Assembly (NCBI GenBank): GCA_963823665.1
Contig: CAWGMQ010000010.1
Span: 896,001-960,000 of the forward strand
Reading direction: 5' to 3'
DNA: 64,000 nt
Source: an uncultured Planctomycetota bacterium
GTDB lineage: Bacteria > Planctomycetota > Planctomycetia > Isosphaerales > Isosphaeraceae
The notes below the pieces were generated by a model, which was given only the letters and a program-made list of their open reading frames with translations, ran no database searches and was not told the DNA's origin. Numbering within the stretch: the first letter of the stretch is position 1; each line of letters begins with the position of its first letter. Positions 1 to 64,000 of the stretch are shown piece after piece. The translations under genes were made by a program, and so were the position numbers.

Positions 1-1637
1 AGGAAAGCACCGTCAGGCCCGACCACCGGCAACACGCCATAATGCTCCCCGTCGAAGCTCGCCACCACCTTGCTCAGTGAATCATTGGCGCGAAGCATCG
101 GAACCGCCGTGCTCGCCTCGAGGAACTGTTTGACCTGCAATCCCGCAAGGATCTCGCGGGCAAACTCTCCCTGGTGAGCCGGTGAAAGCGACCGGCTCGC
201 CACCTGCGAGCGATAGAGCGGCTCCTCGTCCGAAAGCAGAAACGCCAGCGTGCACACCCACAGCGCCGGCAACAGCAGCCGGTAGTCGCCCGTCATCTCA
301 CTCACGATCACCAGCGTCGAAAACGGCGTCTTGGCGGCAGCCGCGAAGAAACCCGCCATCCCCAGGATCACATACGCCCCCGGATGAGGCACCAGCGACG
401 GCCACAGCCAGTGCACGAATACTCCGAGGCTCCCCCCGGCACAGCCGCCAATGACCATCGATGGACCAAAAACACCTCCCGATCCCCCGCTCCCGATCGT
501 CAAGCTCGTCGTCAAGATCTTGCCCGCCGCGATCGCCAGCAGCACCACCGCCGAGAGTGTCGTGCTGTCGTCCAGCCCCTGTTGAAGCACTCCATATCCG
601 AACGAGAGCACCGAAAGGGCGACTTGCTGCCTACCCACCGCGAAGAAAATCGCCAGTCCCACCACCCCGGCAAGCGCAGCGCCTACGGTCGGCTTGAGAG
701 ACTTCGGCATCCGCAACGATTCAAAAAGATGATTCACCGCATAAAACGTGCGAACATAAATCATCGCCAGCACGGCCATCCAGATCGCCAGCAGCGAGTA
801 CGGCAGCAGCTCCCACGCACCTGAGAACTGGAGCGAGCTCGCTGTGGTGAAGAGCGGTCGCCATGGCGTTGTCGTGCCTCCCAGCCACACGGCCAGCACG
901 CCGAACGTGCAATACGAAACCACGCTGGCCAGGCCGGTCGGCAGGATCACCTCCGGCTCAAACTCCGGCGAGCAATACATGATCTCGGCGGCGAACAGCG
1001 TGCCAGCCAGGGGGGCGCGGAAAATCGCGGCGATGCCCGCGCCCATCCCGGCAGCCAGCAAGACTCGCCGCTCCGCCGGCCGTAAGCGCAGCATCCCCCC
1101 CAAGAGCGACCCGAATCCCGCGCCGATCTGTGCAATCGGCCCTTCGCGCCCACCCGAGCCTCCGGTCCCGATCGTGAGCGCACTCGCAATCAGCTTGATC
1201 AGCGGCACCCGCGGTCGAATATACCCTTGATGCTCGTGATACGCCGCGATCGCCGCGTCCGTCCCGTGCCCCTCCGCCTCAGGTGCAAAGCGATAAACCA
1301 GCAAACCGGAAAGCAATCCCCCCACGGCTGGCACGACCAGCAGCAGCCACGGGCTGAACGAACCATGAAGCGTCGGAATCCACGGAAACCGCACTTCGCC
1401 ATCCGGACCCGCGGGTACGTACCCTGCAGCCCCTTCGAGCGCAATCCCGACAACCGCCTGGCCCGCCACCGAGAAGACAATCCCGCCAATCCCCGCGACA
1501 ATGCCCACCAGCACACTCGCCCCGAGCACCCGCCCCTGCGAATGGATTCGCCGCTTCCCGAACTCCAGAAACTCCGGAAACCAGCGAAACGGATGAGAAG
1601 GACGCGAAGTGGAAGATTCCGGTTCAGTCATGTTCAT
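1..1637 (-). CDS. ClC-family chloride channel/H+ antiporter with C-terminal CBS domain (3' end runs off the window)
   Basis: Manual translation from ATG 1637 (or 1631) gives PEAEGHGTDAAIAAYH, IKLIASALTIGTGGSGGREGPIAQIGAG and GIAAIFRAPLAG, then a CBS-like 'LPVVGPDGAF' at the edge. It is absent from the ORF track because there is no stop inside the window. Confidence 0.92.
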   Translation of the reverse strand, partial: MNMTEPESSTSRPSHPFRWFPEFLEFGKRRIHSQGRVLGASVLVGIVAGIGGIVFSVAGQAVVGIALEGAAGYVPAGPDGEVRFPWIPTLHGSFSPWLLLVVPAVGGLLSGLLVYRFAPEAEGHGTDAAIAAYHEHQGYIRPRVPLIKLIASALTIGTGGSGGREGPIAQIGAGFGSLLGGMLRLRPAERRVLLAAGMGAGIAAIFRAPLAGTLFAAEIMYCSPEFEPEVILPTGLASVVSYCTFGVLAVWLGGTTTPWRPLFTTASSLQFSGAWELLPYSLLAIWMAVLAMIYVRTFYAVNHLFESLRMPKSLKPTVGAALAGVVGLAIFFAVGRQQVALSVLSFGYGVLQQGLDDSTTLSAVVLLAIAAGKILTTSLTIGSGGSGGVFGPSMVIGGCAGGSLGVFVHWLWPSLVPHPGAYVILGMAGFFAAAAKTPFSTLVIVSEMTGDYRLLLPALWVCTLAFLLSDEEPLYRSQVASRSLSPAHQGEFAREILAGLQVKQFLEASTAVPMLRANDSLSKVVASFDGEHYGVLPVVGPDGAF

Positions 1638-1867
1638 ACCGTTGCAGCTCCGTCCCACCCGCAGGCGGATCCAGCTCTTGCGGCGCAGTGCGCATCTTCA
1701 AGCTCGATTCCGATGCGCCCGCCTTGCGGCGCGATCTCTCGGCCGGACCGTGCAAGATGTTGCGAAGATACACGCTTTCCCGACGCTTGCCCCCTCGCCG
1801 GCCCAACCAGGAATGCCACCCCGCCAAAGAGCTCCACCGAGCCGGCCCTCGCGCACAACCGCTCCAT
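1634..1867 (-). pseudogene. Degenerate, internally deleted MarR paralog (77 aa, HTH missing), stop overlapping the ClC start (ATGA)
   Basis: MERLCARAG..AFLV..QAS matches MGRSRAKGG..AFLL..HAS, and HLARSGREIAPQGGRIGIELEDAHCAA matches YLTRAGLEILEQISRIGDEHQNAVCAA of the MarR at 3598-4092. The upstream DNA is also homologous. Confidence 0.6.
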
Positions 1868-1881
1868 TAATTAATCCACAA

Positions 1882-1933
1882 AATCATTATTGACTGTAAC
1901 TATTGAGGCCGATAGCATTATCCCAGGGATAAC
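1882..1933 (+). promoter_or_regulatory. Sigma70-type promoter with overlapping inverted repeats (putative MarR operator), copy 1
   Basis: TTGACT(1890-1895)-17 bp-TAGCAT(1913-1918), plus the perfect palindrome TTATCCC-A-GGGATAA at 1918-1932. Homologous to 4107-4160. Confidence 0.7.
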
Positions 1934-1953
1934 CGGTCGCGACAACCCGTTTA

Positions 1954-3171
1954 GTGGTCGGCGCCATGCCCATTGCACCCGAATTAGCCCCGCCATCGTT
2001 CATGATCTCCGGGGGCGGCATCGCCGGACTGACTCTCGCGATTCTGCTCAAGGAGCACGGCTGGAGCCCGATCGTGATCGAGCGCGAGCCCTCCCCGCGC
2101 GCCGCCGGTTACATGATGGATTTTTTCGGAACGGGCTGGGATGTCGCCGAGCGGATGGGTTTGACTGAAGCCCTGCGCGCGATACGTTACCCGATCGACT
2201 CTTTGCAGTACGTCGACGATCGGGGAGTTCCCTTTCTCACGCTCCCGATGGATCGAGTCCGCCGCGCACTCGATGACCGCTATGTCTACCTGCTCCGTTC
2301 CGACCTCGAACGAATTCTCCTCGACCGCGCCCGGCACTCCGGCGTGGAGATCCGCTTCGGATCGTCGATCAGTGCGCTGACCGACGCCGGCGACCATCTC
2401 CAGGTCACCTTCGCGTCCGGCGAGACCGCAAGCGCCGGCGTTGTCATCGGCGCCGATGGCGTCCATTCTCGCGTGCGCGAGCTGGCCTTCGGCCCCGAAT
2501 CATCGTACTCACGCTACCTCGGCTCCTATGTCGCGGCCCTCGAGGCACCACTCGACCCGCAGGTCTCTCGATCGGTCATTCTCCACGAAGAGCCCGGGAC
2601 GATCGCCACCTTTTATCACCTGAATGACCATCACATGGACGCAATGTTGTTGTTCCGCGACGACGATCGCGGATTCGTGCCAGCGGAAGAACGCTTGCCG
2701 CTGCTGCGGCGCCGCTTCGAAAACAGCACGTGGATCACCTCGAAAGTCCTGGCCGGCCTTGCCGAGCACGAGCACACACCTCTGTTCTTCGACTCGCTCA
2801 CCCAGATTGTCATGCCCCACTGGTCGGCAGGCCGAATTTGCTTGATCGGCGATGCCTGCGGCTGCCTGACCCTCGCTGCCGGTCAGGGCTCGCACATGGC
2901 GATGGCCGGCGCCTACGTGCTGGCCACCGAGCTCGGCCGCCATCGCACCGACCATCGCGCGGCGTTCGAGGCCTACGAACGGTTCCTCAAGCCGCACGTC
3001 GACCGCAAACGGGCCGCCGCGGCCCGGCTCGCATCAGGATTCGTACCGGCCGTTCGCTCCAGGATGTGGCTGCGCCGCCTGGTCCTCCGCGCGATGTTCA
3101 GCCGCTTTTTGCTCCCGCTTCTCATTCGAATAGAGGGCGGCCGGAGCGTCCTCCGCGGCTACGGCGACTGA
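1954..3171 (+). CDS. FAD-dependent monooxygenase/oxidoreductase (UbiH/FAD_binding_3-like); start may be ATG 1966
   Basis: GGGIAG Rossmann motif, GADGVHSRVR (DG motif) and LIGDA..LAAGQG (GD motif). Confidence 0.92.
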   Translation: MVGAMPIAPELAPPSFMISGGGIAGLTLAILLKEHGWSPIVIEREPSPRAAGYMMDFFGTGWDVAERMGLTEALRAIRYPIDSLQYVDDRGVPFLTLPMDRVRRALDDRYVYLLRSDLERILLDRARHSGVEIRFGSSISALTDAGDHLQVTFASGETASAGVVIGADGVHSRVRELAFGPESSYSRYLGSYVAALEAPLDPQVSRSVILHEEPGTIATFYHLNDHHMDAMLLFRDDDRGFVPAEERLPLLRRRFENSTWITSKVLAGLAEHEHTPLFFDSLTQIVMPHWSAGRICLIGDACGCLTLAAGQGSHMAMAGAYVLATELGRHRTDHRAAFEAYERFLKPHVDRKRAAAARLASGFVPAVRSRMWLRRLVLRAMFSRFLLPLLIRIEGGRSVLRGYGD

Positions 3172-3224
3172 GCACCCGACCGCTTGTCCAGCCTCCTGAT
3201 CGACCGATTGAAGCCGCTCCCATT

Positions 3225-3251
3225 GTCGCCTTTCGCTCCGCGAAAGTGCGT
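3225..3251. repeat. REP-like hairpin GTCGCCTTTCGCTCCGCGAAAGTGCGT, copy 1
   Basis: Identical 27-mer at 5803-5829; stem CTTTCGC-TCC-GCGAAAG. Confidence 0.8.
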
Positions 3252-3308
3252 TTTTCTCGCTCCCAAGCCCCAGCACGGCAACGCCCCCGCTCTACGCTCC
3301 GCCCATCA

Positions 3309-3582
3309 TCACCGTTTTCCCTCCTCACCGCCAGTTTTGCTCCGCTCGTCAATCAATTGCTGCAACTGAGCTCTCTCCTGCTCGGCTGTGGCCGCCGCCT
3401 GCACGGCTCGAACCGCCGCCGCTTGGGCCAGGTTCTCGATTCGCCTCAGCCAGCGCTCGAGCCTCCCGCTCCCCCATCATCGCCCTTTGCAGCAAAACCC
3501 CCTGGATCACCACCGTGAGAACGAGCGCCACAACGGCGACGATGATCATCAGCGTCCGCAGTCGAAACCGGATTCGTCCCAT
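3309..3582 (-). CDS. Small 'RFRLRTLM' single-TM coiled-coil protein, paralog 1 (frameshift near 3430)
   Basis: MGRIRFRLRTLMIIVAVVALVLTVVIQ. The shifted frame continues LAQAAAVRAVQAAATAEQERAQLQQLIDERSK to TGA at 3309, helical like its paralogs. Confidence 0.7.
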
Positions 3583-3597
3583 CGCCCACTCTCGCCT

Positions 3598-4092
3598 CTA
3601 ACCCTCAGCCAGCTTCCGAAATCCCGGATGAACCCCCGGCACAAGCTTCTGTTCATCCGCAATCCGCCTGAGAAACCCCGCGAGCTGAGCACGCTCGCTT
3701 TGGTTCAATGCAGCGCAGACCGCATTCTGATGCTCGTCCCCGATCCGGCTGATTTGCTCCAGAATCTCTAGTCCGGCCCGCGTAAGATAAAGCGCGTATG
3801 AACGCCTGTCCGCCGGGCTATCCCGCCGCTCGACGAGCCCCCGCTGCTCCAGCTCATCGAGCACCCCCACCAGCCGGCTCGGGAACAACCCCAGCTTCTC
3901 CCCAAGCGCCTGCTGGGAGAGCCCATCAGCCTGCGCAACCACGCGCAAAACTCCCGCATGAGCAGGCTTCAGCCCCAGCGGCTCCAGCCGCTCCGCAAAC
4001 CGCGCAGAGGCATGTGCCCCCACCTGCGAAAGCAAAAACGCCAGCGGCGATTCCGAATCCTCGGGCCCGCCCTTCGCGCGCGATCGCCCCAT
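3598..4092 (-). CDS. MarR-family transcriptional regulator
   Basis: LSQQALGEKLGL..SRLVGVLDELEQRGLVERRDSPADRRSYALYLT winged-HTH signature; divergent from the VOC gene. Confidence 0.95.
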   Translation of the reverse strand: MGRSRAKGGPEDSESPLAFLLSQVGAHASARFAERLEPLGLKPAHAGVLRVVAQADGLSQQALGEKLGLFPSRLVGVLDELEQRGLVERRDSPADRRSYALYLTRAGLEILEQISRIGDEHQNAVCAALNQSERAQLAGFLRRIADEQKLVPGVHPGFRKLAEG

Positions 4093-4106
4093 TCATTACC
4101 CCAAAA

Positions 4107-4160
4107 AATCATTATTGACATTAACGATTCACGCCGATAGTATTATCGCAAGGACAACCG
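4107..4160 (+). promoter_or_regulatory. Sigma70-type promoter with overlapping inverted repeat (putative MarR operator), copy 2
   Basis: TTGACA(4115-4120)-17 bp-TAGTAT(4138-4143). The inverted repeat AATCATTA-N7-TAACGATT straddles the -35 element. Confidence 0.75.
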
Positions 4161-4176
4161 ATCGAGGCAACCCATC

Positions 4177-4260
4177 GTAGGTCAGGCTTCAGCCTGACGA
4201 TTCGTAGTTCACTCTTCAGCCTGAGAATCTAGCAGGTCAGGCTTCACCCTGACGATTGAG
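4177..4260 (+). repeat. Three tandem GTAG-type REP units (GTAGGTCAGGCTTCAGCCTGACGATT, about 28 bp period)
   Basis: Units start at 4177, 4204 and 4232; hairpin TCAGGC-TTCA-GCCTGA. Same family at 17444-17525 and 29373-29393. Confidence 0.8.
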
Positions 4261-4291
4261 CGCCCCCAACCGCTCAAAAGGAGCCCATCCC

Positions 4292-4687
4292 ATGCAACTG
4301 AATCACCTCAACCTGACCGTCCCCGACGTCTCGCAAACCCGCACTTTCTTCGAAGCCCATTTCGGCTTCCGTTGTATCGCCGAGCGGGGTCGCGAGGCCC
4401 TGGCCGTATTGATCAACGAATCCGGATTTGTGCTGACGCTGAACAACTTCGAAAAAGCAAAGGAAGTCGAATACCCCGGCGCCTTCCACATCGGGTTCAT
4501 GCAAGACAGCCGCGAGCGTGTCGACGAGATCTATGGAGAGCTCAAGGCCGCTGGCTTCGACGCCCCGCCGCCCAAAGAATTCCACGGCGCCTGGACTTTC
4601 TACGTCAACGCCCCTGGCGGCTTCCTCGTCGAGGTCGGCCATCAGCACCGCATGGACGCCGCATGGAAGCCCGCCGCCAACGACTAG
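4292..4687 (+). CDS. VOC/glyoxalase/bleomycin-resistance family protein
   Basis: MQLNHLNLTVPDV, FHIGF and FYVNAPGGFLVEV motifs; AGGAG RBS upstream of ATG 4292. Confidence 0.92.
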   Translation: MQLNHLNLTVPDVSQTRTFFEAHFGFRCIAERGREALAVLINESGFVLTLNNFEKAKEVEYPGAFHIGFMQDSRERVDEIYGELKAAGFDAPPPKEFHGAWTFYVNAPGGFLVEVGHQHRMDAAWKPAAND

Positions 4688-4720
4688 ATCAGATCAACGC
4701 GCCCTCGCGGGCCCGACGAA

Positions 4721-4996
4721 TCAACGTGCTTGCTCCTTCTCTGGCGCCCGTTTTGCCTTATCGATCATCCTCTTCATTCGCGTTTCCATTTGATCGATAA
4801 TCTGCTGCGTTGCCAGGTGTTGCTGCATCCGCTCCATCTCGGCCGCTGCCCGCGCACGCTCCGCGTCGGCCCGAAACATCTCCATGCGCACCACCGCCCT
4901 GTTAAGGTAAAACGCCTGAATCAGCACCACCAGAACGAGCGCCACAAACGCGACAACGATCATGAGCGTCCGCAGCCGGAACCGAATTCGTGCCAT
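4721..4996 (-). CDS. Small 'RFRLRTLM' single-TM coiled-coil protein, paralog 2
   Basis: MARIRFRLRTLMIVVAFVALVLVVLIQAFYLNRAVVR; most similar to 5890-6177. Confidence 0.8.
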   Translation of the reverse strand: MARIRFRLRTLMIVVAFVALVLVVLIQAFYLNRAVVRMEMFRADAERARAAAEMERMQQHLATQQIIDQMETRMKRMIDKAKRAPEKEQAR

Positions 4997-5005
4997 GGCA
5001 AGGTC

Positions 5006-5374
5006 TCAACTCTTCCGCGTCGGTCTATCACTTCCCGACGGCGCCCTTTCGCGGCTTCTTCGATCGCCTCTTCGCTCTCGCTCAAGCCCTCCTGGCGCTT
5101 TCTCTTCCTCCGCCTGCTTCCGCCTCGCCTCCTCGCCACCGTGCTTCGCCGCCTGCACCAGCTCGAGCATACGGCGCGCTTCGGCCGCCTGCTTCTCGGC
5201 CCGGGCCAACTGCTGCTCGGCCACCGCGCGCGCACGCTCCGCGTCGGCCCGATACATCTCCATCCGAACGTCTGCCCTCTTGAGGTAAACACCCTGCACG
5301 ACCGTCACCAAGATGAGTGCCGCAAACGCCACGACAATCATCAGCGTCCGCAGCCGGACCCGAATTCGCGCCAT
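5006..5374 (-). CDS. Small 'RVRLRTLM' single-TM coiled-coil protein, paralog 3
   Basis: MARIRVRLRTLMIVVAFAALILVTVVQGVYLKRA; 378-bp tandem duplicate of paralog 4. Confidence 0.8.
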   Translation of the reverse strand: MARIRVRLRTLMIVVAFAALILVTVVQGVYLKRADVRMEMYRADAERARAVAEQQLARAEKQAAEARRMLELVQAAKHGGEEARRKQAEEEKAPGGLERERRGDRRSRERAPSGSDRPTRKS

Positions 5375-5383
5375 CGCCAGTCC

Positions 5384-5750
5384 TCAACTCTTCCCCGTCG
5401 GTCTCACACTTCCCGTCGGCGCCCCTTCGCGGCTTCTTCGATCACCCCTCCGCTCTCGCTCAAGCCCTCCCGGCACTATCTCTTCCTCGATCTGCTTCCG
5501 CTTCGCCAGCTCACCCTCTTCCTTCGCCGCCTGCAGCGTCTCGAACATACGGCGCGATGCGGCTTCCTGTTTCTCGGCCCGGGCCAACTGCTGCTCGGTC
5601 ACCGCGCGCATTCGCCGCTTCGGCCTGTTGCACCTCCATCCGAACCTCTGCCCTCTTGAGGTAAACACCCTGCATCACCACCACCAGGAGCAGCGCCACA
5701 ACCGCCACGATGATCATCAGCGTCCGCAGCCGGACCCGGATTCGCAACAT
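5384..5750 (-). CDS. Small 'RVRLRTLM' single-TM coiled-coil protein, paralog 4 (frameshift near 5605)
   Basis: The N-terminal half (5511-5750 ORF) and C-terminal half (5384-5668 ORF) together align end-to-end with paralog 3. The break lies in a GCGCGC run. Confidence 0.75.
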
Positions 5751-5802
5751 GTCCTTACCTCTCTGTTCCCAAGCTCGCGCCTGAAACTACCGCTCCCCCA
5801 AA

Positions 5803-5829
5803 GTCGCCTTTCGCTCCGCGAAAGTGCGT
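5803..5829. repeat. REP-like hairpin GTCGCCTTTCGCTCCGCGAAAGTGCGT, copy 2
   Basis: Identical to 3225-3251. Confidence 0.8.
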
Positions 5830-5889
5830 CCCTCTCGTTCCCAACATCGCGCACGTGGCCACGCGATCGCTCTTGCTCACAGCGCCCGG

Positions 5890-6177
5890 TCACGGTTCCT
5901 TCTCGCGCTCCTTCTCCCCCCGCGTCACCGCATCGCCTGTCACCATCGCCTCTGCACGCATTTGTTCGATCGTTGCCTGCGCAGCCGCCAGTTGCTGCTC
6001 AGCCCGGAGCCGTTGAATCTCGGCCACCGCCTCCGAGCGCGCGGCTATGGCTCGAAACATCTCCAAACGCACCACCGCCCTGTTAAGGTAAAACGCCTGC
6101 AAAACCACTACCAGGACAAGAGCCACAAACGCCACAACGATCATGAGTGTCCGTATCCGATACCGAATTCTCACCAT
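5890..6177 (-). CDS. Small 'RYRIRTLM' single-TM coiled-coil protein, paralog 5
   Basis: MVRIRYRIRTLMIVVAFVALVLVVVLQAFYLNRAVVR. Confidence 0.8.
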   Translation of the reverse strand: MVRIRYRIRTLMIVVAFVALVLVVVLQAFYLNRAVVRLEMFRAIAARSEAVAEIQRLRAEQQLAAAQATIEQMRAEAMVTGDAVTRGEKEREKEP

Positions 6178-6198
6178 GGCCTGTTGCCCTCGATCTCT

Positions 6199-7319
6199 TC
6201 AGTCTGTCTTACCCCCACCGGCCGAAACCACACACCGAAACCCGACATGGTTCGCCGCACTATCCGGCGCACCCTTGCCCCTGGCCCCCGGCAAATACCG
6301 CGTGCAATACTGATCCGAGCACAAGAACGACCCACCCCGCTGCACTCGTTTGGCAACCCCCGGCTCGTCCGGATCAAAACTCGATGCCGGGCCCGTCGGG
6401 TTCTCGCGCGGCGTCGTCTCGTACCTGGGCCGATACCAGTCCGAGCACCATTCCCACACATTCCCGGCCATGTCCGAAAGGCCTAACCCATTGGGCGGAA
6501 ATTTTCCCACCGGCGCCGTGCGCAAACCCGTCGTCCTTGGTGTTCTGATCCGGAAACCGCCCTTCCCAGATATTCGCCTGCCACTTCCCGCCTGGGAGCA
6601 GCTCCTCACCCCAGACAAACCTCGCGCGCAAGCTTCCCGCGCGAGGCAAACTCCCACTCCGCTTCACTCGGCAGCCGTTTACCTGCCCAGTCTGCATAAG
6701 CCATAGCATCATACCAGCAAATCTGAACGACAGGATGATCGGCCTTCCCTTCAATCGAGCTGCCCGGCCCTTCCGGGTGCCGCCAGTCCGCGCCCGGGAC
6801 ATACCGCCACCACGCGAGTGGATCATCGAGCGAAACCCGTCCCACGGGCGGCGTGAACACGATCGACCCCGGCACAAGCTTGTCTGCGGGTGCCCCCGGA
6901 TAGTCCTTCGCCTCCGGCTTGCGCTCGGCAATGGTGCGGTAGCCCGTCGCCTTCACGAACCGCGCAAACTGCTGATTCGTGACCTCCGTCCGGTCCATCC
7001 AGAACCCGGAAATCACAACTTCGTGCACCGGCTCCGCGTCGGCCATCGACGCGTCGTCTCCACCCATCCAGAACGTACCGCCGGGTATCCACACCATACC
7101 GTCCGGCGCCGGCCGAGGCTGCGTCAACGACCTCACGGTCGCTCGAGCTTGCTCGGAAGACTTCGCGGCCGTCCGTCCCGCCTCTGCCGTTGTCTTTCCA
7201 GCCGTGCTCGCAGTGCTCGCCGTGCGATCACAACCGGCTGAGACCCCAAACGCCAGCATGCCGATGCCGGGCCCGACCACATACAACCGAATCGAGGTTG
7301 ACCCAGCGCGTCGGCCCAT
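6199..7319 (-). CDS. Formylglycine-generating enzyme (FGE/SUMF1 family), probable lipoprotein; frameshifts near 6630 and 6520
   Basis: MVWIPGGTFWMG, TEVTNQQF, HPVV and RLPSEAEWEFA in one frame; ANIWEGRFP in a second; DMAGNVWEW, RGGSFLCSDQYC and NHVGFRC in a third. Lipobox-like SAGC. Confidence 0.9.
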
Positions 7320-7366
7320 CACAGTCTCGCTTCCAGCTCCCAGTCGACCACGTCAAGTTCACTCGC

Positions 7367-9127
7367 TCACTGATCCTGGCGCCTTACCGTCGCATCAAGC
7401 ACCCCCGCGCGCGCCTTGTTCCCCTCGACCCACGCCTCAAGCCGCCCGGCTCCGGCGCTCACTGGCACGTCCTTGAACGTGTACTCGCTCGCGCCAGGTT
7501 CGAGCCGCTGCTGCCGATGAGCTTCGCCCAGCGCCAGATGCAACGTTGTCGGAAACGGCCTCGCCAAGAAATGGAACGTCACGTCGAATCGCCCTGCCCT
7601 CGCCACTTGCACTCGCCAGAATCCCAGGTCGTTGGGGTTCATTCCCGCCAGTGGTCCGCGCCAGTCCTGTCGCGTCAGGATCGAAGGATTCTCACGCGTG
7701 CCCCCCAGCTCGATCGGTGACGGGTCGTATCCGCGCGTGCTCGAGACATCCTGGAACCAGGCGAGGTAGCCCTTGTACATCTTGGAGACAACTTCGCCGT
7801 GGCGGGCTGAGATGTCTTCCAGCTCGAGCGGGTCGTGCTCCATGTCGTACAGCTCAAGCTTCGGCGGCTTGGCACCGGGAATCGGCTCCCGTCGCACCAG
7901 CTTGTACGTTTGAGATCGCGCGGCAAACGAGCGGCCCGGCTCGGGCGTGTCGCCGCGATGCCACTGGAAATAAAGCGTCCGGTCGGGCCACCCCGCCGTC
8001 TGTTTCCCCGTGACGAGAGGCAGCACGCTCTTTCCGTCAAGCTTGACATCCTTTGGCGGCGAGAGGCCGCAGGCATCGAGCAACGTCGGCATCAGATCGA
8101 TGTGCGCGGTGATCTTCTCGACCGCGAGCCCTGCCGGAAAATGGCCAGGCCACCGCAGGTAGCACGGCACGCGAATGCCGCCGTCGTAAACTGACCCCTT
8201 CCAGCCTCGCAGCCCCGCATTGAATCGCACGAAAGCCGGCCCATTATCAGTGAGAAAAACGACAATCGTGTTCGACTCGAGCTTCCGATCCTCGAGTGCC
8301 TTCAGCACTCGGCCGATGTTCTTATCGATATTCGTCACCATCGCATACACCCGCGCCACCTTCTCCTGCGGAGCTTCCCATTCCTTCGGAATGCGCTGGC
8401 CGAGCTGCGGGAATGACGAGAGCGAGAGGTCCATCGCCGTGTACGGCGCCAGTTCGGCGTCCGAGACCTCGAGCGGCTCGTGCGGGCAGTTGAACGCGAG
8501 ATACGCGAAGAACGGCCGGTCGCTCTTCGTCTGAACGAAGTCCATCGCCGCGCCCGCGAAAATGTCGCTGCAATAACCTTTGTGCCGTTCCGCCGCGCCG
8601 TTGTGCTGCAAGATCGGGTCGAAGTAGCTAGTTCCACCCGGAGGGTCAGACGCCTGGCCGATGCCGCCCCCCTTGATCACCAGGGCTTCCTGAAATCCCT
8701 GGTCAATCGCCCGCATCGGTGCGTTGTCTCCCAGGTGCCACTTCCCGAAAATGCCCGTTCGATAGCCGGCCGCGGAGAGCACCTCCGCAAGCGTGACTTC
8801 ATCCGGATACATCAGCGACCGGCCCAGGTACGTGTCAACTACGCCCGTCCGGTAGTTGTATCGCCCGGTGAGCAGGCTCGAGCGCGTGGGTGAGCAGACC
8901 GGAGAAACATAAAAGTTCTTGAGCCGCACGCTCTCCCCGGCAAACCTGTCGAGGTTCGGCGTCTTGATCTTCGGGTTGCCATGAGCCCCCAGGTCGCCAA
9001 ACCCCTGGTCGTCGCTCATGATGATGAGCACATTCGGCCGCTTGTCTGGCGCAGCGGCCGCCGTCTGCACGAGCGCGGCAATCATCAAGGCGCCCGCGAT
9101 CGAAATGGTCCGCCTCGTGCAAGCCAC
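7367..9127 (-). CDS. Cys-type arylsulfatase (likely start GTG 9127; the ORF is open further upstream)
   Basis: RPNVLIIMSDDQG, CSPTRSSLLTGR, GKWHLG and FLTDNG motifs; signal-peptide-like N-terminus and GGGGAG RBS. Confidence 0.93.
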   Translation of the reverse strand: MACTRRTISIAGALMIAALVQTAAAAPDKRPNVLIIMSDDQGFGDLGAHGNPKIKTPNLDRFAGESVRLKNFYVSPVCSPTRSSLLTGRYNYRTGVVDTYLGRSLMYPDEVTLAEVLSAAGYRTGIFGKWHLGDNAPMRAIDQGFQEALVIKGGGIGQASDPPGGTSYFDPILQHNGAAERHKGYCSDIFAGAAMDFVQTKSDRPFFAYLAFNCPHEPLEVSDAELAPYTAMDLSLSSFPQLGQRIPKEWEAPQEKVARVYAMVTNIDKNIGRVLKALEDRKLESNTIVVFLTDNGPAFVRFNAGLRGWKGSVYDGGIRVPCYLRWPGHFPAGLAVEKITAHIDLMPTLLDACGLSPPKDVKLDGKSVLPLVTGKQTAGWPDRTLYFQWHRGDTPEPGRSFAARSQTYKLVRREPIPGAKPPKLELYDMEHDPLELEDISARHGEVVSKMYKGYLAWFQDVSSTRGYDPSPIELGGTRENPSILTRQDWRGPLAGMNPNDLGFWRVQVARAGRFDVTFHFLARPFPTTLHLALGEAHRQQRLEPGASEYTFKDVPVSAGAGRLEAWVEGNKARAGVLDATVRRQDQ

Positions 9128-9166
9128 CGCGAGAACTCCCCGAAATGAATGCCTGACCCTTCTTCT

Positions 9167-9202
9167 CCCTCGCCCCGCTCGCGGGGAGAGGGCCGGGGTG
9201 AG
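9167..9202. repeat. Palindromic intergenic element CCCTCGCCCCGCTCGCGGGGAGAGGGCCGGGGTGAG
   Basis: Near-perfect GC hairpin; reads PLTPALSPRAGRG on the minus strand, a pattern typical of a widespread palindromic repeat. Confidence 0.65.
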
Positions 9203-9439
9203 CGGTCTTCCTGACCCGATGACCGCAAAAAAGCCCCCCCCCATCGCCAACGCCGCTCCCAGCATACCCTCGCGAACCAAAAAAATCTCCACCGCGCACG
9301 CGCACAACGACCGCCCAGCCACCAGACACCAACACACGCTTCCCATTCGGCCACTTGCCGGCAAAACTGATGTATACTGTGACACCACATCGACAAAACG
9401 AATCACTCCTTCGGCAGCAGAGCGACAGGAGACACCCTG

Positions 9440-11110
9440 ATGAAAGCCGGATGGTTCAAATTCAGCCAGCGAAGGAAGTTGCCAACCGAACCATCCGCAA
9501 CCACACGCCGCGCACGCGCACCCGCTCGTCGTTCGGCGAATGCCTCGAAGACCGGCGCCTGCTCGCAGCGTCGCTGGCGTCCATCCCGAACGTCTCCGTC
9601 CCCTCGCTCCAGGGGCTCACCCTGCCGCTCGATGGCAGCGGAACTCCTGACGCCCAAACCTTCTCGGCCACCTCGAGCAACCCCGACATCGCCGTTTCGA
9701 TCGCCTCCACCACATTCTGGAACGTGGGCGTTTCCTACACCGATCCGCTAAACTCGAACAACAGCTTCTCGGGAACGCTCACGTTCGGGCTCTTTGGCAG
9801 CCTCACTCCAAACACCGTCAAGATGATCACGCAGTTCACGAACGACAGTTATTACGTCAATTCCGGCAAATTTATCTGGCGGGTCGCATCGAATTTTGAT
9901 GAGACTACATCCGCCGTCATTCAAGGCGGAGCTGCAAACCCGCAGGGTAACATTGGCGTGAGCGGCCAGCCGGGCACGCCCTTCGGCAACGAGAACGTCC
10001 AGGCGCTCGCCCCAACGGGTTCCAATCAACTCTTGCTGGCCAACGCTGGCGGCACCGACTCGAACGACGTCCAGTTCTTCATCGACACCGGTCCGCTCGA
10101 CAGCCAGCTCGGCTACGGATACACCCTTTTCGGTCAGCTCGTTTCCGGCGCAGGTACGCTGGCAAAGATTGCTGGAGTCCCTGTGACGACAAATGACTTC
10201 GGCGAACCGTCCCAGCCGGTCAATCCGATCACGATCACCTCGACGAGCCTGTCGACCTCGAACGACAGCGGCGTCGTGCTGATTGACACAACCCAGGCGC
10301 ACCCCGGCGAGACGGCCATCGTCACCGTCACGGCGCACGATGGCTCTTCGAGCACCCCGCAGTCATTCCTGGTCTCCGTCGGGTCTTACGCGGGCAGCAC
10401 CGTCCCTTCGTTGCTCGAAGGGCTCAACTTCAAGCCGTTCGCATCCCCGGTGTCCATATCGGCGAATTCCAACATTTCCGAGCCCGTACAGCTCGCCGGC
10501 CAGCCCGCTGAACCGTTGAACGCGGCCCCCGTTTCGTCGTACACCATCCTCACCGGCCCGTCGCACGGCACGATCTCCGACTTCAACCCAGCGACTGGCA
10601 AATTGCTCTACACGTCCGCACCCGGCTTCGTCGGAACTGACTCCTTCACCTACACCGCCAGCTCGAGCGGTCCCAACACCCTTGAGCCGCCCGCCACCAG
10701 CAACCCCGCCACGGTGACCATCACCGTGACCCGCGGCTACGTCGAGCTGAATTCAGTCGAGGTCTTCACGAATGGACGTGGCAAGGACTCCAAGATCGAG
10801 CTCTTCTGGTCCGGCCCGCTCGAGCGCTTCGCTTGTGAGATCGAAAGCGCCGTTCGAGATCGAAATCGCCAACCGCAAGGGCTCCTTCACCGGCAAAGGC
10901 GCCCGAACGATCGCAATCCGGAAGGTGCAGTACGACGGCAATGCCGACACCGTGACACTGACCCCCAAGACGCTCTTCTCGAAGTTCAAGGTCGCCCGGC
11001 TGCTCGTACACGGCACCGGCCGCAAAGCCCTGAAAGACAGCACCGGCCTCCCCATCTCCGGCGACAACGGCCCCGGCACCGACGCAACGTGGAGTCTCAC
11101 CTACCCCTGA
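9440..11110 (+). CDS. Exported cyclophilin-type peptidyl-prolyl isomerase-like protein with Ig/cadherin-like C-terminal modules (frameshift near 10820, possibly another before about 9530)
   Basis: ECLEDRRLLA planctomycete export motif; WRV..VIQGG..LANAGGTDSN..QFFI..YTLFGQ cyclophilin motifs; GPSHGT..YT..PGFVGTDSFTY module. The C-terminus continues in the 10772-11110 frame. AGGAG precedes ATG 9440, with ATG 9451 as an alternative. Confidence 0.8.
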
Positions 11111-11127
11111 TGGTATAGCTCGCCCGT

Positions 11128-11156
11128 GTAGCAGGCACACTCCGTGTGCCGCCCGC
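11128..11156. repeat. GTAG-type REP-like hairpin GTAGCAGGCACACTCCGTGTGCCG between convergent genes
   Basis: Stem GGCACAC-TCC-GTGTGCC preceded by GTAG. Confidence 0.6.
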
Positions 11157-11210
11157 TGAGATCTCGGGATGAATACCCCTGGCTTGGCCCACGCCGCCAT
11201 CGAACTCAGT

Positions 11211-12659
11211 TCACGCCAGCACTTCGCGAATCACATGCCCATGTACGTCCGTCAACCGCCGATCAATCCCGTTATGCCGGAACGCAAGGCGCGTGTGCTC
11301 GATCCCCAGCAAATGCAGAATCGTCGCATGAACATCATAGCAATAACTCTGCCCCGTAGCAGCCCTCCACCCCCATGGATCGCTTTCCCCGTAAGACACC
11401 CCCGCCTTGACGCCCGCCCCGGCCAGCCAGGCGACGGACGTCCCCCCATTATGGTCGCGCCCGGTCGCCCCCTGCGTGAACGGCTGCCGCCCGAATTCCG
11501 TGCTGAAGACCACGAGCGTGTCGTCGATGAGCCCCCGCGCTTCCAGATCACGCAGCAACCCGGCAATCGGCCGGTCCACGGTTCGCGCAATCGCCGGCAG
11601 CTCGTTGTGGATATCCGTGTGGTTGTCCCAGTTGTTCTTCGGTCCCCCCGCGCCGCTCCACACCTGCACAAACCGCACCCCCCGCTCGAGCAATCTCCGG
11701 GCCAGCAGACAGCGGCGTCCGAAATCCGCCGTCTGCCCCTCATGAAGCCCGTACATCCTCTGCGTCGCCGTTGTTTCGCTCGAGAGATCAAGTGCCTCGG
11801 GCGCCGAATGCTGCATCCGCGCCGCCAGCTCGTAAGCCTCGATCCGCGACTCGAGCCGCGAGTCTCCCGGATTGGCCGCGGCATGCAACCGGTTCAGGCT
11901 CGCCAGCACGTCCCGCCCGTCGCGCCCGCTATCCTTCGTGATGAACGATGCCCCCGCCGGCGGAAAAAGCTCGGGTATCGGCCGCGCGGCACCCGCCTCG
12001 AGAATCGTTCCCTGGTGCGATTGAGGCAGAAAACCGGACGTGAAATTCCCCTTCGCGTTATAAGGAAGCCCTTTCGGGTCCGGCAGCACCACAAAGCACG
12101 GCAGGTTATCCGAAAGTGAGCCCAGCCCATACGACAGCCACGCCCCCATGCTCGGAAACCCCGGCATGAGAAACCCCGTGTTCATCATGTAGCTCGCCGG
12201 CCCATGCACATTGGTCTTGGATGACACCGCCATCAGGAAGGCGAGCCCGTCGACGCACCCGGCCAGCTCCGGAAACACGCTGCTCACCCATCGGCCGCAT
12301 TCACCGTATTGCCGGAACGGAAACGGGCTCTTCATCAGGTTCCCGGGCGCGCTCGTCGGTGCCTCGAAGTGTGCCCCCGGATCAAACGGTTTGCCGTCGC
12401 GCCGGTGCAGCTCCGGCTTGTAGTCGAACGTGTCCATCTGGCTCACGCCGCCGTTCATGAAAAGCTGAACGACCCGCCGGGCCTTCGCCGGATGGTGTAG
12501 CCCTCCATTGAGCGCGGCGCGATCCGCCGTCCGCGCCCCAGCTCCGTCCGTCCCCGCAAGCAGCCCGTCGCGAGCAAGCATTTCGGCCAGCGCGATGCCG
12601 CCCAGCCCGCCCCCAACCCGCCAGAGGAATTGCCGCCGCGGCATCCGGTTGTTGTTCAT
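11211..12659 (-). CDS. DUF1501 domain protein
   Basis: Tat-like RRQFL, LFMNGGVSQMDTFDYKP, LLARRLLERGVRFVQ, WDNH, TEFGR, GRDHN and HATILHLLGI motifs. Confidence 0.95.
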   Translation of the reverse strand: MNNNRMPRRQFLWRVGGGLGGIALAEMLARDGLLAGTDGAGARTADRAALNGGLHHPAKARRVVQLFMNGGVSQMDTFDYKPELHRRDGKPFDPGAHFEAPTSAPGNLMKSPFPFRQYGECGRWVSSVFPELAGCVDGLAFLMAVSSKTNVHGPASYMMNTGFLMPGFPSMGAWLSYGLGSLSDNLPCFVVLPDPKGLPYNAKGNFTSGFLPQSHQGTILEAGAARPIPELFPPAGASFITKDSGRDGRDVLASLNRLHAAANPGDSRLESRIEAYELAARMQHSAPEALDLSSETTATQRMYGLHEGQTADFGRRCLLARRLLERGVRFVQVWSGAGGPKNNWDNHTDIHNELPAIARTVDRPIAGLLRDLEARGLIDDTLVVFSTEFGRQPFTQGATGRDHNGGTSVAWLAGAGVKAGVSYGESDPWGWRAATGQSYCYDVHATILHLLGIEHTRLAFRHNGIDRRLTDVHGHVIREVLA

Positions 12660-12678
12660 CACGTAGTTTCCGGTTGAA

Positions 12679-15021
12679 TCAATTGACGAACAAAAACTCA
12701 TTGCTATTGATGATCACCCGGCACAAGTTCAACAGGCCGTGCCGTGCCGCGTAGCCTCCCAGCAGCGAAAGCTCTTCGGGCGCGGGCGCCCGGCCATACG
12801 CCGCCAGAAACGCGACGCGAATCTGGTCCTCGAGCTTGGGCGAGGCACGCCGCAGCCGTTCGGCCAGGGGCGCGCATTGCCGCAGCACGAACGGGTTGTT
12901 CAGCAGCTCGAGAGCTTGCAGCGGAGTGGTCGACTCGTTGCGCACCGCCGTGAGCTGCGACGGGTCTGCCGAATCGAGCGCATCGTAGAACGGGTCCGGC
13001 AGCGTCCGGAACACAAACCGATACACCGCGCGCCGGCACGAGCCTGGGCTGTTCCAGTCATACTTCGTGTAGTCGACCACCGGCGTGACGTGCACTCCAG
13101 GGCTGAGCGTGAACTGCTGAACCGACGGCCCGCCCACCGCGGTGTCAAGCTGGCCCGCCAGCTTGAGGATCGCGTCGTGAATCGATTCCGCATCGAGACG
13201 CCGGCGATTCTGCCGCCAGAGCCACTGGTTATCAGCGTCCTTTGCGGCAAAGCTCGCCTCGCTCGCCGCGCACTGGCGGTACGTGGCGCTGGTCACGATC
13301 AGCCGGTCGAGCCCCTTGAGCGACCCGCCCGAATCGCGGAACGTCGTCGCCAGCCAGTCCAGCAGCTCCGGATGCGAGGGCAGGGCCCCCATCTTTCCGA
13401 AATCGTTGGGCGTGGCGACCAGCCCGCGACCGAAGTGGTGCTGCCATGCCCGGTTCACGATCGAGCGCCACGACAGCGAATTTCGCGGGTCGATGATCCA
13501 CCGCGCCAGGCACGCGCGCCGTTCCGACTCGTCCGCGGTTTTTTCAATCGTGAACCGCGACGGCAGTTCCTTGAGGCATCCCAGCGTGCCGGGCGCCGCC
13601 GGCTTCACGGGGAAGTGAATGTCCCCGCGCCGCAGAACGCTCACCGCCCGCGGTCCGCCCGGCGGCTTGTGCCCCGCATCCGGAGCGAACTCGCTCGCCC
13701 CCGCAAACACAAGTTGTTGCGGTGGCAGCGCACCCAGCATGGCCGAGATCCATCCGGCGCGGTCCCCGCTCATTTTCCTGGCCACTTCGAGCTCAGCGGT
13801 AAGTGACCGGCGCACCTTGCTGACGTTCGCATCCGTATCATACGGCCGCTCGGCCTTGTCCACCCCCGCGAAGACGGCTTGCAGGCTGTAGTAGTCGTCC
13901 TGCGAGATCGGGTCGAACTTGTGGTCGTGGCAGCGGGCGCATCCGGCCGTGGAGCTGACAAACGTCGACATCACCGTCGAGACCATATCGTCGCGGTCCA
14001 TGTAATGGCCGATCTGGCGATCGATGCTGTCGTCGCGAATGTCTCGCAGCGAGCTTTCATCCCACGGCCCGGCCGCCAGCATCCCGAGCGCCACGACCAG
14101 CTCCGGCTCATCCGGAAAGAGTGCGTCCGCCGCGACTTGCTCGGCGACAAACCGCCCATACGGCTTGTCACGATTGAACGAGCGGATCAGATAATCACGA
14201 TAGGGCCACGCATTGGGCCGGATCCGGTCCTGGTCGTGCCCATGCGTCTCGGCGAAATGGACCAGGTCCATCCAGGAGCGAGCGGACCGCTCGCCATAAT
14301 GCGGGCTGGAGACCAGCCGCTCAACCAGCCGCTCGTGTGCGTCCGCCGAGCGATCGTTCTCGAACGCGTCCACTTCGTCCGGCTCCGGCGGCAATCCCAG
14401 CAAGTCGAACGAGAGCCGCCGGATCAACGTGCGCCGGTCGGCTTCGGGTGCGGGAGCGAGTCCCTTCTCGGTCAGCTTGGCCAGTATGAATGCGTCAATC
14501 GGATTGGCCGCCCAGCCCCTCTTCGCCACGGCTACGCGCGGCACCGCCGGGCGTACCAATGGCTTCAGCGACCACCAGTCCAACTGGCCCGCGGCCGCAA
14601 CCACCGCCTTCCCATCCCGCGGGTCCGGCGCCCCTATCTTGATCCACTCGCGAAAATCGGCGATCACACTCGCCGGGAGCGCTCCTTTGGGCGGCATGCG
14701 ATCAACGCCCTGCGCACCCGAGATCGCCTGAAACAGCAGGCTCTCATCCAGGTTTCCCGGAACGACCGCGGGCCCAGTATCTCCACCCGCACGAATCCCC
14801 TCGCGAGTATCAAGCCGCAGCCCGCCGCGCAGCTTCTTGGCCCCGCTCGAATGACACTCATAACACCGTTCAACGAGCACCGGCCGGATCTTGCTCTCGA
14901 AATGCGCCAGCTCCGCGGCGTCATCGGCCCCGCTCACCCGGGCCGCCAAACACGTGACAACCATCACCGCGAAGGCCCCGGTGATCGCCATGCCCCGTTG
15001 ATCCCGCCGCGAGCGCGCCAT
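12679..15021 (-). CDS. Planctomycete cytochrome c plus DUF1549/DUF1553 (PSD1) protein
   Basis: CYECH heme motif, NPIDAFI, RRLSFDLLGLPP, CARCHDHKFDP, PSHPELLDWLA, RRLDAE and TTPLQAL; directly upstream of DUF1501. Confidence 0.95.
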   Translation of the reverse strand: MARSRRDQRGMAITGAFAVMVVTCLAARVSGADDAAELAHFESKIRPVLVERCYECHSSGAKKLRGGLRLDTREGIRAGGDTGPAVVPGNLDESLLFQAISGAQGVDRMPPKGALPASVIADFREWIKIGAPDPRDGKAVVAAAGQLDWWSLKPLVRPAVPRVAVAKRGWAANPIDAFILAKLTEKGLAPAPEADRRTLIRRLSFDLLGLPPEPDEVDAFENDRSADAHERLVERLVSSPHYGERSARSWMDLVHFAETHGHDQDRIRPNAWPYRDYLIRSFNRDKPYGRFVAEQVAADALFPDEPELVVALGMLAAGPWDESSLRDIRDDSIDRQIGHYMDRDDMVSTVMSTFVSSTAGCARCHDHKFDPISQDDYYSLQAVFAGVDKAERPYDTDANVSKVRRSLTAELEVARKMSGDRAGWISAMLGALPPQQLVFAGASEFAPDAGHKPPGGPRAVSVLRRGDIHFPVKPAAPGTLGCLKELPSRFTIEKTADESERRACLARWIIDPRNSLSWRSIVNRAWQHHFGRGLVATPNDFGKMGALPSHPELLDWLATTFRDSGGSLKGLDRLIVTSATYRQCAASEASFAAKDADNQWLWRQNRRRLDAESIHDAILKLAGQLDTAVGGPSVQQFTLSPGVHVTPVVDYTKYDWNSPGSCRRAVYRFVFRTLPDPFYDALDSADPSQLTAVRNESTTPLQALELLNNPFVLRQCAPLAERLRRASPKLEDQIRVAFLAAYGRAPAPEELSLLGGYAARHGLLNLCRVIINSNEFLFVN

Positions 15022-15202
15022 ATCCGCCCGTTCCCGTAGGGTCCGCCAATGCGGAACTTCCTTCAAAATTCGCCGCGTGCCTTCACCGGGCACACAAGTG
15101 TTCAACAAAACTCTAACACGTTTCGTACAAGGAGTCATCACCACCATGGGCCGATGCGATAGAATGAAGCACCGAGGAACGACCAGGAGTCCGAGGCCAG
15201 CA

Positions 15203-15625
15203 ATGATCGACAAACGACACGCCGCCGCCGATCCATCAGATCGTTGTTGTTCCTTTTGCAAGACAAGCGAAGCAGAAGTGGGCAGTCTCATCGAAGGTCC
15301 TGGAATCGATGGAGCGTCACCCGTCTTCATCTGCGCGGAGTGCGTCGATCTCTGCTCGTCCTTACTCGAGCGAGAACAGCACAAGATCGCCGCCGGCGAG
15401 AACCCGGACGATCCCACCACCGCCGAGGCCCTCAGCCGTCAGATCGCAAACGCCGTCGGCAACCTCGACGACCTCGAGTTCCGAATCATCGAGCTGCGAT
15501 ATGGTCTGGCTGACGGCTATTCGTATTGCCACGAAGAGATCGCCGAACTTCTGAGCGTCGCGCCCGAAAAAGTCCACGAAATCGAAGCCGCAGCGGTAGC
15601 GAAGCTAAAGCCAACATCCTCGTAG
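15203..15625 (+). CDS. ClpX C4-type zinc finger fused to a sigma70 region-4 HTH, paralog A (start may lie further upstream)
   Basis: CSFC..LIEGP..VFICAECVDLC, then LDDLEFRIIELRYGLADGYSYCHEEIAELLSVAPEKVHEIEAAAVAKLK. Confidence 0.85.
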   Translation: MIDKRHAAADPSDRCCSFCKTSEAEVGSLIEGPGIDGASPVFICAECVDLCSSLLEREQHKIAAGENPDDPTTAEALSRQIANAVGNLDDLEFRIIELRYGLADGYSYCHEEIAELLSVAPEKVHEIEAAAVAKLKPTSS

Positions 15626-15757
15626 AGTCCGCCGTTGCAAACCATCCCCGACCTGCTCAACAAGTCCCTTACATGTTTTGCGCAAGGAGCAGTCACGAGG
15701 TTTGGCCGTTGCAATAAAATGAAACGCTCACCAATCATGAAGGATTCGAGGCCAGCG

Positions 15758-16192
15758 ATGATCGAAAAACAACACTCCGCGTGCGATCCATCCAATCGCA
15801 AATGTTCTTTTTGCAATGAAAGCGAAGCTGAGATGGGCTCGCTCATCGACGGCCCTTGGATCGAAGGAACTTCACCCGTCTTCATCTGTGCCTCTTGCGT
15901 GGATCTCTGCTCGACTATGTTCCAGCATTGGAAGAAATACCCCGCCGCCAGAGCCGGGCTGCCACCCGAGGCCGCCGAGGCCTTCAACCGTCAATTCGAC
16001 GACGCGCTCAACTACCTGAAACTCGATGGTCTTGAGTCCCGCGTCATGAAGCTTCGGTGCGGCTTGGTCGATGGCAATCTCCAGACACACACGGAGGTCG
16101 CCGAGGCCCTCGAGATCACGCCCGACAGAGTCCGTGAAATTGAGCTCGCGGTCATTCGCAAGGCGCAGTCCCGTCGTGATTCGTCTCAGTAG
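15758..16192 (+). CDS. ClpX C4-type zinc finger fused to a sigma70 region-4 HTH, paralog B
   Basis: CSFC..LIDGP..VFICASCVDLC, then LESRVMKLRCGLVDGNLQTHTEVAEALEITPDRVREIELAVIRK. Confidence 0.85.
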   Translation: MIEKQHSACDPSNRKCSFCNESEAEMGSLIDGPWIEGTSPVFICASCVDLCSTMFQHWKKYPAARAGLPPEAAEAFNRQFDDALNYLKLDGLESRVMKLRCGLVDGNLQTHTEVAEALEITPDRVREIELAVIRKAQSRRDSSQ

Positions 16193-16851
16193 ACAAACGG
16201 CACCAGCCGCCACGTGCGTCGCCGGTAGTCGGCATACCGCTCACCAAATTCCGACTCGAGCAATCGTTCCTCCGAGTTCATGCGCGCCACGAGTAGAGGA
16301 ATGAACAGCAGCGTAACCAGCACTCCGATCGCGCTGCGAAAGACCAGCGACCAGCCAAACAGGGTCACCAGCAGCCCCAGATAGCTCGGATGCCGAATCA
16401 CGCGATAAAGCCCGTCTGTGACCAGTTCATGACCTTCCTGGATCGCCACCAGACCGCTGAACCGCCTCCCCAGCACAAACACCGGCGCAATCCGCAGCAC
16501 ACAACCAACCGCAAGCATCGCTAGCCCGAGGAACCGCACGACCTCACCGTCGATTGTCCAGATTTCGCGGCGATCCATGTACGGCGGCAACCACGCCAGC
16601 AACAAGCCCACGATCATGAACGGCACGAAAATCCACCGGTTGCTCGTATCCTCGCGCCGTCCGCTCGAAATGTTGCCGCTCGTGAACATGGCCGCGGCCG
16701 AGGCGGCCGCAAACACCAGAAGTGCGCCCGCCCGCGCCGGGCTCGCAATGAATTCTCGCCAGTCGCCGTACCCCCAGACCGCGAGCCCGAAGTAAACCGC
16801 CACGTTCGTCGCGGTCAAGAGCATCATGCCCCACTTCGGCAAGGATTTCAT
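16186..16851 (-). CDS. Isoprenylcysteine carboxyl methyltransferase (ICMT/PEMT) family membrane protein
   Basis: HELVTDGLYRVIRHPSYLG and EERLLESEFGERYADYRRRTWRLVP; multiple TM segments. Confidence 0.92.
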   Translation of the reverse strand: MKSLPKWGMMLLTATNVAVYFGLAVWGYGDWREFIASPARAGALLVFAAASAAAMFTSGNISSGRREDTSNRWIFVPFMIVGLLLAWLPPYMDRREIWTIDGEVVRFLGLAMLAVGCVLRIAPVFVLGRRFSGLVAIQEGHELVTDGLYRVIRHPSYLGLLVTLFGWSLVFRSAIGVLVTLLFIPLLVARMNSEERLLESEFGERYADYRRRTWRLVPFVY

Positions 16852-17309
16852 GATTTCGATGTCTTCTTGCGTTTGTACGTGACGAGATAATACTTCGATC
16901 CCGCCGTCGTCTTGAACTCCTTGGGGCGTTTCTTCCCTTCCAGGTTGTAGCAGACTTTGAGCGTATCCTCTTTGAGTTCATAAATCGCCGGGATCGTCTT
17001 CCCAAGATTGGGTCCCTTCGTCCCTTTGATTTCCATCCCGGCCGGTTCACTCTCAACATCGAGCGTCACCGTTCCCTCGTCAACCTGCTCGCCGACGGTG
17101 GCCGTGTATTTGTCATCCTCGATCACAAGCTTGATGGTCCCGAGCACTTGCTTCGGCAGCTTCTCGCCATCCAGCTCAGCCGCGCTCGGTGTCCACGTTC
17201 CGTCCATCTCGGCTCGAATCTTCTTCACTTTCTCATCGTCACCCGATCGAACACTGGTTCCCAGCGCGACGACGATGAGCGACGAGGCGGCGATCGTGCG
17301 GAGTTTCAT
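16848..17309 (-). CDS. Exported planctomycete TIGR03067-type domain protein
   Basis: Signal peptide; MDGTW..AELDG, AIYELKEDTLKVCY and RPKEFKT. 4-bp overlap with the ICMT gene. Confidence 0.85.
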   Translation of the reverse strand: MKLRTIAASSLIVVALGTSVRSGDDEKVKKIRAEMDGTWTPSAAELDGEKLPKQVLGTIKLVIEDDKYTATVGEQVDEGTVTLDVESEPAGMEIKGTKGPNLGKTIPAIYELKEDTLKVCYNLEGKKRPKEFKTTAGSKYYLVTYKRKKTSKS

Positions 17310-17443
17310 TCGAGTATCCCTTGCGCGCCCGCGTGGTAAGAAACCGCGATGTCACGTATCTTATCCTTCGAGCAGCCGCTCCGGGGAGAGCGAATTCCAG
17401 ATCGCTCCCGATGAGGTGAACCACGGCGGCTACGGACGTGTCA

Positions 17444-17525
17444 GCACGTCAGGCCTCAGCCTGACGATTGAGTAGGTCAGGCTTTAGCCTGACGATTGAG
17501 TAGGTCAGGCTTTGGCCTGACGCAT
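17444..17525 (+). repeat. Three tandem GTAG-type REP units (28 bp period)
   Basis: Units at 17444, 17472 and 17500 of GTAGGTCAGGCTTTAGCCTGACGATTGA; same family as 4177-4260. Confidence 0.85.
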
Positions 17526-17584
17526 TCCTGATCACGGCATGCACGTTCTGCCCCCACCCTCCCGCGCTCCAGAGCACGCCAACG

Positions 17585-18391
17585 ATGAACCTCGACTACG
17601 TGCAATTGCTAAAGCCCCAGCGCGACATCCAAGGAATGCCGCACAATCGAGAGCGTTTCCAGCACTACCTTCGAACCATCTGGAATTGTTACGACGAAGA
17701 CTTCGAGCTCATTCCGCTCATGTTCGCCAATCCCATGGCCCGCGACCACGTCACCGCGATGCTCGACGATCTCTTGGCGATGAACGCAGATCAGATCGCC
17801 GCAGACGCCGCCCTGGAAGCCTCCGCCCAGCTCCCAAATGCCCCAGGCGAGTTCAAGGCGTCGATCGTCTTATGCGACGATTTGAAGGGCGGTTGGACCA
17901 ACCGCTACGACTACGAATTCAAGAATCGCGTGGGGTACATCGACTTCCTGGGCGGAGACGACCCGCAGGCTCCGCTCGAGTGGAAGCCACCCAAGTGGTC
18001 GAAATTCCTCTGGATGGTGGGCACGCTCTGGAGCAGCGAGTGCCCGTCCGAGCCGGCCGTACGCGAGGCGATGCTCACCGCCATTTACAGAGTCGTGGTC
18101 CTGCAAAAGCGTGGCGCCCCGCGCACGCTTCGGGACATACTCGACCAGGAAGGCGAAGTCATGGCCATGGCGGGTTGTGAAGGGCCGACCCTCGACGAAG
18201 ACGACATCGCTTACACTCGCGAGGTGCTTGCCCCCCTCCTGGGCGCAACCGACAAGCGAACCTGCATCGAATGCCTCTTCGGCGATTCCGCAGCGCGAAC
18301 CCTCGGTTTCACCCCGCGCGGCCTGAGCCCCTGGGCCGGCCTGGCACTCGCCCTCCACGACGCGCGGGCCGGTGCGCAACGGATCAACTAA
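17585..18391 (+). CDS. Hypothetical protein (268 aa)
   Basis: Long ORF with natural amino-acid composition; no motif recognised. Confidence 0.75.
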   Translation: MNLDYVQLLKPQRDIQGMPHNRERFQHYLRTIWNCYDEDFELIPLMFANPMARDHVTAMLDDLLAMNADQIAADAALEASAQLPNAPGEFKASIVLCDDLKGGWTNRYDYEFKNRVGYIDFLGGDDPQAPLEWKPPKWSKFLWMVGTLWSSECPSEPAVREAMLTAIYRVVVLQKRGAPRTLRDILDQEGEVMAMAGCEGPTLDEDDIAYTREVLAPLLGATDKRTCIECLFGDSAARTLGFTPRGLSPWAGLALALHDARAGAQRIN

Positions 18392-19085
18392 TGAACTTCC
18401 ACAACTCCGAGATCACCCCGGTGAACACCGCCAGCGCCATCCAGTAGATTCCCAGCACGCGTCCAGACCGATCGACCCAGTCGGGCTCCGGGCGAAATCG
18501 CCCATTCGCCAGCAGCACCAGCCATGCGACCAGCACCGCGATCCCCACAAGAGGTGCTGTGAAGAACGGAAACGCCTCGAGCACGGCATTCTGGATAGCC
18601 TGCCCCAGTGAGGGTGGAGGCGGCCCGTTCCAGCGGATGAACGGAGGCGAAGGAAGCTGGATCGGCGATGAAGTGATCGTGAGGTACTGAAGCAGGAAAG
18701 CGGGCACTTCCTGCAATGGTCGAATCACCATGATCACCATCGCGGCCGCACTGGCGATGATCCCCGGCTCTTGGGTGATCCGCGCGAATTGCGGTCGTGG
18801 CCTGCGGAATCGCGCGACAAGGATCACCGGCGTGAACGCCATCGCGAATGGAATCGTCCACGTGCCCCCGACGGCAACGGCTTGATACACCTGGCGAGCG
18901 GTGCTCGCTGCGGCTCGCGGGAAAGAATACATGTGCGCTGGGTCCGCGCACCAGTGCGGCTGCGTCCAGTTCCGGACCATCGCAAACCCGGCGGCGAGCG
19001 CGGCGACGGCAAGAAGCCCATCGCCCAGCGTGAATCGCCGCGGGCAATGGCCTTCTTGCGGCGGGCTCGTCCGGATCTGCGCCAC
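18384..19085 (-). CDS. Multi-TM hypothetical protein with 'RRFTLGDGLL' N-terminus, paralog 1 (start uncertain)
   Basis: Aligns throughout with 19100-19792 (RPRP..PG, LPSPPF, GRFRP..DW.DR.GR.LG.YW). Confidence 0.8.
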   Translation of the reverse strand: MAQIRTSPPQEGHCPRRFTLGDGLLAVAALAAGFAMVRNWTQPHWCADPAHMYSFPRAAASTARQVYQAVAVGGTWTIPFAMAFTPVILVARFRRPRPQFARITQEPGIIASAAAMVIMVIRPLQEVPAFLLQYLTITSSPIQLPSPPFIRWNGPPPPSLGQAIQNAVLEAFPFFTAPLVGIAVLVAWLVLLANGRFRPEPDWVDRSGRVLGIYWMALAVFTGVISELWKFIS

Positions 19086-19099
19086 GTTCGGATTTGAGA

Positions 19100-19792
19100 T
19101 CAACTGATGTAGCTCCGCAATGACTTCATCACTCCGACGAACACCGCCAGCGCCATCCAATACACTCCCAGCGCTCGCCCTGTCCGATCGATCCAGTCAC
19201 GCGCCGGCCGAAAACGGCCGATCCCGACGAGCACCAGCCACCCGATGAGCACCGCGGCGCCGACCGCGGGCGCGGTAGCACGCGGAAAACTTTCCAGCAC
19301 GAGACTATGGATGATCTCTCTCGGTGAATACCGCGAAGAACCGAACAGCCGCACAAAAGGCGGTGAAGGCAAATGGATCGAGGAATTGGAATGTGTAAGG
19401 TAGTCGAGGAGGTAGAACAGCACGTCCTCGGCCGGCCTGAGAACCATGCACAGAAGTGCCGCTGCGCACGCGACCGTGCCAGGCCCTTGGGCGATCTGCG
19501 CCAGGGGTGGTCGCGGCTTCCGGAGCCTCGCCGCGAGAACGGCCGGCGTGATGGCGATTGCGAACGGGATTGACCATGAAACACCAACCGCCAGCCCGTA
19601 ATGCACCGTGCGCGCGCGGCTCGCGTTGGTTGGAGCGGCAACAAAGGGCGGCCCCGCGCACCAATCCGGGTTCGCCCAATGCCGCACCATCGAAAAGCCG
19701 GCTGCAAGTGCAGCGACGACGAGCAACCCATCGCCGAGCGTGAACCGACGCGGCCGCTCGCCTTTCTGCGACGTGCACATCTCGGTCTGCAT
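19100..19792 (-). CDS. Multi-TM hypothetical protein with 'RRFTLGDGLL' N-terminus, paralog 2
   Basis: Tandem paralog of 18384-19085; GAGGTG RBS before ATG 19792. Confidence 0.8.
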   Translation of the reverse strand: MQTEMCTSQKGERPRRFTLGDGLLVVAALAAGFSMVRHWANPDWCAGPPFVAAPTNASRARTVHYGLAVGVSWSIPFAIAITPAVLAARLRKPRPPLAQIAQGPGTVACAAALLCMVLRPAEDVLFYLLDYLTHSNSSIHLPSPPFVRLFGSSRYSPREIIHSLVLESFPRATAPAVGAAVLIGWLVLVGIGRFRPARDWIDRTGRALGVYWMALAVFVGVMKSLRSYIS

Positions 19793-20084
19793 CACCTCGA
19801 ATCCTCCCCACACATCGTCCCGCCGGACGCTCCGGCAAGATGCTCCCAGTCTGGCCATACATCAGCAACCATTATCAGTGATTCTCCACCCGACTCGCCA
19901 CCCAGGGCCTCACCGTGCAGCAAGTAAATCCCCCGTGATGGCGGCACAATTCGCTCGGCGTTGTTAAAATCCCGGAGATAGCTTCGTTGGACTCAAAAGT
20001 TGTGCGAGGTTCGTGCAATCCATCTCGATCGCTCAAGATGTCTGCGATTCGTTGAGGTCTCGTCATTCATCGGGAGGGAGTACC

Positions 20085-21423
20085 ATGCTTCGGTCCATGG
20101 CCAGTCTGGTCATCTTCATCTCATTCGTTGCGTCGATGTCCGGGTGCGGCAGTCCCGCCGAGCCCAATGCGCCTCCGCGCGTCGCGGAATCTCCCTCGCC
20201 GCCACCGGCACCCGGGGGAGCTGCCCCGCGCGTCAAGATGATCAGAGAGATGAAGACCATCACGCCGACGGCTTTGGGCACACAGCGCCCGGCCGGCAAA
20301 TCCGCCCCATCCGGGGAACTGGCGTTCGTCGAGGCGGTGCAGCGTGGCGATCTCGCGAAAGTGGTGCGTACCGAGCTGAGCCCCGACGGCAATTTCCTTT
20401 ACGCAATCTGCTGGAATCCGGGATCCCTGCTCGCCTTCGCTCGCGATCCGGGAACCGGCAGCCTGACCCACGTTCAAACCATCGACCGCAACCCGGAGCT
20501 CGCCGGCGCCACCGGCCTGGCTCTCTCACCCGACAGCTCCTTCGCGGTGTCAGTCGCCTTTCGCTCGAAGGCCGTCATCCTGTTTCGCCGCGATTCGAAA
20601 TCGGGCGAGCTCACGCGGCTCGAATCGGCTCCTCGCAAGCCCCAGGATGTCGAATTCCCCGTCGCCGCGACGTTCTCCCCCAACGGCAAGTTCGTCTGCA
20701 TCGCCGACAACGGTGTGGAATCCACCTCAGGCGGTGTGCGAGTTTACCGGCTCGAGGGTGAGAAGCTCGTTGATGTTGGTATGGATCAAGGCCGTGGTCG
20801 CTGTTTCCAGGCGCGCGCAGCCTCGCGTTCCATCCTGATGGAAAGACGTTGTTCATCGCGAGCTGCGCCCGGGTGCCCTGGTCGTCGCCGATTTCGACAG
20901 CGAGAAGGGCGCGATCAAGATCCGTCAGGTGCTCTGGGCCGCTCCCAAGGGAGGTCGCGACTTCTCCCAGGCCGATGTCGGTCAAGTCACCGGAGTCCAG
21001 GGGCTCATCGACGTCGTCCCAGGCCCGGACGGCCGCTTCGTCACCACCAGCGCGGGCCGATTCAGCGGCCCCACCGTTGTGGCGAGCTTCAAGTACGGTG
21101 ACGACGGGCATCTCTCGGGCGTGACTGCCCTCAAGAGCTCGGGACCCACGTTCGCGGGCGGAAACCAGGTGGCCGTCAGCCCTGAAGGCCGCAGTGTCTA
21201 CGTGGCTGCAACACTCTCAGGCGTGATCGCCTGCGCCAGCCGCGATCCGAAGACCGGCCAGCTTGTCACTGGCGCGCTCGTTCCCGACGGCGGTTCACCC
21301 GGTGCCTCCGCAGACACCAAGAGCCCCGCCGGAGTCACCGTCACCCGCGACGGCAAGTTCCTCTACGTCGCCACCGAAGACAAAAGCGCCATCTCCATCT
21401 TCCGGCGCAATCCAAAGAACTGA
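20085..21423 (+). CDS. Lactonase-like beta-propeller lipoprotein (frameshifted around 20810-20880)
   Basis: Lipobox MSGC; repeated SPDGNFLY, SPNGKFV, SPEGRSVYVA and TRDGKFLYVA blades with F.RDP.TG.L motifs across two ORFs. Confidence 0.82.
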
Positions 21424-21436
21424 CAATTTCAAAGTT

Positions 21437-22985
21437 CTACGCAACCAGCAGCGCGAACCGCGCCAGTTTCTTGAGACAGTCGTCCAGCGATTTTTCGAGA
21501 TCGTCTTCCAGGTCCCCGGCGCGCTCGGATGGATCACCGCCTGCATCTGGCTCACTCCGTCGCACTGTGAACCGCCCCGCTCGCGCGCCCAGAACGAGCT
21601 TTTCAAGCAGCGCCCCGCGGTCGTGATCTCCATCCAGCAGGCACAGCACTTCCCTTCCGAAGTCATTTAGTTTGCCCGCCTCGTGCCGCAGATTCGTCAC
21701 CGTATCGCCAAGCTGCGCCTGCACGCGGGCAATGGCGCTGGCAACGGGCCGCATGCTGATCTCGACGACGAACGCCGGCGGCAGCGTTCCCAGCTCAACG
21801 CGTTTCTGCCCGAAGCAGCGAACAAGTCCCGCCTCGAGCGCTCGCGCACAGCTCCGGCTCTCCGGAGACGGATAGCCGGTGGATCCGTGCATTGTGGTCT
21901 CCACTCGTTGCAGCAGCGATTCAAATGAAACCGAAAGTGGCCAGAGCTTCTGAAGCTGATCAAGCGCCGTCTTGAGAACCGGCTCATCCTGCGGCGCGCC
22001 TTGAGCCTGGTTCCCTGACCCGCGCGCCGCGACGTAAAGCCGTTGCAGATCGCCGGCCCGCGCGCTGCGCTGCCATTCGATCCCAGCGTGACACAAGACG
22101 CTCTGACGAAATCTCCGGTTGATGACGAAGTCCAGGAACTGCTCGTACTCGACTTGGTCGTGCGCAAGCCGTCGCAATCCGTCCGCGATCCCTGGCGGCA
22201 GGCTCTCGCTCGGAATCGAGGTATTCTGCACCTCGGCGACGTATTGAAGCCCATGCCGGCCGGCTCGCTCGACGAACTCGTGGAAATACACGGGCAAGTT
22301 CACCGATTCCAGATGGTCGTGCAGCAAGTACGCGTCATTTCGGGCCGTGATGTAATCCAGTTCTTGCCGTAACAGGCTGCTATAGACCGGCTCGATGCCC
22401 TGGGCCGACGTCGTCACGAACTGAAGTACGCCCCTCGCCTCGCACGCCCGCACTTCCGGCTCTTCAAACCGCCGCACATGGTAGCACATGAGTTCGCGAG
22501 CCAGCCCGCGAAAATGCCAGCCGGGATAGGTGTTGTAGCTGACGTAAACCAGTCCGTCAGGCGCCAGGCAGCGAGCCGAGAGCTCTCAGGATTTTCTCCT
22601 GAACCTCCGGTTCAACCCACGAATACGTTCCGTGGCATATGATGAAATCAAACGTACCGATTGCGGCATCGAGGTCGAGGATGTCTCGCGCCTCGACGCG
22701 GATGTTGCCCAACCCCACCCGCTCGATCAGCTCGCACCCCTCGCGAACCTGGTGGCCCGAAGAGTCGAACCCGACGAACTGGGCCTGCGGCATCTCCACC
22801 GCCATCGGGATGAGATTGCCCCCCCGCGCGCAGCCCAGCTCGAGCACGCGGCAGCGTGACACCGGCGGCGGGCTCAATCCCGCCAGGATCGCCACGGTCG
22901 CAAGCTGATCGGGATGGCTCGACCGATAGGGATCGTTGGGATAGGGAACCTCCTGGTAACTCGTCGGTGCTGGTTGAAAGAGCAT
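21437..22985 (-). CDS. Class I SAM methyltransferase with methyltransferase regulatory domain (frameshift near 22575)
   Basis: RVLELGCARGGN, FDFIICHGTYSWV, YVSYNTYPGW, YLLHDHLE..N.PVYFHEF and NRRFRQSVLC. Confidence 0.88.
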
Positions 22986-23008
22986 GGTCGAAGAGCTTCC
23001 CGGATTGT

Positions 23009-23509
23009 TTATTCGACGCGCTCATAAATCTGGTCGATTTCCTGGACAGCATTGCCGGCCCGTAGCGTCCCCTTGTGATACCACTTCCCATCCTCGATCT
23101 TCCACGAGAACTTGAAGGTCTTCCCGGCCATGGCTTGCTGACTGGGGCTGATCGCGAATTCCGTGATTTCCGTGTAGGTGTCGTCCTCGACTGTGTAGCG
23201 GCCGCCTGCGCCACCGACGGCTCTGTCTTTTTGCACATACGTCCAGACAAATCGCCCGTCGATCACGAGTTTGAAAAGCTCGACGCCCTCGGGGAGCTTC
23301 CGCATTTCCCCGCTCCTTGGGTCCTTCGCGCTCACGAGCCGCCAGGCCCCATCCAGCGGGGACTTCGCTTTTGGTTTCGTTTTCACTTTAACTCTGTCTT
23401 TCTCGGCATCTTGACCGGCCACGGAGTGAGCCGGCCCCAGGATCGCTAGCGGCGGCACGAGCAAACCCAGGGCGAACCCCGAAAGAAGCAACGACGAGAT
23501 GCGGCACAT
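23009..23509 (-). CDS. Exported lipocalin-like hypothetical protein
   Basis: Signal peptide; LDGAWRLVS, GAGGRYTVEDDTYTE and a beta-rich pattern; GGGAG RBS. Confidence 0.7.
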   Translation of the reverse strand: MCRISSLLLSGFALGLLVPPLAILGPAHSVAGQDAEKDRVKVKTKPKAKSPLDGAWRLVSAKDPRSGEMRKLPEGVELFKLVIDGRFVWTYVQKDRAVGGAGGRYTVEDDTYTEITEFAISPSQQAMAGKTFKFSWKIEDGKWYHKGTLRAGNAVQEIDQIYERVE

Positions 23510-23628
23510 GAGAAGCTCCCGGATGAAAAGCGGATCAGAGGCCCCCACCCGTGCTCGTGGGCCGACATGCTATGGGGACCGGTGCGGTCATGATAACGCG
23601 GGGAGCGATGAGAAGACCAGCGCGATCC

Positions 23629-25040
23629 TCATCTGGCCACAACAACGGAAACCTTGCCGGTTCGCCTGAAGACGTCAACGCCGACATCATTGCCATGGCG
23701 CACCAGGTGAAGGTCCAGAATCGCCGTTCCAACTTCCAGATTCGTGATCCGAAGCCCGGGAACGAACGGGGGCAATTGCGGTTGGTGCAGTGAAACCTGC
23801 CGCTCAACCGCGTCGATCGACAGACCCAGGCATGCCTGCAGCAGCAGGAAAACCGAGCCCGCCGCCCATGCCTGCGGTGCGCAGGCCACCGGGTATGCGA
23901 TCGGGCCCTCACCCGGCTCGCGATCGAAGCCGCAAAAAAGCTCCGGCATCCGGTTCAGCTCGAAGTAATTCCCCGCCGCAAACAGCCCACCGAGCACGAA
24001 CGACGCCAGGTCTTTGAGACCGTATCGCGAGGCCCCGAAAGCGACGAGCGCATCCTTGGCCGCCACACCAACTTCTCCGACAAATTCGACCCAGGGCGAC
24101 CTCTCAAGCAGCGGCGCGATCGTATTCTGGTAATATGATTCTTCTTCCGGGTAAATCTTGGCGGCGACGCGCAGCGGCAGCCCGAAGGTGTTGTCATATC
24201 CCGCCACGCCGCAGTCCATTCGCCAGTTCTTCTTGGTCACCGCCGGCCGGAAGTTGACCAGCACGTACAGCTCGTTCAGGTCGTCGGGGTCGGTCTGGTC
24301 CTCGTCTTCCAGGAACAGCCTTGCGAAATCAAGCGCATCGATGTCATTCGTTCCGGAGCGAAACGTCTGTGCCATTTTCACCAAGGCGTCTGAAGGCAAC
24401 GGTCCGCGGTCGATGAGCACGGAGTTCTCGCGAGCGAGTCCCTTCGACGCATTCGTCTCCAGGTCCATGGCCGAATCGATCAAGACGTCACCCTTCTCAT
24501 AGTTTTCCGGTACGTCTTCCGCCTTCTTGCCGAGCACGTCCAGGAATGAGCCTATGATGTCGAACGATTTGCGGCCGTAACCGTTATGCCCGGCCCGGTG
24601 CAGCCCGCCACGGCTGACCTCGCCGTCGCCAAGCGACTCGATGCTGTGCTCCATCAGCGCGTAGGGCGCATGTCGTCGTCGGACGAGATCATCAGCCCGC
24701 CCAGAGTATACCTGAGCGTATAGTTGCGGTTTCCGCCGTAGCTGGGGCGGAACAGATTCTTGACGAGCCCATCCAGCCGCTTGTCGCGCAGCCGGCGGCT
24801 CAGGTAGCCCAGGAACTGCTCCTTCTGCCGCGGACCGACATAGAACAGCTCGTTGTGCGTGCTCGTTTGCTCCAGCAGCGGATAATATTTTTCCTGGGCA
24901 ACCGGGCTCGAATCGTCGCAGACAATCAAGGTCGCGGAATGCCCGTTCCCCCAGAAGTGCTCGTCGTAGTGCTTGACCGTTTCACCGACGTCCCGAAACC
25001 GGTACGTCGGTATGACGAACTACAGCTCTTCAGCTTGCAT
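23629..25040 (-). pseudogene. Chimeric remnant of a GT2-like gene, a GT4 fragment and the C-terminus of an amylo-alpha-1,6-glucosidase (glycogen debranching enzyme)
   Basis: MQAEEL*FVIPTYR (TAG at 25020-25022), DDSS, YGGNRN and SDDDM, with a frameshift near 24660. Then PLRVAAK..VEFVGEV (GT4-like), then MPELFCGF..YPVACAPQAWAAG (GDE-like). Confidence 0.75.
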
Positions 25041-25340
25041 CTCTCTCCCCGGCCGATAAGCCAGGGACGCCACTCGCCTCGGGCGAGCATCCACACGTAG
25101 CAGTCGCTCAGGCTGAATCGATCACGATCCCGCAATGAACGCGAATCTCGCCTCCCCCCCGGCCGGGTCCCCCCCGACTCGAGATTTCGGTAACGAGGAC
25201 CTGCAAAGGACGTGCCCGAGCGGGCAGCATCTGGCAAGCGGATGACGCCACGACTGTTAGGGCGATTCGTACGGCACGGGGTTCTCGATCGGATCGTGCG
25301 TTGTGCACGACGGCGGCGGCGAAATGCATGCACCATTCCT

Positions 25341-28300
25341 CTACCGTTGACTTCCGGCGCGCTTGAGAAGCGAATCGACCTCCGTCCAGAGCGATTGCCA
25401 CGCGTTCTGCTCATCCGTCGGGAGCTTGGCCACCGCAGGGGCGTCGCGGACGCTCGCGAGGTCGGTGTCCTGCTTCCAGTGACTGAGCACCTCTACGATT
25501 GCAGGGCGAGCCTGGGGCGGTCCGGATTCGAGGATCTTACGCCAAGCAGTAAGCTCGGCCTTCAACCAGTCAAGGGTCTGACGGCGTAGTCTCATCTTCG
25601 CCGCGTCATCAGGCGGCGGGCCTTTCTTGTCTTGTCCTGCGGCAACAAGAGCCGCCGCGCAGGCGGCGTTGTAGCGATGCTGCGCCCGGCGGATATCAAC
25701 GAGCTTCGGATCGTTTTCCAGCGCCTCCGACCATAAACGGTATGCAACGGCGAAGTGCTTGCGTTTGTACGCCATCTGGGCGAAGGCCAGGCGTTCGGCG
25801 TTGTCACGAGGTTTGTCCTCACCGCTGACGATGCCCGGCAACCTGTTCGCCAGAGCCAGGATTCGCTCGGCCCCGGCGACCCATTGCGCCGAGGGGTATT
25901 GCCAGCCCGGCCTCCGCGAGCCCAGCTCGTGTCCCTTTCGCAAAAGATCGAGCACCTCGGCGGCGTCGACCTTTTCTTGAAGAAGTAAACCAAGGTTGCA
26001 ATGGGCTTCGGCGTAGTCGGGCTTGATCCTGATCGCCTCGCGGTATTCGGTGATGGCCAGGTCGAGCTTGCCCTGGCGCGTCAGGACGATGCCGAGCTCG
26101 CAGTGCGGTCCGGCGAAGTCGGGCTTGAGCCGCACCGCCGACCGGAATTCCACAATGGCGTCGTCAAGCTTCCCTTGGCTCGCCAGGGCGAGGCCCAGGT
26201 TGGAGTGAGCGTGGGCGTTGTTGGGCTCGAGCCGGATCGTCGTACGGCATTCGGCGATGGCCTCCTCGAGCTTGCCCTGTTTCCGCAGAGCGTTTCCGAG
26301 GTTGTTGTGGGCCTGGGCGAGGTCGGGCTTGATCCGGATCGCCTCGCGGTATTCAGTGATGGCAAGGTCGAGCTTTCCCTGGTCCGACAGGCAGGCGCCG
26401 AGATTGCTGTGGGCTCCGGCGTGGTCGGGCTTGATCCGGATCGCCTCGCGGTATTCGTCGATGGCGAGGTCGAGCTGGCCTTGGTCCGACAGGGTCGCGG
26501 CGAGGTTGTTGTGGGCTTCAACGTAGTCGGGCCTGAGCTGGATCGCGGTACGGTATTCGGCGATGGCTAGTTCGGGCCTGCCCAGCTTGTGCAACGCGTT
26601 TCCGAGTTCGTAGTGGACTGAAGCGAGGTCCGGGTTGAGCCGGATCGCCGTGCGATACTCCGCAACGGCTGGTTCAAGATTGCCCTGGTCCATCAGGGCC
26701 CTGCCGAGGATGCTGTGGGCCACCGCGTTGTCGGGCCTGAGCCCGATCGCCGTCCGGTATTCGGCGATCGCCGGGTCGAGCTTGCCTTGATTCGCCAGGG
26801 CGATTCCGAGGTTCGAGTGGGTTACGGTGGTGTCGAGCTTCAGCCCTATCGCCGTGCGGAATTCGGCCTCCGCGGCGGCGTACTCACGCTTGCCGTCGCA
26901 CAGGGCCACTCCGAGATGGAAATGCGCGACGCCATCGTCGGGGTTGATCCGGATCGCCTCGCGCAATGTTGCGACCGCCTGGTTGAACGCCGCTTCGGCC
27001 TCGGCCGATGGGCCGCGGCTGTTCAACTCCTGGCCCAGACACATCAAGTGCCGCCCATTCTTGGGATTCAGCCGCGTGAGGTCGCGGAAGACCTCGATCG
27101 CCTCGTCGGATTCGCCCTTGGCAGAGAGCGCATGCGCCAGCACGTGGGCCGTCTCGGGGCGGATCGCGCGCGCCGCTATGTAGTACCGAATGGCCTCGTC
27201 GCGGCGAGAGAGCTTCTGAAGCACCGTCGCCAGTACGTAGTTCACCCAGACATCATCTGGATGGCGGTGCTGCGCGGTCCGCAGCACCGACTCGGCCAGC
27301 TCTCTGTCGCCGGCGGCGTTCAGGCCGGACCCCAGCAACTGCAGACTGATCGCGCCCAGCTCATCAAGCTTCGCCTCCTTTGCCAGCGCCTGCAATCCGG
27401 CCAGCCGAGACGCCTTGTCAGGTTGATCGAGCGTCGTCCGCAGCTTGTTCCGCCAGGGCTCGGGGTCGGCAACTCGAGCGGCTGCGCTCAGCCGTGCAGC
27501 CGCGGCCGCGTCAGCCCCGCGGCCGCGTCGCATCTCCGCCCAGTCATCGACCGCATCGGCCATGACCAGCGCCACCGAAGTCGGACGAGCGCGGATCTTC
27601 GCTCCCGCCTCCTCGGGCGGCAGGATCGCGAAATCGATACCGGCATCGCGGAACGCGTCGGTATAGGCCGCATCCGTGGCCGCGCCATCCATGTCGTCGG
27701 CCTCTGCGCTGCGGATCTCGACGAGGCGGTCGAGCAACGTTCGGTCGCGCCGGGCCGCGTCCAGACCCTCCTTGATCACCGAGTGTAAGGCCATCAGCCG
27801 TTCCTGAGCTGTCCCATCATCACCGGCGTCAACCTGCTCCACGGCGGCGAGCGCCACCTGCCAGCGCGACAGGTCCTCGGGTTCGGCAGCGGCCTGCTCG
27901 CGCAACGTGACCGCCTTTCCCAGAATCCGGTCCACGGCCGCGGCCCGCGCCGCCCGCTGCTGGAGGTAATACGTGGTGCTCAGCCCGCCGAGCGTCGTGA
28001 GCGCCAGTAACGCGGCCGCCAGGCCAAGCTGAAGCTTGCGCCGCCGCCGCTCCTCGATCGCCCGGGCCACCGCCACCGCTCGCTCCCGCTCCGCGGCCTG
28101 CACCCGGGCCTGCACGCCGGCCAGATAGGCCGTCATCCGCTCTGCGACAGCGCCCGCATCGCGCGGCCGGTCCGCCGTCTCGACGGCCATGCAATCCTTC
28201 GCCAGGGCGATCAGCTCGCCCTCGGCCCCGCAGGTGTTCAGCCGAGAGAGCGCGTCGGCGTTGTCGCCCCGCATCGCCTTGCGGAGGATCTCGCCGGAGC

Positions 28301-29294
28301 CTCGCCCGGTATAGGCCGGCCCGCCGGACAGGATCTCACAAAGGATCGAGCCCAGCCCGAACACGTCGGCCCGCCGATCGACGCGCTCAACTTCGCCCGC
28401 TGCCTGCTCAGGCGCCATGTACGCGGGCGTGCCCAGAACGCTGCCGGCCTGCGATTGGTCGACGTCGGAGCCGCTGCGCACCGTCGCGATCACGCTCACC
28501 TCCGGCGCGGGCTGGTCCGCAGGCTCGTCGGCCACGCCGCCTTCCTTCAATACCTTGGCCAGCCCCCAGTCCATCACCTGGACTTCGCCGAATGAGCCAA
28601 CCATCACGTTCGACGGCTTCAAGTCACGATGGATCACGCCGCGAGCGTGTGCGTAAGCCAACGTCTGGCAGACGGCCTCGAAGATGCCGAGGAAGCGCGG
28701 AAGATCGTGCGCGGCAGATTGGCGTTCGGCCAGCAGCGCCGAGAGCGTCCGGCCCTTCACCAGCTTCATTGTGAAATACGGCCGGCGATCGGCGAACGCG
28801 CCCAGCTCGTAGACCGGCACGATGCCGGGATGCTGGAGCTGCCCGCCGATCTGCGCTTCCTCGACGAACCGGCGAACCAGCTCGGGCTTGTCGTGATGGC
28901 TTTCGAGCAAAACCTTCACGGCCAGGTCGCGGCCGAGGTCCGGGTCGCGGCCCTTGAGCACTGCCCCCATGCCGCCACGTGCGATCTCGCCGAAGAGCTG
29001 GTAGCGGTCGCCCCGCTCGCCGGGGCCGGGCATCTCGTCCGACGATGGCTTGATGATGGCGACGCCCGCGTCATCGGTCGCCGTGTCGGGAAGCAGGACC
29101 CTCGGAATCGGCCCGATCGATCGCGCCAGCGACTCGAGAACACGTCCCGGCTGAGTCGGCTCGAAGCCGAACGTCATCTCCTCCCCCGAGGCATCGAGCC
29201 CGGCGCGGAGCATGCAGACCGGGCAAGACGTGCCCGCAGGTGCGTCGGATCGAAGCGGATTTCCACAACGGTTGCAGCGGCGAGGCTCGGTCAT
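25341..29294 (-). CDS. Membrane Ser/Thr protein kinase with N-terminal CxxC..CPxC zinc ribbon and C-terminal TPR array
   Basis: IARGGMG, AVK, HRDLKPSN, DWGLAK and GTPAYMAPE; a TM segment; 34-aa TPR repeats (AH.NLG..L..QGKLD.AI.EYR.AI). Confidence 0.96.
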   Translation of the reverse strand: MTEPRRCNRCGNPLRSDAPAGTSCPVCMLRAGLDASGEEMTFGFEPTQPGRVLESLARSIGPIPRVLLPDTATDDAGVAIIKPSSDEMPGPGERGDRYQLFGEIARGGMGAVLKGRDPDLGRDLAVKVLLESHHDKPELVRRFVEEAQIGGQLQHPGIVPVYELGAFADRRPYFTMKLVKGRTLSALLAERQSAAHDLPRFLGIFEAVCQTLAYAHARGVIHRDLKPSNVMVGSFGEVQVMDWGLAKVLKEGGVADEPADQPAPEVSVIATVRSGSDVDQSQAGSVLGTPAYMAPEQAAGEVERVDRRADVFGLGSILCEILSGGPAYTGRGSGEILRKAMRGDNADALSRLNTCGAEGELIALAKDCMAVETADRPRDAGAVAERMTAYLAGVQARVQAAERERAVAVARAIEERRRRKLQLGLAAALLALTTLGGLSTTYYLQQRAARAAAVDRILGKAVTLREQAAAEPEDLSRWQVALAAVEQVDAGDDGTAQERLMALHSVIKEGLDAARRDRTLLDRLVEIRSAEADDMDGAATDAAYTDAFRDAGIDFAILPPEEAGAKIRARPTSVALVMADAVDDWAEMRRGRGADAAAAARLSAAARVADPEPWRNKLRTTLDQPDKASRLAGLQALAKEAKLDELGAISLQLLGSGLNAAGDRELAESVLRTAQHRHPDDVWVNYVLATVLQKLSRRDEAIRYYIAARAIRPETAHVLAHALSAKGESDEAIEVFRDLTRLNPKNGRHLMCLGQELNSRGPSAEAEAAFNQAVATLREAIRINPDDGVAHFHLGVALCDGKREYAAAEAEFRTAIGLKLDTTVTHSNLGIALANQGKLDPAIAEYRTAIGLRPDNAVAHSILGRALMDQGNLEPAVAEYRTAIRLNPDLASVHYELGNALHKLGRPELAIAEYRTAIQLRPDYVEAHNNLAATLSDQGQLDLAIDEYREAIRIKPDHAGAHSNLGACLSDQGKLDLAITEYREAIRIKPDLAQAHNNLGNALRKQGKLEEAIAECRTTIRLEPNNAHAHSNLGLALASQGKLDDAIVEFRSAVRLKPDFAGPHCELGIVLTRQGKLDLAITEYREAIRIKPDYAEAHCNLGLLLQEKVDAAEVLDLLRKGHELGSRRPGWQYPSAQWVAGAERILALANRLPGIVSGEDKPRDNAERLAFAQMAYKRKHFAVAYRLWSEALENDPKLVDIRRAQHRYNAACAAALVAAGQDKKGPPPDDAAKMRLRRQTLDWLKAELTAWRKILESGPPQARPAIVEVLSHWKQDTDLASVRDAPAVAKLPTDEQNAWQSLWTEVDSLLKRAGSQR

Positions 29295-29372
29295 CTTCCC
29301 GGCTCCGGAAACAGCCAGTGCGTGTCGTCTACCAAGAAGAGACAGAAAAACTGCGCGAGGTCACGAAAAAAA

Positions 29373-29393
29373 TCAGGCTAAAGCCTGCCCTAC
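29373..29393 (-). repeat. Single GTAG-type REP copy whose GTAG contains the ECF stop codon
   Basis: Minus strand reads GTAGGGCAGGCTTTAGCCTGA, with TAG at 29390-29392. Confidence 0.65.
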
Positions 29394-30124
29394 GTCGGAA
29401 GAGCAAGTGCTTCGAGCAACGCGCCAATCTCATCATCGATCTCAGCCGGGTCGGCAACGGTGCGGCCGATCTCATCGCGGAGCCGCTCGCGGTAGCGGCC
29501 GCGAATCCGGTGCGCGGCCATTTTGACCGCACCTTCGGAGAGACCCAGCTCCAGCGCGATCGCCTTGTACGATGCCATCTCCTCCTGGCCCAGCAAGCCC
29601 GGTCGCAGCCGATCGTATAGCGGATTCTTCTCCGGAGCCGCCATCTCGGCGTCGAGGCCAGCAACGACGTGGTCCAGGAGCGTCAAGGCCCATCGCCGAT
29701 TAAAGAGCCGCTCGGCGGTCAAATTGTGCGCCGGCTCGCCGCCGAATCGCGTCTCCGCGTTCATCGCATCGACTGAGACGAACGAACGCCCGCCGCCCCG
29801 TTTGACCGCCCGTTCCCGTGCGTGGGCCTTGGCCAGGAAATGCACGGTGCAAGCCATCAAGAACGAGCGGAACCGCCCGCGCTCTTGCTTCAGCTCGAGA
29901 AGCTCACCGCGTTCCAGCAAATCCGCGAACAGTCCTTGAACCAGGTCTTGCGCCGTCTCCGGGTCGTGCCCCTTGCGGCGAATGAACGCATAGAGAGGAT
30001 ACCAGTAGTCGCCGCAAAGCTGCTCGAGCGCACTGCGAGCCCCGGGTGCCGCGGGGTCACTTGCCAGCAGAATTCGCCCCCAGCAAGTCGTCGGGAAACC
30101 AGACACGAATGAGTCGCCAGGCAC
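29390..30124 (-). CDS. ECF-type RNA polymerase sigma factor (kinase-associated planctomycete type)
   Basis: FPTTCW, YWYPLYAFIRR, AQDLVQ, RGRFRSFL and SYKAIALELGLSEGAVKMAAHRIR; GTG start 1 bp after the upstream kinase stop. Confidence 0.93.
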   Translation of the reverse strand: MPGDSFVSGFPTTCWGRILLASDPAAPGARSALEQLCGDYWYPLYAFIRRKGHDPETAQDLVQGLFADLLERGELLELKQERGRFRSFLMACTVHFLAKAHARERAVKRGGGRSFVSVDAMNAETRFGGEPAHNLTAERLFNRRWALTLLDHVVAGLDAEMAAPEKNPLYDRLRPGLLGQEEMASYKAIALELGLSEGAVKMAAHRIRGRYRERLRDEIGRTVADPAEIDDEIGALLEALALPT

Positions 30125-30125
30125 G

Positions 30126-33017
30126 TCAGTGCCCTTTTTCAGTGTTTTTTCGCATCTCTTCAATCAACCCCCGGAATCGCGGATCGGAGTGCACGGTCTC
30201 CAGATCGGGTTCGATTTCAAGCGTGTAGGCGTCATTCCAGCCGGCTTCCTTGGCCTTCTGCAGACTGGCAATCGCCGAGGACGTGTAGCGCTCGGCAAGT
30301 GCCTTGTCATTGCCCACGCAGCCCGCGGCAATCGAGTAGCCGCATGCGGCCTGATAATAGAAGTTCTCATTGGTCGGCGGTGTGGCGGCCAGCACGTCGG
30401 CGATCTTGGCGGCCTCGGCGTGCTCGCCGCACCGCGCCAGAGCGACCATCAGATCGACTTGGGGATACTTGGCCCCTTTCTCGTCCACCATCGACTTTCG
30501 CAGCTCCAGACACCGGCGGTATTCCGCCGCGGCCCCGGCTAGGTCGCCCGAGTGCAGAGCGCACGTTGCATCATAATAGAGCGTTCTCGCGAGCGCGGCT
30601 TTGGTTTCAAGGTTCGAAGGATCGATTTTCACTCGCGCTTCGATCAGATCGAGGGCCTTGCGGTGATACACCCGAGCGGCAGCCGGCTCCGCGCCCTGGG
30701 GATAGCGCAGCATCGCGGCGTTGTTACAGGAAAGGGCCAGGTCGTAGATGCACTGCCACTCGCCAGGGTGTCGCGCCAGGACCTGCTGGCGAATCTCGGT
30801 CGAGCGGTCGTAGCACCGCCGGCCTTCGTCGGACTGGTTCATTCGAATCTTCAAATCACCGAGCTGTTCGTACATGCCGGCAAGCTGCCGGCGCACTTCG
30901 TCGTTCTCCGCGAAGAACAGAGAAAACGACTGGCGAATTGCCTCTTCCTCTGCAAACAAATCGCGTGCTGCCGTCAGATGGCCCAGTTGCTTCTCCGACA
31001 TGGCAAGCTGCCCGAGCGAATTGGCCAGGTCGATCTTGTAGCGGTCGTTGTCGGATTGCTTCTTCACGCACGCCCGATCGATCTCGATCGCTTGCCGAAA
31101 ATAGCTTTGAGCCGTCGCCGTGTCGCCAAGTCGAGTCATCGCGATGAAGCCGAGCTGGCGCCGGCTCTTTGCCAGCATGATCTGCCGATCCAGGTTCTCG
31201 GGATTGTCCCGAACACGCGTTTCGATCAATATATCCATGCGCTTGAGTTGATCCATCGCATCCTTGAACCGGTTGTTCGTAAGACTCAGCTCGGCAAGGC
31301 GCTGATGAGCGCGCGCGAGCGATCTCCAGTTGTTGTCTTCGGCCTTCGGGTCCCAGCCAATGTCCTTGCGCAGGCTGGTCATCGCCTGTGCGGCGGCGTC
31401 CAGGTTGGCGATGGTTCCGTCGAGCACCTCCTTCCGCAAGTCCTCGAGTGCCGGCACGTATCTCAGCTTGTCCTCGAGACTCGACAATAGCGCCATCTCC
31501 GCCTCCACCGACTTGCGGTTCTGTTCGTTGGCCGCCCAGGCCGCCCGTTCGGCGAGCTTCTGCTTGGCCTCGGCCTCTTTTCGTCGCTCTTCAGCCTGGT
31601 TCTTGGCGATACCGAGCGCGACGTTGGCTTCACCGAGCGCCGTATTGGTGTTGATCAGTTCCTGGTTCTGGCGGCCGATGATCACGGCCGACGTCGTACC
31701 ACCGGCGGCGGCAATCAAGAGCAGCCCGGCCGCCGTGGCTGACAAGGTGGCAACCACCTTGTTCCGCAAGCACCACCGCCACAGTCGCTCCGGTTTCGAG
31801 ATCGGCCGCGCCACGATCGGCTCGCTCGCCTCGAAACGGCGCAGGTCTTCGGCCATCGCGGCCACATCGGCATACCTCTTTGCCGGGTCCTTCTCCAGGC
31901 ACTTCAAGCAGATCGTTTCCAGGTCGCGGGGAATCTTCGTTTGGAGCTGTGACGGGGGAACCGGCTCCTTCTTCCTGACCTGGTCGAGCGTGTCCATCAC
32001 CGACGTCCCCTGGAACGGCGGGCGCCCGGTCAACAGCTCGTAGAGAATGGCGCCCAGCGCATACTGGTCCGCGGGCGGTCCAATTTGATGCGTCTGTCCA
32101 TTGGCTTGCTCGGGCGACATGTAGCTCGGTGTGCCCAGAATCGCACCGGTGCGGGTCTGGCTCGAGTCATCCTCGAGCCGCTTCACCAGCCCGAAGTCCG
32201 TGACTTTGAATGTGCCGTCATGCGCGATCAACACATTGGCCGGCTTGAGGTCGCGGTGGATGATTCCGCGCTTGTGCGCCACTTCCATGCCGGCCGCCAG
32301 GGATGAGACGATTCGCGCGGCTTCGGCCGGAGGTTGAGGTTTGCCGCCGATCAGTCTGGCCAGGCTGCCGCCGGAAAGATACTCGAGCGAGCAGAACGGC
32401 ATGCCACCATGCTCGCCAATCTCGAAAATGCGCACGATGTTCGGGTGCTCGATCGCCGCGACGGCCTGCGCTTCCGCCTCGAATCGGGCCAGGTCCTGCG
32501 GCCGGGCACCAGCGCCCGCCCGGATCATCTTGAGCGCGACGAACCGGCCCAGGCGATCCTGTTTCGCCTTGAACACGATTCCCATCCCGCCTTCGCCCAG
32601 GACTCCCAGAATCTCGTAGCCCGCGACCTTCGGGCGAATCCGCTCGGGTTGTTCGGCCCCCGGCGGGAGCGTGCGCTCGGTGTCGTCCGCGTCGGAGTGA
32701 AGCGAAAACGAAAGCGTGTTGCCGCGGTCGCCGGAGGGGGGAGTGTCGAGAGTTGCCGCGCCGGCTTTGGGTGGCTGAGTGGCTTCCTCGAAACCAAGAT
32801 CATCACGCGAGATCGTCTGCCCCGCAGTTGGCCCGGGCGACACGTTGCCGGCTCCGGAATGCTCCGTATCTGGCAGCGGCGGAATGAGGCCGGTCTCGTG
32901 CGCCGCGCTTGCGCTCCGCTCACGCTGCGTCGCCCCACCACGAGCGGCGTCTGGCGCAGTCGGCGCCAGGTCCGCTGTTTGCTGTAAGTCCGTAGGGTCA
33001 GGCTGAGTTTTCTTCAT
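30126..33017 (-). CDS. Membrane Ser/Thr protein kinase with TPR-like C-terminus
   Basis: LGEGGMG, VALK, HRDLKPAN, DFGL and GTPSYMSPE; a TM segment; ATG 33017 overlaps the GT4 stop (ATGA). Confidence 0.96.
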   Translation of the reverse strand: MKKTQPDPTDLQQTADLAPTAPDAARGGATQRERSASAAHETGLIPPLPDTEHSGAGNVSPGPTAGQTISRDDLGFEEATQPPKAGAATLDTPPSGDRGNTLSFSLHSDADDTERTLPPGAEQPERIRPKVAGYEILGVLGEGGMGIVFKAKQDRLGRFVALKMIRAGAGARPQDLARFEAEAQAVAAIEHPNIVRIFEIGEHGGMPFCSLEYLSGGSLARLIGGKPQPPAEAARIVSSLAAGMEVAHKRGIIHRDLKPANVLIAHDGTFKVTDFGLVKRLEDDSSQTRTGAILGTPSYMSPEQANGQTHQIGPPADQYALGAILYELLTGRPPFQGTSVMDTLDQVRKKEPVPPSQLQTKIPRDLETICLKCLEKDPAKRYADVAAMAEDLRRFEASEPIVARPISKPERLWRWCLRNKVVATLSATAAGLLLIAAAGGTTSAVIIGRQNQELINTNTALGEANVALGIAKNQAEERRKEAEAKQKLAERAAWAANEQNRKSVEAEMALLSSLEDKLRYVPALEDLRKEVLDGTIANLDAAAQAMTSLRKDIGWDPKAEDNNWRSLARAHQRLAELSLTNNRFKDAMDQLKRMDILIETRVRDNPENLDRQIMLAKSRRQLGFIAMTRLGDTATAQSYFRQAIEIDRACVKKQSDNDRYKIDLANSLGQLAMSEKQLGHLTAARDLFAEEEAIRQSFSLFFAENDEVRRQLAGMYEQLGDLKIRMNQSDEGRRCYDRSTEIRQQVLARHPGEWQCIYDLALSCNNAAMLRYPQGAEPAAARVYHRKALDLIEARVKIDPSNLETKAALARTLYYDATCALHSGDLAGAAAEYRRCLELRKSMVDEKGAKYPQVDLMVALARCGEHAEAAKIADVLAATPPTNENFYYQAACGYSIAAGCVGNDKALAERYTSSAIASLQKAKEAGWNDAYTLEIEPDLETVHSDPRFRGLIEEMRKNTEKGH

Positions 33018-34759
33018 CGAGCTGGCCCCTCCACCGGGCGGTCCCCAAAATCCGCACGAAGTAGATCGTACTTGAGCATCCACGCAACTGTCGACCGGCC
33101 AAGTCCCTTTTCGACGCCGCACTGAAACCAATATCGGTCGAAGTCTTCGATCGAGCAAGGAGCAAGCGAAAGCGCCCCGCGAATGACCTCCGGATCGCTC
33201 ACCCGCCGGTGCGGTGCGTGGTTCGCCAGCGGCATGCCGAGCAGTGAATCGATCATGCCCGAAGCTCCTGGTGAGGGACTCATACGATCGTTCTCGCCCA
33301 GGCAACGAGTTGGGTAGCCGGCAAACGCCGTTTCGGGAGACGGGTAAGCCGCCGGACCCGCCGTGCCTCGCCACCGGGCTCGGCCCGCGTCCAGCCGCGC
33401 AGCCCGCAGGCGCTCCTCATTCTGACGGCGCCACAGGCCTTCATAAGCTCCGATCACCTTCGCCCACGAGAAATGCTCTCTCGCGCGCGTGCAGCCCGCA
33501 ACTCCCATGCGCAAGCGGAGATCCTGGTCGCTCACAAGCCGTGTGAGTGCGGCGGCCATCGCGGGAACGTCAACCGCGGTCGCCTGGCTGATCTCCGCGA
33601 GGAAATGGTCGTAGTTCAGCTCGCCGGTCAAGAGCCGGGCCGTGGCGCCGGCCGTGGCCTCACCGACCATTGCCGTCGGCACCAGAAACCCGGTTCGGCC
33701 GTCTTCGACCAGATCGCGGTAACCGTTCCAGTCGGAGGCGACGACCGGCAGGCCGCTCGCCATCGCCTCGATGACTGACAGGCCGAACGTCTCCTGGATG
33801 TTGTCCGACGGAGAAATGAATACGTCCGCCGCGTGCCAGACCCCCCGGCGTACGCGCGCATCCCGTCCGTCCAGGAACGACGTGCTCACATTCGGCGCGA
33901 GGCCCACCGCCCCAGATTTGAAAGCATCGAGCACTGCCGGATGCGCCGCCCAGCCCGCCAGGATCAAATGCACTTTCCGGCCCGACGCACGCACCGCGTC
34001 CGCCACACTTCGAAACATCGGAAATGGATGCGCTTTCGCGTGGTGCGAAATCCGTCCGACGTAAAGCACGGCCACCTCGTCGTCTTTGACACCCATCGAC
34101 TCCCTGGCCGCCGCTCGCTCCGCTGGACTCGCGGGCGTGTATCGATCGACGTCGACTCCCAGCGGAATCACCACTTCCATCGGAGCCGCTCTCTTGAATC
34201 CGGAGGGCGCAAGTTGACCGAACCGTTCCAGCAGATACTCCGAATACGCGGTGGTCACTTCTCGAACCATCGCCAGAACTGCGCGCGACGTGCAGACAAG
34301 TGCGTCATACGGCTCGAACGGCGCGGTGACCATGGCCCGAAGGAGCCTGACGGCCTCGGCCGAGCACAGCGTGTGCGTGACTCCCGTGAGCGAAAAGCCG
34401 TGCGGGCGCGCCTGCTGCCGAAGCCACGCGAGCGCAGGGTCGCTCGGCTGGGGGAAATGCAAGACTTCCGGCGCCCTTCCCTTTTGCAAAGTCTCGTACA
34501 GCTCGCCTCTGCCGATCAGCCGCAGGGTGCGACCAGGCTCCGCCGGCCTCGCCCGGTCGCGCCACGACTGCACCAGCGTTGCGGCGGAGTCACGCGTCCG
34601 GACAAGCGCCGCCATCTCGGAAAACGTGCCGTGCGTCAAGTACGCATCCAGAAACGATCGTCCGGCAACCTGCCGGCCCATCAGGCCGATCGCGGCGCCC
34701 CCCGCCTCGACATAGGCATCGTCATCATAGACCAGCGCGACAACCGGCTGCGCACCCAC
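33014..34759 (-). CDS. Glycosyltransferase family 4 (GT-B)
   Basis: VIPLGVD, VLYVGR and ADVFISPSDNIQETFGLSVIEAMASGLPVVASDW (E-x7-E motif). Confidence 0.93.
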   Translation of the reverse strand: MGAQPVVALVYDDDAYVEAGGAAIGLMGRQVAGRSFLDAYLTHGTFSEMAALVRTRDSAATLVQSWRDRARPAEPGRTLRLIGRGELYETLQKGRAPEVLHFPQPSDPALAWLRQQARPHGFSLTGVTHTLCSAEAVRLLRAMVTAPFEPYDALVCTSRAVLAMVREVTTAYSEYLLERFGQLAPSGFKRAAPMEVVIPLGVDVDRYTPASPAERAAARESMGVKDDEVAVLYVGRISHHAKAHPFPMFRSVADAVRASGRKVHLILAGWAAHPAVLDAFKSGAVGLAPNVSTSFLDGRDARVRRGVWHAADVFISPSDNIQETFGLSVIEAMASGLPVVASDWNGYRDLVEDGRTGFLVPTAMVGEATAGATARLLTGELNYDHFLAEISQATAVDVPAMAAALTRLVSDQDLRLRMGVAGCTRAREHFSWAKVIGAYEGLWRRQNEERLRAARLDAGRARWRGTAGPAAYPSPETAFAGYPTRCLGENDRMSPSPGASGMIDSLLGMPLANHAPHRRVSDPEVIRGALSLAPCSIEDFDRYWFQCGVEKGLGRSTVAWMLKYDLLRADFGDRPVEGPAR

Positions 34760-34824
34760 GGAAAACTTTCGTCAAGAATGGTAAGAGATTGGAAACCGCC
34801 GCTCTCTTGCAACCTCCCCGCATT

Positions 34825-37800
34825 CTAACGTCCCCGCTGCCGGCGCCCGAAGGGTAAGCGGGCGGAAATCCTCCGAGCGGCTGACTTCCCGCCCAGGAGC
34901 AACCCCGCGCCGAAGCCGCAAAAGCCCCCAACCAGGAAGATCTCTGCAGGATCCTTGGACGGCTGCTCCTGAGGCCGGTCAGGTTCCCTTGACCCCAACG
35001 GGCCCGCCGGCGCCTTGGCCAACCCGGCTGCACCTTCCGGGCCGGCAACGAATTTCGGACGAACACCATTCAGCCAGGAAACCGCAACTCTCGGAGCCTC
35101 GACCGATGATGCTGCCGTGTGCGCCGCGGGAGCGACCAATCCAGCGGCTAGCTCGTCCAGATCCGAATCGAGCTCTCGGGCGGTGGAGAGCGCCGCGGCA
35201 AAGAGCGCCGAGCGATCGCAGGCATTGGCAAGATCACGCGCGAACTGCGGCAGTGATCCCGTTCGGTTGATGCTGGACTGCGGAACCACATGGCTCGAGC
35301 GCTCTGCCTGCGGTACCGCCGCAACCGACGGCCCGGCGAAGGCGAAGCTCTGAGTGTTTGCTCCGGCGGCAAACGGCGCGAAGATCAGGACCGTTGCGTT
35401 TGAAGCCGCCACCGCGGTGTGCTCGCTCACCACCGTCGTCACCGTCTGATCCTGGAACGAGGCCGAGCCGGCGCCCTGATTCGCAAGCGGCGCGTGGCCC
35501 TGTCCCGCGGCTGTGATGGTGAGGGAATCAAAGACGTTGATGACATCCGTCTCGGAGCCTTCACCGGACACCTGGCCGTCCAGGGTCGCGTCTTGTAGTG
35601 GGCCGACCTTCGCTCCGGAGTACGCCGTGCCTGCGCCCTGATACGCCACCAGGTCCGAAACAAGCAGGTTCGCGATCGGCGTGCCCAGACCGGTCACCAG
35701 GTTGTATCCTGATTCCGCATCGTATCCGTTGTTGCCGCTAGTGATGACGTTGTAATCGCTCTGCGGCAGACTGTAGAGGGCTTGTTGCACCTCGGTGGGG
35801 CTCGTGCTGTTCAAAACCGGTTGCCCGGCAACTTCCCGGCCCTGATTCACGAGTGCCAGCAAGCCGGCCCACGCAGGCGCCGACAAGCTGGTGCCGCCCA
35901 CGACCTCGAACGGGCTCGACGAGTCCGCCAGGTTGTAAGGATCCGCGATCCACGCACCCGTGGCCGGGTCTGCGACTAACGAAACATCGGGAGTGGTCCG
36001 GCCACCTGTTGCCTGGACTCCCTGCTGGTACGAAGGCTCGGGCTCGAACTGGCTGATCCCGCCTCCGGACCCGATCACCGTGCCCTGCGAGCCCGAGACG
36101 TTGCCCCAGCCGAGCTCATGATCGTAGGCCCCGAGATTGTTCAGATCGAGCGTCGTACCGCCGACCGCCAGCACATTCGGCGAGTACGCGGGATATTCCG
36201 GATCGGCAGCTCCGTAATCTCCCGTGCTCGCCACGAAGCTGACTCCGGGAACGTCGAGCATCGCGTCGTACGTGGCTTCGTCGCTCGCCGAGACACTCTG
36301 CCCTTCCGCGAAGCCCCAGCTCATCGAAACGACCGACACCCCCGGCTGGCCCGCCGCGGTGGCCACGGCCGCCATCAGGTCGGAAAGCGACTGGCTGTTG
36401 GCCTCCACCAGCACGATCTTCGCGCCCGGTGCGATGGCATGCGCCCATTCCACGTCCAGCGATTCCTCGACCTCCCAGTTGTCCGTTCCCGGGCCGTTGG
36501 GATCAGATGCCGGCAGCGATGTGCTCTGGCCGTCCTGCCCGATCACCGTCAAGAACGATGACGCCGGCCCGTACTGGTCGTAAAGCGACGGTCCCGAATC
36601 AGTGAGCCCGAACTGCGTGTCAAACGCATCGACCGCCGGGTAGATGTCTGGGTTGTCATAGGCGTCGACCAGGGCAATTGTCTGCCCGCTGCCATCGGTC
36701 GTGAGGCTGCTCACGCCGTACGCCGACCGAACCTGTGCGGGGCTGTACGCCACGGCTCCGTCTGGCGCCGACAGAGTGGCCACGTTCGTGATCGCATTAC
36801 CGCTGAGCGTGATCGTGTCGACGATGATCGACGCATTCAACTGGGCATCGCCGCTCTCGACTAGCCCGGCCGACGGAGCATAAATCGTGCCCGAAACCCC
36901 TGCCATCGCATTACCGCTGTAGGTGAGCACGTGCGTGTTGGCGGCAGGCTGGATGAAGAGCAGGTTCGCATATGTGCCCGTCGTTGCCGGAGTCAGCTTG
37001 AACGTGCCGTTGCCGCTCAAGGTGATGGCTCCCGAAGTACCGCCGCTCGAGGGGAACGCGCTGTTGGTGTTGTAGATCGTCACTCCCGTGCCGGTGACAC
37101 TCGCATTTCCGGAAACGGAGAAGCCTCCGCCTGTGATGATGTAGATGCCGGCGCTCATGGTCAGGCTGGCGTTGCCCGAGACAGCGATCGCGCTATAGAT
37201 ACCTGACTTGATCGTAGCCGTCGAGTTGCCGCTCAAACTGTACGAGCCGTAATTCGTCAGGCCCGTCTCACTCGGCACAGCGAGCCCTGAGAGCGGATCA
37301 TTCACGACGGCCGCTTTCGTCACCGCCGCCGGAGAGAAGCTCGCGTTGCCGCTCTTCGAGACGCTGCCATGCACGTCGATCACCGCCGCGTTGATCGCGG
37401 CGTTTCCACTGGCCAGAATTGCGCTGGACGAGCTGGAATCGACATACACCCCGCCCGTCAATTTGATGCTGGCGTTCCCTGAAATGCTGAGGGCTCCGCC
37501 GGCCGTGGGGTCCAGCACGATGAGCGACTGACCCATCGTGATCGTACTCGTCGCCGCGCTGCTCGTCAGGAAGTTCGAGTCGCCCGAATAAGTGACGGTG
37601 ATCGCGTGAGTACCCGATGACAACGCCGTTGTGCTGAGTGAGGCAGCTCCGCCTGAGAGAGCGACCGAGCCCAGGTCAACACTGGTCGTGGTGTCGAAGA
37701 AATCAACACTGCCGGTCGGAGTGCCCGAGCCGGGAGCGTTCGCCGTGACGGTCGCTGTGATCGTGACCGTCTGCCCAATGGAGCCGCTGGTTGTCGACGT

Positions 37801-40800
37801 CGTGGCCGCCGTGGTGGTCGTATCCTTGTTGATCGTGAGCGTGCCGGCAACATACGTGAACGAGTAATTGGGATCAACCGCCCCGCTCACGGTGATCGCG
37901 TAGGTTCCGACCGGGCTGGTGATCGTGGCCGTTGTCGACGCGGTTGGCAAGGTTGTGAGACTGCTCGAACTCTCGCCGGTCACGAAGCCAGAATAGCTCA
38001 CATTCGGAGCCGGGTTGGCCTGCCCGTAGACCTTGGACGCGTTATTGGCGGTGATGGTCAGCGGGGCGGTATTGACCGTCAGGGTGCCGTTCTTGTAGGT
38101 GATGCTGTAATTGGAGAGTCCCGAGCCGGTGGCGGCGCTGGGGGTGATGGTCCAGGGTGTGGCGCTGTAGTTGTAATTTCCGGAGCTGCTGAGCGTGGCG
38201 TTGGTGGAGAGCGTGACGCCGCTGATCGAGTCGCCGGAAATCAGGCCGGACTCGGTGAAGCCGGTGGTGCCGCTCAGGCTCACACTGCCGTAAGTGCCGG
38301 AGACGTTGTTGGCGGTGATGGCCAGCGGTGCGGCGATGATCTTGCCGTTCGAGTCGGAGAGCGAACTGGTCGTGAGGTTGTAGTCACCCGAGTCGACGCC
38401 GCCCAGGACCAGGTTGGTGTAGGTGACCGTCTTGCCGCTGCCGACATTCTTATTGTTGTAATTGCCGGTCGCGGAGAGCGTCACGACGTCGCCGGAGACC
38501 GGGGTGGACAGGGTGTAATCGCTGCCCAGGGTTGCGGTGGTGGTGCCGTCGTAGGTCTTCTGCTCGACGGCTCCGTTGAGCGCGGCGGTGATGCTGAGCT
38601 TGCTGATAGTGAGGCCGACCGGAGCGGCGTCATAGGTGATGCTGTAATTGGTGAGCCCCGAGCCGGTCGCAGCGCTGGGCGTGATGGTCCAGGGGGTGGC
38701 GCTGTAGTTATAGTTTCCTGAGCTGCTGAGCGTGGCATTGGTGGTCAAGATGACACCGCTGATCGAGTCGCCCGAGACGAGGCCAGACTCGGTGAAGCCG
38801 GTCGTGCCGTTCAAGCTCACGCTGCCATACGTGCCGGAGACGTTGTTGGCGGTGATGGCCAGCGGTGCGGCGATGATCTTGCCGTTCGAGTCGGAGAGCG
38901 AACTGGTCGTGAGGTTGTAGTCGCCCGAGTCGACGCCGCCCAGGATGAGGTTGGTGTAAGTGACCGTCTTGCCGCTGCCGACATTCTTATTGTTGTAATT
39001 GCCGGTCGCGGAGAGCGTCACGACGTCGCCGGTGACCGGGGCGGACAGGGTGTAATCGCTGCCCAGGGTTGCAGTGGTGGTGCCGTCGTAGGTCTTCTGC
39101 TCGACGGCTCCGTTGAGCGCGGCGGTGATGTTGAGCTTGCTGACGGTGAGGCCGTTCGGGGCGGTGTCATAGGTGATGCTGTAATTGGTGAGTCCCGAGC
39201 CGGTGGCGTCGCTGGGGGTGATGGTCCATTGCGTGGCGCTGTAGTTGTAATTTCCGGAGCTGCTGACCGTGGCGTTGGTGCTCAGCACGACGCTGCTGAT
39301 CGAGTCGCCGCTGACGAGGCCGGACTCGGTGAAGCCGGTGGTGCCGCTCAGGCTCACGCTGCCGTAAGTGCCGGAGACGTTCTTGGCCGTGATGGTGAGC
39401 GCGGCGGTGTCGATCTTGCCATGGGCGTCAGAGAGCGAAGTGTTGGTGAGGTTGTAGTCGCCGGCGTCGAGTCCGCCCAGGGCCAGATTGGTGTAGGTGA
39501 CGGTCTTGCCGCTGCCGGCATTCTTGGTGTCGTAATTGCCGGTGGCCGACATTGTCACGAAGTCGCCGGCGACCGGAGTGGAGAGGGTGTAATCATTGCC
39601 CAGAGCGGCGCTGGTGGTGCCGTCATAGGTCTTCTCCTCGACCGCTCCGTTGAGCGCAGCGGTGATGTTGAGCTTGCTGATGGTGAGGCCCGTCGCGGCG
39701 TTGGCATAGACGATGGTGTAATTGGAGAGTCCCGAGCCGGTGGCGTTGCTGGGGGTGATGGTCAAGGGGGTGGCGCTGTAGTTGTAATTTCCGGAGCTGC
39801 TGAGCGTCGCGTTGGTGGTCAGCGTGACGGCGCTGATCGAGTCGCCGCTGACGAGGCCGGACTCGGTGAAGCCGGTGGTGCCGCTCAGGCTCACGCTGCC
39901 GTAAGTGCCGGAGACGTTCTTGGCCGTGATGGTGAGCGCGGCGGTGTCGATCTTGCCATGGGCGTCGGAGAGCGAAGTGTTGGTGAGGTTATAGTCGCCG
40001 GCGTCGAGTCCGCCCAGGGCCAGGTTGGTGTAGGTGACGGTCTTGCCGCTGCCGGCATTCTGGGTGTCGTAAGTGCCGGTGGCCGACAGCGTGACGACGT
40101 CGTCGGTGACCAGAGTGGAGAGGGTGTAATCATTGCCCAAGGCGGCGCTGGTGGTGCCGTCATAGGTCTTCTCCTCGACGGCTCCGTTAAGCGCGGCGGT
40201 GATGTTGAGCTTGCTGATAGTGAGGCCGTTCGGGGCGGTGTCATAGGTGATGCTGTAATTGGTGAGTCCCGAGCCGGTAGCGTTGCTGGGGGTGATGGTC
40301 AAGGGGGTGGCGCTGTAGTTGTAATTTCCGGAGCTGCTGAGCGTCGCGTTGGTGGTCAGCGTGACGGCGCTGATCGAGTCGCCGCTGACGAGGCCGGACT
40401 CGGTGAAGCCGGTGGTGCCGCTCAGGCTCACGCTGCCGTAAGTGCCGGAGACGTTCTTGGCCGTGATGGTGAGCGCGGCGGTGTCGATCTTGCCATGGGC
40501 GTCAGAGAGCGAAGTGTTGGTGAGGTTGTAGTCGCCGGCGTCGAGTCCGCCCAGGGCCAGATTGGTGTAGGTGACGGTCTTGCCGCTGCCGGCATTCTTG
40601 GTGTCGTAATTGCCGGTGGCCGACATTGTCACGAAGTCGCCGGCGACCGGAGTGGAGAGGGTGTAATCATTGCCCAGAGCGGCGCTGGTGGTGCCGTCAT
40701 AGGTCTTCTCCTCGACCGCTCCGTTGAGCGCAGCGGTGATGTTGAGCTTGCTGATGGTGAGGCCCGTCGCGGCGTTGGCATAGACGATGGTGTAATTGGA

Positions 40801-43800
40801 GAGTCCCGAGCCGGTGGCGTTGCTGGGGGTGATGGTCAAGGGGGTGGCGCTGTAGTTGTAATTTCCGGAGCTGCTGAGCGTCGCGTTGGTGGTCAGCGTG
40901 ACGGCGCTGATCGAGTCGCCGCTGACGAGGCCGGACTCGGTGAAGCCGGTGGTGCCGCTCAGGCTCACGCTGCCGTAAGTGCCGGAGACGTTCTTGGCCG
41001 TGATGGTGAGCGCGGCGGTGTCGATCTTGCCATGGGCGTCGGAGAGCGAAGTGTTGGTGAGGTTGTAGTCGCCGGCGTCGAGTCCGCCCAGGGCAAGATT
41101 GGTGTAGGTGACGGTCTTGCCGCTGCCGGCATTCTGGGTGTCGTAAGTGCCGGTGGCCGACAGCGTGACGACGTCGTCGGTGACCAGAGTGGAGAGGGTG
41201 TAATCACTGCCCAGGGCGGCGCTGGTGGTGCCGTCATAGGTCTTCTCCTCGACGGCTCCGTTAAGCGCGGCGGTGATGTTGAGCTTGCTGATAGTGAGGC
41301 CGTTCGGGGCGGTGTCATAGGTGATGCTGTAATTGGAGAGTCCCGAGCCGGTGGCGTTGCTGGGGGTGATGGTCAAGGGGGTGGCGCTGTAGTTGTAATT
41401 TCCGGAGCTGCTGAGCGTCGCGTTGGTGGTCAGCGTGACGGCGCTGATCGAGTCGCCGCTGACGAGGCCGGACTCGGTGAAGCCGGTGGTGCCGCTCAGG
41501 CTCACGCTGCCGTAAGTGCCGGAGACGTTCTTGGCGGTGATGGTGAGCGCGGCGGTGTCGATCTTGCCGTTGGCGTCGGAGAGCGAAGTGTTGGTGAGGT
41601 TGTAGTCGCCGGCGTCGAGTCCGCCCAGGGCCAGATTGGTGAAGGTGACGGTCTTGCCGCTGCCGGCATTCTGGGTGTCGTAAGTGCCGGTGGCCGACAG
41701 CGTGACGACGTCGTCGGTGACCAGAGTGGAGAGGGTGTAATCACTGCCCAGGGCGGCGCTGGTGGTGCCGTCATAGGTCTTCTCCTCGACGGCTCCGTTA
41801 AGCGCGGCGGTGATGTTGAGCTTGCTGATAGTGAGGCCGTTCGGGGCGGTGTCATAGGTGATGCTGTAATTGGAGAGTCCCGAGCCGGTGGCGTTGCTGG
41901 GGGTGATGGTCAAGGGGGTGGCGCTGTAGTTGTAATTTCCGGAGCTGCTGAGCGTCGCGTTGGTGGTCAGCGTGACGGCGCTGATCGAGTCGCCGGTGAT
42001 GAGGCCGGACTCGGTGAAGCCGGTGGTGCCGCTCAGGCTCACGCTGCCGTAAGTGCCGGAGACGTTCTTGGCGGTGATGGTGAGCGCGGCGGTGTCGATC
42101 TTGCCGTTGGCGTCAGAGAGCGAATTGCTGGTCAGGTTGTAGTCGCCGGCGTCAAGGCCGCCCATGGCCAGATTGGTGAAGGTGACGGTCTTGCCGCTAC
42201 CGGCATTCTGGGTGTCGTAAGTGCCGGTGGCCGACAGTGTCACGACGTCGTCGGTGACCGGGGTGTAAAGGGTGTAATCACTGCCCAGGGCGGCGCTGGT
42301 GGTGCCGTCATAGGTCTTCTCCTCGACGGCTCCGTTAAGCGCGGCGGTGATGTTGAGCTTGCTGATAGTGAGGCCGTTCGGGGCGGTGTCATAGGTGATG
42401 CTGTAATTGGTGAGTCCCGAGCCGGTGGCGTCGCTGGGGGTGATGGTCCATGGCGTGGCGCTGTAGTTGTAATTTCCGGAGCTGCTGAGCGTGGCGTTGG
42501 TGGAGAGCGTGACGCCGCTGATCAACTCGCCGGTGATGAGGCCGGACTCGGTGAAGCCGGTGGTGCCGCTCAGGCTCACGCTGCCGTAAGTGCCGGAGAC
42601 GTCCTTGGCGGTGATGGCCAGCGCGGCAGTGTCGATCTCGCCGTTGGCGTCGGAGAGCGAAGTGTTGGTGAGGTTATAGTCGCCGGCGTCGAGTCCGCCC
42701 AGGGCCAGGTTGGTGTAGGTGACGGTCTTGCCGCTGCCGGCATTCTGGGTGTCGTAAGTGCCGGTGGCCGACAGCGTGACGACGTCGTCGGTGACCAGAG
42801 TGGAGAGGGTGTAATCATTGCCCAAGGCGGCGCTGGTGGTGCCGTCATAGGTCTTCTCCTCGACGGCTCCGTTAAGCGCGGCGGTGATGTTGAGCTTGCT
42901 GATAGTGAGGCCGTTCGGGGCGGTGTCATAGGTGATGCTGTAATTGGTGAGTCCCGAGCCGGTGGCGTCGCTGGGGGTGATGGTCCATGGCGTGGCGCTG
43001 TAGTTGTAATTTCCGGAGCTGCTGAGCGTGGCGTTGGTGGAGAGCGTGACGCCGCTGATCGAGTCGCCGGTGATGAGGCCGGACTCGGTGAAGCCGGTGG
43101 TGCCGCTCAGGCTCACGCTGCCGTAAGTGCCGGAGACGTTCTTGGCGGTGATGGTGAGCGCGGCGGTGTCGATCTTGCCGTTGGCGTCAGAGAGCGAATT
43201 GCTGGTCAGGTTGTAGTCGCCGGCGTCAAGGCCGCCCATGGCCAGATTGGTGAAGGTGACGGTCTTGCCGCTACCGGCATTCTGGGTGTCGTAAGTGCCG
43301 GTGGCCGACAGTGTCACGACGTCGTCGGTGACCGGGGTGTAAAGGGTGTAATCACTGCCCAGGGCGGCGCTGGTGGTGCCGTCATAGGTCTTCTCCTCGA
43401 CGGCTCCGTTAAGCGCGGCGGTGATGTTGAGCTTGCTGATAGTGAGGCCGTTCGGGGCGGTGTCATAGGTGATGCTGTAATTGGTGAGTCCCGAGCCGGT
43501 GGCGTCGCTGGGGGTGATGGTCCATGGCGTGGCGCTGTAGTTGTAATTTCCGGAGCTGCTGAGCGTGGCGTTGGTGGAGAGCGTGACGCCGCTGATCGAG
43601 TCGCCGGTGATCAGGCCGGACTCGGTGAAGCCGGTGGTGCCGTTCAGGCTCACGCTGCCGTAAGTGCCGGAGACGTCCTGGGCGGTGATGGTCAACGGCG
43701 CGGGTGTGATGACCTGACTGATGGGATTGGAACTCGACCCCTGATTATTCGCGTCGCCGCCGTAGACGGCAATGATCGTGTATGGGCCGCCGCTCACGGT

Positions 43801-46800
43801 CAGCGACGAAGTACTGAACGTCGCGATGTCCTGTCCGTCGACGACACCCAGCGTGCCGGTGCCGAGCTCGTCGTCCGGGTTCACTTCTCCGGTGTAGAAC
43901 GTCACGGTGCCTGTCGGCGTGCCGTAGCCCATCACTGTGGCGGTGAACGTGGCGGCCTGGCCGTAGACCACGGGCTCGGGCGCCGCCAGCACCGTTGTGG
44001 AAGCGCCGGACGAGACGATCCCGCCGGTTGCGGTGAACTGCAGCGTGGTGGTTATGTCGCCGCCGTTCTGATCGGTGATCTTGAAGGTGACAGTGTATGT
44101 CCCGGCTTCCTCCGGAGTGAACGTGAAGGTCTGGGCGGTTCCGTCGGGGATCGCCTGGTTGCCCGGAGCAACGACTTTCCAGTCAAACGTTTGGACGTCG
44201 GCGTCGTCCGGGTCGACGAATGAGCCGGTCAAGGTGACGGGCTCGCCCGCGACAACAGTGGACTGGTTGACAACCGCGGAGACGTCCAGGTAAGGCACTT
44301 GCCGATGAAATTGACGTTGCCGGAGCCGTAGATGATGGTGTCCGCCTGAAGCTGGGCGGAGACGGTGTCGTTTCCCGTCCCGGCGACAATCGTGTCGCTG
44401 CCCGAGCCGGCATACATCGTGTCGCCCGCACTGGCGAGGCCAAGAGGCATGGTGTCGGCAGTGGAAAGGCCGCCAGCCGTAGAGGCACCCGTGGCAAACG
44501 TGTACATGAAAAGCTCGTAGGCGCCGGTCAGCGGCTCATTGAGCGACACCGATTTAGGAGACGACGTGACCATCGCGTAATAGGTGCCGGTCTCCGCCAG
44601 GGTCAGGTCGAGAATCGTCGAATCCGTGTCCTGGAACGAGTCGTCGTCGTACGCGACGACGTTGCCTGCCGAGTCGTAGATCGTGAGCGCCGTGTCGAAG
44701 GCCCCCTGGGGCCGGTTGAGCACCGCCGACATGACCTCGAAATTGATCAGGGTTCCGGCCGTGGCCGTGAACGAGTAGTAGTCCGTATACGAGTTGCCCT
44801 GGCTGTCCGTGCTCAGGTAGCCGACCACGTCGGCCGCGGTGACGTCAAACGAGCGGTCGGCGTTCACACCTTCGAGGTCGGTGTCCGGCACGACCACGGG
44901 CTCGAGCGCAACGGCCTGAGCGGTTGCCATCGTGTAGTGGGGCGCAGTCTGCTCGTTGACCGGAGACCCGTCCTCGCCGTAGGCGAGCTTGATCGCCTCG
45001 CGCTCGCCGAAGTACGGGTCGTCGATGGCGTCGAAGAGAGTGGCGTTGACCGACGCTCCGGAGGCCATGATATGCCGTACCGTCTCGGTGGCGTCGACAG
45101 GCCCGGTGAAAGCGGGGACATAAAGGTCGGGGTTCACCCCGCTGTAGATGCCCGAGCCGATCGGCCCGAACGAGTCGCCGTGCTCGAGCCCCGAAAGGTG
45201 CCCCAGCTCGTGGGCAGCGATCGTTGCTGAAAGAGCAACAAAGTCGGCGCTCGTGGCGGCGGGCTCGCCCGGGCTTCCCAGCAGGTCGTTGACGTTGACC
45301 CCGGCCTGGTCTGCCGGCGTGATCTGGAACCCCGCTTCGGTCAAGGTCGTCGAGCCGGCGATGTCCAGGTCGCGCCAGTCGATCCCCGTGGCGATGCCTC
45401 CTTCCAGGCCCGTCAGTACCGGGTCGTTGAAGTAGATCGTCGTGTAGACCCCCGACTCTGGCGGCGACAGCGTGAACACGTACGAGAAATCGGCGTAATC
45501 GGCGACGAGCTGTGACTCGATCGCGCTCTCCTCGTCCGGGGTGTAGATGTGCTGACCGGGCAGCTCGTAGTCGCTGAAGTCGAGATAGATCGTGCGCGTC
45601 ACGCCGCCTTCGAGAAGGTCGTTGCCGCCCAGCCCGGCGATCAGATCGTCGCCCCCGCCGCCGATCAACGTGTTGTCGCGAGCGTTGCCAATGATCGTGT
45701 CGTCGTAGCCGCTGCCCAGGACGTCGGCGATCCCCATCGGATTGGATAACGTCAGCGTGAGCGTGCCCGGGATCACCGCCTGAGCACCAGCCGCGCTCAG
45801 GTTGATATTGACGCCGGCCGGCGCTTGCGAGAAATCGAGCCACGCATTCGCAGTGTCGCTCGCCTCGTCGATCGTCTGGCTGCCGCTCGAGCCGCTGTTG
45901 AACGCGAACGTGTCGTTGCCGCCGCCACCGACGAGCGAGTCGTTGCCGGTACCCGAGACCAGCGTGTCGTCGTTGCTCGAGCCGACGAGCGTGTCGTTGC
46001 CGGTTCCGGCGATCAAGAGCGTGCCCCCGGAGAAGCCCGAGGCGTCGAGCGTGAAGTCGCCGGCACCCGCGGCGAGGACGGCGTTCTGGAACCCGCTGAT
46101 CGGGTCTTCGATCGCCTGCCCGGTGCCTCCATAGGCCGAGAACATGGTGTCGGTGAGCGTCATGTTGTTCGCGCCGAAGAAGCCGAACCAGGAATCGAAG
46201 CCCCCCCCGGCCGTGATCGAGTCGTATCCTGTGCCCGCGGCGATCGTCGCATTGCCGGTGCCGCCATCGATCGTGTCGTTGCCCGGCCCTCCGTAGATGA
46301 TGTCGTTGCCCGAGCCGCCGGTGATCGAGTCGGCGCCGTCGCCCGCCGAGATCGTGCTGTTGCCCGAGCCGCCGTAGATCACGTCGTCGGCCTTGCCGCC
46401 GTTGATGTAGTCGTCGCCTGATCCGCCGGTGATCGTGTTGTCGCCGGCACCGCCGTAGATGATGTCATTGCCCGAGCCGCCGGTGATCGAGTCGCTGCCG
46501 GATCCACCGGTGATCGTGGTGTTGCCGCTGCCGCCGTAGATGATGTCGTTGCCGGCGCCGCCGTTGATCGAGTCGTTGCCGCTGCCGCCGGTGATCGTGC
46601 TGTTCTGTGAGCCCCCGTAAATGATGTCGTTGCCGCTGCCGCCGGTGATCGAATCATTGCCGCCGCCCGCTGTGATCGTGTTGTTGCCCGAACCGCCATA
46701 GATGATGTCGTTGCCGCCCCCACCGACGATCGAATTGTTGCCGGATCCGCCGGTGATCGTGTTATTGCCCGACCCACCATAGATGATGTCGTTGCCCGTG

Positions 46801-49800
46801 CCGCCCACGATCGACTCGCCGCCTGATCCGCCGTTCAAGGTGCTCCCGTTCGACCCGCCGTAGATGATGTCGTTGCCCGTGCCGCCGATCAGCGTGCTGT
46901 TGCCGCCCCCACCCGTGATCGTGTTGTTGCCCGAACCGCCATAAATGATGTCGTTGCCCGATCCGCCGATGATCGAGTCGTTGCCCGATCCGCCGACAAT
47001 CGTGTTGGTGTTCGAGCCGCCGTAGATGATGTCGTTGCCGGTGCCGCCCACGATCGATTCGCCGCCCGATCCACCATTCAAGGTACTCGGGTTCGATCCG
47101 CCGTAGATGATGTCGTTTCCGGTGCCGCCGATCAGCGTGCTGTTCCCGCCGCCGCCGGTGATCGTGTTGTTGCCCGACCCGCCGTAGATGATGTCGTTGC
47201 CCGAGCCACCGATGATCGAGTCGTTGCCGCTTCCGCCGGTGATCGTGTTGTTGTTCGACCCGCCGTAGATGATGTCGTTGCCCGAGCCGCCGATGATCGA
47301 CTCGCCGCCCGACCCGCCGGTCAAGGTGCTCGGGTTCGAGCCGCCATAGATGATGTCGTTTCCTGAGCCGCCGATCAGCGTGTCGCTGCCGCCGGCGCCG
47401 GTGATCGTGGTGTTGCCCGATCCGCCGTAGATGATGTCGTTGCCCGACCCGCCGATGATCGAGTCGTTGCCACTTCCGCCCGTGATCGTGTTGTTGTTCG
47501 ACCCGCCGTAGATGATGTCGTTGCCGCTTCCGCCGACGATCGACGCGTTGCCGTTGCCGCCGGTGAGCGTGGTATTCCCCGTGCCGCCGTAGATGATGTC
47601 GTTGCCGGTTCCGCCGACGAGCGTCGAATTTCCGCCGCCCCCGGTGAGCGTGGTGTTGCCCGATCCGCCGTAGATGATGTCGTTGCCCGATCCGCCGACG
47701 ATCGACTCGTTGCCGCTTCCGCCGGTGATCGTCGTATTGCCCGACCCGCCGTAGACGATGTCGTTGCCCGACCCGCCGATGATCGAGTCGTTGCCGGAGC
47801 CGCCGGTCAACGTCGAGGAGCTCGATCCGCCGTAGATGATGTCGTTGCCCGATCCGCCCACGATCGAGTCGTTCCCGGTGCCGCTCGTGATCGTCGTGTT
47901 GGTAGACCCGCCATAGATCACGTCGTTGCCCGAACCGCCCACGATCGAGTTGTTTCCCGATCCGCCGGTGATCGTGGTGTTGCCTGAGCCGCCGTAGATG
48001 AGATCGTCTTGGTCGTTGCCGATGACGTTGTCGCCGTTGGGCGAGGCGACGTAGCCGTCGAAGCTTCCAATGAGCGTCACGACGGCGCCATCGGAATTCA
48101 CCTGCTGCGGCTGGCCGGTTTCGAGGGCGAGATTGATCGTGATCGCCACCGTTGAGATCGAGAAGTTGAGCGTGTTGAAGCCGGACAGATCGTCGACGAG
48201 CGGGTCGGTACCCGGGTTGATGAAGTAGGTGTCGTTGCCCGTGCCGCCGTACAGCGAGTCGTCGCCCTGATTGGAGTAGAGCGTGTCGTCGCCCGGCCCG
48301 CCGACCAGGCTGTTGGCCCCGCCGTTTGCCACCAGGATGTCGTTCCCCGAGCCACCCGTGAGCGATTCACTGTTGCCGTAGCCGTCAAGCTCGACGGGGG
48401 CCGTCATGGTATGCGCATCGACCGTGACCTGGTTGCCCAGGATGAGAGCCATCACTTCGGTCTCCGGGGACTGAATGGGCGCATTCGACAGCACACTCGT
48501 GCCCACGGAGACCGTGATCCCCGTCGTGGGATCAATCGTGACGTTCACCTGATTCTGGTCGATCACCACGATCTGCACGCTGTCGCTTCCCTGACCGCCG
48601 TCGCTGTCGGTGGCAGTCGCGGTTGCCACCAGCACACCGATCGACGTCGGGGTGTTGAAACTGATCGTCGCGCCCGTGCCGGAGTCGATCTGCACGCCGT
48701 TATTTGTCACGTTCCAGACGACCGTTTCGGTGTCGAGGATGCCGGGGTCCGTGACAACACCCTTGAGGCTGATCATTCCCGAAAGGGGGCTGCCAGCGCT
48801 CTCGATGCGGACCGAGGGCGCGGCGTTATCGACCTCGATCGAAGTGGTCGCTGTGGTCGTGCTCACGTCGTCCGAGACGGAGACCTGGATCGCGAAGGAG
48901 CCGCCGGTGGGCTCGCCGGGTGGATTGTTCAGATACAGATGCGAAGCGGTGTACGTATACTGTCCGGGCGAAGTCTCCTCGATCTGACCCAGCATGCCGA
49001 CCAGCGTGGTGGAGGTCGAGCCGTCGCCCCAGTTGATCGTGACCGTGTGCGGGTCGAGCGTGCCCGGGTCGGTGAACGAGCCATCGAGCGTGACCGTGCC
49101 CCCCTCGAAGATCTTGGAAGACGACAGCTCCAGGTTGCTCGAGTTGAACTGCGGAGGAACGTTCGAGACCGTCACCTCGGTCGAAGCGCTCCCGCTCTTC
49201 TCTTCCTCGTTGATCACGCTGGCGCTGATGGTGTACTCGCCGCTTGCGACGCCAGGGGGGTTGTTCAGATACGTGTGCGACGTCGAGAACGTGTCGTCTC
49301 CCGGCGGCAGCACGATCGTCGTGAAGAGCGAGCCATCGCCCCAGTTGATCGTGAGCGTGTTGGTGTGGATGCCTCCGGGGCTCACGATCGTGCCGCTCAA
49401 CATCTCCGTGCCATTCTCGAGGATGCTGTTCGATGAGAGCACCAAGCCCGGCGCGGCGAATACGGGAGCCGGATCACTGATCAACAGCGGCGTTTGAGCA
49501 AACGCAGTCAAGTCGGTGCCGTCGGAGAGCGTGACGCCGATGTTGTACTTGTAAGACGCATCCGTTGTGTACTCGTGGGGTGCCGAGAATGCGTATGAGC
49601 CGGCTGGAAGCGGCACGGTCGTGGGGCTCGAGCCGTCGCCCCAATCGATCGTCGCGGTGAGCGCGGCGTCGGGGTTGACGTCCATGAACGTGCCGCTGAC
49701 GATCACCGAGTCGTAACTGAGCGTGGCATACGTCGTGGTCGCGGAGACCGACAGCGACGCACTGGGCTGATACAGGTCGACAGCTCCCGCGGCCGGTGCA

Positions 49801-52800
49801 CCGACCACGATCGCGCCGTCGTCGATTCCCACCGCCGTTCCGAAGGCGTCGCCGGTGGTCGGGGTCGGTTCCTGGAAGGCGCCGATCGCATTGCCGAAGG
49901 TCGGGCTCGACGGGTCGGCGTCGAAGAGATACGCGGCCCCGGCGTCGTGTGTACCGAGGTTTGCTCCGGGCGCACCGATCAAGGCCTGGTTGCCCGTGCC
50001 TGCGACCGAAGCACCGAATTCACCGCCGCCTCCGTCAGGCTGGACGAACATCTCGGGCGATCCGGGCGAGTTAAAGCTGGGCGAGCTAAAGAACAGGAAC
50101 GCTGCACCGGCGCCGCCATCATCGAGCGGCGACCCGATCAGGACGTTCGATCCGACCGCCGCGACGGCCGCCCCGAACTCGCCGCCACCGTCGGGAGGCA
50201 AGAACGTCTGGAGCATGCTCCCGGAAGTGCCGTAGAGAAACGCCGCGCCCTGCGGGCCGGCGTTCGCATCCAGCGGCGATCCAATCAGCACGTCGTCTCC
50301 CACGGCCGCGACCGCAGCCCCGAAACTCTTCGTCTCGTAGTCGGGGTTGGCTATCGTCGTCAACAAAGCGCCGGTCGTATCGTCGAACAAATAGACCTTT
50401 CCGAGTGTCGGATTCATCGGTGAATCGGCGTACGGTGCTCCGACGGCAACCTCGTTCCCCAGCCCCCCTACGGCCGCGCCGAACTGTGCGGGAACAAGGC
50501 CGGTATTACCCGGGAACGACAACGTCAAGAGCAGCGAGCCGAACGTGGTGCTATCCGGGTTCGCATCGAACACATACGCCACGCCCTGGCCCGCGCCGGG
50601 CGCCCGACGATCAGATCGTCGCCGAAATCCGCGACCGATGCGCCGAACAGATCGCCGGCCGTCGCGCCCGGATCCTGGAAGACGTGGATCAGCGAGCCGT
50701 ACCTGTATGGCGTCGACACGCCATCGTCGGTGGGTACGCCATCATAAAGATCGACTGCGCCACCGTTGCCAGCCTGGGGCGCCCCGATCACCACGTTGCC
50801 GTCGATCGCAGCCACAGCCGTTCCGAATCCGTCGCCGGATGTCGAGCTCGAGAATGTCTCGGGCGGCGTGAACGAATCCGGCGTGAAGACCGGCGGCACG
50901 TCGCTCACAGTCACGGTAGCCGTCGCGGTGCTCACGCCGCCAAAGCCGTCGTCGACCGTCAAGGTCACCGTCTCGACTCCGGGCTTGGTGTAGGCGTGAA
51001 TCGGGTCCGGCCCGGTCCCCGTGGCGCCGTCGCCGAATGTCCAGAAATAGCTGAGCGAACCGTTGTTGGGGTCAATTGAGCCCGAACCGTTGAACGGGAT
51101 CGACACCCCTTCGTCGACGGTCAGCTTCGTGAAGCTAATCTTCGCGGTGGGGGGAATGTCGGAGCCGAACGCTTGAGAGAATTCCGAAGTATTGCCGGCG
51201 GGGTCAGTCGCCGTCGCGGTGACGAACTGCACCCCCGTTGCCGGGGTCGGGAACGAGAACGTGAAGTGGGCTGTTCCGCTTGCATCAATGGGAACCGGTC
51301 CTGAGCCCAGCACGTAACGCCCTTCGCCGTAGCCCGAGGCATTACTCGACGAGAGCGTGTAAAAGTCGAGCATGAACGTCGTGTTCGCGGTGCTCTCGAG
51401 AGAGCCCATGACCGTCGTCATGCCGCCGGTGCTCGTCACCGCGGTGATGACCGGGTAGTTCTCATAGTTGTTGGGGCCCGTAAGTGGCGTCGCCGAAATC
51501 GGGGTCACCACGTTGCCGCCCAGACCGATCCCGAGACCATGATTCGAGAAAATCGAGTTCAGCCGGATCGTGTTGCCGGTGCCGGCAGACGCGTCGACGT
51601 CGACTCCAAGGCCGGTGTGGAGTGACGTGCCCGTACTGAACGCGATCGTGTTGCCGGCTGCCGCCGCGCTCCCGCCGATCGTGTTGTCCGATGATCCGTA
51701 CTGGATGAGGATGCCGGTGCCGTTGCCCAGTGCGACCGATCCCGTTGGATCGGTGCCGATCTTGTTGGCCTGGATGAGCACACCGCTGTCGCTCCCCACC
51801 AGGTCGATGCCGGCGCCCGAGTTGCTCGAGATGACGTTGCCCACGCCCGCCGCGGTGCCGCCGATCGTCACGTCGCTCACATCGCCGAGCTCCAGTCCAT
51901 CGCCCAGGTTGCCGAGAGCGATTTTCCCGGTCTTGTCGGTGCCGATGTAGTTGCCCAGCACCAGGGCTCCCGAAGAGGCGCTCCCCTGGATCGAGACGCC
52001 CACATAGGCGTTGGCCGAGATCACGTTCCCGGCCCCCTCCGCCGTGCCGCCGATGGTCGTGCCGGGGGAGGCGATGTCGACTATGCCCGAGCCGGTATTG
52101 GCTAGCGGTCCCGTTCCATCTTGATTCACACCGATGTAGTTTCCCTGAATCAGCGTACCGGAGGCACCACCCTCAACCTCGATGCCGTTGATGCCATTGT
52201 TCAGGCCGCCATTGCCCGAGATCACGTTGAGGGCGACGGCGGTCGTGCCGCCGATCGTGGTGTTCAAGGCACCCGTGACGGCGATGCCGGAATTCGTGTT
52301 GCCGACGGCAGAGATACCGTTTGCATCGGTTCCAATCAGGTTCCCGGCGATCAGGGTTCCGGTTGCCCCGCCGCTCACCGACACGCCTTCGGCATTGCCC
52401 GAGAGGACGTTTCGCCCGCCGCCGGAAACCCCGCCGATCGTGCTGTCCGTCGCACCCGCAACGTCGACGCCTGCGCCCGCGTTGCCAAGCGGCGTCTCTC
52501 CGGTTGTGTCGGTCCCGATCTGGTTTCCCGCGACCACGTTGTCCGCAGTGGCCGCGCCGTTCAACAACACTCCGTCGCCAAGATTGCCCGAGATGAGATT
52601 GCCGTCGCCGGCGGCCGTGCCGCCGATCGTGTTGCTCGACGCGCCGGAAGCGATCTCGACGCCCGTGGCGTTGGCGATCGCGACCGTGCCGCTCGGGTCG
52701 GTGCCGATCATGTTGCCTTCGACCACGTTGCCTGTAGCACCGGAGCCGGTGATCTGAACCCCATAGCTCGCGTTGCCCGAAATCACGTTGCCCGCCGGAG

Positions 52801-55800
52801 CGGACGTGCCGCCGATCGTATTGCCCGATGCACCGGCGCCGATCACAATGCCGATCTGGTTGGGCGCGGCGGCCGTGCCCGAGGCATTCGTGCCGATATA
52901 GGAACTCTGGACAACGTTGCCCGAGCTTTCGATCAAGATTCCGTCCTGGCTGAAATCGCTGATCACCACTCCGCTGATCTCGCTCCCGGCGGACCCGGCC
53001 GCCAGCACGAGCCCGCTCGCGCTCCCCGTACTCGTGCCATCCAGTTGGATGATCGGCGCGCCCGCGTATCCCGGCTGGGTCGTCGCGTCGAGATCGACCA
53101 CAGCGGTGATGAACGGCAGCGGCGAAAGCGGCGAGATCAATTGCACGCCGCCTCCAGGAATATCGAAGTCGATCGCAAACGGGCCGGACGATAGGTCGGC
53201 GGCCTCGATCGCGGCCCTCAATGAACCGTCGCCCATGTCGGCAGTGGTGGTGACGATGTACGATTCGATGACGTCGAGGTCGAATTGCGTCGGGTTCGTA
53301 ACCGGGCGGAAATTCAGGCTGCTGCTGATCTCAAGGCCGGATTCCGAGCTGAACGCGCCGGTGACCGAGCCGTAGTTGATGATCGGGAAGCTGTTGCCGA
53401 GAACGGGTGTGAATCCACCAAGCAGGGTGACGTCCAGTGCCCCGCCCAGGGTGAGCTGGCCGGTGACGTTGAGCTGGCTGAACCCGCTGCCCGGACTGTA
53501 GCCCCCGACTCCCACGTCGAGCTGGCCGCCTGCTGCTAGCGTGAAATTGCCTTCTATGTTCAGGATGCCGGGATCGGCGACGTTGATCGTTCCCTGGTTG
53601 AGCAGGCTGGTGGTCGTTGTGAACGATGCGCCGTCCGAGAGCTCCAGGGTGCCGCCCGGCGCGATGTACGCGAGCGACGAAAGAGCGGGGAAGCTTGCAC
53701 CCGGTCCGTCCAGGATGATCGTGGCGGCGTCGGTCGCGATATTGCCCCCGGGGAAATTGAGCGTGCTGTCGGCCCCCACGCTCCAGGTGCCGCCCGTCAG
53801 CAGGCCCGGCGTAAAATTCGACGGGGCCGTTTCAAGGTTGATCGTGCCGCCGTTCGTTGCTGCGATTGTGCCTGAGCTGGTCCAGTCGGTGCCGTAGATC
53901 TGTACGCTGCCCCCGCTCGTGTTGGCGTCGATGGTGCCCTCGAGGACGATTGGAGTCTCGGGGCCACCGTGGTCGTATCCGATAACCCCGTCAGTCCCCT
54001 GGACGGTGATGTTCGGCCCGATGGTTAGGGCTCCCGAATCGCCGCCGCTCGAGGCGGTGTTGATCTGGTCGCCTTCGTAGAAGTTGCCGAAGACGATCGA
54101 GCCGGTGCCTGAGAGGGTTTGTGCGCCCTGGAAATTGAGTTCGCTGATTCCGGAGGCGTCAGTGGGTCCGAGGTCGATGGTGCCGTTGAGTGTCAATCCC
54201 TGGGTCACGGTGATGGTGTCCCCGATTGTGGTCATGTCGACGGTGCCGTCGATCGTGACGCCGTCCAGGGTGCCGGCGCCGCCGACCAGGGTGGCGCCAT
54301 TGGTCGTTTCGACGGTGCCGCCATCGATAGTGCCGCCATCCAGAGCGAACTCGAGCGCGGGATCATCAAGACTCAAGGTGTCGCCGTTGTTATCGAGAGT
54401 GCCGTTGAGAAAGACATCGCCGGCCCCGGCAAAGGACGATCCGGGAAGAGTGGAGCCCGTACCCAGGAGGTAAACGCTGGCACCGGCGCCCCCGGAGACC
54501 ACGCCGTCGTCGCTCCAGGTGCCTTCGACAACGGCAAATCCGCCGTTCGTCGCCGCGATCGTCCCCGAGTTGGTCCAGTTGGTGCCGTTCAAGACGAGTT
54601 GGCCGCCGTCGGTGGTCTCGATCGTGCCGGTGTTCGTCCAGCTCGTGCCGATGATCTGAATGTAGCTCGCGCTGGTGCTCGCGTCGATCGTGCCCTCGAG
54701 GACGAGCGGGGTCTCGGTGCCACCGCCGTTATACCCGATGAAGGCCGCAGTCCCGTCGATCGTGATGTTGGGTCCGATGGTGAGGGTGCCCGAATCACCG
54801 CCGCTCGAGGCTGTGTTGATCTCTTCGGGCTCGTAGCCGGCGCCGCCCAGAACGATCAAGCCGGTGCCACCGAGGGTTTGTGCGCCCTGGAAATCGAGTG
54901 TGCTGCTTCCATTCGCGGGGTCAATGGGCCCGAGGTCGAGCGTGCCGTTGAGCGTCAATCCGTCGGTGACGGTGATGGTGTCTCCGTTTTCGTTCTCGTC
55001 GAGGGTGCCGTCGATCGTGACGCCGTCCAGGGCGCCGTCGCCCACCAAGGCAGCGCCGCCCGTCGTTTCGACCGTCCCGCCATCGATCGTGCCGGCATCG
55101 AGCGTGAAGGCCAGTGTGGGGTCATTGAGCGTCAATATCTCTCCGGTGTTGTCGAGCGTGCCCGCAAGATCGATGAGGCCGCTGCCTGCGAAGGACGAAT
55201 CCGAGCCGACGGAGAAGGTTCCCTCAAGATTGACCTGGGAAGTGGAATCGGCGGAGATGACGCCGTTATCGGTCCAGGTGCCGCTCGCGGTGACGTAGCC
55301 GCCACCGGTCGCCTCAATCGTGCCCGAGTTGGTCCAGTTGGTGCCACTTAAGCCGAGTTGGGCGCCGGCGGCGGTGGCTTCGATTGTGCCTGAGTTGGTC
55401 CAGTTTGTTCCGAAGATCTGAATGTAGCTCGCGCTGGAATTCGCGTCGATGGTGCCCTCGAGGACGAGTGGGGTTTCGGTGCCAGGGCCGCTGTCATACC
55501 CGATGGAGGCCGCAGTTCCGTCGATCGTGATGTTGGGTCCGATGGTAAGCGTGCCCGAATCGCCGCCGCTGCTGACTGTGTTGATCCTTTCGGGGTACGA
55601 GCCGTCGCCGCCTAGAACGATCAAGCCGGTGCCACCCAGGGTTTGTGCGCCCTGGAAATCGAGTGTGCTGGTTCCATTCGCGGGGTCAGCGGGCCCGAGG
55701 TAGAGCGTGCCGTTCAAGGTCAATCCGTCGGTGACGGTGATGGAGTGCCCGCCATTGTTCACGTCCAGTGTGCCGTCGATGGTGACGCCGTCCAGGGTGC

Positions 55801-58800
55801 CGCCGGCGAGACTGGCGACCAGGGCGGCGCCGTCCGTCGTTTCGACCGTGCCGCCATCGATCGTGCCGCCAACGACAGCGAAGGAGAACTCGGGGTCATT
55901 GAGAGTCAAGGTCTCACCGGTGTTGTCGAGAGTGCCCTCGAGATAGACATCGCCGGCGCCTGCGAACGACGAACCCGAGTCGACCGAGAAGGTTCCCTGG
56001 AGGTTGATCAAGGAGGTGGAATCCACGGACATGAGGCCATCATCAGTCCAGGTGCCTGAACTTACGACGTAGCCGCCATTGGTGGCCTCGATCGTGCCCG
56101 AGTTGGTCCAGTTGGTGCCACCCAAATCGAGTTGGGCGCCGGCGGCGGTGGCTTCAATTGTGCCTGAGTTGGTCCAGTTTGTTCCCGCGATCAGAATGTA
56201 GCTCGCGCTGGAATTCGCGTCGATGGTGCCCTCGAGAACGAGTGGGGTTCTCGGTGCCAGGGCCGCCGTCATACCCGATGGAGGCCGCATTCCCCTCGAT
56301 CGTGATGTTGGGCCCGATGGTCAGGGTGCCCGAATCGCCGCCGCTTGAGGCTGTGTTGATCGATTCAGCGTAGCTGCCCGAGCCGCCTAGAACGATCATG
56401 CCGGTGCCACCCAGCGTTTGTGCGCCCTGGAAATTGAGTGCGCTGGCTCCATCCGCGGGGTCAGCGGGCCCGAGGTAGAGCGTGCCGTTCAAGGTCAATC
56501 CGTCGGTGACGGTAATGGAGTGCCCGCCATTGTTCACGTCCAGAGTGCCGTCGATGGTGACGCCGTCCAGGGTGCCGCCGGCGAGACTGGCGACCAGGGC
56601 GGCGCCGTCCGTCGTTTCGACCGTGCCGCCATCGATCGTGCCGCCAACGACAGCGAAGGAGAGCTCGGAGTCGTTCAGAAGCAAGGTCTCACCGGTGTTA
56701 TCGAGAGTGCCCTCGAGATAGACATCGCCGGTGCCTGCGAAGGACGAACCCGAGTCGACCGAGAAGGTTCCCTGGAGGTCGATCAAGGAAGTGGAATCCA
56801 CGGACATGAGGCCATCATCAGTCCAGGTGCCTGTCGTTGCGACGTAGCCGCCATTGGTGGCCTCGATCGTGCCCGAGTTGGTCCAGTTGGTGCCACCCAA
56901 GTCGAGTTGGGCGCCGGCGGCGGTGGCTTCGATCGTGCCCGTGTTGGTCCAGTTGGTGCCGTTGAGTTCGATTCCGCCGCCGCTGGCCTCGATCGTGCCC
57001 GAGTTGGTCCAGTTGGTGCCGTAGACCCCTATGCTGCCCCCGCTGATGTTCGAGTCGATGGTGCCCTCAAGGACGAGTGGAGTCTCGGTGCCACCGTTGT
57101 CGGCTCCGATCGAGCCGCTATTCCCCTGAATGGTGATGTTCGGGCCGATGGTGAGGGTGCCCGAGTCACCGCCGCTCGAGGCGGTGTTGATCGCGTTGCC
57201 GGCGGAGCCAAAGACGACCGAGCCGGAGCCGCCCAGGGTCTGTGCGCCTTGGAACACGAGCGTTCCCGATGGGCCACCGGCGACCGGGGCGCCGATGTCG
57301 ATCGTGCCGTTATCAAGTGTCAGTCCGCCGGTGACGTCGAGCGTGGGTTGGTACCCGGCCATGTTGAGGGTGCCATCGAGAGTGACCCCATCCAAGGTGC
57401 CGCCAAGGTAGGTGGCGGAGAGCGCGGCGCCGCCCGTCGTTTCGACCGTGCCGCCATCGATCGTGCCGCCAGCGACAGCGAAGGAGAGTCCAGGGTCATC
57501 GAGAGTCAAAGTCTCGCCGGTGTTGTCGAGAGTGCCCTGGAGATAGACAACGCCGGTACCGGCGAATGAGGCGCTGGATTGGACGGAGAAGGTGCCATTG
57601 AGATAGATGGTGGACGTCGAATCCGCGTTGATGGTGCCGTCATCGGTCCAGTTACCCTCGAGGTAGCCGGTGCTGCCGCTGCTGGCTTCGATTGTGCCTG
57701 AGCTTGTCCAGTTGCCTTCAAGGTACACGGAGCTGCTGTTGCTGGCTTCGATCGTGCCTGTGTTGATCCAGTTGGTGCCGTAGACACGTATGGTGCCCCC
57801 GCTGATGTTCGCGTCGATCGTGCCCTCGAGGACCAGCGGGGTCTCGGTGCCACCGCCGTCATACCCGATGAGGCCCGCAGTCCCGTCGATCGTGATGTTG
57901 GGCCCGATCGTGAGGGTGCCGGAGTCGCCGCCACTGGATTCGGTGTCGATGAAGTTGTCGCCGTCGGAGCCAAAGACGACCGAGCCGGAGCCGCCCAGGG
58001 TCTGTGCGCCCTGGAATGTGAGCGCGCAAATGTGCCGCCGGCGACCTGGCTGCCGAGGTCGATCGTACCGTCATCAAGTGTCAGACTGCCGGTGACGTCG
58101 AGCGTGGAATAGGCCCCGGTCATGTCGAGGGTGCCGTCGAGGGTGACGCCGGCGAGCGTGCCGGCCGAGTTGGGGGCGATGAGCGTGGCGCCGCCCGTCG
58201 TTTCGACCGTGCCGCCATCGATCGCGCCGCCGTCGAGCATGAAGGCCAGTCCGGAGTCATCGAGAGTCAAGGTCTCGCCGGTGTTATCCAGGGTGCCCCT
58301 GAGATACATGACCCCGGTGCCTGCGAACGACGAGCCTGAATCGACGGAGAACGTCCCATCGAGGTAGATCTGCGAGGTCGAATCCACCGAGATGACGCCG
58401 GGATCGATAAAGGAATTCTCGAGATAGGCGGTGCTGCCTGTCGTGGCCTCGATCGTGCCCGCGTTGGTCCAGTTGGTAGGGGAGACATCGAGTGTGGCGC
58501 CGCCGGTGGCCTCGATTGTGCTTGAGTTGGTCAAGTCGGTGCCGGTCAGGCCGAGACTACTGCCGCCAGTGGCTTCGATCGTGCCCGAGTTGGTCCCGGT
58601 GGTGCCATTGAGGCCGAGTTGGGAGCCGGCGGCAGTGGCCTCGATTGTGCCTGAGTTGGTCCAGTTGCTGCTGGTGGCGGTTACAATGCCGCCGTTGGCG
58701 GCTTCGATTGCGCCTGAGTTGGTCCAGTTGGTGCCATTCAAGCCGAGTTGGGCGCCGGCGGCGGTGGCTTCGATCGTGCCGGAGTTGGTCCAGTTTGTTC

Positions 58801-61800
58801 CGTAGATCTGAATGTAGCTCGCGCTGGAATTCGCGTCGATCGTTCCCTCGAGGACGAGCGGGGTCTCGGTGCCACCGCCGTCAGACCCGATGGAGCCCGC
58901 AGTCCCGTCGATCGTGATGTTGGGCCCGATCGTGAGGGTGCCGGAGTCGCCGCCACTGGATTCGGTGTCGATGTAGTTGTCGCCGTCGGAGCCAAAGACG
59001 ACCGAGCCGGAGCCGCCCAGGGTCTGTGCGCCCTGGAATGTGAGCGTGCCAAATGTGCCGCCGGCGACCTGGCTGCCGAGGTCGATCGTACCGTCATCAA
59101 GTGTCAGACCGCCGGTGACGTCGAGCGTGGGATAGGCCACGGTCATGTCGAGGGTGCCGTCGAGGGTGACGCCGGCGAGCGTGCCGCCCGGGTTGGTGGC
59201 GACCAGAGCGGCGCCGCCCGTCGTTTCGACCGTGCCACCATCGATCGCGCCGCCGTCGAGCATGAAGGCCAGTCCGGGGTCATTGAGAGTCAAGGTCTCC
59301 CCGGTGTTATCGAGGGTGCCTCTGAGATTGACTGCGCCGGCTCCGGCGAACGACGAGCCTGAGTCGACCGAGACGGTTCCATCGAGGTAGATCCGGGAGG
59401 TGGCATCCACGGAGACGGCGCCGGGATCGGTAAACGAGCCCTCGAGGTAGCCGACGCCGCCGGTCGTGGCCGCGATCGTGCCCGAGTTGGTCCAGTTGGT
59501 CGGGTAAATATCGAATTCGCCGTCGCCGGCGGCCTCGATTGTGCCTGAGTTGGTCAAGTTGGTGCCGGTCAGGTCGAGAGTGCCGCCGCCAGTGGCCTCG
59601 AGTGTGCCCGAGTTGGTCAAGTTGGTGCCGAAGATCCGTATCAAGCCCCCGCTCACATTGTCATCGATGGTTCCCTCGAGGATCATGGGGTATTCGGTGC
59701 CACCGCCGTCGAGTCCGATGAAGCCGTTCTGGCCTTCGATGGTGATTCCGGAACCGATTGTGAGCGTGCCCGAATCACCGCCCGAGGATGCGGTGTCGAG
59801 CCGATTGTTGTAAGCACTGCCGCCGCCGAAGATGACAGTGCCGGTGCCCCCCAAAGTCTGAGCACCCTGGAACGTGAGGTCGCCAGACGAGCCCGACCCA
59901 TTTCCGATCAAGATCGAGCCATTGCTCAGCGTAAGGCCGCCGGTAACCGCGAGGACGGAACTGTACGTCGCCATGTCGAGGGTGCCGTCGAGCGTGACGC
60001 CTGCGAGCGTGCCGCCGGTCCCGAACAGCGCCGCACCATTGGTGGTGACAATGTCGCCGCTATCGATTTCTCCGCCATCCATCTCGAACGTCAGTGCGGA
60101 ATCGTCTAGGGTCAATGTGCTGCCGGAATTGTCGAGGGTGCCTGAGACCGCGACGGTGCCTGTGCCGGTAAAGGACGCACTCGAGCCGACTGAGAAGGTT
60201 CCCCCGAGGTAAACCGTGGAAGTGGAATCGGCGGAGACGACGCTGTTGTCGGTCCAGGTTCCTTGGGCGAAGACGCTGCCGCCGGAAGTCGCCGTGATCG
60301 TGCCGGAGTTCGTCCAGTTGGAGCCAAGAACCTGGATTTGGCCGCCGCTCACATTGTCATCGATGGTTCCCTCGAGGATCATGGGGTATTCGGTGCCACC
60401 ACCGTCGAGTCCGATGAAGCCGTTCTGGCCTTCGATGGTGATTCCGGAACCGATTGTGAGCGTGCCCGAATCACCGCCCGAGGATGCGGTGTCGAGCCGA
60501 TTGTTGTAAGCATTGCCGCCGCCGAAGATGACAGTGCCGGTGCCCCCCAAAGTCTGAGCACCCTGGAACGTGAGGTCGCCAGACGAGCCCGACCCATTTC
60601 CGATCAAGATCGAGCCATTGCTCAGCGTAAGGCCGCCGGTAACCGCGAGGACGGAACTGTACGTCGCCATGTCGAGGGTGCCGTCGAGCGTGACGCCTGC
60701 GAGCGTGCCGCCGGTCCCGAACAGCGCCGCACCATTGGTGGTGACAATGTCGCCGCTATCGATTTCTCCGCCATCCATCTCGAACGTCAGTGCGGAATCG
60801 TCTAGGGTCAATGTGCTGCCGGAATTGTCGAGGGTGCCTGAGACCGCGACGGTGCCTGTGCCGGTAAAGGACGCACTCGAGCCGACTGAGAAGGTTCCCC
60901 CGAGGTAAACCGTGGAAGTGGAATCGGCGGAGACGACGCTGTTGTCGGTCCAGGTTCCTTCGGCGAAGACGCTGCCGCCGGAAGTGGCCGTGATCGTGCC
61001 CAGATTCGACCAGTTGGTGCCATCCACCTGGATTTGGCCGCCGCTCACATTGTCATCGACGATACCCTGGAGGATCAGCGGGTATTCTGTGCCACCGAAG
61101 TTGAATCCGATGTAGCCGCTCTGGCCTTCGATGGTGATCCCGGAACCGATGGTGAGTTTGCCCGAATCACCGCCGCTGGATGCGGTGATGATCTCATCTG
61201 TGTTTAAGGTGCCGTCGAAGACGACAGTGCCGGTGCCGCCCAAGGTCTGCGCACCTTGGAACGTGAGGTAGCTATAAGTCAAGCCCGCGCTTCCCATCAA
61301 GATCGAGCCATTACTCAGCGTGAGGCCACCGGTGACCGCGAGCTGGGAATTGAACGTCGCCATGTCGAGGGTGCCGTCGAGCGTGACGCCTTCGAGCGTG
61401 CCGCCATAACCGGATCCGAACAGCGCGGCACCATTGGTCGTGACAATGTCGCCGCTGTCGATTGCTCCGCCACCCATCTCGAACGTCAGCGCGGAATCGT
61501 CCAGGGTCAATGTGGTGCCGGAATTGTCGAGGGTGCCAGCGACCGCGACGGTGCCTGTGCCGGTAAAGGACGCACCCGAGCCGACTGAGAAGGTTCCCCC
61601 GAGGTAAACCGTGGAAGTGGAATCGGCGGAGACGACGCTGTTGTCGGTCCAGGTTCCTTGGGCGAAGACGCTGCCGCCGGAAGTGGCCGCGATCGCGCCC
61701 AGGTTCGACCAGTTGGTGCCATCCACCTGGATTTCGCCGCCGCTCACATTGTCATCGATGGTTCCCTGGAGGATCAGCGGGTATGCGCCACCGCTGTCGG

Positions 61801-64000
61801 GTTCGATCGAGCCGCTCTGGCCTTCGATGGTGATTCCGGAACCGATTGTGAGCGTGCCCGAATCACCGCCCGAGGATGCGGTGTCAAGCCGATTGTTGTA
61901 AAGATTGCCGCCGCCGAAGACGATCGTGCCGGTGCCGCCCAGGGTCTGAGCACCCTGGAACGTGAGGTCGCAATAAATCGAGCCCGCGCCATTTCCGATC
62001 AAGATCGAACCATTACTCAGCGTGAGGCCACCGGTGACCGTGAGGCGCGGAATAGTTCGTCGCCATGTCGAGGGTGCCGTCGAGGGTGACGCCATCCAAG
62101 GTGCCGCCACTGTTGGTGGCGAACAGGGCAGCGCCGCCCGTCGTTTCGACCGTGCCGCCATCGATCGTGCCGCCGGCGATACCGAAGGAGAGCTCGGGGT
62201 CGTTGAGAGTCAAGGTCTCCCCGGTGTTATCAAGAGTGCCCTCGAGATCGACAACGCCGGAGCCTGCGAACGATGAGCCCGAGTCAACGGAGACGGTTCC
62301 CCGGAGGTAGCTCACGGAGGTGGAATCCACCGAGACGACGCCGGGATCGGTGAGCGAGCCGGCGAGAACGGCGATGCCGCCGCTCGTGGCCTCGATCGTG
62401 CCCGAGTTGGTCCAGTTGGTGCCGGTGGCGCTGACCATCCCGCCGGTCACCTCGATCGTGCCCGAGTTGGTCCAGTTGGTGCCGTAGAAGTTCAGGTTGC
62501 CGCCGTTCGTGCCCTCGATCGTGCCTGTGTTGATCCAGTTGGTGCCGTGGATCTGGATGGTGCCCCCGCTCAAGTTGGCGTCGATGGTGCCCTCGAAGAC
62601 GAGTGGGGTCAGGGCGCCACCGTTGTTGTACCCGATCGAGCCGCTATCCCCCTGGATGGTGATGTTCGGGCCAATGGTGAGTGTTCCCGAATCGCCGCCG
62701 CTGGAGGCGGATTCGATCTGGTTGTAGCCAGAGCCGAGACTGATCGTGCCGGTGCCGGATAAGGTCTGCGCACCGACGAAAATCAGGGCGCTACCGGTCG
62801 AGCCCATCGCATTTCCGAGCAAGATCGTGCCATCCAGCGTCAAGCCGCCGGTCACCGCGAGCAGGCCATCGTAAGTCGCCATGTCGAGAGTGCCGTCGAT
62901 TGTGACGTCGTCTGCGAGCGTGTTGTAAGGATCGGACACGAAGAGCGCGGCTCCGTTCGTCGTGACAACGCTGCCCCCGTCGATCTCTCCAGAATAGAGC
63001 TCGACCGTCAGTGCGGAATCATTCAGGGTCAACGTTCCGCCGGAGTTGTCGAGTGTGCCACTCAACTGAACGAGGCCCGAGCCGGAGAACGTCGCGCTCG
63101 AGCCGGCTGAGAAGGTTCCAGAGAGGTCGACCATGGAAGAGGAATCGGCGGAGACGACGCCGTTGTCGGTCCACGTGCCGGTCGCGTAGACGGAGCCGCC
63201 GGAAGTGGCTGAAATCGTGCCCGAGTTGGTCCAGTTGGTACCCTCGGCTTGGAGTGTGGCGCCGCCGGTGGCCTCGAGCGTGCCTGTGTTGGTCCAGTTG
63301 GTGCCGAAGATCTGGATATTCCCACCGCTGGTATTCGCGTCGACGACGCCCTGGATGATGAGCGGGGTCTGTGGACCGCCATCGTTGCCCCCGATCCCCC
63401 CGTTGTCACCTTCGATCGTGATGCCCGCGCCGATGGTAAGCGTGCCGGTATCGGCGCCGCCGCTGGATGCGGTATTGATCTGGTTGCTATCGATCAAGCC
63501 GAAGACGACCGTGCCGGTGCCGCCCAAGGTCTGCGAGCCCACGAAATTGAGGATGCCCGTGTTGGGGCTCGATGGGTTTCCGAGGAGAATGCTACCATTT
63601 AATGTCAGCCCGCCGGTCACCGTCAGCTCGGGTGCGTACTCACGGCCGTCGTCGATGGTTCCGTCGATCGTCACGCCGTCTGCGAGTGTGCCATTATTGG
63701 TGATGAAGAGGGTGGCTCCGTTCGTCATGACAACGGTGCCGCCGTCGATCTCTCCATTGTCCAGTGAGACTTCCAGCGCGGAATCGTCGAGGGTCAACGT
63801 GCCGCCGGAATTGTCGATCGTACCTTCCACGAGGACGTTGCCGGTGCCGGCGAACGAGGCATTCGACCCGAGGGAGACGGTACCGCGGAGGACGACTACT
63901 GACGTGGAATCGGCGGAGACGACACCATTATCGGTCCATGAGCCCACGCCTTCCGCGTAGCCGCCGTTCGTTGCGGCGATGGTTCCGGTGCTCGTCCAGT
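34825..64000 (-). CDS. Giant repetitive surface protein/adhesin of more than about 9,700 aa, 5' end outside the window, frameshifts near 62050, 58025, 56250, 50600 and 44295
   Basis: Six overlapping minus-strand ORFs whose repeats and domains run straight across the junctions. At 58025 and 56250 the sister repeats show the exact 1-nt indel. Uniform G/T/S/D-rich composition. Confidence 0.88.
35680..36750 (-). other. S53 (sedolisin/kumamolisin) peptidase domain within the giant protein
   Basis: EESLDVEWAHAIAP (catalytic Glu/Asp), VSMSWG, ASTGDYG (oxyanion Asp), PDVS, GGTSLSAP (Ser) and YNLVTGLGTP. Confidence 0.9.
38110..43700 (-). repeat. Ten full and one partial 537-bp (179-aa) tandem YDG + MBG-like repeats
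   Basis: NYNYSAT recurs every 537 bp from about 38163 to 43534 (11 times); E(E/Q)KTYDGTT occurs 10 times. Confidence 0.93.
44500..45600 (-). other. Metzincin-type zinc metalloprotease domain followed by a PPC-like domain within the giant protein
   Basis: HELGHLSGLEH at 45180-45212 with a downstream HIMASG Met-turn, then TDYYSF..FDTALTIYD..GTYYAMV. Confidence 0.8.
46190..48370 (-). repeat. RTX/hemolysin-type nonapeptide repeats (GGxGNDxxx) with an 81-bp super-period
   Basis: 22 successive GGSGNDIIY-type units spaced 81 bp apart from about 47994 to 46293, each followed by two other nonapeptides. Confidence 0.93.
48600..51150 (-). other. PKD/Ig-like domains and an FG-GAP (integrin-alpha-like) propeller within the giant protein
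   Basis: WTFGDG, IDWGDG and INWGDG PKD motifs; repeated FG.AVA..G..V.IG.P..GA.YL(F/Y) blades. Confidence 0.8.
51500..53260 (-). other. Right-handed parallel beta-helix region within the giant protein
   Basis: VTTTADMGDGSLRAAI followed by repeated N.IGT..G and TIGGT...GNVISGN units. Confidence 0.85.
53850..64000 (-). repeat. At least 13 copies of a G/T-rich repeat of about 232 aa or more (marker SSGGDSGTLTIG)
   Basis: The marker occurs 13 times between about 54040 and 63460; adjacent near-identical copies are spaced 696-699 bp apart. Confidence 0.9.

Follow-up and report, generated by a model that had tools for sequence, protein, structure and literature searches.

Giant RTX adhesins such as LapA and SiiE are exported by type I secretion, and serine-rich repeat adhesins have dedicated glycosyltransferases, GtfA/B, encoded next door. 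Giant surface proteins are already known from planctomycetes: in the available portions of PMC8567305, PMC5352709 and PMC12673574 they are of huge size and combine a basic leader (RRLxxExLExRxLLA or LxLExLExRxxP, PF07595) with Ig-like and calcium-binding repeats, and some contain a protease (trypsin) domain. The genes are familiar, the products almost untested. The protein described here shares the basic leader, the huge size and both kinds of repeat, but a pairing of S53 and metalloprotease domains, a GFCG tail and a linked GT4 gene were not found in these portions of the accounts of PF07595-leader proteins. Its N-terminal basic stretch with an LExR-type motif, recognised by eye and shared by paralogues, resembles the motif given in the available part of PMC8567305, but matched no HMM in Pfam and NCBIfam scans.

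The window, the whole 64,000-nucleotide stretch that was analysed, comes from a soil planctomycete whose genome is labelled G000. Six overlapping minus-strand frames (3236, 2170, 1931, 638, 1567 and 661+ aa) span 34825-64000. A reading made from the window alone had proposed one continuous minus-strand tract of >29 kb in six pieces; the continuity stood, the size was corrected. Extension in the 5' direction added 15,094 bases past the window end and two more frame switches, placing the start at G000:C10:975094; the whole tract (G000:C10:930825-975094, minus strand) has 44,270 bases in eight pieces and encodes 14,748 aa (about 14,750), of which 4 are Cys and 182 Lys or Arg. At 44 kb it is longer than the ~36 kb maximum given in the portion of PMC5352709 available, and comes close to the Tuwongella gene of >40 kb. 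On balance we regard it as probably one gene, broken up solely by errors in the assembly, with a ~1.4-MDa product predicted to be an exported, surface-anchored, protein-digesting adhesin. The domain order and counts match those first read (13 repeats of ~255 aa in the window, 16 in total, and 10 YDG units):

15 kb upstream, beyond the window: basic leader ending LERRMMPS, ~50 parallel beta-helix repeat marks, 3 extra 255-aa repeats
34825..64000, minus: window part of the giant coding tract (frames and codon-position scan)
53834..64000, minus: 13 of the 16 copies of a Gly/Thr/Asn-rich repeat, 232-339 aa long, with an SSGGDxGxLTIG mark
62040..62052, minus: frame switch J1 (crossed in one frame by an orthologue, 92% identical there)
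58014..58026, minus: frame switch J2 (crossed in one frame by a sibling repeat, 88% identical there)
56246..56258, minus: frame switch J3 (crossed in one frame by a sibling repeat, 86% identical there)
51155..53833, minus: unassigned beta-rich stretch followed by another short parallel beta-helix block and its caps, resembling the upstream block
50903..51154, minus: PKD domain (PF18911, E 2.5e-20)
49767..50900, minus: FG-GAP repeats, putative propeller (PF14312, E 7.7e-17)
near 50596, minus: frame switch J4, within the FG-GAP repeats
48372..49766, minus: PKD/Ig-like domains (weak PF18911; kept in paralogues)
45642..48377, minus: RTX calcium-binding repeat block (PF00353, E 2.9e-151, 29 stretches)
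44937..45602, minus: zinc metalloprotease domain, HExxHxxGxxH and downstream Met
44487..44936, minus: PPC (pre-peptidase C-terminal) domain (PF04151, E 7e-9)
43702..44302, minus: PKD and Big_3, preceded by frame switch J5 near 44296
37555..43701, minus: ten MBG/YDG units, two MBG_2-type domains, Big_3 (PF18657 x10, PF18676, PF16640)
36781..37530, minus: beta-solenoid, DUF7305/Tad-like
35641..36756, minus: S53 sedolisin-type catalytic domain with Glu-Asp-Ser and oxyanion Asp, no pro-domain
34825..35640, minus: conserved post-S53 extension, low-complexity linker, C-terminal tail
33014..34759, minus: gene for a GT4 glycosyltransferase, a conserved neighbour, separated from the giant gene by 65 bases
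30126..33017, minus: Ser/Thr kinase gene, its start overlapping the GT4 stop (ATGA)
29390-30124, minus: ECF-type sigma factor
25341-29294, minus: second kinase-like, TPR-like gene (kinase read by eye)

PKD, FG-GAP, RTX, YDG, MBG_2 and Big_3_5 scored above Pfam cut-offs, as did PPC and Peptidase_S8 once segments were searched as excised pieces, and the upstream parallel beta-helix block matches Beta_helix and NosD in Pfam. The ~255-aa repeat had no match in Pfam, and all its Atlas matches were to unnamed clusters with low recognition; the beta-helix fold given to it is a reading of its sequence. The solenoid reached 23.4 bits on PF23981 (cut-off 27) and Atlas 0.97 to clusters containing 12-14% DUF7305, and is all-strand in the predicted model. 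A repeat stalk, RTX repeats and ligand-type domains are shared with LapA and SiiE, from which the giant differs in its N-terminal planctomycete leader, its hydrophobic C-terminal tail, proteases of its own, and an internal RTX block ending ~3,600 aa ahead of the C-terminus. Membership of the type I-secreted RTX adhesins and toxins was considered and rejected: nonapeptide repeats are present (PF00353, 29 stretches), but the block is far from the C-terminus, whereas members of that class have theirs close to it and followed by a C-terminal secretion signal.

Two mechanistically unrelated proteases had been proposed, and both turn out to have intact catalytic residues, by alignment and, for S53, by fold match. 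In the metalloprotease, HExxHxxGxxH is invariant in all 28 alignment rows covering it, and the Met-turn position holds Met in 23 of 29 rows and Ile or Leu in 6, in a region that is of low confidence in the model (pLDDT <50 at 343-390, around the active site). Its fold matches are weak (astacin, meprin and InhA, E about 1e-3), as are its sequence matches (karilysin and M10): PF00413 gave 15.2 bits against a cut-off of 24, and the serralysin model 236 against 500, scoring on RTX repeats only. The metzincin call rests on motifs, with weak HMM and fold support. HExxHxxGxxH, adjoining RTX, a PPC after the catalytic domain and, in most rows, the downstream Met are common to it and to metzincins accompanied by RTX or PPC modules (serralysin M10B, karilysin, collagenase PPC domains), and the PPC region of the predicted model resembles collagenase PPC/CBD folds; here, however, the RTX block precedes the protease instead of following it, and the domain, below the M10 and serralysin cut-offs, sits internal to a giant chain. 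The metalloprotease was found in none of 16 same-class genomes searched, but distant relatives of it are named Gemmataceae and Pirellula.

In the S53 domain the Glu-Asp-Ser triad is present, with EESLD and GGTSLS motifs in the window that are conserved across alignment A1; Glu and the oxyanion Asp are retained in 43-44 of 44-45 covering rows (44/45 for the Asp, in an STGD motif) and Ser in 43. The predicted model (pLDDT 86.6) has kumamolisin, sedolisin and TPP1 as its top 17 Foldseek matches, the best being kumamolisin (E 2e-19, TM-target 0.80). Triad, oxyanion Asp and subtilisin-like fold are common to this domain and the MEROPS S53 sedolisins (kumamolisin 1gt9, sedolisin 1ga1, TPP1 3ee6). 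It differs from them in being embedded far C-terminally behind a beta-solenoid; in the calcium-site Asp, mostly replaced by Asn (Asn 30, Asp 8 of 40 covering rows, at an aligned position which we take to be a C-terminal calcium ligand); in forming a separate group with its like (SH-aLRT 99 in a quick tree built from 42 of 51 rows after the 9 with <=300 aa had been dropped, with one pro-domain sequence for comparison); and in its want of a prosegment. The only 2 PF09286 matches in G000 lie at other loci, the segment preceding the catalytic domain here is the solenoid, and the pro-domain is missing from 20 of the 22 S53 loci in G000. Sedolisins are acid proteases with a prosegment in the available portion of PMC6278154. 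A member able to fold and remain inactive with no pro-piece would not fit the family's usual picture; G000 has 20 such loci. The S53 query found nothing at E 1e-40 in a phylum-wide draw of 300 genomes. Across tract regions dN/dS is 0.12-0.39, with its minimum in the two protease domains (S53 0.12, metalloprotease 0.17), both of which are under purifying selection.

At the C-terminus, an LDELA helix and PAGP[ML] are followed by a hydrophobic GFCGFG segment and a basic end. The motif of this tail is conserved and absent from every library searched: the window's tail had no Pfam match, and three tails no NCBIfam match at E 0.5, PEP-CTERM and similar sorting signals included. It occurs in 22 of 121 genomes of the host's family, and is a candidate anchor or sorting signal. 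Under our preferred reading, the basic LERR leader would route the giant protein out of the cell and the hydrophobic-then-basic tail would keep its C-terminus in the membrane; the beta-helix, Ig and YDG/MBG repeats would build a long calcium-stiffened stalk bearing binding surfaces; the metalloprotease with its PPC domain would cleave outside protein bound mid-stalk; and S53, beside the anchor, might be activated by extracellular acid and not by loss of a pro-piece, then cut nearby substrate or release the stalk. Adhesion, tethering, proteolysis and self-processing are all predictions. A cultured member of the host's family comes from an acidic wetland (PMC5352709, in the portion available). 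It is unlikely that the product is instead an untethered secreted multi-enzyme precursor, exported and cut into free pieces, with a tail that anchors nothing. The tail is modestly hydrophobic (best 19-residue hydropathy 1.3-1.7), many paralogues end otherwise (e.g. in dockerin or short non-hydrophobic tails), and ~15 G000 S53 domains lie near the N-terminus or within other proteins, several directly behind the leader, as such a precursor might have it; yet the hydrophobic-then-basic pattern is kept in 11 of 11 aligned tails despite a diverging linker, and a 6 kb MBG/YDG spacer with >25 kb of repeats suits a stalk better than a free enzyme.

The giant gene, GT4, kinase, ECF and second kinase-like genes follow one another head to tail, and the intervals between them are 65, -4, 1 and 95 bases. 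A GT4-type gene lies behind 13 of 20 GFCG-type tails, and this linkage, with the pro-domain-free S53 and the library-unmatched tail, is what is new relative to the sequence-only reading; the linkage may reflect inherited gene order. A giant, Thr/Ser-rich surface protein with a GT4 gene immediately behind it recalls the serine-rich repeat proteins with GtfA/B, but against the GtfA model, whose cut-off is 575 bits, this GT4 reaches only 21, glycosylation here is putative, and no accessory Sec genes were seen among the neighbours examined. If the preferred reading is right, the GT4 product might glycosylate the chain prior to export. More tentatively, the host's family of soil planctomycetes could possess an undescribed system for displaying giant modular proteins at the surface, in which a GFCG sorting tail, dedicated GT4 glycosylation and a pro-domain-free sedolisin, gated solely by acidity, that sheds or matures the stalk are joined by a coupled kinase and ECF factor reading its state. 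The conserved tail and glycosyltransferase neighbour in any case give a handle on how planctomycetes display megadalton proteins, and the giant offers small, expressible, assayable pieces.

It is as unlikely that the locus is a signalling operon, the protein serving as an outer antenna whose cleavage or constant tail is sensed by the Ser/Thr kinase controlling the ECF sigma factor. The head-to-tail order would suit it, as would kinase-like sequence, read by eye, behind GT4 in 8 or more of the 13 loci where GT4 follows such a tail. Kinase-like genes, however, adjoin many of the giant-family loci examined, so that adjacency is weak evidence for signalling, and an element upstream of the giant gene, conserved in a second genome of the set (G001), occurs once per genome in both and is unlike that of the G000:C6 paralogue. 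A looser pattern of this element matched only in the ECF-kinase spacer and missed the element itself.

The giant is one arrangement of a shuffled module family: G000 has 8 metalloprotease-bearing paralogues, and the family 7-8 copies per genome in the genus. A search for intact frames with the same domain order found both proteases in one open frame at three loci (G000:C6, 3655 aa; G001:C4, 4551 aa; G014:C1, 1908 aa). The protease pairing thus recurs in the same order in other genomes, but is less special than first supposed: of 31 loci examined, 7 have S53 behind the metalloprotease, and in several loci with the same neighbours S53 is eroded or missing. Since it is absent from 24 of the 31, the two enzymes need not cooperate. 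As had been supposed, no characterised protein with this combination, nor any description of such an architecture, was found in the literature searched; similar proteins may figure in the supplementary tables of giant genes that belong to PMC5352709 and PMC8567305. That these are contact weapons, long adhesins gripping neighbouring microbes and attacking their surface proteins, we consider improbable: the RTX repeats, the expansion to 7-8 copies per genome and the link to predation of giant peptidase-bearing Omnitrophota proteins (10.1101/2023.11.21.568195, in the part available) speak for it, but Pfam and NCBIfam scans revealed no toxin, glycoside hydrolase or immunity-type partner, and RTX-toxin models scored far below cut-off, on repeats only.

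As to the single gene itself, the codon-position scan showed a coding signal unbroken along the tract, with frame changes only at the five window junctions and at two more upstream, if a single 150-base flicker within the low-complexity tail is set aside. The seven switches are of single-base type, lie within repeats and domains, and are accompanied by no internal stop in 14,748 aa. Sequence comparison found homologues or sibling repeats crossing all seven in one frame; rpoB, rpoC and dnaE2 of the same genome are frame-broken in the same way (3 of 5 large conserved genes checked, 5 indels in ~18 kb); and one short-read contig carries an additional base precisely where switch J0b lies. For these reasons the switches look like assembly indels, and the claim of one polypeptide in place of six genes is upheld, the open-frame relatives agreeing with it. 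The read check, which took in J0b and J1-J5, bore out part of what was sought: J0b, upstream of the window, is the one junction of seven with read-level support (a single contig, depth 2.8), and among the matches listed no short-read contig bridged J1-J3 nor, against 44000-54000, J4 or J5. In another assembly a 90%-identical protein likewise stops at J5, as does one more distant protein. The idea that the breaks are real, through gene decay, separate genes or programmed frameshifting, draws on the six junctions outside the read evidence and on the 2 of 22 homologues (>55% identity) that end at J5, but is very improbable given that 11 of the 22 and two JGI contigs read through J5 in frame, that the two J5 breaks lose frame at different residues, that the orthologue is broken at other positions and essential genes of G000 are broken alike, and that the 44 kb hold no in-frame stop, have their switches inside repeats and domains, and show dN/dS of 0.12-0.39. 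Indel-bearing assemblies can hide giant genes: this one lies in eight fragments, and whole-frame domain scans overlooked both of its proteases.

The tract described in the sequence-only reading as continuous on the minus strand is spanned from 34825 to 64000 by six overlapping frames, and along its contig, C10, it proceeds in the 5' direction past two further frame switches to a start at C10:975094, where a basic leader ends in LERRMMPS. The observation is real. The genome concerned, G000, comprises 16.46 Mb in 12 contigs at 91.9% completeness; its family we infer to be Isosphaeraceae. With X placed at the seven breaks the conceptual product is of 14,748 residues (about 1.43 MDa), with 4 cysteines and no internal stops, and a codon-position scan finds the same seven switches only, plus one flicker of 150 bases within the linker of the tail. 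The domain order and counts first proposed hold, with 13 long repeats in the window (16 in total) and 10 YDG units. The parts referred to below are:

G000:C10:930825-975094, minus strand, giant tract (44,270 bases)
44937..45602, minus strand, metalloprotease
44487..44936, minus strand, PPC domain
36781..37530, minus strand, solenoid
35641..36756, minus strand, sedolisin-type (S53) domain
33014..34759, minus strand, glycosyltransferase gene GT4

Near identity between two adjacent 232-residue repeats, at approximately 60133-60829 and 59437-60133, and also among several MBG/YDG units within 38338-43701, suggests recent repeat expansion. The orthologue in G001, a genome of the same genus, has about 10 long repeats and no YDG array.

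The tract is likely one gene, its breaks probably being assembly indels that do not exist in the cell. Gain or loss of a single base would account for each switch (J0a and J0b upstream of the window, J1-J5 within it); the sites lie within repeats or domains, and most of them in a short run. Five large conserved G000 genes, together about 18 kb, were checked for comparison and hold 5 such indels (one in rpoB, three in rpoC, one in dnaE2, none in dnaE or carB), against 7 in the 44 kb of the giant tract.

G000:C3:1630335-1640168 and C5:1375923-1378425, rpoB, rpoC and dnaE2 with single-base indels

Because these genes are so affected, split genes anywhere in the assembly, which contig sizes and error pattern suggest to be a long-read one, deserve doubt. 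At the level of reads, the check proposed for the junctions succeeded at one and left six without read support: behind L033:19584 (L numbers denote stretches of sequence around loci), exactly at J0b, a contig of run X1 carries one additional base, a correction given by one contig of depth 2.8 and the sole indel listed in that comparison. J5 is traversed in frame by two JGI contigs; of 22 matches above 55% identity 11 read through it, 2 stop at it, 7 stop short of it and 2 behave otherwise, and by a rough test over all 85 matches 62 read through and 3 end there. That the breaks are genuine is very unlikely. In favour of it, read evidence exists at just one junction of seven, and two homologous proteins, P0001 (90% identical) and P0013, likewise terminate at J5; but the frame is lost after GK in the window and after GKAP in P0001, which is consistent with independent errors at an error-prone spot; like indels break rpoB, rpoC and dnaE2; each of the seven junctions is crossed without a change of frame by a homologue or a sibling repeat; and the frame of the G001 orthologue breaks too, but elsewhere. 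The claim of a single polypeptide is therefore supported by junction-spanning homologues, by indels in conserved genes and by one read-level correction.

The two unrelated proteases claimed for this polypeptide both keep their catalytic residues across alignments. Sequence comparison relates the C-terminal domain to sedolisin (E 1e-16), and its predicted model (pLDDT 86.6) matches the kumamolisin fold (E 2e-19). In a 51-row alignment almost every row that covers them retains its Glu, Asp, oxyanion Asp and Ser; one Ser count there comes from a misaligned row holding solenoid only. HExxHxxGxxH is present in 28 of 28 covering rows for the metalloprotease, with a Met 38 residues beyond it in 23 of 29 rows; the score against the M10 model falls under the cut-off, and the structure model is of low quality around the active site. 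The PPC domain behind it is well supported. Simple counting on one sequence pair, with the G001 orthologue as reference, gives lower dN/dS for the proteases (S53 0.12, metalloprotease 0.17) than for the stalk (0.30-0.39).

Sedolisins are acid proteases whose large prosegment assists folding, according to the accessible part of PMC6278154. The 29 S53 matches in G000 group into 22 loci, with a Pro-kuma_activ domain at two and no pro-domain at 20. At the 19 of 22 loci inspected, a solenoid precedes S53 at five, and at least three S53 domains start at most two residues from the leader motif, so that there is no room for a prosegment. Examples among the 22 loci are:

L079:12764-15295, G000 S53 locus
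L083:12286-13332, G000 S53 locus
L087:12671-13720, G000 S53 locus

Two loci, C4:1750761 and C4:1752351, lie in tandem. A quick tree of 42 rows joins the solenoid-linked copies in a single group (SH-aLRT 99); S53 domains of this kind turned up in 72 of the 121 family genomes searched (E 1e-60), and an S53 query matched 0 of 300 genomes in a phylum-wide draw at E 1e-40. The literature searched, with subscription literature outside reach, yielded no paper on bacterial S53 lacking a pro-domain, nor any description of this group.

The metalloprotease cassette occupies 8 loci in G000 and another 7 in G001; of 24 further family genomes 9 have it, and it was found in none of 16 searched outside the family. 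Among the 31 distinct loci mapped a core (beta-helix, PKD, FG-GAP, Ig, RTX, metalloprotease, PPC, PKD) is frequent, and stalks and C-termini are variable: an intact S53 lies downstream in seven, six have a dockerin-type C-terminus (with a PF00404 match on the homologue P0012), and others end in solenoid, with or without the tail. Both proteases share a single open frame, as the one-gene reading anticipated, at three loci (G000:C6, G001:C4, G014:C1). S53 can be lost from such giants, since in L093:12743-14653 its middle is deleted in place, removing the Glu-Asp and oxyanion motifs, and near 35800 of G021:C24 a stub retains its first residues only. The solenoid and S53 also cap giants without metalloprotease; in G042 (L132-L133, G042:C280:21293-48934) an unbroken frame of at least 9,213 residues, running off the contig end, finishes in them and has no metalloprotease match.

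The kind of protein is already known. Planctomycetes are recognised for carrying giant genes (accessible parts of PMC5352709, PMC12673574 and 10.1101/2023.11.21.568195), and leader-bearing surface proteins of up to 10,566 residues, some with a protease, are described for Tuwongella in the accessible part of PMC8567305; great size is common to both and the basic leader of the giant resembles theirs, the Tuwongella protease being a trypsin domain. Neither the two-protease order nor a tail-GT4 link was found described in the literature searched.

Protein anatomy suggests how the whole might work. The planctomycete leader would export the protein, the C-terminal tail anchor it and the repeats build a long stalk, with the metalloprotease in mid-stalk paired with a putatively substrate-binding PPC; the anchor-proximal sedolisin, gated by external acidity, might digest nearby protein or free the stalk. 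A secreted precursor, free rather than anchored, is unlikely, and we also doubt a signalling antenna; a contact weapon is highly improbable.

The presumed anchor, within the last 75 residues, runs from PAGP[ML] through a hydrophobic GFCGFG segment to basic residues and has no model in Pfam or NCBIfam; a profile built from 11 rows matches 22 of 121 family genomes. GT4 is present in 26 of the 121, mostly as a single copy. The tail is directly upstream in 13 of 28 GT4 loci examined (8 profile training rows, 5 new), four more adjoin a similar giant and 11 do not; GT4 adjoins 13 of the best 20 tail matches. This linkage may reflect inherited gene order, as related loci are not independent. Away from giants, GT4 adjoins, by eye, another glycosyltransferase-like or a methyltransferase-like frame (L168-L171, L173, L180). 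Where GT4 would be, two-protease paralogues are followed directly, on the same strand, by a beta-helix-like frame of 715-758 residues:

G001:C4:3958344-3960491, beta-helix-like frame
G000:C6:554753-557029, beta-helix-like frame

The start of a kinase gene overlaps the stop codon of GT4, and behind the kinase lie an ECF sigma gene and a second kinase-like gene. GC skew is strongly negative (-0.11 to -0.29) over window 1-11000. A conserved non-coding element, two T-runs around GTCACA, lies some 245 bases ahead of the giant gene start, in one copy per genome:

L009:17334-17360 (G000:C10:975334-975360), T-run/GTCACA element
G001:C4:1388193-1388219, T-run/GTCACA element

A loosely similar T-run pair lies at window 29340-29375, in the spacer that separates the ECF gene from the second kinase gene.
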